A stretch of DNA of 62,482 bases, filler included, from Kipferlia bialata (lineage: Eukaryota), in NCBI GenBank assembly GCA_003568945.1. It is 3 parts of 3 records of this genome, joined end to end, with 100 filler letters (N's around TTAATTAATTAA, not from the genome) between each part and the next. Parts side by side here need not be neighbours in the genome. Positions count along the whole stretch, not along the records: positions 27,695 to 55,275 come from BDIP01000167.1; positions 55,376 to 62,482 come from BDIP01000213.1; 1 more part is not named here. One strand, given 5' to 3'. The position numbers were made by a program, and so were the translations under genes. Below, one piece after another: positions 1-62,482 of this stretch (within the stretch, counting starts at the first letter, position 1; each line of letters starts with the position of its first letter). The notes below the pieces were generated by a model, which saw only the letters and a list, made by a program, of their open reading frames with translations, searched no databases and was not told where the DNA came from.

Positions 1-9
1 CAAGTATAC

Positions 10-3000
10 CTCTTGCACTGGAACCCATCCAGTCTGTACTCCCACTCATCGTAGCAGTCCTCAACCTGAGGGTGGATACTTGTGTGTGTATAACATATGT
101 ATTTATATGTTCTAATACCTCTTCCTCAGTGTAGTGGACCACACACATCTTGCAGTGGGAGCACCTAATCTCCTTACGATAGGCTGGGGTTAGTATCAGT
201 ATCAGATGAATGTATATGGAATTGTACTATAATAGTACTACAACTATATAGTAGTACACAGCTACAGTATATCTGCAAGTCATGTAGGTGAGTACGTGAT
301 CTCTCTACGATATGTAAGGGTCGGCAACAGCGAAAAGTGAGTAGACTTAATAGGAGGAGGAAGATACGGAAGAAAGTGCAGAATGAAGGGACTCCCTTCA
401 AATGAGTGGAAGGAGGGGGGGAGATGTCAATTATACAGCAACTATACTAGGCCACGTACTACTCTCTGAATAGGGAGCACTTGATCTCACTATGATGTGT
501 CAGAAGGTGAGCAAAAGTAGAGAGAGAGTATGGTACACTCTATGTGTTAGAAGGGGGGGGGGGGGGGGGGGGGGAATGGGTGCATATGGTACAATAGCAA
601 CTCCACAGTATGACAGCTCAGAGTCACTTACCTATCCCTATGTCAATACCCACATACATCTACACCACTGCATACACACATATATACACCTCTGTCCGTA
701 CCTCGTTCCAGTCCGGCCCCCTCATGACCCGGCCCCCACTCACGAGGTTGTCCATGGTCACCACGGCATCGTACGGGTACACAACCCCCTTGTACCCGGT
801 GGCCCTCTCTCTCTGTACCCCCATCTGCTGACCTTGGTTGGCACCGGGGGTGGGGCCCTCGGCCTGTCTGCTGGCCCTGGGGGGTAGAGCAGGGGGGTGT
901 ACATCTACAGGTACAGGGTACAAACACACATATATATACATATATCTGTGAGTGAGTGTGCCCATACCGTGTGTAGAGCTCCGTGCTGATAGCCTTCAGC
1001 TTCCTGGACAGGTCATGCACATGGCCCAGCAGGGCCTGGGGGGAGGGGGGGGGGGGGCAAATTGTAATATATATATATATTGCATTCGATGCATATGGCA
1101 GCCTCAGCGTGTCCATCATATCAGTGTCATTCTCACTGAGGTAAGAGGGTGAGTGCTATTTGAATCATCAAAGCATGGCTATATATATATTATATGAGTG
1201 TGTACATGCAGTACATCACCTGGACTTCTGTATCTATATATATGAGTGTGTATAAATATATATATACATGTCCTATCTACATATGTACCTGGACCTCAGT
1301 CCTCAGGGCGTTGATGTAGGGGGAGGGCCTGGGCACTGCAGTGGGCACGGGGGAGCAGTACTGGACGTCGTGCTTGGACTCATGTCCAACGCGGTACCTA
1401 CCGGTCAGAGGCCGTATATATACATGTATTCATACACATATATAGGTATGTATATGTGCGTCTGTATGAGGCATCATTCTACCCCATGCGTCATGTGCCG
1501 TGCACCTGTTTATGCTCTCCTTGCCCCACTGGACCCAGGCCCACCCTCTCTCCTGGTCCCTCCTCAGCAGCAGACCCTTGGACCCGGCACCCCCGTCCTG
1601 ATTCTGATAGGTCAGGGCATAGGGCATATGGCATAGGGCATAGGGTATAGGGCATATGGTATAGGGCAAAGGGTGTAGGGTGTAGGGTGAGGATAGGTCG
1701 AGGGAGACAGACACAGACATAGCCATATATGAGTGCGGTATCTGTGACTGCACACCGACACATATATACATATGCCGCACCTCCCACTCCCAGTCCGTCC
1801 CTCTCTCCACGTACAGGCCGCACCGGATGTGGTCCCAGTCGATGGTCCTGGTCACACACCCGTCACTGTACACCAGGTCATACCGGTGCTGGTACCCGGC
1901 CCGGTAGCTGTTGGTCTCCCCGGACTCCCACCTCAGGTGAGACACATGCCATGATACATGATACATGGAGCCACATGGAACATACTGTTATATACTGTGG
2001 ATACATAAAGCCCCAGCCTCCATCCCATACTGATGCATACACCCCACCTGACGTTGACCCAGCCCTGCTTGTCCTGACACTCGCCCTGCACCACACCCTG
2101 CCCAGACGCCCCGTCCTGGTCAGACCACTACGGGTGAGGGGGGGGGGGTATAGTGATATGGGTGAGGGGGGGGGGGATATAGTGATACGCACATACGAGG
2201 ATAAGGACAAGGGGTGTCAGGGTGCAGAGGTGTATACAGAAATGTGTCACACATATACATAGCTATATACGTATCATATACATTTCAATAGATGTAGCTG
2301 TAGGTAAGAGTGCGTCACAAGTAAGGTAGGAAGACCCAACAACATAGCAATAGTGTGCCTACGGTTATACGTGTATAACGCATTGTAATATCGCCACCCA
2401 CCTGCCAGTCGGGACCCCTGCTGACACTGACATTGCGACGCAGCCTAGAGGTGAGGGCACTAGACTGTACATCTATATACATTAATATACATGCGCCATG
2501 TACACGTATTCTTGACGGATTGGGCCATGGCCGAGTTACTGGTGGCGGATTAACCCCACACATAGACATATATACATACACACACACACATACACACATA
2601 TCCCATGCCCACCTGGCCACATCCACCACCGCTGCTGTCTCCTCCTCCCCACTGGCGTCTCCCCTCCTCAGCCTGGTGATCACAGTGCTCATACGCTCAA
2701 TCTCGGCCTGGGCCGCACTGAGCCTCTGGGCAGTCTGGGGGTGGGGGGGGGGGGTATCTAAACACATACAGGGTGTTATGGACCACGTGCCCCTCACCTT
2801 CCATATATATACATGTATACCTTCCGGGTGTCCTTGGCCTGGGGGGCCCTTGCCCTCAGCAGGGACACGGCGTCTGACACGGGGGACTGGTCCTCGGAGT
2901 AGACAAGGGACCTGGGGGGTGAGGGACTGACATAGACGCATGGGGGTATGTATATATCGGGATGAGAAGAGAGAGATGGTAATATGAATGAGTGTACATG

Positions 3001-3577
3001 ACCCTGCATGTGCACATCCACGCATGCCCCACCTCTCCTTGTTCCCTATCTGGTGTATGTCATACAGGGCATCGGACGGGGCCAGCACCCCAGGCATGGC
3101 CCCCTCTCTCACGGCTGCCTGTCTCCTTGCCCTGTCCCACCGCACACTCACCGTGGAGGGACCCAGCACAGCCACAATCACACCCCGCATGCTGAGGCCG
3201 GCCTTGGTGGGGGCCTCGCCCTTAGACACTGCCCCTGCCCCCGGTGCCTGGCAGGAGGGGTTGAGCTGCACCACTGCCCCCACCCGCACAGAGGCAGGGG
3301 TCACCTCGGCATGGGGCACCACAGACTGGGGTGGGGGGGGGGGAAGGGATATATACATAGAGGTATCCAAGTAAGGAATGCATCCCACCTGGTTGCGGAC
3401 GAGGCACCACCGCTGCTGGGTGAAGTTGTTGGCCAGGGCCCACTGGGCTAGACGCTCAGGCCGGGTCAGCTCCTCCACCTGTCTCTGCACCGTGTGTCCC
3501 TCCCCCTGCAGGGCATGCAACCGGGCATCAATGTGCACAGGGGCCAGGGTGGTGGTGTTGTCTCGGTTGGACTGAAC
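10..3577 (-). CDS. Multi-exon gene, partial at both ends, encoding a protein with tandem MIB/HERC2 domains preceded by a coiled segment
   Basis: Spliced exons give VSRGPDWQ|WSDQDGASGQGVVQGECQDKQGWVNVR|WESGETNSYRAGYQHRYDL, then VERGTDWEWE|NQDGGAGSKG...GWAWVQW, and a third GGRVMRGPDWNE. These match the RGPDWxWxxQDG...WxxG..NxYRxG...YDL MIB/HERC2 signature. Introns are GT-AG. The 5' end lies in the N-gap and the 3' end runs off the window. Confidence 0.8.
1616..1690. repeat. Intronic 7-nt minisatellite (gcatagg/gcatatg/gtatagg/gtgtagg)
   Basis: Directly visible degenerate heptamer tandem array inside an intron of the MIB/HERC2 gene. Confidence 0.8.
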
Positions 3578-3625
3578 CTGACATCAATGGGGGGGGGGGG
3601 GGGGACATCCTTGGGAAAAAAAATT

Positions 3626-4487
3626 NNNNNNNNNNNNNNNNNNNNNNNNNNNNNNNNNNNNNNNNNNNNNNNNNNNNNNNNNNNNNNNNNNNNNNNNNNN
3701 NNNNNNNNNNNNNNNNNNNNNNNNNNNNNNNNNNNNNNNNNNNNNNNNNNNNNNNNNNNNNNNNNNNNNNNNNNNNNNNNNNNNNNNNNNNNNNNNNNNN
3801 NNNNNNNNNNNNNNNNNNNNNNNNNNNNNNNNNNNNNNNNNNNNNNNNNNNNNNNNNNNNNNNNNNNNNNNNNNNNNNNNNNNNNNNNNNNNNNNNNNNN
3901 NNNNNNNNNNNNNNNNNNNNNNNNNNNNNNNNNNNNNNNNNNNNNNNNNNNNNNNNNNNNNNNNNNNNNNNNNNNNNNNNNNNNNNNNNNNNNNNNNNNN
4001 NNNNNNNNNNNNNNNNNNNNNNNNNNNNNNNNNNNNNNNNNNNNNNNNNNNNNNNNNNNNNNNNNNNNNNNNNNNNNNNNNNNNNNNNNNNNNNNNNNNN
4101 NNNNNNNNNNNNNNNNNNNNNNNNNNNNNNNNNNNNNNNNNNNNNNNNNNNNNNNNNNNNNNNNNNNNNNNNNNNNNNNNNNNNNNNNNNNNNNNNNNNN
4201 NNNNNNNNNNNNNNNNNNNNNNNNNNNNNNNNNNNNNNNNNNNNNNNNNNNNNNNNNNNNNNNNNNNNNNNNNNNNNNNNNNNNNNNNNNNNNNNNNNNN
4301 NNNNNNNNNNNNNNNNNNNNNNNNNNNNNNNNNNNNNNNNNNNNNNNNNNNNNNNNNNNNNNNNNNNNNNNNNNNNNNNNNNNNNNNNNNNNNNNNNNNN
4401 NNNNNNNNNNNNNNNNNNNNNNNNNNNNNNNNNNNNNNNNNNNNNNNNNNNNNNNNNNNNNNNNNNNNNNNNNNNNNNNNNNNNNNN
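3626..4487. other. Scaffold gap (N run) hiding the 5' ends of two divergent genes
   Basis: N run. Both flanking genes begin with acceptor-preceded exons pointing away from the gap. Confidence 0.95.
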
Positions 4488-4589
4488 CGGCACCCCCCCC
4501 CCCCCCCCTCCCTCCCTGCCGCCCGCACTCTCCCATTCTCTCTCACCTTCACACACTATATTGGCTCTCCTCTTCTCTAACTATTTCAG

Positions 4590-5514
4590 GACCCATGCCG
4601 AGGCCATCCAGTCCCGTATCTCAGCTGCTGCAACTGCATCTGAGGGAGTGGAAGAGGGAGAGGCTGCTGAGGTTGTGCCTGACCCCATGGCGCCTGTGTC
4701 ATCAGAGACACTGCAGGAGAGCCTGTACGAGCTACCACCCCTAGGTACCATCTCTCTCTCTCTTTCTCTGTCTGTCTCTCCCCTCATATCTCCCTGACCC
4801 CCTCAGGAGTGGAGGCTGACATTGTCCGCACTGTCTATACCTCCATCAACGGTGGGTCAGGGTGTGAAGGCGAGGAGGGCATGGGTTTCACCCTCTACGG
4901 CAGTGATGTCACCCTAGACCTGCCAGACACAGACACAGACACCATGGGTCAGGGTACAGTCAGGGTGGTGCCAGGCGTGTCGCCCATATCACTCCCCACA
5001 CTTCTAAAGGGACAGCCCATAGCCCTGATGCAGGTAGAATAGTTGAGTTCAGTCCTTGAGTTGAGTAGTTGTAGGTTATACTCTGATTCATAGTCTCACC
5101 CCTCAGATCTGGTACTCTCTTCTGAGGAATGGGCGTGTGTGCGTGTACCACCCCTCAGGCAGAGTGTCCTCTGAGGCCGCCCTCTCCCTGTCCTACCTGG
5201 CACAGCCCCTGAGGCTTCTTCCGCGTATCATCCCATCCCTCACGCTATCCCTGCTGTCAACTCTTCAGGTACTCTCTCTCTTTACTGAGTACACACTCTC
5301 ACTGTACTAATTTCTCTCTCTTACCGTAGGACACAGCAGACAAGGGGCCTGAGGGTCTGATTGGCGACCCTCTGAGTGAGGTGGAGGGGGTGGAGGCTGT
5401 ATACCCGGGTATATCCCTGGCAGACAAGTCGCAGTGTCTGTGTGGTGTCACAAACCCAGTGCTGAAGGTAGGGCAGTGTATGATCATTTCTTTCTCAATG
5501 TGTCCCTCCTCTCA

Positions 5515-5548
<34 letters not shown>

Positions 5549-8500
5549 CCTCCCTCCCATTCACTCTATCAGGACAACCCCTCTCTCTGGGACTGTGTCA
5601 TTGACCTGGAGACTCGTACAGTCACCCTGCCCTTGGACGCAGACCAGAAAGTACGTGCAGTACGTCCTTGTATGCCCAAATGTATCATTCCGTCTCTAAC
5701 AAATACAGGAGACAGACGTGAAACCTGGTAGCAGGGACTGCAAGTTCGCGTCATACCTCTTGGCAGGGCATGAGGTGGGTACCCACTCGACTCTCATATG
5801 ACTCTATCAGGAGTACAATGACACCTTGTCACTGTATTTGACATGCGAACTGATAGCAGGACGAGAACCGGAGTGACGCCTGGGTCATTGAGCAGTGGCA
5901 CCTGTACACTGAGAGTATGCTGAGGCACCACCTGGGGGCTAGGGAGGGGGATGCTGACCCAGCCCTTGCAATGCGGAGGGGGAGTGTGTCGGTGTCGGCA
6001 GCGGCATCCTCAGACACCCTGTACAGTCATCACATTACACAGGTACGGGACTCTCATGCAATACACTCAATGTGGAGCAGATACCTGGAATCTCCTATGT
6101 AAAGATGGACACACGAATTGGCACTCATTCTCAGGACACTCCCTCCAAGCACCACGTAGCCCTTATCTACCCCGGTCTGGGTGGGTACGCTCCCTACACC
6201 CAGTGGGTGAAGGCAGAGGCTAGGTTCGTTAAAGTCTACCATACCGCTTTACCCATTACCACGTCCCCCACCTCTCTCTCTCACCCCAGGGCCGATGCCC
6301 GTGCCGCCAAGAGGTATGCCAGGGAGGGTGCTGCATCCCTACTAGCCATGAGACAGGGTACGGTGGGGGAGAGGGGGACCCCGGCCACGGTGCTAGGGGT
6401 CGTCAAGGGACTCAGTGCATACATCACTCAGACACAGCCCTCAGAGACTGAGGGTGAGGGTGAGGGAGAGGGAGTGGCCGAGGTCCGGCGTGACCTGTCG
6501 AGGATGGAGGTGGCAGAGAGGGCCAAGCTCTTCTCTGCCCTGGACAGGGTCATGGGGGAGGGGGATGCCCCAGACACCCCGACCCTATCTGCCTGGGTGA
6601 CCTCGTCGCTGATGCCAGTGTGCTGTGCGTACATCCACTCGGATGTGTCAAGGCTCAGAGAGTATGCAGCCACGGCCCTGGCCAGACTGGGTGTCTATGT
6701 GGCAGAGGCAACGGGAGAGGAGGCTGACCTGGCTAACCTCAGCCAGACATACATATTCCAGGTGAGTAAAGATACCACTCTCTCTCAATATTTTCTGTTG
6801 TAGACTTGGTCCCTTCGTCCCTCACCATCCAGGTGTCCCTCTCTGTGTCCCTACCAGGTCTGCTCTCTGACCCCCTCCCCTGTGTGAGGAGTGCCGGGTG
6901 TCTCCTCTCTAGGGCAGTGTGCATGGTGGCAGGGGGGGTGGACATGCTCATCAGATGTCGTAATGACATGGAGGGAGAGGGCATAGCCAGCATCGACTGC
7001 GACTCTCCCTCCCTCATCCACTCCCTCGTGTCCATATCACTCTCAGACCCGGAGGAGGTCTGTCTGGCCGCATCTCGGGACGCCCTCCACCTAGTATACA
7101 GGTGAGACAGGGGGTGACTTTCAGTATACATACATACTCTTACCCCTCACTTCTGCAGCCTCTGACCTCCCAGGCGTGTCTTGTCAGACACCTTCGCCAC
7201 TAAGGATGGCCCCCGTGTACTTCCCCCCATGCCGCCCCAGTGGCTATTGGTACAGTGGTGCAAGGGCCTACTCTCCCCAGACCCCAAGGTGGGGGTGTGT
7301 CCGATACACGTACATGTATATAGCAACGCTTCCCTCACCCCCAGGTCAGCAGCAGCACCTGCTCTCTGCTGGATGCTCTGTTTGTCGATGTCCCTGCCTG
7401 CATCGGCATAGTGCACACCCTCTGTGGGATGGGGGTGGGGGGGACAACGGGGGGAGGGGTCACCGGAATCATGAAGGTACCCACATGCAAACACACATCG
7501 ATATAGACATGTCTTACGCAGCTCTTGCACTCTCTGTATATGTCTCTTCTCACCCTCAGGAGATCTGCTACAGAGGATACCTGCACACCAGACGTGTGTT
7601 GACAGGTGGTGAGGAGGAGGAGGGAGAGGGAGAGGGAGAGGAGGAGACAGACGAGGAGGAAGGGGCTATCGAGTACCTGATGAAGGGATCCCTCGCGCTC
7701 TCCCCCCCTTACGCCTCCCCCTCTGCTACCGATGCCCTTCTGCCCAACCGCCTCACTGCCTACGCGATGTGCCACTTCCTCAACCTCCTGGATATAGTAG
7801 ATGAGGATAGGGAGACAGTGGAAGGGTCCATGCACGGTGGTACACTCGACAGTGTGGAGGAGGTGGCAGGGAGGCTGTCCTCCTCCCCGGCCCTTGCCTA
7901 TGCGTGGCTAGTACCCAGACACGACACCCTCAAGATGGCCACCCAGAAGACAATATCTAACCCCCTGGCAAGGTATGTGTTCCATATCCCATGCTACTTC
8001 ATTTTGTGACACAAAGACTGAACGTGTTTCTCACCCCCAGGCGTAGAGAGAGTGTCCCTGAGAGGGAGGAGCTCCCAGCAGACGTCAGGGCATTCCTGAG
8101 GTGGGTTGAATCATATAGCATATCAGTTGTCTCCCCCTTGTCTCTCACCCCAGTGCCTATGAGTCTGAGCGCTACCGCAACCTCCCCACCCCTTCTGTCG
8201 TCCTTGACATACTGCACCAGGCTGAGGAGGAGGCAGAGGCAGAGGCCCCTTCTGAGGGCACCCTTGCCATCGAGAGTGAAACCTCATCTGCCTCCAGCCC
8301 CGCCTTCCCCCTCGCCTTCCTTGTACGTGTTGCTGGGTACCTCTCCTCCCAGTCTATCGGCTGGGACGTGCCCCTGGTTGGCATAGAGGGTTACCTACCC
8401 AATGCGTGTGTGGGCAGGAAGAGGGTAGAGACGACGCCCTTCCTCGGCCTAGTCCACACCCTGCACAACCCAGTCTCAGAGGCCCATGCCCACATCCTAT

Positions 8501-10472
8501 CCCTACTGCACGGTGTGGTGTCGGCATCTGGCAGGGCAGGGGATAGGATGCTCAGCTATGCAGGGGGAGACATCCTGTCTGTGCTGCCCAAACTGCTGAG
8601 CTCCACAGACATCCCCCCCCTGCACCCCCTAGATGCCTCAGGTGGTGAGGCTGTTGGGTTAGACATGGCCATACATGGGTTACAGTCTGCCATCAGTGAC
8701 GGGCTGATGCTTATGCACAACGAAGGGAAGGAGAGAGAGAGAGAAACTACCAGAGTGCAGACCACCGCTGCATTCAGGGCCAACCACCTTCTGTCCCAGG
8801 CTCTGGCTGTGCTCTCACTTTACGTGGCACAGCTACCCAAGACCACTGACGCCCACACCCACCTCGACCACCAGACTGACACCCATCACGAGGGTGAGGA
8901 GGGGACAAATGCATCCCCACCTCCCTCCCCAGGGGTGACTAAGGAGGGTGAGGGGGAGGTACAGCCCATACCTGTGGTGCCAGGAGTTGAGACAGACAGG
9001 CCCCCCATAAACCCCTGTGTGAGTGCTGCCTTGACCCCCCTCCTAGACAGGCTAGATGCCATGCTGCTGGGGCTAAGGCAGAACGACAGAGACAGGGTGG
9101 CAGTAGATCCTGTGGTGGTTGAGAACCTGAGGGTGGCCGGGGAGTGCACTGCTGCCCTGACTCAGTGGGTCACATCCAGTGCATACCCCTTGCTGAGAGT
9201 GGTGGGTGTGGCTGACGCCCTGACCCCCTCCTCGCCCCTGTCCCCTGTGGTGCAGGGTATGGACATGGGCATGGGAATGGCTGATGACGGCATGTACGCC
9301 ATGGACGCCCCTCCTCTGGCTGGGGTGGTGCCAGGGCCCGGGTCCTCAGAGATAGAGACCAGGTCAGGGGCTCTATCGGACGAGGGAGAGGCAGAGGCAG
9401 AGGGTGAAGGCGAGGGAGAGGGAGAGGGAGAGGAGGAGACTGCAGAGGCCCCCCTCGACCCAGGCTCCCAGGCCCTCATCGCCTATGTCCAGACCCTGTA
9501 CTCCCTCACCTCGGGCCTCATTGCCAATGCCCTCAACTCCTCCCTGCCTGCTGTTCGTGCCCTAGTACCCTATCTAGAGTCGAGTCAGGCACAGACAGGC
9601 AAGGGGGTGGGCAGAGAGGTCCTGGGTGAGAGGAGGGCTCGGCAGTCCCTGGTAGACGCCCACTCCTTAGGTGTTGGTGCCTTCCTGCGGGTGCTGTCCG
9701 GCCATCTGTCTGAGGAGGCCGAGGGCGAGGAGGAGGCCGACGACGGGCAGGGGCGTATGGCCATCAACTACAGACCCATCAGAGACAAGGACGGACTCGT
9801 GGACGGCGCCTTGTTCCCCCCTGTGACTAAGGTGCGGAGGTCGTCTCGCTGCTGCTGGGCTATTGTAGTAAGTATCTCTAGAGTGACTGCAATTCTATAT
9901 ATATGCTAACCATCAGGTTGTTGTGCCCGTTGGATATATGGGGGCTGCCCCGTGGAGACCATTGGCAAGGTGGGGCTATCCGTGTCTCCCCATGGTTTCC
10001 CTCTCTCCTCCCACTCGTCCTCACCCTCAGCATACCCAATGATTGGCACAACAGTGGCACCCCTCTCCTGAGGGCCAGTGGGGACCACATGCCCTCTCTG
10101 CAGACAGGTGTGTCGCAGTATATGTACACATATACATGTGTGTGCGTGTATAGTTACCATCCCCTGACCCCCAGCCCAGGGCAGTGCTGTGTACTCTGGG
10201 GTGGATACTCTGTCGACATCACTGGCCCTCTCCCTCCTCAAGGACGCCAAGAAGACCAAGCCTCCTCAGTACCTAGCTGATCTGGGTATCGAGGGTCTCC
10301 TGGTCAAGAACCCTGGGTACGGTTGAAGTGTTCATTCTGATGTTTGCATCTCTGACCTTGTATGTATTCCTTCGCTATGCCTATATCTCACTCTAGGTAC
10401 ATGTCCTCCAAGGTGGAGGCCAAGAAGATGAACAAGAAGAGGCAGAGGTCCAAGGCCTACACCTTCTGGTGA
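4590..10472 (+). CDS. Large multi-exon protein (5' partial): SPA/Afi1/AVL9-type DENN-like N-terminal region followed by ARM/HEAT-like helical repeats with acidic inserts
   Basis: Spliced peptide VYPGISLADKSQCLCGVTNPVLK|DNPSLWDCVIDLETRTV resembles the GVTNP....WWD.LCD motif of SPA/MesA/Afi1 DENN modules. SDAWVIEQWHLYTESML resembles the AVL9-type d-DENN helix. Long helical exons at 6291-6761 and about 8220-9831. The last exon reads YMSSKVEAKKMNKKRQRSKAYTFW with TGA at 10470-10472. Confidence 0.65.
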
Positions 10473-10750
10473 TTGTTGTACCAACTTATGTCGCAGTGTA
10501 TCGTAATAGAGAACTAACATATAGAATGGTATCGATCGAAAGGTGTATATGTCTAAGGTTGTTGGTAACTTCTAACGTGTTGTTCCCATTCTGGGGTACT
10601 AACTGTCTGTCTCAACTTGTGCCGAATGATCCAGAGACTCTGCTGGAGTTGAAACCCTACACAGGTCGGCATCCATAGCGGCAACACACCCAGAACAAGG
10701 CAGTCATTGTGGCGGTGCATAGAGCTAGGCTTTTCATTGCTTGTGGACCA

Positions 10751-11015
10751 CAATGTCACATTGATTTCATTGTCACAATGATTGTGACAATGTGGGACCC
10801 ACAGGTTAAGATGACACTATCTCCTGGTCAGACCTAGAAGGAGTGCCGCGAATGAGGGTCAACTCATCGTTCCTACACGCAATCTCGCGGATAGAAGTAT
10901 ACAGTTACGCCAGATTGCCAGTTCATTTGCATGTTCATATGCAATTTTGCCCCGTTTTCGCAACGTCTGACTAGTCACGGGCCGAAGGCGACTTGTCAGC
11001 TTTCGGCATCGAGTC
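10751..11015. promoter_or_regulatory. Intergenic cluster of palindromes and hairpins upstream of the membrane-protein gene
   Basis: caatgt-c-acattg (10751-10763), perfect cattgtcacaat-g-attgtgacaatg (10768-10792), ccgcga...tcgcgg with inner atgag/ctcat (about 10847-10889), ttgcat...atgcaa (10927-10944) and gccgaag...tttcggc (10981-11007). Function is not demonstrated. Confidence 0.35.
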
Positions 11016-11071
11016 ACGTTGCTGTTGGGACCGCATTCTTCTCTATCTGACCATCAAACACAAAGACAGCC

Positions 11072-12068
11072 ATGGTATCTGCTACCCTGCTCCTCTTGTT
11101 TGCTGTTCTGGCCATCGGTGCCGCCTCTACACCCTTCCTACCCAAGGTCCCAACAACTGAGTTGTTTTCTTTCAATCTCCCAACACTTCCTCGCTTTTCC
11201 ACCCACCCAGGAGGACCCCTATCTAGACGACGACGGCATTGAGTGGTACAACGCATCTTCCGGCTCTTTTTCTGACAAGGTATGCATGTTTCTGACCTCA
11301 TGATCCGTTCCATTGGCGCTGTGATAGGGATGACAATTCAGAGTGTTCACACCAGGACATCACAGCGGGTCAGTGGGGATATGGCGCTCTCATCTGTCCT
11401 ACCGAAGCGTCCAGCGTGAGTATCAGCTGCACTGTCTCACCCGACGCTGCCACCGAGAACCTGGTGAGTGTTGAGTGTGCTACTAGGCCAAGTATAGGTA
11501 TCTTTTCATGTACTGATTGGTAATATGGCCACTTCTTCTGACACTGACACCAGCTGGAAGAAGACGAGGGCATCCGTATGATGTCTGTGGGGAATATGGA
11601 CCCTGTGGTACGCCTTTCAGCCATACGACTAAGATACTCTCCATCTCTGTGTGTCACTCTCACTCTCCATACGCACACAACCCACTCCAAGGCCGTTGTC
11701 TCTCTCTCTCTCTTATCCCAGGCCCACATCTTCACAAACCCCACTCCCTATGAGGCGTTCGGATCCTGCTGGTACGACGAGGTATGATTGCTGATCGTTG
11801 TCAGAATGTTTCCTCCCTGCTCTTGTGGCAAAGCTTGTCATGCAGTTGGTAAGAGTTCTCACCCAACACAGAGACTTCTTCGATCCATGTCTCACTCACA
11901 GGTTTCCGTCACCTTCCCGCTCACCTCGGACATCCCCTGTGTAGTGCTACAGGCCACATCATCGGTGCGTTGGTCTGCTTCTCTCTCCCTTCCCCTATCT
12001 CTCTTCCCGTAGGTATTTCTACACTACTTACGACATCCTGAACACCACCGTTGAACATATAACCCATT

Positions 12069-12105
<37 letters not shown>

Positions 12106-13973
12106 AGCCGTCTCTCCCCTCCCTCAGGCTTCAGGCTACCTTCCCAACGTGTTCTCTCTCTCTTTCTCATCCCAGGTTACAGGTGCCGCTCTCTCATGCG
12201 AGTATGTCAGCGACCCGGCAGAGCAGGCGACGCAGACCGCTGTGACGGGTATGTCTCTCTCTCTCAGTCTCTGGCTCTCGCCCCCCCCCCCCCCTCCCTC
12301 TCTTTGTCTGTCTCCTCTCTCTCCGCCACCTGTCTTCCCTTAGGTGTTCCCGACTTGGATGAGGGAATGTGGTATACGGAGAGCGCTGGAGAGATCAGTT
12401 TGAACTTCACAGACAAGGTGGGTTGATACTGATAGTAATTCCGATTACAAGTCTGGTATCCTGTCTGCTTCTTTCCCTATGTGCCCCCCCCCCCTCTCTC
12501 TCTCCTCTCCCCCTTCCCCACACTCCGCCATTCACTCCAGCCCTTCAATGTGATATGCCCTGGGGAGGTGACCTCCCTCCGCGTCGTCTGTGACGTAGAG
12601 GACGGGGTGAACACAGATGAGGAGAACGTGATGCTCTATCTATTGGAGGTGGGATTAGGACAGCATTCCTTGGATTATCCTTTCGTTATCATCGCTCCCT
12701 CCCTTCTGTCCGTCTCACGTCCTCCCCCCCCCTCTTACTCACATACCTCGCTCGATGCTGCCACGCGTTCCAACCCTTCCACCTTTGCCGACGCTGATGC
12801 ACTGACGTCGTCAGCGGAGAGGCAAGTGCTCTCACTCTTATTATCACTTCCCCTTGTTTCCTCTCACTCCCAGCGTTCTTATGTTCATGGTAGTGGCCAG
12901 TATGGATACGGTGGTGGAACTGGAGGTGAGGGTCTATCCAAAGGGAATTTTCTAGACTTGTGCCCCATGTATGCCCCCTACCTATGCTCTCTTCACTATA
13001 TATCCATCTCTCCCCTGGTTGGACTGGTGATCAGTGGATGCTTCCCATCTGTGACCTCTCTCTCCGCCACAGAGAACCCGCCCCCCCCTCCCACAGCCAC
13101 TCCATTACCATACACTCCTCTCACGTAAGAACGTGGACTCCTGCGTTGTCTTGAGAGGCTTCTACAGTGCAGGCGATGCCTCTGGTGAGTGATAGGTATC
13201 TCTATCGGATCTTGCATCACTTTTAGCCTCTACAAAACTGATACAAGTCTGCAATGGTATATATGTCTCTGTTGACTAATCATTGACAGACAGTACAACC
13301 TATATCAATATCAATTAGAACAGGTATATCTTACACCTCCACACTGTTACACTCTCTTTCGCTCAACACCATGTGGATGTATATATATAGTAGTATGAAT
13401 ATGTATCTATGTAGGTTCGTACCCCTGACCCTACTGACCCAGGCATGTCCTGCTCCTATATATATAGATACATATATATATATATGCATGTTATATAACC
13501 TTGTACTATACTGACCCAGGTATGTCCTGCTCCTATGCCCCTGTGTCAGAGGGGCCAGAGGACGGCAACGAGGAGGACCCCGAGGACGGTAGCGGTATTG
13601 ACCCAGGTACGGCCTGATCCTCCTCTCTCCTCCCTCTGTGTCTCTCTATCACTCGTCAAGGGGTACCCACCTTCGTCTGTACATACTCACAGTGACACTT
13701 ATGCTGTGTCTCTCTCTTCCTACGTTCACCCCCCCCCCCCACCCCAGTCGTCATTGGCATCGTGGCAGGTGTCGCTGTGGTGGTACTGGCAGTGGCAGCA
13801 TACTTCCTGCTCAGGTATTCCTCTCTCTCTCTCTCCTCCTCCAGTGGAGGACCTCCACCCTATCATTATCTCTCCTTCTTACTCACGTGACTTAGGTCCA
13901 AGGAACCTAAGGCCACCCCTGTCGAGTTCATGGCCCATGTCGGTGCCCCAGTTCTCATGGTACTATGAGAGTA

Positions 13974-14007
<34 letters not shown>

Positions 14008-14068
14008 ACCCTAGGTGACACCCCCAGAGGAGACAGCCACTCTGGACACGGCAGCACAGCCCGTCTAG
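11072..14068 (+). CDS. Type I single-pass membrane/surface protein with signal peptide and repeated Cys-containing beta-rich ectodomain units
   Basis: Exon 1 reads MVSATLLLLFAVLAIGAASTPFLPK (signal peptide). Internal repeats include ...WY...S.SF.DK, GQWGYG/GQYGYG and ICP...S...C.V. An acidic linker EGPEDGNEEDPEDG precedes the TM segment VVIGIVAGVAVVVLAVAAYFLL. The short tail ends ...TLDTAAQPV with TAG at 14066-14068. Confidence 0.8.
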
Positions 14069-17000
14069 ACAGTATGACGAGGGAGGAAAGAAGGAGAGCC
14101 GGGTACTCTGCATCCTGGTGCTACAGTAGCGTCAAGACACTGCGTAGTTACACCAATCATTATGGAATGCGTATCCACTGGAGCATATTCAGTGTGTTCA
14201 TGTGTCTTGCTGGAGAGTAAGTACGGAATAGACATAGATAGTTTGGATGTTGAAGATCTAGTGCATATCGATGGGTTATGGGGTATCTGAGAGCTGGTCA
14301 GTTGCATTCTTCTGCTTGTTGTAACTGTGGTACCCACACAGGTCTTCGAGTGTCGCAATGGCGAAGTACCGCAACGATTGAGAGAGTGTAACTCACAGGG
14401 GTACCAACTCATAAGGTTCTCTATTGGTAGGGTCTAATGTGGTGATGTTCTCGGTGGGAATCTCACTGTGCGGTACTCACTCTCTGACTCAGCTTGTGCT
14501 GAATGCCCTCTACCCTCCTCTCCCTCGGAGCCACACCTATTGTGGGCATTACCTCGCTATGGTGGTCCCTGGACGCCTCTACCTCCCACCTCTCTCTGTT
14601 CTCCCACACCTGCTCCAAGAGTAGGTGGGCCAGCACCCCTGTTGTGCCAAGGCTCCTACCACCGAAGATTAGGACTGCATTGAGGAAGGGTATCACATGG
14701 GTGTCTGTATGAGATACTTGGACCCTGGCGACAGCTGTCTCCGGGGCCATTCCCCTGGCTATCCTGGTGCTAGGCACTGTTAGACCGGCATCAACCTCAA
14801 GTATACCAGAACAGTGTTCCTCACGCCACAGGGAACGGGCAAATCGCTCCGTAACCTATGATGAGACAAACGGCGGATTCCAATGAAGAGAGTCATTCAC
14901 TACTCCAGTCATAAGTGAGGTTGCCTATACCTTCCAGTGTCTCATGCTGTAACTCAGTGACCCAAGCACTGTGAGACCTTGCATCACAATCTTCTGAGCA
15001 TGACCTGAGGGGTTACTGCGGAGCAATGATAATGATACACTTGGCAATGAAACTACAACACGTATTCATACTGTTATTGTACCTATTCTTGAATCGGGCT
15101 CCGTTAGAACACTAGGGGCCAGGCCCTGTAGTGTCACACACTTCCCCCCAGGGGAGAAGGGTGCCAGCCTTGGGAGCTGGTAAGTAATGGCACTTGCAGT
15201 GGGTGGGTGAGTGCCCACAATGCAGTCACTTGCTAGCTCTAGGTTCTCCACCGTGTAAGCAAACACCATATTGCGTGCAAGAATGTATCTCAAGAGAGCT
15301 GCAGCCTGTTATTGGGAAAGACTATACTCAGTAGCTATGGAGTATTGTTCTCCTACCTGTTGCTTTCTGGGGCACACCCTACCCTGTACGACAGTTAGGG
15401 GGTGGTCTGTGCCGCGTAGGTAGTCTAGGGTGAGGCCTGGGTGGTCCAAGTCCTGTGCCACAGATGCCAGCATCACCAGTAGGAGGCAGGGAGAGGGCAG
15501 CAGCACACGCCCCACTGGTACTCTGTGCATGTAGCCACTGGCCAGTATGACCAGCTGTAATGAGTCTAGGGCACGGGCCCCATTGTGGAAGGGGTTCCGC
15601 CGGTGCAGTCTTGTGTGAGAAAGCAAAGTGGCGTTCAGATAGCTGAGTACGTGTTCAGTATTTATCGTTTAGAGAAGTAAATACAGTGTTTCTACTTCAC
15701 CTGTGTATTGCCAGAGTCACCTTGACCAGCGCTCTGAAAGACAGCTGCTCAACGAAGGGAGGGCACTGGTTGTCGTGTAGGAATGCATACAGAAGTAACC
15801 AACCAAAGCTAAAGCCGCCCATCTTTGCAGCAAAGTCATGAGCGTTGAAAGCTGTGTTCGTGACGCTTGACTGTAGGAGTTCGCGAGACTCCTTTCGTGC
15901 TGTCTGTAAAACACTTGCTTGAGGTATTTTCATATACTACATATATGTTCGAATTCTTACCTGTTAGCCGCTGAAATCCAGCTATGATCATGTCAGTGCC
16001 GGACTCGCATGTGACAAGTGAGTAGTATGGACGGAACAGGGACCGAGGGAGGGATACTGGAGGGGACCCGCGGATGGCATGGGGGGAGGTCATCAGGTAC
16101 CTCTTGATACTTCTAAGTGTACGGGTCTTGCCAGAAGGTGCCTTGACCCAACACCCAATGGAAGGGGCTGTAGGGCACTGCCTGGCACAGGTGTATCTAG
16201 AGGAGTGAAGCACATGCACATCAATACTGTCCCTATGTAGTGTGTCACACTCAACAGTCCCACTGGAAACACGATGGGAATCCACACTGGGTTGGTAGCC
16301 GTTAAGTGCATCCCTAAGGGGAGCATTGCGAGCCTCAGTCTCCGTGTGCCGGAGCGAAGCCGCAGATGTAGGGGTGATTGAGTTAAGAAGCTTCTCTGAG
16401 TATCCAGCGATCATTGTGGGTTTTCCCATATCGTCCCACTGCACCGCCGACCTGATGTGAAACAGGTGCTACATATGCGTAACCGCGTAGATATCCTATA
16501 ACTTACCCGACTGTTCTCATCTTGGCGTAAATGGCGACGCCATCCTTGCATCGCACCATCTGTTGGTACTCCACACAGAGCCTGGTGTCCCCAGTCACAA
16601 CACTCCTGACACAGGTCAATACCTGATGTTAGCATCTGGATATATAGTCAGGGGGACTCGGGAATTCCCTCAAATCTACCATAGGCTGTTGCATCGATAG
16701 ACCCATACCCTGTGGACATCCTGAGGGTGAATGTTCCTTGGGAATGCCTGGACCTCAGCCTCCTCAGCCTGTGCCGACTTGATCCCCAGCAGGTCTAGCC
16801 AGGATCGATACATATACACCCTTACACAGTGACCCTCAAGAGATCCTGATGTTACTTTTCGATAATGTGGATCACGTGACGAATATTGCTTCATATGAGT
16901 CTTCTATAGCAATCCCGTGTACCTGCACTAACAGACAGGTGGAAGCTGCACCGAAGGGGCCTTGCGTTATCCAGGGAGTTCATAATTGGCGTTGCTTTGT

Positions 17001-19506
17001 CGAACCCTAAGACTTCGGTACTCAGTGTGCATGTGATGTGGTGAGATATACAGTGAATATCGCAAGGGACACCCGAAATGGTATATGTATTACGCTCTAT
17101 GTACTATTGATGCTCGAGTATTATTGACAGGCGTACATACCTATGTCTTTGCATGTAATCGGAGGGAGGTGCCCCAAGCCAGAGTGGCATGTACATGTCG
17201 CTAGATACTGTCGTGGACTGTGTGGTACGCGAGGTGGAGCTGGTGTCACACTCTGCAAAGGTACTGGCAGTGTATGCACTAGTCTGAGGGCTAAATAGAG
17301 GACTGCTCTTGGGACTTGAAGACTCAAGCACACAGTGGAGGTCTAGGTCTTCCAAGAGCTGTGAGGTGTCCGTGTAGCTGTCAGATACGTCTGACACGCA
17401 AGGGCTCTTGCTCAGATCAAGGCTGAACTGGCGCACTTCGGCCGTGGGTCTTCGTGGTAATGTACTTGGCTGGTGGCCTGGGAGTAAGACTATATGATGC
17501 TGCTAGTATTCTGTATACTTAGTAATAGTAAACTTACTATGTATTGATACCTATTGCGATGGACCCCACAAGGCATGCCTTCTCATTCACTGCAGTGTCT
17601 GTGTACAGTGACCTCCTGATGAGAGATGAGCACAAGTGCCGCAGACGTCGTCTGTATGGCAAGAACCTTGGGTCACCCACTAAGCCCTGGGTATAAGAGG
17701 TATTTGTGATGTGTGTGCAATAGGATTCAATGGGTTAGAAACCTATTCATGATGCCTGCAAATCACCTGTAGTATGTCAAGGATGTCGTCTGCAGCCACT
17801 GATACTGGACTAAGAGAATTGTCGTAGGGTGTGGTCCCCTGGCCACAGCAGTGGGAGGAGTCACACGCTGCCAGAGGGGGAAGCATCCGAGAGACGCTGT
17901 CTAACACAACGTCGCGTAGAATGTCAAATGACAATGCTAAGTGAAGCAGAGCAATAGTGAGTGCTGACACGCCCCTAACCCCACAGGTGTGACAGTACAG
18001 GTGCCTAGATTCTCCAATCCTAGAACCCCTTAGCGTCTGCCACACTATCTCTTCAACCTCTTCCTCTGTAGTTTGACCTTGTGTATCAGCTGCAGATGGT
18101 AGGGTGTCTGTCGTGGCATTCCCTTGCTCCACATCGCTGGTCAGTCTATCATGGATCTCTGAGAGCACAGATGTGTAGCCTCGGCCAGCGTTACCACTGG
18201 ATCTGAGCCGTAGGTAGCGGAGGATCTCATGGCTCTGTGTGTTGTGTTTGGTAGGCGGCCCTTCCGTAGATGTGAGGCGGTGTGTCTGTCTTAATAGGGC
18301 AGCAGGAGTGAAGACATGGCACGGCAGCAGACAGAAGACAGAGCCCTCAACAAATACTAAGATGCTAGTGATTGTGGTATTGCCAGCTAGTGTCGAGGTA
18401 GATAGTCCGACAGAGGCAACCAGATGACACAACCCCGCAACGTCACACCATGTCTTACGCGACGACTCTGCCGAGTATGGGGCCGGATATTTCTCCTCTA
18501 TCTTGCAGGGGTTGTCTGGTGCCACTCTTTGACGCTGAGACGTAGATACAGGTGCAGATGGGAGTGTGTAGGAGACTCTCTGCCAGGCTGGTAAAACGTG
18601 ACAGGCGACGAAGGCTAGCACTGATGCGATGAGTGACCAGTGTCCTGAGAGACTGGGAGACAGTGCAAGTAGAGTCACACCGAGACAATGCAGCCATGGA
18701 ATAGCATATGGAAGTTGAGAGGAGCCACGACCAGTAATTGACAAGAAGCAGAGGTGGTGGAGGAAAAGAAGTATGGGGAGTGACGTGCACGTTGTCTGGG
18801 AGACCATGTATGCCCACACAGCCACTCCAACACACACAGCCTTCCAGCCCTACAGTAAGAGAGATGGTACCATTTAGGATACTGTAGAGCTGACTCCCCT
18901 CACTTACCCATTACCGTTGGTGTTGAGTGAGACGTGTAATATACAGTGATGCCTACACGCTTCCACATACCTTCATCGTCCTCAGGAACCCCCCTATCGG
19001 TGATAGAAGCGACATTCGGGTGTTAAAGGTACTGCTGCTGGATACTGTTGCCTCTCCGGGGCCTAACTATGGAATGAATAGTGTCCTTGGTTAGCAGCAA
19101 CATGGGGTTACAGTAGTCTTGAATCTCCTCTCACAGAGAGACCATACCAGATCCACGCGAAGACATACCTTCAGGAAGCCTATCCAGTCACGGTGTTGAA
19201 TATCTAGTGAATATGGTCCCCAAGAAGAGGGATTGAAGTCGTTGTTGTCTGGTCCTCCAGATTCACTGTTGAGCTAGAATGTATCAGCCATCAATAGGTG
19301 TCCCGACTACAGTCCAACCAACACCCCAAGATTCTGCACTACATTGGGTGGGAGGGGGGGGGGGTAGTATGCTGATACTGTGAAGAGGAGACGTCCCGCT
19401 CTGTATCTCGATTAGGCCACTTACATTTTAAGTGGAGTATAGAGAAGAGAGGGTCAAACGTTAAAAGAGCATCTGAAGACAACACCAATACACCAGTAGA
19501 TACCAT
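14065..19506 (-). CDS. Large multi-exon hypothetical protein with several N-terminal hydrophobic/TM segments
   Basis: The track's minus-strand ORFs (17743-18837, 17104-17436, 16676-16894, 15836-16444, 14463-14777, 14065-14412) appear to be exons of one gene. In-phase GT-AG junctions were checked for several: ...LDILQ|GLVGDPRFLPY...IAI|GHQPSTL..., ...RHWK|VTERFARS... and ...SQR|NLMSWYPC.... The middle junctions were not all resolved. Candidate start MVSTGVLVLSS at 19506. No family recognised. Confidence 0.55.
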
Positions 19507-19617
19507 TCAAATGCAACGAAGCAATTTATGACACTAGCACCACCCACATATCCCAGCTCGGGTGCCTATTAGGGCCGTATAGGAAGAGATGGGTAGACAC
19601 TAAACTCAGGGATGAGC

Positions 19618-20179
19618 TTACTCCTCGGCAACAGCCTCGACCTCAGCCTCGACCTCAGCGACGGGCTCAGCCTCGACCTCAGCCTCGGTCTCCTCGGCCT
19701 GACGTGAGGATAGAACAGAAGAGATGCAGGCGAAGATGCACAAGAGGCGACATGAATCACAATCTAACGGCTGAGGGACAATGAGAAGCGAAACCCAAAT
19801 GGCTCCAAGAAGATATATGAGACCACTACACTTGCCACGAATACACCAATATCACACACTTATATGCTCAAGTACACCCGTCAACCGTTGTCCAAGGAAG
19901 ACCCTAGTTGACTGCGATACCGATACCTTGCAGCACTTGTGGAAGGGGCAGCAGCACTTGGGAAGGCACTCAGGGTGCTTCTGGTGCACGAACACGGCGG
20001 CGGCGACGGCTCCGGCAAGGAGGGTCTGGTTGTAAGAGGTAGAAGGAAAGGATACATATTATCTACGCCAAAACAAAATGGAGAAAAGCCATAATGCAGC
20101 AAAACCGTGAATGATTTCCAACTAAGACAAAGAGAGCAGAGAAACGTACGATAGCGGCGATAGTCCTGCAGTGGCGCAT
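19618..20179 (-). CDS. 69-aa microprotein: signal peptide/anchor, Cys/His-rich cluster and Glu/Ala/Val acidic tail
   Basis: Three phase-0 exons (20179-20150, 20025-19927, 19698-19618) with GT-AG introns give MRHCRTIAAI|TLLAGAVAAAVFVHQKHPECLPKCCCPFHKCCK|AEETEAEVEAEPVAEVEAEVEAVAEE*. Codons are strongly biased (GCC, GAG, AAG, TGC). Not captured in this frame by the ORF track. Confidence 0.8.
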
Positions 20180-20412
20180 CTGTAACTCTTCAAAAGACGC
20201 TACTGCAGTCAAGCAACACCCTTTCTTCAAAAACACAAAAACCTGATTCAGAAGGGGTTCATCTCGAGAGGACAGTCACTTGGGTCTCTTGGGAAGCAGC
20301 CTACAGCCGCGTACCCGTCACTGCAAGTACTATCAGGGGATATTCAGGTATTACTCGTGACATTAAGTGTGATTGAGAGAGAGAGCCCTGAGTGGAGGAA
20401 TGAGTTGCTCGA

Positions 20413-23400
20413 ATGACTGATGGTAACTCCTAGAGTGGCTGTGTGATAGTGTTGATGTGCAATGTGTTGACACCACCTGATGGTGTGACACATCCTTCTA
20501 GTACGTTCACTGCCTGAGTGGTGAATATGCCCCCCCCCCCCCCATAACTCCAGGAGGCGTCCCTCTGCTACGTGTATCCTAGCAGTAGGTGCATAGGTGC
20601 ATGGTATCACCAGCCCCAGGGACCCCTGGCACCCAAAAGCTCTTGCAGGTATCCTTTATTCATGTCCCTTACCATAAGTCACCGTCTGCGTATGAGTACT
20701 GTCCTATATTCTCCCTCAATGATACACTAACTGTGCCAGGCCGAGAACACCCGGCTGAGAGATGAGCTCAGCATAGCCACCAACCACCTGGGGCAGCTCC
20801 TGGAAGCAGGTGGGTTAGGCCACCCTCTATGATTACGCATATGTACCCCCCCCCCCCTCTCCTCCTCCCCCCTCTCTGACTGATAGGCGCTGCCCCTGTG
20901 TCTGCTGCCGTTCTGTCTGACAATGCGTGTCTGAGGCAGAGGTGCATGCAGTTGGAAGGCATGCTCGAGTCAGCGGCAGAGGAGTACGGGGGCATGGTGG
21001 ACGGGGAGGTAGGGGCACAGTGACTGTGTGCGTGTACATCCCCACCTACTTACCTCAGGTCACATACGTACTTACCTTTACTATACTAACCTCAGGTCAC
21101 GTCCATGATGCGTGCCGCCCAGGTTGCTGTGGAAGGGGCAGGGCAGGAGAGAGACAGACAGGCAGTCCTCGTGGCACAGCTAGTCAGGTATAGTACATGA
21201 TAATCCATAACTCCTTGACCCCTTCCACTTCTATGACACCCGACTCTCTCTCTCTCTCTCTCTCTGACCCTCTAGGCAACGAGATGAGCTACAGGCCAGA
21301 TACACCCAGCTGGAGAGAGACTCTGAGGCAGCTGCCAAGGTGTACCAGGAGAGAGCGGCCTCTGCCTCTGCCTCCCTTGCTGAGACTGAGGCATCGACAG
21401 TGCCCGTGGAGGAGGTGGGGGGCACATAGAGAGTGTGTTATGTCAACCATGATCCGATATCCCTCCCCCCCTCTCATATGTCAGGTCAACACCCTTCTGG
21501 CCGAGCTGGATGGACTGCGGGCAGAGCGCACACGGCTTAGGTACACTGACTCAGACGCTGTCTCTCTCTCTTCAACTGCAACCCCCCATTCACCCCTAGT
21601 GTAGCTGCCGAGGATGCCTCCCTCGCTGTCTCTCTCTCTCTCACTCTGTCTGCTGCTTTCCTTCTCTTTACTTTTAGGATAGCTGCCGATGCGTCCCTTG
21701 CCTTGACCATCTCTCTCTCTCTCTCTCTCTCTCCCTCCGCCTTGACCCCAGGATAGCTGCCGATGCCTCCCACAGGGATATGGTCAGGGCACAGGCCGAG
21801 GGGCAGAACGCACAGGACGCCATGGAGACACTGAGGGGGAGGGTCGAGAGACAGGTGGGGGAGGAATAGAGGGGAGGTGTGGGTGTATCGATATGACCTC
21901 TCTCACGATAGGAGAAGGCCCTGTCCCGCGCCACCCGGAGGATGGACGGAGACGCAGCAAGGTATGAGTAGCGATGGTTAGTGACAGTGGGAAGGTACAC
22001 ACTCTCTGTATGCCTCTTCCTCCTAACTCCCAGGATATCCAGCCTTGAGGCAAGAGAGGCAGAGGTGCAGGCCAGGGAACAGGCACTGGCAGAGGGGGAG
22101 GCACAGAGGGAGAGAGAACTCCAGGCACTCAGGGCCAGGGTACAGGTCCAGCAGGTATAGTGCATGGTGTGAGGGATGGGTATGCGGCTCTCTGTGTCTT
22201 TGAGGTGAATTGTCGATAGTTGTGTATCTCCATACACCCCTTTGTATCACTGATACTGATGCCAGGCAAGGGATGCCAAGGGGGATGCTGAGAGAGAGAG
22301 GGACGTCGTTGTGGCACTGGAGAGGATGGAGGGGCTCCTGAGCACCACTCGGTATGGGATGACTATCCATATACCTGCATACTTACCCATGCCTCCTCAC
22401 CCCCTAGCACCCGTCATGCCGCACAGACCCTGGCCCTCACCCAGGAGGCAGGGGTGCTCAGGAAGGCACTCGCAGAGGTGGGGGCTTCACATGCATTGTG
22501 GTATTCATTCCAATCTATACGTATTCGCTTCTCTTACACTACATTATGTGTATTACTACGTGTCTAGATAACTCCCCTCACCCTCAGGCCAAGGCTGAGA
22601 TTGGAGCTCTCTCTGTCACCAGAGACTCTCTGTTGTCGAGGAGTAGGTTGGTGTATTACTTGGCACTCGTATCGTGGTTTCATTTGTCTCGCATTATTCT
22701 TCTCTTCCTGTTTCGACTTTCTCATCCATAGGGTTTTACATGGAGAGAGGATGGCTGAGAGAGAGAGAGTCGAGGGAGAGAGGGAGAGAGAGAGGGAAGG
22801 AAGAGTCAGAGAGACAGAGAGAGCAGACGCACTCGAAGTGGAGCTGATAGGTATTCTGCATGTACTGTTCCATATATAGTTGTGTGTTTGGTGTTGCTGT
22901 ATCTGGTCGTGACATAGATTCTCTGAGGGTGTATGCATTGGTGAGTGTCTCTTGCACGGTCACCACTGCCTCACCCCCAGGCTACAAGGAGAGGGAGCTG
23001 GAGCTGACCAACACCATCGAGGCCATCGCTGCCCCAGACAGAGAGGCAGAGATTGGGAGGCTGGCACAGCTGCTGGAGAGAGAGAGACAGGCCAGGGAGG
23101 ACGACAGGGCTGAGGCAAAGTATGACAGGTACTGGGGCAGCTGTTCTTAATGTCTATTTCCCTACAGTACCCTCTATAAGCTAGATACCGTATTGACTTA
23201 GCCTAACTGTAGGGATGAGCTGTCACAGCACCTAGCTGATGCTGAGAGGCGGTGCGACTCCTACATAGAGTCCATGGATGCCCTGGAGGCCGAGAGAGAC
23301 ATTCTGGTGGACCAGGTTAGTACAGACTGACCCCCACTCTCCTAATCTCTCTCACCCCCCAGGTAGCTTGTCTCGAGCTGTCTCTCTCCCGGTCGGCGTG

Positions 23401-26400
23401 TGAGTGTGGCACTGCACAGGCACAGGCAGCACAGGCAGAGGGGGCCCTGGGGGTCGCTAGGTGGGTTGCATGTTTGTATGTATCCAACATATGAATTGTA
23501 AGTGTTGTGATATTGTGCATGTACCTCCCACTCCTCCTCACCCCCAGGGCTGAGACAGAGAGTGCCCTGGCAGACATGGATGCTCAGAGGGCAAGGTACG
23601 ATGGGTCGCATGTGTCAGTGTCTCCTCAAGCACTTGTCCTACCCTTATGCCCCCACCCCCATACCATCACTTACCCACAGACATGCCAGTGAGCGTGATG
23701 CCTGGAGGGACTCCGAGGACCAGTATGTACTGGCAGCCTCGGTCACAAAGGTACAGGGTTTCGCTATGTATACACAGTGCACTATAGATGCTCCCTTCCC
23801 CATGTCCGCTGTCTCCCTTTTGTGTCTCCCCTCTTACCCCCAGGCCCAGCTGAGCAATGCCGCAGCAGAGAGAGAGAGGCTGGTACAGGAGAGAGACAGG
23901 TCTGCCTCTGAGGTTGACAGACTGTCATCCGAGGGGGCACAGCTCAGACAGCAGCTGTACACAGCACAGGAGGAGGCGAGGTGGGGTATACACCTGTATA
24001 CATGTTCATCTATCAGTAAGTGGTTATGTGTATTTCTTTACCACTTCGAAATTTTTCTGTCTGACCCCAGGGAGAGTGCGGCCACCCTTGAGCGTGTCTC
24101 CCTGTCCCACACCCACTCCGAGGCAGACATGGCCCAGCAGATACAGACACTAGAGGCACAGGTGGGGTCAAGCCATAGATATACAAATGTATATATATAT
24201 ATAGAGAGAGAGGGATACAGACACTCGAGGTACAGGTGGGGTCATACCACTGCTATATGTACTGAGTGCACACATTTGCTATGCATGCCTTCTGACTCCA
24301 GGTTGCCTCCCTGACTGAGCACAACGACTGTCTCTACCTGTCGTGTGCTGACAGGCTGAGCGATGCCCACGAGATGTGTGCTCTCGAGAGGGACAGCCTG
24401 AGGCAGAGGGTGGGTAGGCACGAGGCAGAGGCCAAGACACAGAGGGAGAGGGCAGACACGCTGGAGGCAGAGGTGGGTGGAGAGATGTACATGTGTAGTT
24501 CTGCTCTTGACTGTGCACTCACCCCTAGGTCTCTGCCCTCCGTCTGTCTGCCAGGGTCAGTGCCGCCTCCGATGCCCTCAGGACTGACTGTGTAGCCATG
24601 AGGGGGGTCATAGAGGGACTCAGGGAGGAGAGGTGGGTATTCACGATATAGTTACATGTCATTTGTACAGTATCATCGTCTCACCCCTCAGAGACGCTCT
24701 GCTTGTCCGTGTGGAGCAGGGGGAGAGTGTGGTGAGGAGACAGAGCGAGGCCGCGCTGACCTCTCTGAGGGAGGAGGGGGAGAGGGAGAGAGAGAGGCTG
24801 AGGGTGGATGCTGAGGCTGCCGTGGCTAGAGAGAAGGCTGTGTGTGCCGAGGTCAGCCAGACACTCAAGGGACAGGTACGATTCTATGTACTAGTAGTGT
24901 TTTTGTGTAAATGGTTTATCCTTCTATTCTTTCATGTTGTCTTACCCCAGGTTGCTGCTAGAGATGCGGAGCTGGTGCTACTGAGACAGAAGCAGGCTGA
25001 GGCAGAGAAGGTGAGGGGGAGCTAGATATGGTGACTGTGACGATGGCTATATGTGGACTGTGTATATATGCTCCTATAGAGTCCCCCAGTCTCTTACCCC
25101 TAGGCCCTAGCTACTCTGAAGAGAGAGACTGTGACTGAGAGAGAGAGGGACACCAAGGCGAGGGACCAGGAGAGAAACGAGCAGAAGGAGGAGGCGCGGT
25201 TTATGAAGGCTGCTGCCGCTCTGTCCTATGCATGCCTTGACCAGGTTGGTCTCTTTCCCTCTCTCTCTCTCTGTACAGAAGTATAACCCCCCTAACCCCC
25301 CCCCCCCACTGACCCCCCAGACCTCCCTGCGTCTGGAGTCTCTGCTGTCCCAGGCCAGAGAGGTGGAGCAGATAAGGGAGGGAGAGAGACAGGCACAGGA
25401 GGAGAGACAGGCACAGCACAAGGTGGGGGGCACTCATGTGTATGGGTGTGATACTGCAACCATTCTTCTCACTCTTCAGGCTGCTATGCAGGGTCTGTCC
25501 AATAAGGGTCCAGCCCATGCCAAGGTGGCAGATCTTGAGAAGCAGGTATTGCAAGAGTGGGAGAGATATGTATATGTGACTGGTGCGACCTTGCCCTGAC
25601 TCTTACACCCAGCTGAAGCTGCTCCACAAGAACAACCAGAGGCTGCAGAACCAGGTCTTGTCTCTAAGGTGGGTCCAGTTATTGCGTAACTCCAACAAGG
25701 GCAACACTAGTCCCCCTCACTTCAGGCATACCAAGCAGGCTGCCCCAGGTACTCTGCCTACCCCCACCCCTGCCGCTGCACCAGCTGTGGCCAAGGCTAC
25801 CCCAGTCAAGGCCCCTACTGCTATAGCCAAGGGCAAGGTTGTGCCCACACAGCCCCCTACTGGCAAGGCTAGTGCACTCAGACCCCAGGTGCCAGGCTCA
25901 GCTGCCAAGGCCACCCCTTCTAGTGTGCCAGGCATGACTAAGGGTATAGCTAAGGGTGTGACTAAGGGCAAGGGGGCCGCCATAGCCAAGCCCACCCCCA
26001 AGGCACAGAAGGGGACTGCCCAGCTGGGGAAGGGGGCAGGGAAGAGGCCTGCCAATGCACCCCAGACTGTCAAGCAGGTACCTACACATATACCCTACTG
26101 CTCTGCTCCAATGATACTCACTCCACTCACCCCTAGGTTGTGCAGGCCCTGGTACCAGGCATGGGTAAGGCCCCCACCCCCATGTCTCAGAAGGGCGTGC
26201 AGGGGAAGGGGAAGGCACAGACACAGGCTCAGAGGCCTGTCAAGAAGACCTCTGCCCCTGCGGCCAAGAAGGGTGCAGCACCTAAGCAGGCCGTGGTACC
26301 CGGCAAGAGACCAGCATCACAGGTCAGGGGCTGACTCCTTATCTATCCATATATCTCTGTTCGTGGTGCGAGGTGTCTCACCTCTTCCTCATCTCCTCAC

Positions 26401-26828
26401 CTTACTCCTACTCACCCCCAGGTCTCTTCCGGCCCCCAGGCCAAGAGGCCCCAGGCCACCCCAACTGCCAAGGGTAGTGCCGCAAAGGTCAAGCCCGTCA
26501 CTAAGGGTGCAGTTCAGGTTAAGAAGGGTGCTGTGCCCCAGAGACCCAGTGTCAAGGTCACTCCCAAGGGCAAGGGGGGAGTGACAGTGGCTGGTCCCAA
26601 GCCGGGTCAGTCAAAGGCAGGGGTCAAGGCAGGGAGTAAGGTAGTCACACCGGCTGCCATGGCTCAGAAGGCCAAGGCTGGGCCTCCGGTATGTATAGTA
26701 CATGTGTCTGTGTGTCTCTTCCCCCCCACCGCTTACCCCAGGGCAAGCTACAGTCTGCCTCCAGCCTTGCCCAGGAACTGATGGAGCAGTACCCAGATGG
26801 ACCACCTAGTCCACCAATGCCGGTGTAA
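20413..26828 (+). CDS. Long coiled-coil protein with Lys/Ala/Pro/Gly-rich basic C-terminal tail (cytoskeletal/centrosomal-like)
   Basis: Many short exons encode E/R/A/Q/L heptad-rich sequence (AENTRLRDELS..., ERERLVQERDRSASEVDRLSSE...). The basic low-complexity tail spans about 25726-26688. The last exon is GKLQSASSLAQELMEQYPDGPPSPPMPV with TAA ending at 26828. The start MTDG|GVPLL|RTPGTQKLLQ is inferred from exon phases. Confidence 0.75.
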
Positions 26829-27158
26829 GGGGAGAGAGGAAAGAGGGCGAGAATTGTAGGATGGGGCGAGAATTTTAGGAGCATGTTGTGTGTTGTAAGA
26901 CTCTCTGTTATTAGAATAGATTCATCGTCCTTAGAATGGGCAAAGTGTTGCAATAGCGTTCAGGGAAAACAGAGAGGAATACTGTGGCGGGAAGGGGCCG
27001 CGGTGCAACCCTTCTATAGTGGTACATGGACAATGGAGGGAATGTGTGGCAAGGAAGAGTGAATCAATGAAACGTACGGTTGAGGACATTTTGACGGCTC
27101 TCCTTTTTGGTGATCTCTTCCGAACCGATCCTCTTCAGTCAACACAACCACACACACA

Positions 27159-27283
27159 ATGCTTAGGGTACTGTCCAACTCTGTGTCCTCCTCCCTGTCG
27201 AAGCTGTTCTCTGTGGGTATCAGCCCGGCAGCAGTGACCAAGCTGCACACCATGATAGACACCGACAAGGACGAGGCCCTCAG
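27159..27283 (+). CDS. First exon of a probable A-type Fe-S carrier (IscA/Isa-like) with mitochondrion-related-organelle presequence; remainder lost in the gap
   Basis: MLRVLSNSVSSSLSKLFS is ML-starting, Ser-rich, basic and lacks acidic residues. It is followed by VGISPAAVTKLHTMIDTDKDEALR, which fits the IscA N-terminal I.(L/I)(T/S)..A...L.........LR pattern that normally precedes GGGCSG. A donor GT follows at 27284. The diagnostic Cys motifs are not visible. Confidence 0.45.
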
Positions 27284-27538
27284 GTATGTTATGAGAGTGT
27301 GTGTCTATCCTAGTTTGGCTGGAGGAGGGTGGGCAAACACCTGTTTAGTATGTAGTATATTGTGGAAAGGTGAATTTGGATGTCCATGTGTGTGAAAGGA
27401 TGTGGTGAGGTGAATCAATTTGTGGTGTCTGTATACTCAATGATGTCTCCATGAGAGTCTGTTTGACTGCATATTCCGGGTGTCATGAGCTGTGTACCTC
27501 CTCTTGTTCAATTTCTTTCTCTTTCTGACTGAGTCCTT

Positions 27539-27585
<47 letters not shown>

Positions 27586-27594
27586 GGGGGGGGG

Positions 27595-27694
27595 NNNNNN
27601 NNNNNNNNNNNNNNNNNNNNNNNNNNNNNNNNNNNNNNTTAATTAATTAANNNNNNNNNNNNNNNNNNNNNNNNNNNNNNNNNNNNNNNNNNNN
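27595..27694. other. Assembly gap containing an artificial TTAATTAATTAA spacer
   Basis: 100-nt N block with a central six-frame-stop linker. An identical construct occurs at 55276-55375. Confidence 0.9.
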
Positions 27695-27742
<48 letters not shown>

Positions 27743-28096
27743 ATGTACATATGAGTACCATTGGTAATGTATGTACATTGGAGTATCCTGATAGGGGTGG
27801 GACAGGTGTATAGGGCATGTGGAGTGAGCAGGGTAGAGCAGGGAATGATAGGGAGACTATAGGACAGAGAGACACACGGGAACAAGGAGAGCCAACACAC
27901 TTGGTCAAGGTGGAAATATATCGAATATAGCCTGCTGCACACCATATCAAAGCGCTATATCACGTGTCAAGTATAGAAAGTGCTGCCACCAACAGAGTAC
28001 ACATGATAACACTCTCAATAGTATGGGTGGACAGCATAGAACGACACATATGTACAGCAGCCTCCCCTGCCCCCCCTACACCCACCCTGCCCCCAC

Positions 28097-28257
28097 CTGT
28101 CGTTGTACATGGTGCTGGGGCCGTATCTGAAGCAGTGTGGCCCCGTCAGGGTGCACCTCTCGAAGGTGTGGCCCCTGTGCACCGTCGACAGCACCTGCCC
28201 GCGGCCATTCTTCTTCTTGCTGCTGCTCCGCCCGCTCTTCTTAGTCTTGCCAATCAT
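28097..28257 (-). CDS. First exon of an unknown gene running toward the gap (basic N-terminus)
   Basis: MIGKTKKSGRSSSKKKNGRGQVLSTVHRGHTFERCTLTGPHCFRYGPSTMYND followed by a GTGGGG donor, with coding-like codon usage. Downstream exons are uncertain. Confidence 0.45.
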
Positions 28258-28716
28258 CCTCGGATAGGTGGGGTTGTAGATGTGTCAACAGGGTGTGGGG
28301 GGGATGACGGGCAAGCTAAACAGCCTCTTCAGGCACTGCTTGCTCAGCTCTGCTTTCCAACATGTATGTTTTTGGGGTCACCCCAACCCCCAGATTCGTG
28401 CCTGCAACCCCAGAAATCGGCCACTCATACTCTCACTTCCCTGCAGCTAAAGAGAGGTCATATTCTGGTTCACCAATCAAAAACACACTTGCACCCTTTT
28501 TAGGCAGTGTCGTTATCTGACTTTGAGACCGAGTGTCTCTCTACCCATACACTCCTCGGAGTCTGTATACACACACAACCCACCTCACACACTATATAGC
28601 TAGATCCGCATAGTGCTGCTGACCTAGCATTGGGTATTTTGCCCTGATACGGTTGTTGTGACCCAGTACACTGTTGCCCTCCATATACTAGAGAGAGAGA
28701 GAGAGAGAGAGGTGCC

Positions 28717-29294
28717 ATGCTGAGTGGTTCCAGTGTGCAGAAGGACTACGCTCGGTTCAAGGCCTCCCTGGCCACACAGCCTGTAAGGGTGTCCCTGTAC
28801 AAGCTGCTAGTGGCCACACACTCCTTTGTCAGGTTTGACAAGGTGAGGGTTATGTTGAGTTATATATAGCTAGGGATACAATTATTCTTCAACTGCGTAC
28901 AATCGCGCTATGTGAGCATTATGTACCGTTACTGATGGGAGTGGGCGCTCTCCCCCCCCTATCTCTCGACTGTACATTCCGTGTATACACGCTACACTCT
29001 CTCCCCTCCCCTCTCCCCCCCCCAGCCCATCTCTAAGTCGCTCACTCTCTCTCTCTCTAATAGGGAGAGATATTCCATGTATATACTCCCCTCTCACCCC
29101 CCAGACCTTCCCCCACAGGACTGCCTCCACTAATTCTCTCTCTATTTAACAGTCATTCCATGTATATAGTCTGACTCCCAGACCTTCCCCCACAAGACTG
29201 CCTCTGCTGAGTCTGGTGTGCACACCAGAGACTCCCTGTATATGCTGTCATTCAGACCATTCCTGGATGTGGCAAAGGCACAGGTATGTGTATA

Positions 29295-29328
<34 letters not shown>

Positions 29329-30855
29329 CATTGGCTCAGTAACTATTGTATATGCATGCTGTCATTCAGACCATTCCTCGGTGTGGCAAAGGCACAGGTA
29401 TATATATATATATATATATATTGTGAGGACCTGCAGTTCGTGTTCTCAAACACATGACTGTCTGTGGAGTCCTCACTATGTATACGTATATAGATGTGGC
29501 AAAGACCCAGGTACAGTTAGTGTATATATAGTACTGTCTTGCCAGCAGTCTCCCATACTCCTATATTGTATACTTGCTAACCCAGGGCCGCCTCCCCTCC
29601 CACGAGCACTACTTCATAACTATTACTATATATGTATATATAGCTTAGGTGATATATGATTAGGTTCTCCCTTGTATACATGTTTACATACTTACCCCAG
29701 GGCCTCCTCCCCTCCCACGAGCACTACTTCCTTGCCCCATCCTCCTTCCCCCTCCTCCCTGCCCCACCCCTCGGGGTCAGGGACGTGCCCCACCTGGCAC
29801 CACTCCCTCCCGGTATGTATATGAATATAATATGTATATATACATATATGTTTATATATACATATACATTTGAAGGTGAGGGACGTGCCCCACCTGGCAC
29901 CCCTGCCACCTGGTACACGCACATATATATATACCTTCACTATGTTTATTAATACTAATATATATATTTATATATATATATGAAGGTGAGGGACGTGCCC
30001 CACCTGCCACCTGGTATGCATTGGTCTCTCTCTGTTTGTCTCTCTCTCTTGTATAATAATACATAATTGTTTAGGGTTTTCTCGTCCCTTGTCAGTCTCC
30101 CGCGGATACTTCCCCCCCTCCATCTCTCTCTGACCCCTAGGATTCGAGAGCCAGAAGGGAGATCGCTATCTGGAGGTAGGTCATGTGTATGTATACTGCC
30201 CATCATTGGGTGCACAGTCTCAGTCACTGCGTCTAGGGCGTTCCCTCCTCTCTCTCTGTATCATCCTCTCTCTCTATACTTTCATATACCTGTAATGTAT
30301 CTATCCCTGTATGTCTATACCTGTACTGACCCCTCAGTTTGTGGAGCACCTGGTGGACATCCTGGACCAGATAGTGCACTGCACAGGTATGATGGCACAC
30401 TCATCCACTTGTGACCAATACTATATACGACTTGTGTATAGTATTGGGAGTATTCAGATATATCCACCCCCAGGTCTGTTCTACGGGATGGAGATTGGTG
30501 CACTCTCATATACACAGTTGTCTCTACATGTGTGTAAAGGCATACATCTATGTTTATACCATCCCACTCCAGGTCTGTTCTACGGCATGGAGATGGGTGA
30601 CAGTGTCACTCTAACGAGACTGGAGGATGACACACCGGATAGGGACCCAGGTATATAGATACATATATATATAGTAAGCGTTGGTATTTGATATTTGGGA
30701 CCCAGGTATATATATGTATTTATAGATATTGAATACATTTGCCCATGTATCTATGACCCTAACTGTCAGGCCACTCCGACCGCATTGAGGTCACGACCGA
30801 GTGGATCTGTGCCCACATTGTGCAATGCCTATCCCTAGCCTTATCACCTGCTAGG

Positions 30856-30902
<47 letters not shown>

Positions 30903-33900
30903 GGTATATACTATGCATGTATATATGTGTCTGTGCCCACATTGTGCAGTGTCTGTCACTGGCCTTGTCCCCTGCTAGGTATGTATCAATATGTATATAT
31001 ATTGTATATACGGTATATACTATGTATATATGTGTCTGTGCCCACATTGTGCAGTGCCTATCACTGGCACTGTCACCTGCTAGGTATGTGTGTATGCGCT
31101 AGTTATGAGTATTCAATAACATATCTCTGTATTTTCTTTTCGACATATACACTCACATCCAGACTTGAGGCAGCCGGTGTCTCCTGGCCCACAGACAACC
31201 TTAGGACCAGTTCTGTCCCAGCCAGACTGCTGGAACTGGCCTCACTCCTGATGGACAGACCATCCTCCATAGCCAGGGGCATACTCGAGTGCATATCGAA
31301 GGTATGTGGATTGGTTTATGTACAGTATATGTAATGTATACTAGAGCAATGGGTATACTCACCCCAGGTCTTGATGGCCCGTCCCTCCCTGGTGACAGCG
31401 GTGTACAGGGCAGACCAGGTGGGGATATAGAGATATATGGAGCATACTATATATATATGTACATATCCATATTATAGCAGTGTACAGGGCAGAAAAGGTA
31501 AACAGTGGCATATTGAGATACATGTTTGTATATACACATATACGTATGCTTTGATATATATCATACTGTATACACCACTTACCCCAGGCCCCCCGCGGCA
31601 CCACCCTGTCCCACCTAGTGGACACCTGTGTCACACAGTGCAGACAAGGGACAGAGGGAGAGGGAGAGGGGGAGACAGGGCAGGGCATCAGTGGACAGGT
31701 GTTGGCCACGCTGATAGGCCTACTGGTACAGACAGGTGGGTGTAGTACATACCAATATATACAATTCTATATTGGTGACTGTACAGGCATTTCTTTTGAC
31801 ACTTATTCACCCCCAGCGTCTCTGAGCCAGTCCCTGGGTGGTGACACCTACGAGGGTGTGGGTGTGTTTGACCTATCCTCCATAGACGATGCGGCATTGA
31901 TAGAGGTAGTCAGTGATAGACTCAGGGCCAGTAGGGAGGAGAGGGAGAGGCAGGGGGAGACTGAGGGTGTTGTGGCTGAGACTGAGTGTACAGCGACTGA
32001 GGACTCCCACCCCACCCAGGCCTCTGTCTCTAGGGTGTCTGTGTCTATGTCTGTGTCAGAGGGAGGGTTGGTACCAACACACCCTGTCCCCACTGTGTCA
32101 CTCCCCTCATCTGCACCTGTGCCCCTGTCACAGACACCAGTCTGCCTCAGTAACGCACTCGCCATGCTGCTATACCAGGTATGGGTATAGATATACACTA
32201 TACCAAGTATACTATGTATATGTTTATGTATACTATACATGCAGCACTGACCCCAGGGCCTGCAGTCTCCCACCGCCCTAGGTGGCAGGGACCTGGACAC
32301 ATCCAGTCTAGTGGGTATCATGCAGTATGCAGAGGGGCTGGACGGGAGAGTAGTAGAGGGAGAGAGAGAGAAGAGGGAGAAGAGCTGGGTGGGCACCATT
32401 GCGAGTGTGCTCGCATCCATTGTACCTGTATCCACTTTCTCCCTCGCCTTTCTCTCCCCCTCTGCGCCCTCTGCCCCTCTCTCTCTCCTACCCGTGGGTG
32501 CCCTGTACAGAGACAGGCTCATACCTGACCTCGAGGCCCACCCCACCCTGTCCCACCTGTACACCACCACATGCCTCCAGATGAGTGTCGACAGGCTCCT
32601 GCTCTGCCCCTCTGACCCCATCGCACATGTCCTAGAGGTGGCACTCGCACACTCACCCAACGTGGACCTGAGGTTAGTGTCATCTATCGGACTCAATTAG
32701 TATATATATGCCTTAACGACCCTATCTGACCCCAGGCTACTGCTCCCCCTCCTGTCCCAGCCTGCCCCAGCCATGTGCTTTGTCAGGGTGCTGCTATACT
32801 CTGTGGGCAATGCACCGGACAGGACACCCTTCATGTCAGTCATAGTGCAGATGGCAGAGTTTGTCAAGCAGGTGAGTGTAAACATGCTTGATATATGACT
32901 CTGTATACAAGTATTAAGTGAGGTGTCACTTGTAATATTCTAGATGGCAGAGTTTGAAAGATGAAGCCAACGTGAATATGGTTGGTCACCTGAGTATTGC
33001 GTGGCCGGTGTGCTTTTAGAGTTTTAGGACATACTCCTTTTGACCATTATTCCCTGCTAGTGACCTTCTCTGCTAGAAGATGTATGCATTGAGAAATACC
33101 ATTTGTGTGTCATCTTAGTCTTGTCCTCACCCTCAGGCCCTTCTCCTAGCCTCCACTGACAGAAGTGAGGAGAGCACCCTAGACAAGGCGGTGTGGCTAC
33201 CAGAGACAACATCGGTAGAGACAGAGACAGAGGCTGAGACTGAGCGAGAGACTGAGACCCCCTCCCCACCCCCTGTCCCCTTCACCTTCACCACTGTTGT
33301 GGCCGGTGTGCTCAGTGTACTGTCACCCCTCCTGTCCAAGGAGCACACGCCGCAGTCAGCAGACATTGACATCAGGTATGAGTGACTTCACTGTAAATAT
33401 ATAGATATACATATATCCATTACAATATTGGGTTCCAAATATGTATATATATATAGTAATTGATCTTCTGACCCCAGGGATGTGCTTGATGTGGTTGGTG
33501 AGGCATTCACACTGTCACTGTCAGACCCGGAGAATGAGGTATATACGTGTACCGTACAGTATATGAGAGTGTCATTATATTGAATCTTATGTACACAGGC
33601 GCTACACTATGAATATTGTTATATAGTGTATGTTCATGTAATACAGACACCCCCAGATCCTGTCTGAGCGTAGGAAGATAGAGTGTGATATCAGTGTCTC
33701 TGTATGTATATAACACTGACCCCAGATCCTGTCTGAGAATGTCGGCCCCCTTGCCTCCCTCCTGGCCATAGCATCTAGCCACTCCAGACAGTGCATCACG
33801 GCACTGGTGATGGCACTCAGTGACACAGACCCGGACACAGGTATGTCTATATAACTAATATATAATGGTGTTTGCCTCTATATTCGTTATATGTTGTATA

Positions 33901-36900
33901 CACATCTCTTGTATGTCAGCACTGGTGGTGGCACTCAGTGACACAGACCCAGACACAGTTGGGGGTTAGTGTGTATATATAGTTTGTGTATGTCCATAGA
34001 TGGAGAGGTCTTGGTGTAGATTAATGTAATCCTTTACCATCAGACACCCCCGTGACCCCCACTTCCCGTCTCCTCATCACCCGGTCTCTGGCAGTGGCTC
34101 TCAGCCACTACAAGGTATACACACTATATCTTATATACCTCTAAGGATATGTTCATTTATATGTATGTGAGTACACGGTGTGTATTATTATGTCTCTGGC
34201 AGTGGCACTCAGTCACTACAAGGTATATATACTCCATTTAGGCTCTTTATTGTATACCCCAACCACTACCAGTTGGGTGTTGTATATGCATATGTATGTG
34301 TTACCAATCTTGGTCACTGGGAGTGGCTCTCAGTCACTGCAAGGTGGGTGTAGGTATTATACATGATGTATGTGGGATAATACTCTTACCCCTTACCCCC
34401 AGGGCCCCTTGAACATGACTGAGCGCGAGATATCTATCCTGTGCGCGCACTTCAGACCCAATGACCTGGACGAAGTATACGAGGGAGAGGGAGAGACAGA
34501 GGGAGAGGGTGCTGATGAGGTAGAGGCCCAGGATGTTGAGAGCCCCACTGCTGTTGAGGAGGAAGAGGAGGTTGAGAATCCAGAGACCCCAGGTGATGAG
34601 ACAGTAACTGAGGCTGCAACTGCTGTAGATGAGTCAGAGGTGGTTGAGGAAGAAGAGGCTGTGGGGACCCCTGGTTCAGTGGAGAGTGGTGATGAGAAGA
34701 AAGTGGTTGCTGTAGAGCCTGCTGATACCACCACAGTGCCTGTGGTTGAGACCGAGACGCAGAGGATCCCGGCACCCCCCTCCCCCGCTGAGGGTTCCCC
34801 CTCCACCCCCCCACCCCCGACTCCCCTCACCCCCACCCACCCCTTGCACTCCGACACCCTTAACGGAGTGGTGTGGCTGGCCATAGCTGCCCTGCTGAAG
34901 AAGGTGTCCCCTGCCACCTATGACTACAGGCAGATGATAGGGGCCACTGGTCTCCATGTACTTGTGGACATCCTCTTTGCCAATGACACTCTGACCGAGG
35001 AGTACACTGACTTCCTGTTACATAGGGCACTGTGCAGAGACAAGGAGGGGTCTCTACGCCTATGCCAGCCTGAGGCACTCTCCCTGCTACTCTTCGTGGC
35101 TGGGCAGAGACCAGACTCTATGGGACCAGGTGTCCTAGGGTACATTGTGCACAGTCTGTACAACCTGCTGGTGAGTGGGTGTGTGCCTGGCTCCATGACA
35201 GGTAGTGCCACACACGGGTATGCTGTGGACCCCTCAGCTGCAGGTGTCATGTGTGCATGTGTGTGCAGCCACCCACCCACACTCACTGCTCTCACTGGGT
35301 TACTGGTCTCTCTAGCCGACAACCCCACCCTGCTCTCTCTTGTGTCCAAGTGTGTGACACAGGTCGTGGCATCATTCACCGACGTGTCCCACTTCAACGT
35401 GTACATTGCATCTCTAGACACTGATGCTATGGGTGCTGTGGTGGGTATCATCAATGCACAGCTCAAGAGAACAGCACCGGGGGGGACTGCACATGTGGTG
35501 CCTCTGCTAGTGGGTGAGGACGCAGCCCTGTCACACACCGTGTACAACATACAGGTTAGTATGTGATATACCTATACTGTACTCTCCTACACTTCTCATC
35601 CTCACCCCAGGTACCCAGGCTGACCACCCCCCGCAAGAGTGGGGGTGTCGATGTGGTGCAGCTACCCCTCTACGTGGCCATGTGGGTGTGTGCCCTTCCC
35701 CCTGCCTCCTACACTGAGGGAGCATCCTCTCTCCTCCTATCCCTCAGGGGAGAGAACTATGAGACGTCGGTGTGGCTGAGGTACAGTGCCACCAAGGTGG
35801 CCCCACAGTCACTGACACCACCCCTAGCTAGGCCTTCTAGTCTAGTTGTCTGTGGGTACAAGAGCAACGGCATGACGCATGCCTATGAGTATGCCCTACC
35901 CATAGAACATGGCCAGTGGTCCCAGATATCAGTCTCACTCTCTGGACAGTGTGTAGTGTCTGTCGATGGGTCTGTACCCCTACTGCCCCTGACACCCCCT
36001 GCACTTGTGGGGTCACCCACCTCTGAGGGGTCTGAGGGCATGTCCCCTGCCACAGCACCCCCTAGTGGTGTAGCACCTGTCTCTGTGCCCCAGCTGGCCA
36101 TGGATCCAGAGGCCACGCTGAGGTAGAGTGCATATAGTATATATTAGTGGGATGCAAGTACTAATATTTTACATAGTAATACACCTACACTGGCTATGGA
36201 CCCCAGGGCAACACTGGGGTAGGGGGCTATGTATATATATATATCCATATAGCACTACTTGTATGGTACTGATACTACACTTAGGTGCAGTGATATACCA
36301 GTAATAGGGAATGGTAATCAGTATTAACAACCAGGATCCTGCCCCACATGCGCCCTGGGACCACATCCCCAGAGGCCATGCCCCATGCATCACCCACATC
36401 CACTGGTGACAGACAGGGTACTGACACCCCCCTCCCCCTTACACCCTTCTGTGGCATGGTGGGACCTGTCACAACGTCTACCAATGTGCACCTGGACCCA
36501 TCCATGCAGGTAAGGGCACCATATCTATATGTATATATATATGAATGTACTGAGGAACACTATACTACCACTTGAATATACATACATCCACCAATGTGCA
36601 CCTGGACCCATCGATGCAGGTACCGGGATCTCTTTCTCTCCCTCCACATGTTATACGATTCTTCTCCTGACCCAGACATGTACCATGTATCTATATGCAT
36701 CTGTGTTCCCACCCTGACCCCCAGGCCACCCAGCAACAGGTGCTGCAGGCCATAGCCAAGGAGGCAAAGAGGGGGAGGTGCGGTTGCAAACCTATATTGT
36801 ATTGCGTTATATATATCACTACTAGGAGGCAAAGAGGGGGAGGTCGGCACATGAATATACAGTTGTGTAGATTTCTTTTATAAGTGTGGACATACATATC

Positions 36901-37188
36901 ACTGCAAGGAGGCAAAGAGAGGGGGAGGTGCGGATATATAGATTCACTATTATACATTGGTATGCATGGTATATGCCATTCTAATGTATATTATGTCTTT
37001 GCGATATTTACCCTTAGGGCCAGCCGTGGGTCTGTGACCTACCCCAGTGGTGTCTCCTTCCAGCTCCAGATAGGCACCGTGGGACTCATGTCCCCAGACG
37101 AGAGTGTCAATGCAACGTGTAGGCTCATGGTGCCCATAGTCGGTGGGGCCAGGTGAGAGATACATATATATATATATATCATATATAT

Positions 37189-37254
<66 letters not shown>

Positions 37255-39944
37255 CAGACACATGGTGCCCACAGTCGGTGGGGCCAGGTGAGAGATACAT
37301 GCGTATATGTATAGACACATGTTAGTATGGGTGGGGGCTAGGATATTACACTCGATGTTTTCGGTGCTGTACTATACTCTCGTTCCATCATCAATCAATT
37401 GTGTATACCTAACAACCAGACCCAAGAAGAGAGGCCCACCATCCCCGGCCCGTGTGGTATCCACACACGCAGTCCATCCGTCACCCGCACTCAGGTATGT
37501 GCATAACTTACTATCTTCTTCGCTATAGGCATGCATTATTACCCCGGGGTCGTGTTTACCCCAGGGTGATGCTGCAGTGGGATGGCAACACATTGTATAT
37601 GATGTACTCTATATACTATTAATATGTTTACTATACTATACTGTATATATATACACATCTCACCCCAGGGTGATGCTGCAGTGGGCCGTGTCCGTGGGCA
37701 TAGCAGCAGACGTGGCACACACACCCTCTCTCTCCACAGGGGGGTCTAGAGGCAAGGCCCTAGCCTCCCTCCCAGCCTCAGTTTCCACCCTACTTAGGGG
37801 GTCTACACCCCTAACCAACACCCTTCGCACACTGTCGCGTACACCCGGTGCTCTACCACCCCTGGCTGCCCAGCTCTTCCTGCTCTCCCTACCTCCCCTT
37901 GCCCACACTGAGACTGAACTGGCCTCTCTTCTCAAGGGGATAGATGCCATGCCACCCTCACCTGTTGTGGACATACAGAGACTGTCCCTGTCGGTGCCAT
38001 ATGCAGAGAGAGTCAGGGAGCTCATGAAGGCTGTGTTGTTAGGGGTTAAGGTACGTAATTATATCTCTATGCACTATTATGTATGGATGTGTTACCTTAG
38101 GACCCTGTTTGTGCCGATGTCACCAAATCTTTCTCTCTCTCTCGTTCTCTCTCTCTATGTCTCATACCTACACAGTGTATGCCTTACTTCCAGGACCCCC
38201 TTGCTGCCGATGCCACCCTCAAGGTGTGTGTGCACTGCATGACAGACGGGGTCGGGGCACAGCTCAAGGGGCCAGGTAACAGTATCGTGTATATACATAC
38301 CGATATACATATATCGTAACTATTCAAAGTGTATATATTACATATTATGTATATCCACAGACGGGGTCGGGGCGCAGCTCAAGGGGCCAGGTGGGATGTA
38401 TATTGAATTGTCTATGTCTCATACATGTGGAGCATGAAGATACCCATATGTGTGACTCTGTGACCTCTCTCCATGTTCTGCCCCCCCCGCCCCCCCCTCA
38501 CCCCCAGCCAAGGAGTCTTGACTACCCTACTACATCTATACTGTATATGGTACTGGAGATATGTCTCACGCTACCCATCTCTTCCTCTCACCCCCAGCCA
38601 AGGAGTCCATACTGTATATATACTACATATATATTTATACTACATATATATATATTCTATATCTACCCACCAAACCCCTCACCTCCCAGCCAAGGAGTCC
38701 CCCATGTGGGATGCCCTGTGTGCACTCATAGCAAGGTAAGTTACAATTACAGGATCTGTAGTATATGAGCACTAATTGCAAAGTGAGGGGGGTGGTGTCA
38801 GTGTGCCGGTACCAGTTCAGTAATGTGTATAGGACCATGTACACTTTGACACTCATACGCAGGTCTGGCACCCTTGCCTCCGCCCTCAACTGTCTAGTCA
38901 TGTAGAATGAGTGTATATATATATATATATATAGGTATATATTTGACACTCTCATTCAGGTCTGGGACCCTAGCCTCTGCCCTCAACTGTCTTGTGCTCC
39001 TGTCACCCCCACCCGTGTCAGTCATCCCATTCTGCAGACCCACAGTGCCCACAGGTATAAACTTATATACGTATATACATATATATATACGTGTGCCCAC
39101 AGGTGGGTTACTGGTACATACGTAGGCCATAATTGTACAGGGTCTAATATATGATAATATGTGCCCTCACTCTACTCCACATCCCTCAGGTCCTGTCTCT
39201 GATGACATCTCCAGTCTCTAAAGAGATATGACTCTCTTTGGATATTACTACCCTGACTATTGTTAATGCATCCCCTCCTCACCCCCCAGGCCCTGTCTCT
39301 GATGACCCCCGTACTGACAGTGACTCAGACCCTGCACCTTCCAGAGGCATACTGAGTGGGGTATTGAGGCTACTGACCACAGTCATACCCATAGTGTGTG
39401 ACGCAGTCAAGACAGAGTATGAGGTGGGGCATGTGTACAGTCATACCTCTCTATAAGTGCTATATTATCTTCTCTGGAGGCATTTGCTTCTGTATATATC
39501 TCTCTGCTAACCCCCAGAAGTCCTTTGGCGCTGCTGCCCTTGCCAAGTTCCAGCGCTCTCCCTCTCTGGTACAGGCTGTACTGGATGTCATCAGAACATC
39601 AAACTACATCCCATTCCTAGGTGGGTGTATATGTACTGGATGTCATCAGAACATCAAACTACATCCCATTCCTAGGTGGGTGTATATGTGTATATGATAT
39701 CCCTATATATATTAATATTCATTTGTGGTATGTAATTATGTACTGGATGTCATCAGAACATCAAACTACATCCCATTCCTAGGTATATGTGTAATATCAA
39801 TATGCATATATGTATGTGAGTTCAATATTGTGTCCTCACTCAGGTGTGTCAGGGTTTAGATGTCAGTATGTCATTCAGCAGTATATATTTACCGCAGGCT
39901 CTGCCCTTGTCTCCTCACCCTCTGTGTATATCTATACGTATACC

Positions 39945-39975
<31 letters not shown>

Positions 39976-42900
39976 GACTTCGAATAGAGTGTCTTCTCTT
40001 TCCCAGGCTGTGTGCTTGTCTCCTCCCCCTCGGTGTATATACATACATACACACACATATATATATTTATTAATATATTTACCGTATACCGGATATATTC
40101 ACCCCAGGCTCTGTCCTTGTGTCCTCCCCCTCGGTCTATGACAGACAGTTCCTGGTGGCCAGTGTCAGCGCAGAGTACAGAGACAGGTACAGAGAGATAT
40201 ATACATGTTGGACATATCAATGTATGCGATACATTCACTGAGTTTGGTGTATGATGTTGGTGGCCAGTGTCAGCCCTGAGTGCAGGGACAGGTGTGGGTA
40301 TAGATTATACCATTACCCGAAAAGTCGATTTACAAACAGTGCCGACGTGACTGTCATCTGGCGCTCTGTCCTAAAAACTGCTATTGTTTCACATATATGT
40401 ATATTTGTATTATGCTTATCATTCATCTTACCAATAGACCAGACGTGACTGTGATCTGGCGCTCTGTCCTGTTTGAGGCCATGGCAGCTGGGGTCAGGGA
40501 CCAGAGGATACCCCTCCAGTACACGCTCTACTTTGTGGAGCACCTAGTGGATAGCAGGCTCTTCCCAAGGCTCGCAAGGTACCGCGTAAGTCTAAGTAGT
40601 GACAGTCACTCGTGTGTGTTTTCATAGGTGTAGAGTATATATCACACCCCTTACCTGGTGCAGAGTATCTATTGAATACCCACCCCTTACCTCCAGGTTC
40701 ATCTCCCTTGCAACGTGTTCCAATGCCTCAAAGGGCATACTGCAGCTGTTAGCAGCACTTGTACAGCTGCCCCTGAGGATACAGGATCCCAAGCAGGCTG
40801 AGGCCACCAAGCAGCAGATCTGGCAGGGCATGAGCTGGATATCGCGTAGCATCAGACCGGAGCAGCCAAAGCCTAGACCGGAAACCATTTACAGGTACGC
40901 AGCTGTTTTACACTCAAGGATGGTATATAGTCAAACTGAATACTATTGGAAACGTTGTATCACCTCTAACTCTCAGGGACCTTGCCCGTCTGTGTCTGAA
41001 CCCCCTGGCCCTGCCTGACTCTGTCACTGTGCTGCCCTATCTGGTGCCCAGACCAGGCCTCTCTGCATCGGTGGTGGAGCCATTTGTACAGATGGTCACG
41101 CAAGGTGGGTGGAGTAGGGTGAAGCATGTGAAGTAGTCTCAGTTAGTAGCATCATACTTACCATAGGCACCAATGTTGTGACACCCGATGGCGTCCCTGC
41201 CCTGGCCCCCCTTCTCTCTCTGCTGCCACACGTGACATGCACACCAGGCCACAACGAGGTATATTGACACATGACACAGTGTGAACTTCCAGTGACGTGT
41301 AGAGTGATGTACTCACTATGATATCTTTCCACGCATCTGGTGTAGTATACATATGTATATGTATACTAGTATAATCACTGACATCCCAGGTCGGCCTCAT
41401 TCTGTCCTATACACATGTATATATTGTGGTATATATGTATGTATTTACTATTCTTGTTACTATATTTACCGTATAATTCTTGAATTTGTATATTTCTATT
41501 TCTGTTACTAATACCAGGTCGGCCTCATCCTGTCCTACCTGAGCCACTCCCCCATCCCCGGTCTGCCCAAGGTTGGCCTACAGACAGGGGGAGGGGTGGA
41601 CATGGGCAGTGTCGGTGCGGCCATTGGAAGGGACAAGGTATCATCACCCTACAGTGTCAGTATTTTTATATATTGTAGTACTTGTACTTGCTTACCACTC
41701 AGGAACTTATGCACCTCCTTGCCGACATTGTCGAGTTGAGGACAGTTATGCCCGGGGAGCTCCCCCCACCTGGCACCCCGTACCCCCCCTTGCCCCCTGC
41801 CCCTGTGCAGCTATCCCTCCTCGACACCCTAATGGTGGATGTCACACACCCACTGACATCCCCTGAGAAGTGGGCCCAACAGATGCGGTCATGTGGGTGT
41901 GCCTCAGATGCAGTTGTGTCATTTGTAGTCAGGCTACTGGTGCATGAGGTGCTGGCATCATGGGAGCAGGGTGCGGCACATGCAACCTCCCCTGCCTCTC
42001 TCTCCCCCTCTGCCCAGTCACAGCCATGCCTCAAGGCACTCCTGGGGCTGAGGAGGTCACACCCAGTGTTCTTGTTTAAGGTACTCAAATCCGTTTGACA
42101 TTGCACTTGTACAAGACACATCATGTTGAGACCAGTTTCATTTTTCCTCTTTGCTGAATAATGCCTCTCACCCTTGATCCTGACGTCTGTACTAACGATG
42201 TTATTCATATAATATCTTCTTCTATTTCCCTTGACTCTCCCTAACCCCCAGATCCTGACGTCTGTGCTGCACTGGGTGGTGACTGCCAAGGAGACTGAGC
42301 CCTCACTCCTCAAGGCAGGGGTGTCCCTCTGCCTGGTACTCTTGTCTGTCCACACCGACATCCTCTCCGTCTCCATGGTATCTGCACTGACCGGTGCAGC
42401 TGATGTCTTTGAGGAGTTAGTCTCTGGTCTATCCACCCTTCTACAGACAGAAATGGAGACATCATTGAAGACCAGCCTCTACTGCGTCAGGGCAGAGTTC
42501 CTCGTCCTGATGCTATCGGCCATGACCCCTATCCGTGCTGCCAAGTACATATCTGTCAACAGGCTCAACATCCTACTCACTCCTGAGGAGAGGTCACGGT
42601 TCAGTGACGGAGGGGGTGTGAGAGTGCTGGTTAGTATCCTCTGTGCATGCTGTGACAGATACGCTGAGGTGCTGGCGGACATCTCTGCCCCCCCCACCCC
42701 TGTCTCCTCCATATCCCCTGTGCAGATGACACCATCACCTGGGGAGGCACTCTCTAGGACGGTGTCCCTCTCTGGCCTCTCTGCCACAGTCACTGCGGCA
42801 CCTGACCCAGTCTCAGCTGTCTTTGAGGTGCTCAGGTACCATAAGTCAGACGCTATACACTATATATATATATGTGTGTGTGTGTTTTAATGGTACTACT

Positions 42901-43393
42901 AGTCAGGCACTTATCACTATATAAATACGTCTCTATGCATGTTCTTACCCCCTCCAGGTACCGGCTGTCCGACCCAATGGCAGAGGTGGCCACGCTTGTC
43001 ACAGACGCCGAGACGCTTTCCCGCATGTCACCAAACGACAAGACTGTCTCCTTACCCGATGGGGCTGACCCCCTCCCTGCCTCTGCACCTGTATCCAAGA
43101 GACTGGTGGCATACCTGGCCCTAGATGCACAGAGGGGTGTGAGGGCTGATACCCTGGCTAGGTGCCATGGGGCTGAGGGCAGGCACCCGGAGCAGGGGAT
43201 GTGGCTGCCGATTCAGACACCAGTAGGTAAGGCGTGAATGTCACACTTCGATGGTTGTATTTCCTTATCAATTGTATGATACACACTTATTCCAGGCCCC
43301 CAGCCGGCTGGTCTACTCACCACCCCCTCTGAAGGTGTACTTCCAGCACTCACCAGGGATGAGAGAGACGCAATGCGCCTGGTGGAGGGGTGA
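28717..43393 (+). CDS. Very large multi-exon ARM/HEAT-like helical protein with a central ConA/LamG-like beta domain (resembles the N-terminal part of neurobeachin-type proteins)
   Basis: ATG at 28717 (MLSGSSVQKDYARFK...), followed by dozens of Leu/Ala/Val-rich helical exons and an acidic insert at about 34470-34760. Exon 35611-36122 reads LYVAMWVC...LLLSLRG...HGQWSQISVSLSGQCVVSVDG, which is LamG-like. The last exon ends ...RDERDAMRLVEG with TGA ending at 43393. Confidence 0.7.
29103..42190 (+). repeat. Dispersed intronic half-exon tandem duplicates within the ARM gene
   Basis: Examples: 29776-29812/29876-29912/29986-30013; 30808-30854/30932-30978/31037-31083; 34085-34114/34193-34222/34314-34343; 38863-38899/38960-38996; three copies of gtactggatgtcatcagaacatcaaactacatcccattcctag-gt at about 39578-39784. 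Confidence 0.9.
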
Positions 43394-43742
43394 ACTCAAC
43401 AGTGATACTGGATGGGTTATGTAATACACGTGTTCCAAAATAGTGATGTGTGGAAACTGTCAATATATCGAGACACGTTTAATGGGGGGCATCGATGTTC
43501 TCTAAGCTTAGTCATTTCCGGGCACCTCTAAGAAGAATATTTATGTCCCTGATTCAATACTATTTATGGAGAGCTTCTCTACATCTGCGGATGCTATTTT
43601 AAGTCTATGACTATTGCTGTTTAGGTGGAGTAACTAAACCTATTAGACTAAGTACTATATATCAAACACTATATCGGAGACACAAGAGGCAGTCATGGGA
43701 ATGCAGGCGGTACATTGGTCACAGTGACACACAGTGACACAG

Positions 43743-44185
43743 TCACTCATCCATGGGACCGGCAGAGCATCTGCATGTGCTGGGGGTTAGATATGTGGAG
43801 AGAGAGCGCGAGGAAGCGAGTGGGTGAGAGAGTTAGGAATGGTGTGAGAGTGAGGAGTCGCACTGGACACTAGGTAAAAAAGTAGAGACAGAGAGACACA
43901 GGGTGTGAGTATATGAGGGAGAGTGGGTCAGTACCTGTTTGTGACGAGTGCACAGTAGTGGGGGTAGGGGCAGGCACCCCAGCAGGCCTAGGGTGAGGAG
44001 TAAGATATGAATTAGCCTTGACACTCAAGTTGCAATGATACTGAAGAGAGAGAAGGACAACTGGTACATATGGCAGTGACACTACCTGAGAGTGGAGGTC
44101 GAACCCACATGTGGAGCACTGGCAGTTCTTGGGGTATATCATCTGGAGTGAGGGAGAGGGGAAGAGAGAGAGAGAGAGAGAGACT

Positions 44186-44223
<38 letters not shown>

Positions 44224-44785
44224 CTTCAACACATGCATCTAATGTCAGTATCAGCATCAGTACCCTCACCTCAATGCAGATCCTAGATCCGGCATGGTAG
44301 TAGTATAATGAATGTAATACACTATATATGTGACATATATAGTGTGTCCAAACCTCAATGCAGGCACCAGTTCCGGCGCGGCAGCTCCCGACACAGTCAC
44401 CAACACTCTGGAGGGTGAGACAAGGGGGGGGGGTAGGGTGAGTGAAGGGAGGACAGAGAGACTATACAGAGGTGAGAGAGAAAGAATACTTAGTACATGT
44501 ATCACTATGGAGTCAAATACATGTCATCTTTACGTACCGGGCTCCAGTAACAGCTGTTACCTCCCACATCCTCCACTGCCATGGTCTCATTGACCATGGA
44601 GGCATCGCCAGAGAAACTGGGGTGAGAGAGGTATACTGTATGGATACACGGTGTATTACACCCCACTACCTACTCCCACCTTAGATACTACATCTGATCC
44701 ATGTAATACCGCACCTCTCGAAGTCCTCGGCATGCACGTACAGAGCCAACACCAGGCACACACACAGAACAAGCAGGGAGTGCAT
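43743..44785 (-). CDS. 116-aa secreted cysteine-rich protein with two tandem 6-Cys modules
   Basis: Six exons (44785-44715, 44616-44538, 44407-44354, 44142-44086, 43987-43935, 43779-43743) splice in phase to MHSLLVLCVCLVLALYVHAEDFESFSGDASMVNETMAVEDVGGNSCYWSPSVGDCVGSCRAGTGACIEMIYPKNCQCSTCGFDLHSQACWGACPYPHYCALVTNSTCRCSAGPMDE*. Confidence 0.8.
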
Positions 44786-44931
44786 ATTGTCAAGGGAAGT
44801 CTTAGAGGAAGAGCCATGATTCGGAATACTAAGAGACCTTAAAGTGCGTATAGGAACTTAGGGTTTCTACCCGATAATGATTGTTGACAGGCTTTGGAAA
44901 CGACTCTCTCTCTACCGATAACACTCTAGAG

Positions 44932-46231
44932 ATGGGTGTACCAGGCCTGGCCAGCACTGTGAAGGACCATGTCAAGGCGGACAGGAGCAACCCTCCCATG
45001 TCCCTGTCCACGTGTGTGGAGGGCATGCAGGGTGGGTGTGATACATATATTTTATCTGTTATCACACATATCATGCACTAATATTGCCCTCTACCCGTGT
45101 CATACACACTCACAGCAGGGCAACAAGCCCCCCAGACCCCTATCAAGGTGTACCTGGATACCAACAACTACCTGCTCCACGATGGGTACGGATGGGAGTG
45201 GTGATGTATACTTGTCATGGTGTTCATTTGAGGCTATAACTTATCTGTTACTGTTCCCTTCTCTGACACCTTAGGTTTGTTGGTGCCTATCTGCGCCAGA
45301 GTGTGTTCCCCTCTATCTCTAGGGCCCTGCTTCCCTGGGAATGCCTCAAGGCAGTACTGCCAGGTAGGATGTATACTGTATCAACACACCCTATCATTGG
45401 CAATGTACTAAGCTGGGGGTCTCAAGGCAGTAGGCGCTGCCAGGTATGCATATCATCATCACTGTCTCTCCATCTTCTCTCTCCCCCCCCCCCCCCCCCC
45501 TCCTCCCTCCCTCCCTTTCCCCCCCCCCCCCCCCCCTCCCCCTTGTCCCCTTGTAACTGTTCTCACACCAGAGGCCCTCCCCTCTGCCTCTGCCCTCCGG
45601 TCACTCTGTCAATCTCTGGACACTTCTCCCATCGAGCAGCAGCTTGACCAGTCCCTGATGGAGGCCAAGGCACGATGTATCACTCCACTTTTCTTGTACT
45701 GTTCCCTATTCACTATCCACTGACCCATCAGGCGGATGAGCTTCTATCACTGCTCCATGGCCCCTTGTTCAGACTTGCCTCTCTATCCAACAGGATACCC
45801 ACGGCAGATACAATCAGGTACCTCTCTCTCTCACACACACACACACACTCTCTCTCACTCTCTCCCACCTGTGAACCGTCAGCGTGTAGTGTTCCCACAC
45901 TCTTCCTGTCTCCACTCAGCCCTCTCTTCCTCTCTCTCCTTACATTAGGCGATGGGCCAGGACCAAGCAGGAGACACGGTGTCTGGACGCCGTATCAGTC
46001 ATCAATGCTGTCCTCTCGGTGGCATCGGAGGTGGACAGGAGGGTGTCTGAGATAGTGGACAGGGAGTCTGAGCCGAGGCCTCCTCCGTCTCTCTCCTGGG
46101 TGGAGAGGGAGAGGGGCAAGGCGAGGGAGGTGGGGCTGGTGCTCAAGGCCGAGGTGATGCGCCATGCCAACAGTAGCTCTGACAGCGTCACCAAGTGGGC
46201 TGCCCAGGTTACAGAGAGCCTCAGGGTCTAA
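44932..46231 (+). CDS. Short multi-exon protein with a PIN/XPG/XRN-N-like N-terminus (degenerate)
   Basis: Starts MGVPGL and exon 2 contains IKVYLDTNNYLLH. Both resemble the MGV..(L/F) and LY(L/I)DxN motifs of XRN/asteroid/XPG-type nucleases. Ends ...KWAAQVTESLRV with TAA at 46231. Other catalytic acidic motifs were not recognised. Confidence 0.45.
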
Positions 46232-46585
46232 GTCAGAGACTCAGAGACTATTGAGCATCCCTTTGACTTTATGGTGACCATGTCATTTGCTAAGGGGTGC
46301 GTTAGAGTCCCACCCTGTTGGGATCTGTCAACTATGTGTGTAGTGTGAAGTGTATAGTGTGTTGTTTAGTGTCGTTCCTGTTGTTGACAATATATTGGTT
46401 GCGCTGGATAGATTCGGTGTCAAAAGTGATTTCTGTTTTCATTTCAAAACTTTGGAGACTCACTCGGCTACTCTCTAGTGAAGTGTTTGGACAGGTACCG
46501 ACTGTGACGAGAGAACCAGCAGAGTGGTTGTTCAGGAAGATAACCCAGTCGCACTGCGTTCCACTTTCCTGAGAGAGCACTAGGG

Positions 46586-48775
46586 ATGACGGTCCCTGGG
46601 GTCACTCCCAGGACATCCCATGTCAGGGTGCCCATATCCCTGAGGCCCAGGACAAAGGCACTCACGAGGGACACAGCCGTGCACACGTCCAAGATGAAGA
46701 TCCTGTGCAGGGTGAGACCCGAGCTGGATGGCGAGATGCTCCCCGGTCAGAAGGGCATCCTGGGGTGTGAGGAGGGGTCTGGCCGGATTGTCATCACGGA
46801 GCCGGACTCCATCGAGAAGAAGGGCGGGAGCGAGTCCTTCACGTTCACCCAGGTGCTGCAGCCCAGTGCTGACAATGCGCAGTGCTATGAGGCGGTGGCT
46901 GATGAGGCACAGAAGATGACAGAGGGTGAGTGTATGTATATACCACTGCAATACCCAATAACCCCCTATCCAAGTTTAAGCCTCACCACGTTCTGTATAG
47001 GGTATACTGATGGTATGTACACACCAGCTGTGTCCATACAATGGTGGTTGCATGTTATCTGTATGAATGGATTTTGATACCGGTACCGTTTGGCGGTCAC
47101 ATTATATGTGCACTATTACTCACAGTATATGCACTCATAGTTTTACTCAGCCCCTGCACTGCTTTTATATGTCCTACTGGTGCAGTATATGTTACTGGTG
47201 TGAGCTCTCTCTTGAATTTCCCAACCCACATCAAACTCTGGTACCAATCTTCATTGTCCCCACATACTATATGTCTGTATATGTCCTGCTTCCTTGCTGG
47301 TTCCCCATCTTTCCTTGAAGGACTCCCTTCCATCATTCTTCCCTCACCTCTCTCTCTCTCTCCCTCTCTTACTCTCTCTCATGCTTCTACTCCTTTCTCT
47401 CTCGTGCTCATGCTCAGATATCATTGATCATGCCCGCTTCTCTCTCTCTGTCCTCCCCCTCTCATTGTCAGGTGTCTCCCTGTCTGTCATGGCCTATGGC
47501 ATCACAGGGTCTGGCAAGACACACACCATACAGGTACACTCTGCTTGGCCATATGCATCTCTGACCCATAGATCCCACAATGGCACTTCTATACATGTAT
47601 TAATAATTGTTAACATATATATGTATTGTTATATGCCCCCCTCACCCCCAGGGCACCAAGAAGGACGAGGGTATCCTGCCCAGGCTGTTGGAGCACATAT
47701 TCAGCACAGTCAGGTGGATATAGTATGGGTATTGAGTGTAAGTTGGGTATCTCTAACAGTACATCCCCTCTCCTTATATGTCAGGTGGGGCCCAGGACAC
47801 GGTGACCCCCACACACCTACTAAGAGGACGCCTGGGGTCAGAACACCTAGCAGGACACCTAGGTGACACTACAATATGTTACATTCACCAACTACCTGTG
47901 TTTACCCCTTCCCTTATAGTATTCGTATCCACTGTTACCAACCCCAGGGCAGGTGGCAAGGTGGAGAGACGGGTCAGGATCAGTGTCCTAGAGCTCTACT
48001 GCAACTCATGCTACGACCTATTGGCTGATGTCCCAAAGTATGTCAGCTGCCTACACTGTAAGCGTGTTATACTCTATTGATGCTGAAGTTGTCGCTCTTC
48101 TTATCTGTCAGGAAGGCCATCAAGAACACAAGGACGGTGCATGAGGTGTATGGCGCCACAGACGGTACGGGTTTCTCTTTCCTTGTCTCTCTCTCTCTCT
48201 CTCTCCCTCTCTCCCTCCCTCCCTAACCCAGTTGGTGAGCAGGTTGCCTCTGCCAAGAGTGTCCTTGTCACGTCATACTCCAGCTGCATGAGGGTGTACA
48301 AGGTGCGGCTGCATAGTATAGTAGTGTGTCTATCCACACCCCACCCTCACCCCAGGCTGCCCTTAAGCGCAGGAGAGAGGGGGCCACCAGGTGGAACCTG
48401 CACTCATCCAGGTGGGCACAGGCTCTCTCTCTCTCTCTCTCTCAGTGTATATCCATATTTTTGTGTGTGTACCCCTCCCACCCCAGGTCCCACCTGGTCA
48501 CTAGAGTGAGTGTCATGGACACAGTCGTCAATGACAAGGTGAGGCACTGGTGCAGATTTATATGTGTATGTATATATGTGTACATCCGACAGAGTACCTC
48601 TCACTCTTTGCATCTCCAGTATTCCTCTCTCTCTCCTCACCCCAGGGCCATGAGACTGAGGTTCTCTTCTGCCGTGCCTCTCTGTTTGACCTGGCCGGAT
48701 CTGAGGAACACGACGCAGAGGCCACAGACAGGACCAACAAGGAGGTGGGGAGAGTGTATATGGACATATATATTA

Positions 48776-48814
<39 letters not shown>

Positions 48815-51800
48815 ACAGACAAATAAGGAGGTGGGTGGGGGGTATATATAGAGAGAGAGAGAGAGACAGAGAGGGAGAGAGATGCCACGGACATGTCCAA
48901 TACATAAGTGAGTTAACATCCGTACATATACTCTCTTTCCTCCCTTTCACCCCAGGGTTCCAAGATCCGCCTCTCCCTGCTGTCCTTGGGCAAGGTACTG
49001 GAACAGCTGAAGAGGGGGGAGAAGGGGAGACCCGTGTTCAGAGAGTCTCTGCTGACCCGTCTGCTCCAGCCCCACCTGTCGCCAGAGTCAAGTGAGTGAT
49101 GCATGCCTCTCTCCCTCTCTCTCTCTCTCCCTCTCCCTCCCTCACCCCAGAGATGGCCTCCACCTGCGTCATGTTCCTCAATGTGCACGGACACCCCAAG
49201 CACCACTCAAGCACAAAGGTGGGCAGGGGTATGGTGATATGCTATGTTATCAGTGTTGTATATTTGGTGTATTGTATATATGTATATACACCCACCCCCA
49301 GGCTGCCATGAAACTGGCCTCTGTGTCACAAGAGATCAGACTCAAGGGAACGGTGGCTAGGTGTGTTATAGATGTGTATTGGGATGGTTAGAGAGGCACC
49401 TTACTTTATCAATCCCCCCCCCACCCCTACCCACCCCAGGGTCACCTCTGTGAGGCCTGATGGATACCCAACCACAGCCAGAAGGACCAGGAGGGTGCCA
49501 GGTATGGGTGTATCTGTGGTGTAGTATATACATATACTCCCCCCACCCACCCCAGGCTCCCGTCTCCGCACTGGCAGGGCCTCTGTGCGTCGGTCTGCCT
49601 ATGTCAGTAGGAGGGAGAGAGAGATGGCAACGCCATCGCAGGTGGGATACCATACTCCTGTTTTGGGATTTCCATCTATTGTATTAATACACTTAACGCT
49701 GCAGTTGATAGTCCCTGAATAGTATCTATAAGAGTTATTCTGGATACTGGCATGAGTATGTAACAGTATATGTCTCACCCCAGCCCCAGCACCGCCTGGC
49801 TCTAGGGGGCATGACCCTCGACACAGAGGGGGAGGGCACTCCCTTCCAGGGGCCCGGGAGTCCTCTCCTGGACAACAAGATCAGGTGCGTACTTGGCTGA
49901 ATACTCGATATACTGTACTCAATCTATCCTTCCCTCCTTCTGTCTTTCTTTCCGTTTCTATCTCCCCCCCCCCTCTGACCCCCAGCCAGGCCTCTGAGGT
50001 GGCCAGGTCCAGACTGGCACACGGATACGGGCCAGGTACTGCACCGATACATATGCATAGACTGTGTTTACCTTCCTTCCTCACCCCCAGACGTGTCCCC
50101 TTCGGCCCCCCATGGCATGGACATAGATATGGATATGGACCCTGACAGCCAGATGGTGCAGATGACAGTGGGTGAGGGAACCATTCATTATATATATATA
50201 CATCGAATACCTGTGTATGTAGTGTGTATATATGTATGCACCCACCCCAGGTGAGCTCCGTACCATCCACACCCAGTTCCAGGACACCAGCAGACAGTGG
50301 CTGATGGACAGAGAGCGGAGGTGGGGTGTGCTATTCATAACTATGGGAATTGTGGAGTTTATTACTGGAATGAATTTCGGTGTATATTGCTGCATCGCTT
50401 ACACCCAGCGAGGAGGCCATTCGCAAGGAGATGTGTGAGCAGTTTGACGCATACATGACACAGGCCATGCACGAGGGTGGGTTATTTGTGTATTTATTTA
50501 TATACTTTTATATACAAATTAGTATCTATGTGTGTGTGTGTGTATTGAGAGAGAGAGGGGGAGTTATACATGGCAGAGGGTGTAGTTTGTATACATGTGT
50601 ATATATCCCCCCCCACCCCAGAGCAGGAGTACTCCGGGGCCATCATAGAGAACCTCAGGAAGGAGCTCTCGGACATGACCCTGCTGTACACTAAGGTATA
50701 GTAATACATAGAGAGAGGGTCAGTGGCGCGAATATATACAACGTCTCACACAGGCCGACCTCCACGAGACCCTAATGAGACAGGAGAGGGACAAGATGGC
50801 CAGCCAGGAGGTGGGTGGTGTATATGAATATGAGTGTATACATCTTTAGGAAGAGAGCGCTGAGTGAGTGGAGCACACTGGACAGTCAGTGTATGTGTAT
50901 ATTACAGAAGACCCCCATGTCCCTCCCCCCAGGCCACCCTGCGGCATGGCATGGACATACTGCAGCAGAGCGTGACATCTCTACAGGCGCAGCGGAGGGA
51001 GGTGGGGGACTGTGTGCTCATACATACAAATACATCCGTACATGAATTCTATCTCCCCTCTTATGCCAGACCCGGTCTGCCCTGTACACCACCGCCCAGG
51101 GCATGGAGACATGTGCAGACAGGGGGTGCGCACAGAAGGTATTGACACTCTGAATATGTGTGAGTAGTTCATCGAGTATTCAGAACCTTCAGCGTATGCA
51201 TTCACCTAGATACCCGTGTGTACCACTCTCCTCTCACCCCTCAGATATCTGCCCTGGAGATGTCCCTGACCCAGTTGAGGGAGGAGCTAGACACAGTGGA
51301 ACAGGAGAGACAGGCAGAGAGAGAGAGGGCGGAGGCAGAGGTCAGTGGGCATAGTCACTATGCAGCATAGTGAACCAATGGATATATACATATACCCAAT
51401 GTACCGTCTGGCTGTCTGTATCCGTTACATCCCTCTCTCTCTCTGCACCCTTATCCCTAGGCTGCCTCTGCCCTTATCCTCCACACCCAACAGATGGAGG
51501 AGCTGAAGGATGGCTACACATCACACATAGAGGTACAGGGTAGCCATGTACATTTATCTGAATGGGTGTGTACACTATTATTAGATATGCGTCTCACCGT
51601 CTAGACCCTTGAGAGAGAGTCCCAGGCAGAGAGAGAGAGAGCACTCGACGCCCAGGCACAGTATGAGGAGGCCCTGGTACGTCTCTCCCTCTTACTCTCC
51701 CTCTCTCTCCTCACACCCCTAATGTCAGGCCGAGCTAGAGAGAGAGCACGAGGCCGAGGTCGAGGAGCTCCAGACAGGGTATGATGAGGAGGTGGCAGAG

Positions 51801-54800
51801 AGGGAGAGAGAGTACAGTGAGGAGAGGGAGTCTTTGCAGAGAGAGAGAGAGGCTGAGAGGGATGAGCTGCTAGAAGTTGCCAGACTGGAGAGAGAGAGAC
51901 TGGTATCAGAGGCAGACAGGGAGAGAGAGAGGGCCGAGGATGGGGAGAGAGAGATAGAGGCACTGAGGGTGTCGAGAGGCAGAGACACCCAGGACTCTGC
52001 TGCTCTGAGGGAGAGAGAGAGAGATCTTGCGTCTCTTAGGACTCAGTATGAGGCTATGGTAGAGGATTGCGAGAGGGAGAGGGAGGAGAGGCAGAGAGAG
52101 AGAGAGGGCAAGGAGGATGCTGTCCAGGCCCTGTCTGCCATGAGGGTGGAGTGTGCAAGGCTCGAGGTATGGGGCCACTCATCATGTGACTGTATATATA
52201 TATATACGTATACCTCTGTTTTGCTTGGTATATACCCCCCTGCCCACCCCAGGATGCTGTCGCTGCGGCATGTGACGAGAAGGAGGAGGCACAGGCACAG
52301 CAGCAGGTACGATGTATTATACACATAGTAGGGTTCATAATACTTTCCCAGTCCCATTTGTCCTCATGTATCCACTTGCATACACCCACCCCCAGAATGC
52401 CGAGGAGTCTCTATCCATACTGACTGAACTGGCAAAGAGACAGGTATGGACATACACGTAATTCACAGTGTTTGACATACTCTTCCACTCAGCAAACCTC
52501 CCAATCTTCTAGTTCCCTCTCATCCTCTAACGAGTCAGGGTCGTGTGACAGCTGCCGAGGCCCCGTCTGTGGAGTGTGACATGCTACAGACAGAGCTAGA
52601 CACAGTCAACGATGACCTGATGGCCACCACAGAGCTACTGGCACAGGTGGGTGTGTATGTATTTCTATGTATATGTGGACAGGTGTCGATATATATAGTA
52701 GCGACACGTGGTTACACGGACCGTCCCATTCCCGGTTATGTATGTATATATAGGAGTATTACCCCCCTCACCCGCCAGGCCACTGCGGAGAGGGACTCTG
52801 CCCTTGCCAGGGTGGGTGCCAAGGAGAGAGAGGTGGCAGAGGCATGGGCAGAGAGAGAGGTGCTGACACAGGCCCTGGAGAGAGAGAGAGAGAGGGTGGG
52901 TGCACTCAGAGCAGACATCGCAAGAGAGGAGAGGGAGAGAGAGAGAGAAAGGGAGGATGCACAGAGGCAGGAGAGACAGGCCCAGAGAGAGAGGGAGAGA
53001 GGTACAGTAGAACATGGATACAGTGCATGGAATACTGACTCTCCACTATTTCATCCATCTCTCTCTCTCTTAACCCCAGCTGCAGAGCGTGTCAAGGGTC
53101 TACAGACACAGGTTGAGAGGGAGAGAGACCGGGCAGAGAGGGAGAGAGAGGGCGAGGGCGAGGCCTCTGCCAGGTGCAGAGACCTGGAGGCACAGGTGGA
53201 CGCACTCCAGAGAGAGGTGTGTGCATATATATATATATATATCTATATGCGAACATTGCACGCACTATACACTCTCTTTACCTCTCTACCCCCAGGTACA
53301 GTCTCTGGGTAGGGCCGCTGTCAAGAGGGAGGGACAGATGGCCAAGGGTGGAGACGGGGAGGTATACATGATATGGGGTATATCGAATGTGTTTTCAGTC
53401 TCTCTCTTCCCCCTCACCCTAGGGTTCCGACCCCTCTCTAGTCCAGTCTCTGAGACAGGAGGTCGCCAGGGTACGGTGTGGTCATTGATAGTGTTGTGTC
53501 CTTGTGCATTCCTCTTTCTATGAGCACTCTGCACCGGCACTCACTCCCTATCCCCATTGCCTCACCCCAGCTCTCTGCCCTGTCTGCCTCTTGGTCTGAC
53601 CAGGAGAGGCGCCTGCTGGGGCAGCTCAAGCAGACACAGGTACATCGGGGTATATGCGTATATGTGTGTGTGTGCTCTGATTGCCATATACATATATATA
53701 CGCCAACCCTAGGAGGAGCTGTCTGCCCAGCAGGCCATGTCCAGACGGGCACTGGCCAGAGGGGCATTACTGGGGACACCTAGGTGTGTGTGGGTATATC
53801 AATACATAAAGAGAGAGAGAGTGATGGGGGGAGAGAGAGAGGGAGAGGTGGCACTAGCCATGGTGGTGGGAAGGAATATACTACAGCCAACGTGAAAGAA
53901 ATACACCTCCGACCCCAGGTCCACGCAGATGAAGAGACCCGCTGTGTCCAGCAGTGCAGTGAGGACATTCGGTGGGTGGTACAGTGTATACACACACACA
54001 CACACCGTCTTTCCCTGTCTCTCACCCCAGCCCCCCCTCAGATGACGACACCACTAGTACGGGGAGGGCTCAACCCCACACCCGTTGCCCCCCCCATCCC
54101 CCCCACCCCCACCTCCTACGGCACCCCTGTCTCTATGTTCGAGGGTGCCGACAGTGAGTCTGATGCGTCTGAGTCCATGCCCCCCATCACACCCATGCAC
54201 CCACCTAGGAGGCAGAGGCAGAGGCAGAGGCAGAGGATGATGACCTCAGACTCTGACAGTGACAGTGAGAGTGACAGTGACTCTGATGCCGATGATGTCG
54301 TGATTGAGGCTGATGATGATGTGTACTCACCCGTGGTGCAGAGACAGAGACCCCAGAGAGGGAGGGGGAGAGTGGCATACACCGCACCCAAGAGACACAG
54401 CACCAGAGCGGCGGCTCAGAAGGCCAACGAGGTATGACACATATGTATGTGCATATATACTGGATACCTCACATATCCTCTCCCTCTCTCCCTCCCCTCA
54501 CCCCTCACCCCTCACCCCCCAGAGGCTGGAGGAGGCTCTTGTAGGCCACCCCCGTGCACACACATCAGATGCCACTGACCCTGTGTATGAGGGATCCCCC
54601 ATACCCGTGGCAGTCAGGGGGGGCAGGGGTACCAAGGCCAAGACCAGGACCAGGACCAGGGGCAGACCGAGGAGGGCAGGGCTCTCAACCAGTAGGTGGG
54701 TCGGATATGTATGCATGTACACACACACACATTTCTTGTAACTGACCCTCCAGGTTCACCAACCGTGTGCACACCCCACCCACCTCTCGGGACATGATAT

Positions 54801-54907
54801 CAGCAGCCCATATCGATAGGGAGAGTGAGAGTGAGGGGGAGGAGGAGGAGTCCCCTGAGGTGGTGGTCAGACCCAGGAGGCAGAGGCGGAGGGGGGTGCA
54901 CCACTAG
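46586..54907 (+). CDS. N-terminal-motor kinesin (kinesin-6-like, divergent) with long coiled-coil stalk and disordered S/T-P-rich tail
   Basis: KILCRVRP, FTFTQVL, P-loop MAYGITGSGKTHTIQ|GTKKDEGILPR, ISVLELYCNSCYDLL, switch I NLHSSR|SHLV, switch II LFDLAGSE and PVFRESLLTRLLQ. E/R-rich coiled-coil exons lie at about 50250-53780. Ends ...RRQRRRGVHH with TAG at 54905-54907. Confidence 0.92.
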
Positions 54908-55220
54908 AGAGAGAGAGAGAGAGAGAGAGTCGGGCACACAGTAGAGTGACGCCCTGATACTCAGCCTCTAACCTTCATTATCGTTGTGTGTTGTTTGATG
55001 TGTAGTAAATGCTCTGCTTTAGATGGTGATGTTTGTACCTCGAGAGTCTATACAAGTATACCAAGTTGCAATGCCATCTTTCAAATGAATACATCCACAC
55101 ACTTAGACACTTCATGAGTCACAACCAAACAACAAGGAAAGAGTCAGAACAATTTATGAGCTTGACGCACTCAGATTCAGATTGTACAGCATGGGTATTC
55201 TATCATGCAATGCTTATAAC

Positions 55221-55275
55221 TTAAGCGATGAGTCCGGCGTAGACATCCTGCTCGATGCCGCACTCGTTGGATCCA
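55221..55275 (-). CDS. C-terminal end of a papain-family (cathepsin B-like) cysteine protease; rest in the gap
   Basis: The minus strand reads GSNECGIEQDVYAGLIA-TAA, matching the C1A terminal motif RG.NECGIE....AG. Confidence 0.75.
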
Positions 55276-55375
55276 NNNNNNNNNNNNNNNNNNNNNNNNN
55301 NNNNNNNNNNNNNNNNNNNTTAATTAATTAANNNNNNNNNNNNNNNNNNNNNNNNNNNNNNNNNNNNNNNNNNNN
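55276..55375. other. Assembly gap with artificial TTAATTAATTAA spacer; true size must exceed 100 nt
   Basis: It would have to hold most of a protease gene and the first CDK exons. Confidence 0.9.
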
Positions 55376-55415
<40 letters not shown>

Positions 55416-55450
55416 ATCCCTCTCTTTCCCCTTGTCTCCCTTATGTCCAG

Positions 55451-55695
55451 GTAGAGCCGTTGCTCTCAAGAGGATCAGACTAGAGTCCTCAGATGAGGTG
55501 TGTTCGCAAACATTTTTATATATGTGTGTGTGTATTCCTTACATACACATATCATAGACTATAATAATACATACTTCTATGTATATACTGAACATCCACA
55601 CATGTGTTGATATATACTCGAGGTCTCTCATGACGTCTCTCTCTCTCTCTCTCTCTATACCCCCTTCTGTTCACCCCCAGGGTGTCCCATCCACA

Positions 55696-55732
<37 letters not shown>

Positions 55733-55804
55733 ACCCTTTTCTCACCCCCAGGGTGTCCCATCCACAGCCATCAGGGAGATTGCACTGCTCAAGGTATGGA
55801 TGTG

Positions 55805-55850
<46 letters not shown>

Positions 55851-56269
55851 TTTCACTGCTCAAGGTATGCCCCTGCTCTGTATCTGCATATATATATATA
55901 CATTTATGCATATACGCATATACGCATGTAGACACACATTTATATATACATCATATGGAGTGATAGGACACTCATCTTCTCACCTTATGTGTGTGTGGTA
56001 TTGTGTGGGTGTATGTATCTCACCCCAGCGGTTGAAGCACCCCAACATCAGTATCAGTATCAGTATCAGTATCAGCATATAGTGAATGTAGTTATATATA
56101 ATAAGGTATGTATATATATATTATGGTATGGTATGTATCTCACCCCAGGAGTTGAAGCACCCCAACATCGTGGACCTGCTGGAGGTGAGATATATATGTG
56201 TATAAATATGTATATATGTGTGTGATGTATTTATGTATATATATATATGTGATGTATATATATTAACCC

Positions 56270-56304
<35 letters not shown>

Positions 56305-57959
56305 TGGGCCTGCTGGAGGTGAGATATATAAGTGTGTATTAATATGTGATGTATTCACACACATTATATTTGCATGTACCTACTGGAGAGATCACATTAC
56401 ATAGTGTATCTATTCCATGTGTTCTTATACACACTCTCACCCCCAGGTCGTGCACTCTGAGGACTAACTCTGACCTCTGCAAATATGACATATATATATA
56501 CTAACGTGATACTCTATATGAATACTCTAACTGCCTCACAGGTATTATAGATATCAATAATTGTTTATATACATGTACTCTTATACTATATATATATATA
56601 ATTATTAGTATGTTACTCTGAGCCCCAGGTCGTGCACTCTGAGGACAAGCTGACCCTGGTGTTTGAGTTTGTGGACCAGGACCTCAAGGTTCATGTTTTC
56701 TCTCTCCCCCTCTATTTCTCTTTCTCTCTCCCTCTACACCCTTATTGCAGGTGTTGATGGATGCCAAGCACACATTCTCTCTCTCTCTCCCNNNNNNNNN
56801 NNNNNNNNNNNNNNNNNNNNNNNNNNNNNNNNNNNNNNNNNNNNNNNNNNNNNNNNNNNNNNNNNNNNNNNNNNNNNNNNNNNNNNNNNNNNNNNNNNNN
56901 NNNNNNNNNNNNNNNNNNNNNNNNNNNNNNNNNNNNNNNNNNNNNNNNNNNNNNNNNNNNNNNNNNNNNNNNNNNNNNNNNNNNNNNNNNNNNNNNNNNN
57001 NNNNNNNNNNNNNNNNNNNNNNNNNNNNNNNNNNNNNNNNNNNNNNNNNNNNNNNNNNNNNNNNNNNNNNNNNNNNNNNNNNNNNNNNNNNNNNNNNNNN
57101 NNNNNNNNNNNNNNNNNNNNNNNNNNNNNNNNNNNNNNNNNNNNNNNNNNNNNNNNNNNNNNNNNNNNNNNNNNNNNNNNNNNNNNNNNNNNNNNNNNNN
57201 NNNNNNNNNNNNNNNNNNNNNNNNNNNNNNNNNNNNNNNNNNNNNNNNNNNNNNNNNNNNNNNNNNNNNNNNNNNNNNNNNNNNNNNNNNNNNNNNNNNN
57301 NNNNNNNNNNNNNNNNNNNNNNNNNNNNNNNNNNNNNNNNNNNNNNNNNNNNNNNNNNNNNNNNNNNNNNNNNNNNNNNNNNNNNNNNNNNNNNNNNNNN
57401 NNNNNNNNNNNNNNNNNNNNNNNNNNNNNNNNNNNNNNNNNNNNNNNNNNNNNNNNNNNNNNNNNNNNNNNNNNNNNNNNNNNNNNNNNNNNNNNNNNNN
57501 NNNNNNNNNNNNNNNNNNNNNNNNNNNNNNNNNNNNNNNNNNNNNNNNNNNNNNNNNNNNNNNNNNNNNNNNNNNNNNNNNNNNNNNNNNNNNNNNNNNN
57601 NNNNNNNNNNNNNNNNNNNNNNNNNNNNNNNNNNNNNNNNNNNNNNNNNNNNNNNNNNNNNNNNNNNNNNNNNNNNNTTATTATATATCTCTCTCCCTCT
57701 GCACCCTTATTGCAGGTGTTGATGGATGCCAACCATGGCAGGTTGAGCAGCAGGCTGGTCAAGAGCCTCATGTACCAACTCCTGAGGTATGAAGGAGATG
57801 AAATTATAAGATATACATATGTAGATATATTTGAATTTATGTACTATATATAGTACCTATCAATATATATATAGACAATGGCAGCAGGCTGGTCAAGAGC
57901 CTCATGTACCAACTCCACAGGTATATTCACACACACTATATTGTATATGCCTCTCTCTC

Positions 57960-57996
<37 letters not shown>

Positions 57997-58055
57997 ACAC
58001 CCTTATTACATGTCTCTTACCTCAGGGGCACTGCCTACTGTCACAACAGAAGATC

Positions 58056-58107
<52 letters not shown>

Positions 58108-61098
58108 ACACCCTTATATCCCAGGGGCACTGCCTACTGTCACAACAGACGGGTGCTGCACAGAGACCTCAAGCCTCAGGTTCATATATCAGTATGCTCT
58201 ATAATATATACTATATAGTACAGGGTATATATAGATATAGTACATGATATATAAACGTATGTCATCAATGGAAGGGTATCAGTATCAGTATCTAATAGTT
58301 GTATAGTATAGTACAATGAGTACCTAGCAACCATGTATATATAGTGCACAGTATATGTAGTTTACGGATATCAGCAGACGGGTGCTGCTGATATACTCTT
58401 CACTATACTCTATATATAGGTATACTTACAGACAGCTCTGGTGTTAATAGCTGCTTTTCTCTCTCTCACTCTCTCTCTCCCTACACCCTCATTGTCAGAA
58501 CCTCCTCATCTCTGCCAAGGGAGAGCTCAAGCTGATCTTTCTCTCTCTCTCTCTCTCTCTCTCCCTGGACCCTTATTGTCAGAACCTGCTCATCTCTGCC
58601 AAGGGGGAGCTCAAGCTGGCAGACTTTGGACTGGCCAGGTATACAAACACATATATACATATGGGTTCAGATATGATATATACATAGAAATATGCAATGG
58701 TAGTATCAAGCTGGCAGACTTTGGACTGGCCAGGTATATGAGTACATATATCCATATATACATATGGGTTCAGATATGATATATATATATTTATATATAA
58801 TGAATGTGGCAAGCTGGCAGACTTTGGACTGGCAAGGTATGAGTATAGTATATAAGAATATTACATATGTAAGATAGTATGAATACATGCTATGCTGCTG
58901 ATACTCACCCCAGGGCCTTTGGCATCCCAGTCTCAGGTCCAGTATTCTTTACCAGATAGTATCTGTATATATACTCATACTTATTTACCCACGATACTCA
59001 CCCCAGGGCCTTTGGCATCCCAGTCCGGTCATACACACACGAGGTTTGTTATAGTACATAGAAATTTATATATGTATAAATATAACCGGTACAGCGCTAT
59101 ATGTATACTAAACATATACTATTATATATATGTATGTATACTACTGTGTTTAGTCCGGTCATACACACCCGAGGTATGTGCACAGTGCTGCTATACACTC
59201 TAGTTACCGTATGGTTTAGTGCTACAGATTGTAAACATGATATCCTTCGGACTCTTAGGTTGAGTTGTATATACTTATACTACCCCTAGTGTATAATATA
59301 CCCCTTGGCTTCGAAATAGAGAATTCTACTCCCTGGTATGTATTGAATGTACTATATCCCATCTGACCTCTAGGTTGTGACACTCTGGTACAGGGCCCCA
59401 GAGGTGCTGCTAGGTATAGCCACTGTGCTTATATATATATTATAGTATTGTAATACAGACTCGGTTCCATATAAGATCTATACTAGCTGTCACATCTGTT
59501 AATATGGACACTCTCCGCTCTCTCTCTCCCCCTCTACACCCTTATATCAAGGATCTCGTACCTATGGCACCGCTGTGGATATATGGAGCATCGGGTGCAT
59601 ATTCGCAGAGTGTGTCATGGGGAGGCCCCTGTTCCCAGGTATTTACTCTGGTATATACATATAGTATATATACCTATATAGTATTCATTGTGTATATTCA
59701 ATGTGCCATACATCGGTATATATATAAATATATTCGCAGAGTGTGTCATGGGGAGACCCCTCTTTCCAGGTGGGTATATATGAATTCATATACATATACC
59801 GTCATATACATATAGGTGTACACAATATTCAATACATATATATATATACTCATTTTCACTTATATATATATATATATGTTCGCAGAGTGTGTGATGGGGA
59901 GGCCCCTCTTTCCAGGTATGCATTGGTATAGATAGATATATTCACTATACTATATATATAGTACAATGTATATATATGTGTGTGTATGTATATGCGCAGG
60001 GTGTGTGATGGGGACCCCTGTTCCCAGGTATATACTATGATATATACTATACATATAGTATATATACATATACCTATATATCTGAATTTATGACACAACT
60101 AATTCCTGTATACACTTATGAGTCAACATTGGTATATGTATAGCATAAGCTCTGTGTGGTATTGTGACATATATATATATAAATATATATATATGCATAT
60201 ATATATGTATGTGTATGTATTACCCTTATTCCAGGCAAGAGTGAGAGGGATGAGCTCATGACAACATATCTCTGTGCAATGCTATTCCTTATACATATAT
60301 GTATATGTTTCTATCACATATGTATACCCTATTGTATATGTACCTAACACCAGGCAAGAGTGAGAGGGATGAGCTCATGAGGATATTCAAGCTGATGGGG
60401 ACACCAGATGCATCGGTCTGGCCAGGCATGTATTGAATGTATATATATATATACTACTATGCTATATATACTACTATATTATATACTATATACTACTGTG
60501 CTATATATACATATATATAGCAGATTGTATATATACTTTCTCTCTACACCCTTTAGTCACGCTGATGGGGACACCAGACGCATCGGTGTGGCCAGGTATA
60601 TAGTATATACTAATATACTATATACTAATATGCTATATATACACAAATGTCATAAAATATATATACTATATATACTCTCTCTCTCTCCCTCTAGCCCCTT
60701 ATACCAGGCATCTCCCAGCTGCCAGAGTACCAGTCCAACTACCCAGTGTTTGTGTGCAGGCCAGGTATACATATTATCATGTGTGTATCAATAATAGTAT
60801 ATAGGTATGTATAATTGTATAGACACAAATAATGATGTGTATACCATACCAGTGCTTGTGTGCAGACCAGGTATGTTGGATGCTTACTATATATATATGC
60901 ATACCTGTATGTATGTGCTATGATGGAATACATTATATACTGGTCTCCTCTTGTATCAAGCGTCCCTCCTCTTACCCCTGTATCTCTCTCTCTGTCTGTC
61001 TCTCTCCCTTCTCCCCTTACCCCCAGTCAGCAGCTACCTGCCTGACCTGGGTGACAGTGGCAGGGACCTCTTCTTGAGGTAATGGTTTATATACAGTG

Positions 61099-61132
<34 letters not shown>

Positions 61133-61969
61133 ACATAACTATATATATATATATCTGCCTGACCTGGGTGACAGTGGCAGGGACCTCTTCTTGAGGTACT
61201 TCTCTCTCTCTCTATATCTATATGAATGTATGTATGTATACATACTTGTATGCCTCTCTATCTATATATGTGCCTGACCTGGTAGGGACCTGTTCCTCAG
61301 GTATTGAAGTATATATATATATACAGATATATAAGTAAATACATTATTGATAGTCTATATATATGGGTGTGTGTGTATGGATGTGGGTGACAGTGGTAGG
61401 GACCTCTTCCTCAGCTAGTCTCCATATTCCAATGTCATCTACACGTATCCACAGGATACAATTAGTATATATCCAACCCTTAGGATGATCTCTCTCTCTC
61501 TCTATACATATACACCATATTTCTAACCCTCAGGATGATGGAGTATGACCCTGCCAAGAGGATCTCTCTCTCTCTCTCTCTCTCCTTCTCTCTCCGTATA
61601 TACATATATACTATATATCTTATACATATATATCTTATACCCAGGATGATGGAGTATGACCCTGCCAAGAGGATCAGTGCCAGGGCAGCACTCAACCACC
61701 CATTCTTCGGTAAGTATGTATTTACGTATTAATATGAATGGATAGTAGGTATATAGAGATCTATTGTTGACTGTGTATAGTGTTGTGTCCATTAGTGTGT
61801 ATATGGAGTGCCTCACCCTCAGATGACTTCGTCAGTATATATACTATAATATTACGGTATTAACGTATGTATATGTGTGTGGAGGATCTATGCTTGACTG
61901 TGCATAGTGTATAGTGGGTGTACATGATCTGTCTCACCCTCAGATGACCTCGTCAACAAGCCAGAATAG
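55451..61969 (+). CDS. cdc2: PSTAIRE cyclin-dependent kinase (CDK1/CDK2/cdc2 family), 5' partial, 14 visible exons
   Basis: Exons 55451-55497 ([13 protein letters not shown]), 55752-55793 ([14 protein letters not shown]), 56149-56184, 56629-56688, 57716-57786, 58125-58179 (HRDLKPQ), 58583-58638 (NLL...ADFGLAR), 59007-59043 ([12 protein letters not shown]), 59374-59413 ([13 protein letters not shown]), 59552-59638, 60354-60425, 60708-60764, 61027-61078, 61645-61709 ([13 protein letters not shown]), plus a final short exon 61944-61969 carrying the stop. Confidence 0.96.
55676..61835 (+). repeat. Intronic half-exon duplicates flanking almost every CDK exon
   Basis: Acceptor-side copies start near 55681, 56029, 56447, 56751, 58026, 58499, 58914, 60235, 61534 and 61823. 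Donor-side copies end near 55864, 56318, 57920, 58733, 58835, 59173, 59769, 59915, 60027, 60595, 60870, 61195, 61300 and 61414. Confidence 0.92.
56792..57677. other. Scaffold gap inside a CDK intron
   Basis: N run. The flanking exons (DQDLK|VLMDAN) join in frame, so no exon appears to be missing. Confidence 0.9.
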
Positions 61970-62482
61970 GAGGGGGAGAGAGAGAGAGAGAGAGAGAGAG
62001 TGGGAGAGTAAGCGAGGACATGTTGAGAAGTGTAGATAGAGGGGAGGGGAGAGAGAGAGAGAGGACACTGGTCTAGGAGAGAGAGAGATAGAGAGAGATC
62101 AGGTTTGACGAGGTCATGTACATATCACGCTGATATGATGGTGTTTCTAAAGTAGCAATGGAAATAGATACCAGAGTTGATAGTGGAGTTTCCCTACATG
62201 TGAGTGTAAGCGAGGAACAGAGAGGGTCGACCGCTGTATCAATGTTGTCATGAGGCACTTATCTCGCAGTCCGAGTGGTTCATTGAGGACGTATCACCTA
62301 TCTCTATTTGATGCACAATACAAAGTAATACACAGTCATTCATTGTCCGCGTAACATCTCAAAATGGATGCCAGAACACAAACCCAGTGTTGTGGATAAA
62401 TGGTGGATATGCGATGGTGTGGCACCCTGGGGGGGGGGAGAGAGAGGTGATGTGTGAACAGAACACTCCAGGGACTCCTCCC

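Follow-up and report, generated by a model that had tools for sequence, protein, structure and literature searches.

The window analysed here is a stretch of 62,482 nucleotides of DNA (filler included) from Kipferlia bialata (GCA_003568945.1). Two of its genes carry numerous short copies of their own exon ends within introns, and a kinesin gene serves as an internal control.

28717..43393, plus strand: host gene 1; 40 exons, open reading frame of 2413 aa, copies in 20/39 introns
46586..54907, plus strand: kinesin gene, internal control; adjoins gene 1, model identical to a deposited K. bialata protein
55451..61970, plus strand: host gene 2, a PSTAIRE-type CDK; 15 exons modelled, N gap inside, Pkinase match, copies in 11/13 introns

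The model of gene 1 matches an RNA contig at three junctions and two loose ends. The label "ARM gene", given to it in an earlier note on this DNA, proved unsupported, as none of six exon pieces matched Pfam. Moreover, in a protein search with one gene 1 exon, none of 6239 candidates passed (proteins of more than 2000 aa lay outside this search).

Exon-End Copies and Their Distribution

Copies were sought by an ungapped scan, splice-anchored and frame-blind, which covered 158 introns. These belong to 8 gene models, representing 7 genes with the CDK split by the gap. Excluded as unreliable were the 11-14 kb gene and, from the model at 20-27 kb, its first two exons. The strict cut-off was a score of at least 12, a value reached by 0 of 4000 random exon-intron pairings. 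A gapped scan, which returned 64 matches including ragged ends and about 5 unanchored ones, was set aside for counts.

The frame-blind scan revealed 52 copies of 12-49 nt, spread over 33 introns. These introns are concentrated in gene 1 and the CDK gene (31/52 versus 2/106 in all others, p=1e-16), and at the strict threshold none of the 40 kinesin introns carries a copy. Both exon boundaries are duplicated, with 31 donor-type and 21 acceptor-type copies, and the splice dinucleotide is retained in 48 of the 52 (GT in 28/31 and AG in 20/21). All copies are anchored at the splice site as tandem direct repeats across the exon-intron boundary, none being inverted, and an affected exon end has one to three of them. 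At a score of at least 9, polarity is outward in 59 cases versus 2 reversed, the latter both at chance level. At 8 of the 10 multi-copy exon ends, the free end is common within 3 nt. The intron flank past the GT or AG exceeds the 95th percentile of random pairs in 7/31 donor and 4/21 acceptor copies. An exploratory analysis of a 10-nt periodicity in copy length (6 tests) gave p=0.05 for donor and p=0.70 for acceptor copies.

Copies at Individual Loci

The functional exon 7 and copies at several exon ends of gene 1 are as follows.

29356..29397, plus strand: donor-type copy; 1 synonymous difference and D>G, intron flank near-identical
29875..30013, plus strand: two donor-type copies of the exon 3 end; differences 5/5 synonymous in the first, 9 nt deleted in the second
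30474..30500, plus strand: acceptor-type copy of the exon 6 start; 1 synonymous, 1 replacement
30770..30854, plus strand: functional exon 7; codons are those in the RNA contig, with 0 other letters
30930..30978, plus strand: donor-type copy 1 of the exon 7 end; 7 synonymous differences, GT retained, skipped in RNA
31035..31083, plus strand: donor-type copy 2 of the exon 7 end; 6 synonymous nt, free end of copy 1, skipped in RNA
34192..34343, plus strand: two donor-type copies; near 2 synonymous, far 2 synonymous and 2 replacements
38863..38901, plus strand: acceptor-type copy; 5 synonymous differences
39632..39782, plus strand: two donor-type copies; both match the exon exactly over 44 nt
39898..40038, plus strand: two acceptor-type copies; common free end, 4S/1N and 3S/1N (synonymous/replacement)

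The two exon 7 copies have a common junction and are 5 silent changes apart. In the CDK gene, several exons are flanked by copies as well.

58499..58836, plus strand: exon 58583-58638 with acceptor copy 58499-58534 and donor copies 58706-58733 and 58810-58836; halves overlap by 8 nt
58914..59173, plus strand: exon 59007-59043, with an acceptor copy at 58914-58932 and a donor copy (H>P) at 59152-59173; 4-nt overlap between the halves
59730..59769, plus strand: donor copy 1 of exon 59552-59638; 3 synonymous
59876..59915, plus strand: donor copy 2 of the same exon; 3 synonymous
59987..60027, plus strand: donor copy 3 of the same exon; decayed, two replacements and a 2-nt deletion
61155..61414, plus strand: three donor copies; one identical over 41 nt, one with a 9-nt deletion, one without GT

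Exon 59552-59638 and its three donor copies form a four-gamete mosaic, in which copy 3 completes the pattern. Besides this mosaic (59730-60027), there is the identical copy pair at 39632/39739, yet most units are diverged. Radical replacements affect conserved CDK motifs in some copies (D>G, H>P, L>H), and deletions and loss of GT also occur among the copies.

The earlier note had listed loci at which every difference from the exon was synonymous. A codon-by-codon check reproduced this at 30808 (7/7 and 6/6 nt), 29776 (5/5), 58499 and 41390 (2/2 each); at 38863, the 5/5 are also correct and are followed by one replacement at a ragged end. Other entries held in part. At 34085, the first copy is 2/2 synonymous, but the second has 2 replacements that had been omitted. 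At 59602, 3/3 was found twice, but the second of these copies has ATA>ATG at its free end, and the decayed third copy had been left out; at 60391, the 2/2 synonymous copy runs on into an omitted K>T. The replacement minority mentioned in the same note is present, with D>G at 29380 and 56308, I>T at 37272 and H>P at 59169.

Whole-Exon and Alternative-Exon Readings

Decayed whole-exon duplicates were rejected as a source, as four arrangements would be expected but polarity is almost exclusively outward. A GT/AG pair able to splice a copy in exists in 1/52 copies, with very poor scores; a strong acceptor lies near the free end of 0/31 donor copies, and a strong donor near that of 0/21 acceptor copies. 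Mutually exclusive exons keep both splice sites and are translated. The copies resemble such tandem exon duplicates in being intronic and diverged at silent sites, but they are half-exons of fixed outward polarity, and their codons are absent from one RNA contig. An alternative-exon reading was rejected on the grounds of this polarity, the lack of a second splice site and decay. A single whole-exon cassette inserted into an old exon was attractive, with half-exons meeting within -6 to +8 nt in 5/7 short exons, but this complementarity has p=0.07-0.14.

Excess of Silent Differences

Over the 52 copies, 64 synonymous and 27 replacement differences from the exon were counted (pS 0.171, pN 0.024), and individual copies form a graded series with 0 to 7 changes. 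The resulting pN/pS is 0.14 (bootstrap about 0.08-0.26), with 0/5000 resamples at or above 0.5. It amounts to 0.11-0.21 across four scan settings (p=7e-9 versus 0.5) and to 0.19 when one copy per exon end is counted. Transition bias was rejected as the cause, the ratio still being at most 0.20 under strong bias. The dN/dS of about 1 that the earlier note had set against its claim is not the appropriate null: about 0.5 is expected when a copy evolves neutrally next to an exon under constraint. Within the 158 introns, the observation of the earlier note holds, more strongly than it was put there.

Copy-private changes at 9 multi-copy ends comprise 18 synonymous and 7 replacement changes (p=1e-6 versus 25%). 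Private replacements number 2 in near copies versus 5 in far ones, and in several examples the far copy is more decayed. The 6 copies with flank identity of at least 90% look neutral (2S/4N), in comparison with 62S/23N in the remaining 46 (p=0.06; p=0.06-0.28 for splits by flank class). Judging from sequence, the ratio and the copy-private changes support the earlier proposal that the copies derive from sequence formerly under coding selection.

Same-chromosome tandem duplication followed by neutral decay, combined with biased picking of loci in the earlier note, is a very unlikely explanation and is largely refuted in the window. Although it also predicts polarity and skipping and fits the identical copies and the shared-flank minority, the frame-blind ratio is far from 0.5, and the copy-private changes are mostly silent.

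DNA and RNA Contigs at the Exon 7 Locus

Read-derived contigs cover one locus, the exon 7 region of gene 1. In a separate DNA assembly from run X1, exon 7, copy 1 and copy 2 occur at depths of 441, 400 and 454 with 0 differences, one contig running from copy 1 into the beginning of copy 2 and another joining copy 2 to the next exon. This confirms the presence of the copies on DNA at this locus. An assembly artefact, in which alleles or strains were concatenated at TA repeats, could appeal to the TA tract 30849-30910, which no contig bridges, and to the fact that X1, informative at one locus only, may be the window's own sample. The even depth and linkage in the separate assembly make it extremely improbable, and the copies are half-exons, whereas alleles are not.

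Run X2 is taken as RNA, since its contig skips a GT..AG intron; such contigs drop rare forms. In the region covered (one locus, one contig), it contains only exon codons, with 0 other letters, and skips 3/3 copies. Exon 5 is spliced to the later acceptor of exon 6 (loose end at 30570) and not to the copy at 30474..30500. The earlier assumption that the copies are untranslated thus agrees with the single transcript examined at this locus. A second version of exon 7 at a likeness of at least 85% was absent from the DNA run at that locus, and metagenome scans for a second allele or strain confirmed 0/182 and 0/266 pattern matches, at 0 loci.

Direct selection on the copies, entering the reading frame through a minor or stage-specific transcript (non-canonical processing) or through DNA swapping, would account for the silent excess and for the retained splice sites. 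In addition, 19 of the 31 donor copies match the true site in score, and a rare transcript could be missed in contigs from one locus. We nevertheless consider it improbable. The RNA contig skips the three copies that it covers, hidden splice pairs are practically lacking, and radical replacements in CDK motifs, deletions and lost GT occur among the copies; furthermore, silent swaps yield no new protein. In a toy simulation, same-molecule models gave ratios of 0.41-0.74 (5 settings, 3 replicates each), and swapping between repeats on one molecule, one of three options in the earlier note, cannot bring the ratio below about 0.4. Non-canonical processing, another of these options, and the idea of a dedicated archiving system are both unsupported, given the near lack of hidden splice pairs and the radical CDK replacements. 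A working archive, in which exon ends captured from other haplotypes are stacked behind the exon and swapped back into frame (in DNA or in a stage-specific transcript) often enough for selection to maintain their coding compatibility, is of similarly low probability.

Proposed Capture of Allele Ends

Among the options of the earlier note, repair templated by a diverged allele fits best. We regard it as moderately probable that diverged alleles, the presumed source, take part in break repair or unequal exchange, by which a new exon end is installed while the end of the old allele stays in the intron. A break near an exon end would be repaired by invading the homologue; since introns differ between alleles, pairing would take place in the exon. 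Synthesis would then cross the splice site into the intron of that allele, and rejoining would be non-homologous or by microhomology (junction microhomology was inspected by eye only). As a result, the newcomer would become the exon end, and the old end, of less than 50 nt, would be displaced into the intron. A simple tandem duplication, with the exon later recombining between alleles, would lead to the same outcome. Later unequal exchange inside the short homology could stack further allele ends behind the same junction. Survivors would be limited to arrangements in which the intact exon owns the first donor and the last acceptor; therefore, the copies would point outward and be skipped. Differences between copy and exon would be allelic, at silent sites, with slight neutral decay since capture, and the silent diversity required of the gene pool would be about 0.1-0.2.

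This reading is favoured by the low pN/pS, the mostly silent copy-private changes, the CDK mosaic, the common free ends and the scarcity of shared intron flanks. In the toy simulation, allele exchange or capture gave ratios of 0.10-0.21 at allele diversity of 0.09-0.25 (5 settings, 3 replicates each) and of 0.29-0.37 at low diversity (2 settings, 3 replicates each). K. bialata entries for repair and meiosis include Spo11, four Dmc1 and PolQ, while NHEJ is absent from metamonads and Rad51A from fornicates (PMC8516963). In hypervariable Schizophyllum, crossovers favour exons, according to the accessible text of PMC4209137.

Several points weigh against allele capture. The diversity needed lies at the top of the known range; it is unobserved in the data examined, and the allelic source is one that we infer, because no second allele or strain was found. 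The CDK mosaic could stem from conversion within one array. The split by flank class is not significant, and the half-exon complementarity predicted for a single break has p=0.07-0.14. Introns would have to turn over very rapidly to leave unrelated flanks beside an exon part that is identical over 41 nt, and the gene bias (31/52 versus 2/106 introns) is not accounted for.

Alternatively, with the capture mechanism unchanged, the donor may have been a homeologue, a related species or a lost paralogue, after hybridisation or introgression and subsequent loss of heterozygosity. This would account for up to 7 changes in 49 nt without extreme standing diversity, as well as for the unrelated intron flanks. 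It seems unlikely, as three or four versions per exon end and the mosaic need more than two parents or much later mixing, the DNA run holds no second version (one locus), and divergence is graded.

Error-prone repair synthesis might instead write a mutated exon end and flank, silent versions surviving and the unmutated old end forming the copy. Within one lineage, and without a second allele, it would explain the silent differences, the scrambling of flanks and the silent changes private to single copies; PolQ is among the K. bialata entries. However, a pS of 0.17 would imply an error of about 17% per base per event, and we know of no polymerase that errs near this rate. The four-gamete pattern is not produced either, which leaves this explanation highly improbable.

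Comparison with Known Systems

The earlier description of the copies as "undescribed" was overstated, since tandem copies of exon-intron boundaries have been published as amphioxus "mirage" minisatellites, found in Adh3, the globins BflGb6 and BflGb9, PGBD5 and TnC (PMC3087553, PMC3902484; accessible text). Mirages likewise occur at 5' and 3' ends with similar unit size; cryptic GT/AG are retained, splicing is undisturbed (in Kipferlia, one RNA contig), and unequal exchange has been proposed. Unlike mirages, whose units are 81-100% alike throughout, the Kipferlia copies show flank similarity above chance in 11/52. Moreover, 60% of the introns in two genes carry copies here, and the host is a fornicate protist. 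In the accessible text of PMC3087553, the word "synonymous" is absent, and no reading as fossil alleles is offered.

The 37-bp VNTR in intron 7 of human F7 is similar in that its first unit crosses the exon-intron boundary and downstream pseudo-donors are silent because the first donor is chosen; it differs in being a single locus of near-identical units, without silent-site divergence in the part of the source consulted (PMC1557585). Synthesis-dependent strand annealing duplications also resemble the copies, as DNA from the vicinity of a break, exons and splice sites among it, is captured during repair. They are not focused on splice junctions, and a diverged-allele template is not argued in the accessible text (PMC2671141).

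Within open-licence papers, the literature search found no earlier description in Kipferlia and no silent-site excess in junction repeats. The main text of the K. bialata genome paper has no mention of "duplicat", "heterozyg" or "ploidy". The human CBS 844ins68 reportedly duplicates the intron 7/exon 8 junction, is acceptor-type and is skipped by splicing. Unlike the present copies, it is one polymorphic insertion in a low-diversity species. Conversion between insertion chromosomes and normal alleles has been proposed for it (PMC2630376, accessible text).

Implications

Should the copies be fossil alleles, a single genome would record its own population and carry a sign of hidden recombination and very high diversity. 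The silent divergence between copy and exon would estimate allelic diversity at about 0.1-0.2, among the highest known. Replacement divergence would date each capture, and mosaics would reveal recombination. Outcrossing and gene pool size would become testable in a free-living fornicate with one published genome. The origin of mirages is called unclear in the accessible text of PMC3087553; pairing in exons, failing in diverged introns, would offer a mechanism, and it predicts mirages in hyperdiverse, intron-rich species. In practice, exon-end copies are a source of error for gene finders and for dN/dS-based screening for "functional" exons.

Copies of Exon Ends in Introns

The presence of intronic copies of neighbouring exon ends in Kipferlia bialata, described in an earlier note, is confirmed. 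These copies are either donor-type (exon 3' end followed by GT) or acceptor-type (AG followed by exon start), and most lie in two genes:

28717-43393, plus strand: gene 1, 40 exons with a 2413-aa open frame
55451..61970, plus strand: gene 2, gene model of a PSTAIRE CDK

To avoid picking bias, every exon end was slid along its own intron, ungapped and frame-blind, across 158 introns of 8 gene models. At a score of at least 12, 52 copies of 12-49 nt were found in 33 of the 158 introns; random exon-intron pairings reached 12 in 0/4000 cases. Copy-bearing introns amount to 20/39 in gene 1, 11/13 in the CDK gene and 2/106 in the others (p=1e-16). TA tracts are longer in copy-bearing gene 1 introns (median 10 vs 6; p=0.002), which is an association only. 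A gapped, looser search also picked up decayed copies in two further genes and in one intron of the kinesin gene (48810-48905), the latter with two gapped, decayed donor copies below the strict threshold. On the minus strand, exon 119-183 has two acceptor copies in an advanced state of decay (280-312 and 473-496); one still encodes EIKCS where the exon has EIRCS. Another acceptor-type copy (13443-13460) lies upstream of exon 13520 in a predicted membrane-protein gene (11072-14200), which was left out of the copy counts.

The gene-modelling method is supported by the 41-exon kinesin model, since it agrees with the known kinesin-like protein of K. bialata at 1431/1431 residues; this protein was the one match (100% identical) among 30 candidates in the exon search. 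The 'ARM' label given earlier to gene 1 is unsupported: none of six exon pieces searched had a Pfam match. One search, with proteins limited to 2000 aa, returned no homologue of the 2413-aa product. The predicted CDK model requires an AAG acceptor (59546-59551) and a GC donor (60426-60431).

Excess of Silent Differences

The 52 copies differ from their exons by 64 synonymous and 27 replacement changes (pS 0.171, pN 0.024), giving a pN/pS ratio of 0.14 (0.11-0.21 across four settings). Because a neutral copy mutates everywhere while its exon goes on gaining silent changes, the neutral ratio would be about 0.5, from which the observed value departs at p=7e-9. The ratio is 0.08-0.255 in a bootstrap over 42 exon ends, 0.19 with one copy per exon end (p=9e-5) and 0.20 when transition bias up to 8-fold is allowed; by gene, it is 0.14 (gene 1) and 0.16 (CDK). 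The earlier interpretation is supported in part. A codon-by-codon recheck reproduced the earlier codon counts almost exactly, and the accompanying lists of differences omitted a few replacements.

At nine ends with at least two copies, 18 of the copy-private changes are synonymous and 7 alter the amino acid (p=1e-6 against 25%); the branch of an older copy can partly contain exon history. Even so, the two donor copies of gene 1 exon 7 (30930..30978 and 31035..31083; exon 30770..30854) have one common junction, yet five silent differences separate them. Among one CDK exon and its three copies, two variable sites occur in each of the four possible combinations. Decay is visible in the copies as well: conserved CDK motifs carry D>G, H>P and L>H, and some copies have deletions or have lost GT. 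Six copies with a flank at least 90% like the exon's own carry 2 synonymous and 4 replacement differences and look neutral, and the remaining 46 carry 62 and 23; this split is as two origins would predict, though it is not significant (p=0.06-0.28). Overall, the quantified silent signal points to hidden recombination and hyperdiversity.

Contigs at One Locus

The possibility that the assembly concatenated alleles was checked at one locus of gene 1 (30480-31320), on contigs, which drop rare forms. In contigs of the DNA run X1, which may be the window's own sample, depth is 441 at the exon, 400 from copy 1 into copy 2 and 454 from copy 2 into the next exon. This equal depth argues against such concatenation. 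The X1 contigs show no other letters at this locus, leave the TA tract at 30849-30910 unbridged and contain no other version of the exon at 85% likeness. A single contig of run X2, presumed RNA as it skips a GT..AG intron, has the exon's codons, leaves out the two donor copies and, of two acceptors available after exon 5, uses the later one.

Anatomy and Polarity

At a score of at least 9, introns following their exons hold 34 copies of exon ends, and preceding introns hold 25 of exon starts; reversed hits number 2, at chance level, and inverted copies 0. With this outward polarity (34 + 25 vs 2), whole-exon duplicates in decay are ruled out. What fits is duplication across a splice site, kept only if the first donor and last acceptor are the intact exon's. 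None of the copies offers a second splice site that could be used. Free ends are common within 3 nt at 8/10 multi-copy ends, so that further copies derive from a founding junction. Likeness mostly ends at the splice site, and the flank exceeds the chance 95th percentile in 7/31 donor and 4/21 acceptor copies.

In five short CDK exons (55752-60595), the acceptor copy before the exon and the donor copy after it together make up roughly the length of a complete exon (overlap -6 to +8 nt; p=0.07-0.14), as if a new exon had been placed inside a divided old one. Donor-copy lengths bunch near 20, 30, 40 and 50 nt (29356-61414; exploratory Rayleigh p=0.05), and acceptor copies do not.

Source of the Copies

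The copies are likely exon ends of old alleles. A toy population model, run at 12 settings with 3 replicates, returned ratios of 0.41-0.74 for overwriting confined to a single molecule. When other alleles were exchanged or captured, the ratios were 0.10-0.21 at allele diversity 0.09-0.25 and 0.29-0.37 at 0.03. The same divergence pattern would result if a plain tandem duplication came first and the exon then recombined between alleles. A second allele was found neither in contigs at the one locus nor in metagenome scans, which is the chief weakness of the old-allele reading.

For origin from old alleles, diverged homologues would pair only in short exons, and repair synthesis would continue beyond the splice site into intron sequence of the other homologue. 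Unable to anneal to a leftover exon stub of <50 nt, the new strand would be rejoined by a non-homologous route, and the old end would stay behind in the intron. Further allele ends could then pile up by unequal exchange. Dmc1 is tolerant of mismatches. According to PMC8516963, K. bialata entries include Spo11, four Dmc1 and PolQ, NHEJ is absent from metamonads, and fornicates lost Rad51A. PMC4209137 describes crossovers preferring exons in a fungus with 14% parental divergence.

Known Systems

The Kipferlia copies behave like amphioxus 'mirages', in which (PMC3087553) both exon boundaries are tandemly copied with cryptic GT/AG, splicing is normal, copy number differs between haplotypes and the origin is called unclear; a word search of that paper did not find 'synonymous'. 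PGBD5 and TnC are further mirage genes (PMC3902484), and the human F7 VNTR shows why downstream donors remain silent (PMC1557585). Unlike mirages, which show whole-unit likeness, the Kipferlia copies fail this test. The structure is already known, here at unusual density, in a distant lineage and with a quantified signal. Searches of the literature, with few subscription papers covered, brought up no earlier description in Kipferlia and no report of a silent-site excess.

Make-Up of the Window

Identical 12-nt stop linkers lie inside the N runs at 27595-27694 and 55276-55375 (linkers at 27639 and 55320). They show three joined scaffolds, so the host genes are not neighbours and gene order across scaffolds is meaningless. 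About 6 kb (14300-20300) depart from the usual intron-rich gene pattern and include imperfect short 12-nt repeats near 19620-19700; this region is possibly mobile-element or intergenic DNA.

Follow-up and report, generated by a model that had tools for sequence, protein, structure and literature searches.

Copies of exon edges with an excess of silent changes in the introns of Kipferlia bialata, a variant of mirage repeats

The window we analysed, a stretch of 62,482 nucleotides from the Kipferlia bialata genome with filler included, contains two genes whose introns carry copies of their own exon edges. The first, KIPB_001220 (28717 to 43393, plus strand), has 39 exons encoding 2451 amino acids, and 31 exon-edge copies were found in 21 of its 38 introns. 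Our hand-curated 39-exon model is identical letter for letter to the database protein from Kipferlia bialata, GIQ80421.1, which a profile-free search brought up and which equals the model without the copies. The copies mislead gene finders, and the initial KIPB_001220 model had eight false exons. The protein has no Pfam match, and one of its exons resembles a LamG/concanavalin A domain by language-model features (score 0.95, 128 shared), which we treat as a lead only. No homologs were found among longer proteins, the protein cluster has one member, and a search of representative proteins returned KIPB_001220 itself and two repeat-driven matches.

The second gene lies on the next scaffold (55451 to 61969, plus strand) and was modelled with 15 exons, its 5′ end being missing. 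From the PSTAIRE, HRDLKPQN and DFG motifs in its open frame we take it to be a CDK-like kinase. Here 23 hits were obtained in 12 of the 14 introns, and 21 of the hits were kept as putative copies. A putative GC donor lies at 60426. A kinesin gene on the same scaffold as KIPB_001220 has copies in none of its 39 introns. For these intron counts the Fisher P is 7e-9, the CDK and kinesin models resting on open frames and motifs rather than on reads. The other genes in the window gave just a few cases.

To find the copies, each exon edge was aligned to its own introns, with the cut-off set at a level that 0.7% of unrelated pairs reach. Two of the 54 hits were dropped, one lying across an N gap and one mid-exon, leaving a strict count of 52 copies (1492 nt). 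The repeats are 14–49 nt long, with one to three copies per intron, and 42 of the 54 hits extend exactly to the splice site, most of the others ending within 4 nt of it. Donor copies always lie downstream of the working site and acceptor copies always upstream, so that the outermost sites are those contiguous with whole exons. Introns with copies are longer in KIPB_001220 (median 251 against 82 nt). TA density does not separate its copy-bearing introns from its copy-free introns (0.263 and 0.265, respectively), and in the kinesin gene it is 0.192.

The clearest array is in intron 7 of KIPB_001220, where all features lie on the plus strand. The last 47–49 nt of exon 7 (30770 to 30854) form copy 1, which the RNA contig and the gene model identify as the working version. 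Intron 7 (30855 to 31162, 308 nt) runs from this outermost donor to a single acceptor, and is followed by exon 8 (31163 to 31301), both seen in the RNA contig. The intron opens with spacer 1 (30855 to 30929), which contains the working GT donor and a 32-nt AT run, followed by copy 2 of the exon end (30932 to 30978), spacer 2 (30979 to 31034) and copy 3 (31037 to 31083). The innermost complete GT-AG segment (31084 to 31162) is 79 nt long, a normal intron size, and is not homologous to spacers 1 or 2; splicing of this segment on its own was not seen. All three versions of the 47-nt exon end (copy 1 occupying 30808 to 30854) encode CAHIVQCLSLALSPA and the first two bases of a split Arg codon, with GT next in each, and their homology begins 2 nt earlier, at 30806 (49 nt). 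The original prediction had described three versions of one peptide, the two copies being preceded by sequence with no acceptor AG, and both parts were borne out. Scanning spacers 1 and 2 gave no AG in either, and spacers do not end in acceptor remnants. Mutually exclusive duplicated exons are whole exons, each with its own acceptor and donor; the copies here are partial and their spacers contain no AG.

Copies 1 and 2 differ at seven positions, copies 1 and 3 at six and copies 2 and 3 at five, and every difference is silent. Eight of the nine variable sites are at codon position 3, the ninth being position 1 of a Leu codon, and all of them fall within eight consecutive codons (QCLSLALS), with the five codons upstream and two downstream invariant. 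Synonymous sites make up 27–34% of the 47-nt stretch. Under a model of one working exon and two neutral relics, nine silent changes out of nine have a P of ~1e-4 to 6e-4, and five silent out of five copy-private changes a P of 0.0015–0.005, both values being taken before choice of array and ignoring that intron 7 is the most extreme of ~10 multi-copy arrays. After allowing for ten arrays the P for nine out of nine is still <0.01, and chance does not account for a pattern in which every change is silent. Copies 2 and 3 share exact matches of up to 35 nt. With three sequences a two-state site can only split 2:1, and all nine sites are accounted for by a star tree (4, 3 and 2 private changes), so these versions are neutral on whether copy 3 is a recombinant, as had been suggested. 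Spacers 1 and 2 are homologous; their 55 aligned nt include 3 substitutions, and there are indels besides. Copies 1 and 2, by contrast, differ at 7 of the ~15 sites where a change would be silent (Fisher P 3e-4 to 7e-4). Divergence of the neutral spacers is thus lower than silent-site divergence, which indicates that the repeat unit is younger than the exon parts it contains.

Two sequencing runs bear on whether these copies exist in DNA and in mRNA. The DNA run (X1) contains 98% of the sampled 31-letter words from 28700–38600, and it may be the source data of the window assembly, hence not independent of it. One of its contigs (depth 400) covers 30922–31051, running between the lead-ins of copies 2 and 3, and a second (depth 454) covers 31027–32400, both with no mismatch or gap. 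Among the contigs listed over 29900–32400 the others mostly have depths of ~310–500. The copy 2 and copy 3 contigs match the rest of the run in depth, and so are full-depth rather than one-allele contigs. This supports the earlier claim that the copies are not ordinary alleles. The link from copy 1 through spacer 1 to copy 2 is provided by the window assembly, as the DNA contigs listed skip 30849–30910. No differing letters were seen in DNA or RNA contigs over 29900–32400, with the proviso that contigs drop variants.

The second run (X2) is presumed to be RNA, as supported by a contig that skips GT-AG introns. This contig (depth 127) covers exons 6–11. It matches 30767–30848 with 0 differences and resumes at 31161, with four record letters between, and it shows normal splicing of introns 6–11 of KIPB_001220. 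It begins at 30570 and likewise leaves out the acceptor copy of intron 5. The run gives no cover in bins over 30908–31159, which is weak evidence alone; the joining contig is the evidence. Codons of copy 2 or copy 3 had been proposed as something to look for in mRNA; the contig carries those of copy 1 alone, though contigs drop rare variants and a small minority of copy 2 or copy 3 mRNA could escape. Use of an inner donor in intron 7 would shift the frame and reach a stop. The intronic copies 2 and 3 are therefore shown to be real DNA in tandem, with the outermost splice sites used.

A silent excess is also found beyond intron 7. The 52 copies contain 63 silent and 32 replacement changes (pN/pS ~0.2), where a working exon with a neutral relic would give a silent share of 0.40–0.48 (P 3e-7 to 2e-4); copies within one array are non-independent, so pooled P values such as these are too small. 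The excess is weaker when the intron 7 locus is left out, with 50 silent to 32 replacement changes (P 1e-4 to 0.009), or 35 to 25 if just the nearest copies are taken (P 0.003–0.05). For acceptor-side copies alone the P is 0.03–0.1. Within arrays, changes private to the exon number 8 silent and 0 replacement. Those private to a copy number 13 silent and 8 replacement, against an expected silent share of 0.27–0.33 (P 0.0008–0.006), or 8 to 8 without intron 7 (P 0.04–0.12). All six changes common to subsets of versions are silent. Intron 7 had been called the cleanest locus, which holds, but it is also the extreme case, as other copies carry replacement changes, stop codons and frameshifts.

The splice sites of the copies are also largely retained. 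GT is kept in 27 of 30 donor copies and AG in 19 of 20 acceptor copies, far above what decay at the flank-divergence rate would leave, and the copy splice motifs score equal to the working sites (0.95 against 0.77, and 3.3 against 3.9). The bases beside the splice site match at 2.8 of 6 and 7.3 of 12 positions, where unrelated introns give 2.0 and 5.5. Five copies are identical over 25–44 nt, yet their flanks diverge no more than a few bases from the splice site. Across the copies, common sequence beyond the splice site is mostly 2–5 nt. The spacers have a median length of 77 nt, compared with 82.5 nt for introns, and one of the 52 is shorter than 46 nt. Adjacent spacers are homologous in 10 of 52 pairs, in the top 5% of the null from other introns; at intron 7 spacers 1 and 2 are homologous, whereas spacer 2 and the innermost core are not. 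An acceptor tail of the (CT)n-TACACCCTTAT type is present in 5 of the 14 CDK introns, none of the 38 in KIPB_001220 and 1 of the 39 in the kinesin gene. Beyond this tail and low-complexity matches, no source of the spacers was found in the window.

The array predicted in intron 10 of the CDK gene (59599 to 60027, plus strand) consists of an exon end and three candidate copies, and its silent sites appear incompatible with one tree. Site 59616 groups the exon with copy 1, and sites 59631 and 59634 group the exon with copy 3. The four versions thus fail the four-gamete test, by one site against two, a result that recurrent mutation could also produce.

Plain duplication followed by decay does not fit the combination of a silent excess, splice sites kept beside unlike flanks, and exon parts older than their spacers. 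We favour the hypothesis that the intronic copies derive from other alleles that once worked, and that misaligned recombination captured fragments of these, a reading we consider evenly balanced between right and wrong. Repair of a break within or beside a TA-rich intron would involve a template switch that re-enters the exon 15–50 nt inside, giving a first copy. When divergent alleles then pair, the only sequence alike enough to align may be the edge of the exon together with its GT or AG. The copy could pair with the working exon edge of the other allele, and a crossover there would add a unit, while conversion would overwrite the copy with codons, splice site and intron flank from the other allele. 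Until its capture, each version would have been under purifying selection as a coding exon, so silent differences would come first and replacements later. At intron 7, one duplication and then one unequal exchange within the 19 identical bases at the repeat start could yield the three versions. The donor alleles would since have been lost from the strain, which looks uniform at the locus.

Several features of the species are consistent with allele capture. K. bialata is apparently diploid by k-mers, according to sections of PMC5874029. Passages of PMC8516963 describe metamonads as without NHEJ, and fornicates as having lost Rad51A, with two Dmc1 paralogs present. Dmc1 is portrayed as a mismatch-tolerant recombinase in extracts of PMC8682777 and PMC7809202, and in a hypervariable fungus crossovers between divergent genomes take place in exons, with introns avoided, as stated in parts of PMC4209137. 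Counting against allele capture, sex is unobserved in metamonads in the sections of PMC8516963 concerned. Mixed sister and allele templates predict some overdispersion, so the finding of none in the silent counts among copies (P 0.2–0.5) also counts against it. The five identical copies with unlike flanks mean that it assumes allelic introns that turn over much faster than silent sites. A protein scan of metagenome contigs for a donor allele or relative gave 182 pattern matches and 0 confirmed, and a scan of such contigs with a degenerate DNA pattern for the repeated peptide found no match. Allele capture leaves the copy-free kinesin gene on the scaffold of KIPB_001220 unexplained.

The main rival is that the copies are old duplicates made in place which serve as standby exon edges, and which conversion or deletion on the same chromosome brings into frame. 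Replacements would then be selected against while the spacers drift. This would explain the kept exon part and GT or AG beside drifting spacers, the copy-private silent excess and the four-gamete failure, needs no hyperdiverse population, and could use single-strand annealing, which is predicted to be available in passages of PMC8516963. Against it, the repeats are just 14–49 nt long, and a deletion rate high enough for selection to act would probably erase the copies before the spacers diverge. In addition, 32 replacement changes, stop codons and frameshifts persist, and no contracted form appears among the joints listed, from contigs that drop rare forms. We give this explanation a modest chance of being right. 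A related proposal, to which we assign a rather small chance, is that Dmc1-only, NHEJ-less repair swaps the standby edges into frame, with selection keeping code and splice sites, introns being replaced and exons acting as the sole pairing anchors.

It is also conceivable that the copies are ordinary mirages, plain tandem duplications in neutral decay, with intron 7 a lucky extreme and slippage scrambling the TA-rich spacers. A perfect young 55-nt tandem unit in intron 29 is what such an origin would leave, as are the ten homologous spacer pairs and the many copies with replacement changes, and the silent excess is modest once intron 7 is excluded. However, the replacement divergence of 0.03 predicts that ~5.6 of 6 and 11.3 of 12 bases beside the splice sites should match, well above those observed, and the nine silent changes out of nine at intron 7 remain improbable after allowing for ten arrays. 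We therefore consider plain decay unlikely. Capture of a foreign intron strikes us as equally doubtful. Here a broken exon end would prime on another intron through AG|GT or CAG|G, copy about one intron length and re-enter its own exon a few dozen bases inside, and the outer working site would be the new one. The spacers do have the size and character of introns and for the most part show no relation to the adjoining segment, the common sequence past the splice site is short, and the CDK acceptor tail looks as if intron ends had been copied within the gene. But intron capture gives no silent excess by itself, and the window offers no spacer source beyond low-complexity matches and that tail. 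It could thus be the first step of allele capture, not the whole.

Use of the copies at the RNA level, by codon switching or by stepwise splicing with a copy's last AG as acceptor, seems very improbable. Although AG is the last dinucleotide in 28 of 30 donor copies and the splice motifs are intact, 37 of the 38 KIPB_001220 exons end in AG anyway, the RNA contig carries copy 1 only, and inner donors shift the frame. Copy ends score −5.1 as acceptors, against 5.6 for true acceptors, with no gain over exon ends, and an initial GT is seen in only 4 of the 19 exons that have acceptor copies; recursive splicing through the copy's AG was rejected on these grounds. An assembly artefact, with alleles stacked in tandem through TA repeats, is hardly credible: the genome is a short-read draft of a probably diploid species (sections of PMC5874029), the copy 1–spacer 1 link falls outside the contigs listed and the DNA run may be source data, but the depths of 400 for the contig between the copy lead-ins and 454 for the unique flank would be roughly halved in allele-specific sequence, and the reads contain the intron-to-mid-exon junction and nearly all sampled words of the region. 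Two further candidates were set aside. Error-prone resynthesis with selection was rejected by reasoning, as it needs ~15% errors and the changes seen are of all types, and an extant paralog as donor is unlikely, one contig of depth 454 being found over 31076–31327 at 85% likeness.

About 50 copies at donors and acceptors in two genes provide a countable record, in one genome, of intron turnover, in which each event preserves the exon edge and splice site of an earlier or different gene version. Should the copies be captured alleles, a single strain would archive the silent diversity of its population, and exchange between homologs would have taken place in a group without observed sex. The copies also pose a splicing puzzle. 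Inner donors and acceptors are skipped though they score like the outer ones, and the innermost GT-AG segment often has the size of a normal intron; the spliceosome is reduced, at 87 of 174 proteins in the portion of PMC6679479 concerned.

Unexpressed partial coding copies near an expressed site are also known from silent-cassette conversion (trypanosome VSG, Borrelia vlsE) and from pointer-guided unscrambling in ciliates. Such systems are programmed or alter the protein, whereas the three versions at intron 7 specify one and the same peptide, and the one RNA contig, from which rare variants are dropped, gave no sign of switching.

Intron gain by tandem genomic duplication, the Rogers model, likewise starts from a short intragenic duplication with AG/GT proto-splice sites, as set out in parts of PMC4974935 and PMC3443670, but there a new intron results, whereas in Kipferlia the copy sits within an intron already present and makes it longer. 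Exon-biased crossing-over in Schizophyllum commune offers exchange between divergent alleles within conserved exons, as allele capture needs. The crossovers there are equal and boundary repeats go unreported in the relevant sections of PMC4209137, whereas for Kipferlia allele diversity is an assumption.

The closest likeness is to the mirages of amphioxus (Adh3, the globins BflGb6/BflGb9, troponin C and PGBD5), described in passages of PMC3087553 and PMC3902484 as tandem repeats that span the boundary on the donor or acceptor side, carry GT or AG and leave the spliced mRNA undisturbed. Unequal crossing-over is proposed for them in the same passages, and their units are 10–160 nt, compared with 55–220 nt in Kipferlia. 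The Kipferlia copies are likewise direct repeats across the exon–intron boundary that include the splice signal, and they are intronic with normal mRNA, as the RNA contig demonstrates for introns 6–11 of KIPB_001220. In contrast to the long arrays of the mirages in those passages, most introns of the gene are hit, with one to three copies each. Head-to-tail minisatellite units are homologous through the intron part, as in BflGb6, where units are 81–100% identical in the text consulted, while here this holds for 10 of 52 pairs. The intron part is non-homologous in the other 42, and the absence of whole-unit homology makes the Kipferlia repeats a variant of the mirage. The silent-site excess is a further difference, the word 'synonymous' occurring 0 times in the portion of PMC3087553 searched. 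The openly available articles searched gave no report of boundary repeats in Kipferlia or protists, and 'duplicat' occurs 0 times in the searched portion of the K. bialata genome paper (PMC5874029). By our searches this is the first protist case of mirage-like repeats. We conclude that exon-edge copies are real and reproducible across two genes, those of the CDK gene being predicted from its sequence, and that they represent a variant of the amphioxus mirages rather than a plain member of that class.

Within KIPB_001220 (28717-43393, plus strand), the array at the end of exon 29, that is the working exon edge together with its intronic copies, occupies 39577-39782 and holds three occurrences of the edge, the three versions being identical at 44/44 nt. 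Its first unit is a perfect tandem duplication of 55 nt and represents the youngest state among the arrays seen. The intron 3 array (29775-30017) carries five silent changes, of which four fall in successive codons of the exon end, and its second copy has a 9-nt deletion that keeps the frame.

The kinesin gene on the same scaffold (46586-54907, 40 exons in the gene model built here) served as the control for the boundary-copy scan. No boundary copies above threshold, a score passed by 0.7% of unrelated pairs, were found in this gene, and one decayed trace lies near 48808. Single boundary copies also occur on the first scaffold, in two further genes, at 13380-13533, 21676-21771 and 24140-24257.

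In our model of the CDK-like kinase gene (55451-61969), intron 11 has GC (60426-60427) as its working donor, whereas the intronic copy of this donor, within 60554-60597, has GT. An AG at 60555-60556 lies directly ahead of this copy, and the AG and GT would bound a candidate in-frame cassette exon of 39 nt. An acceptor tail of the (CT)n-TACACCCTTAT type, located at 55730, 56735, 57700, 57996, 58107, 58482 and 59535, recurs in 5 of the 14 introns of this gene, as if intron ends had been copied within it; KIPB_001220 has such a tail in none of its 38 introns and the kinesin gene in 1 of 39.

The three scaffolds of the window are joined by two linkers (27595-27694 and 55276-55375), in which N runs flank a 12-nt word with stops in all frames; additional N gaps lie at 3626-4487 and 56792-57677. 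The latter is flanked on either side by the same exon start (56751 and 57716), a doubling that is possibly an artefact of the gap.

Language-model features gave exon 20 of KIPB_001220 (35611-36122) a likeness to LamG/concanavalin A-like domains. Together with a long helical remainder, this exon may be reminiscent of the N-termini of the BEACH family.
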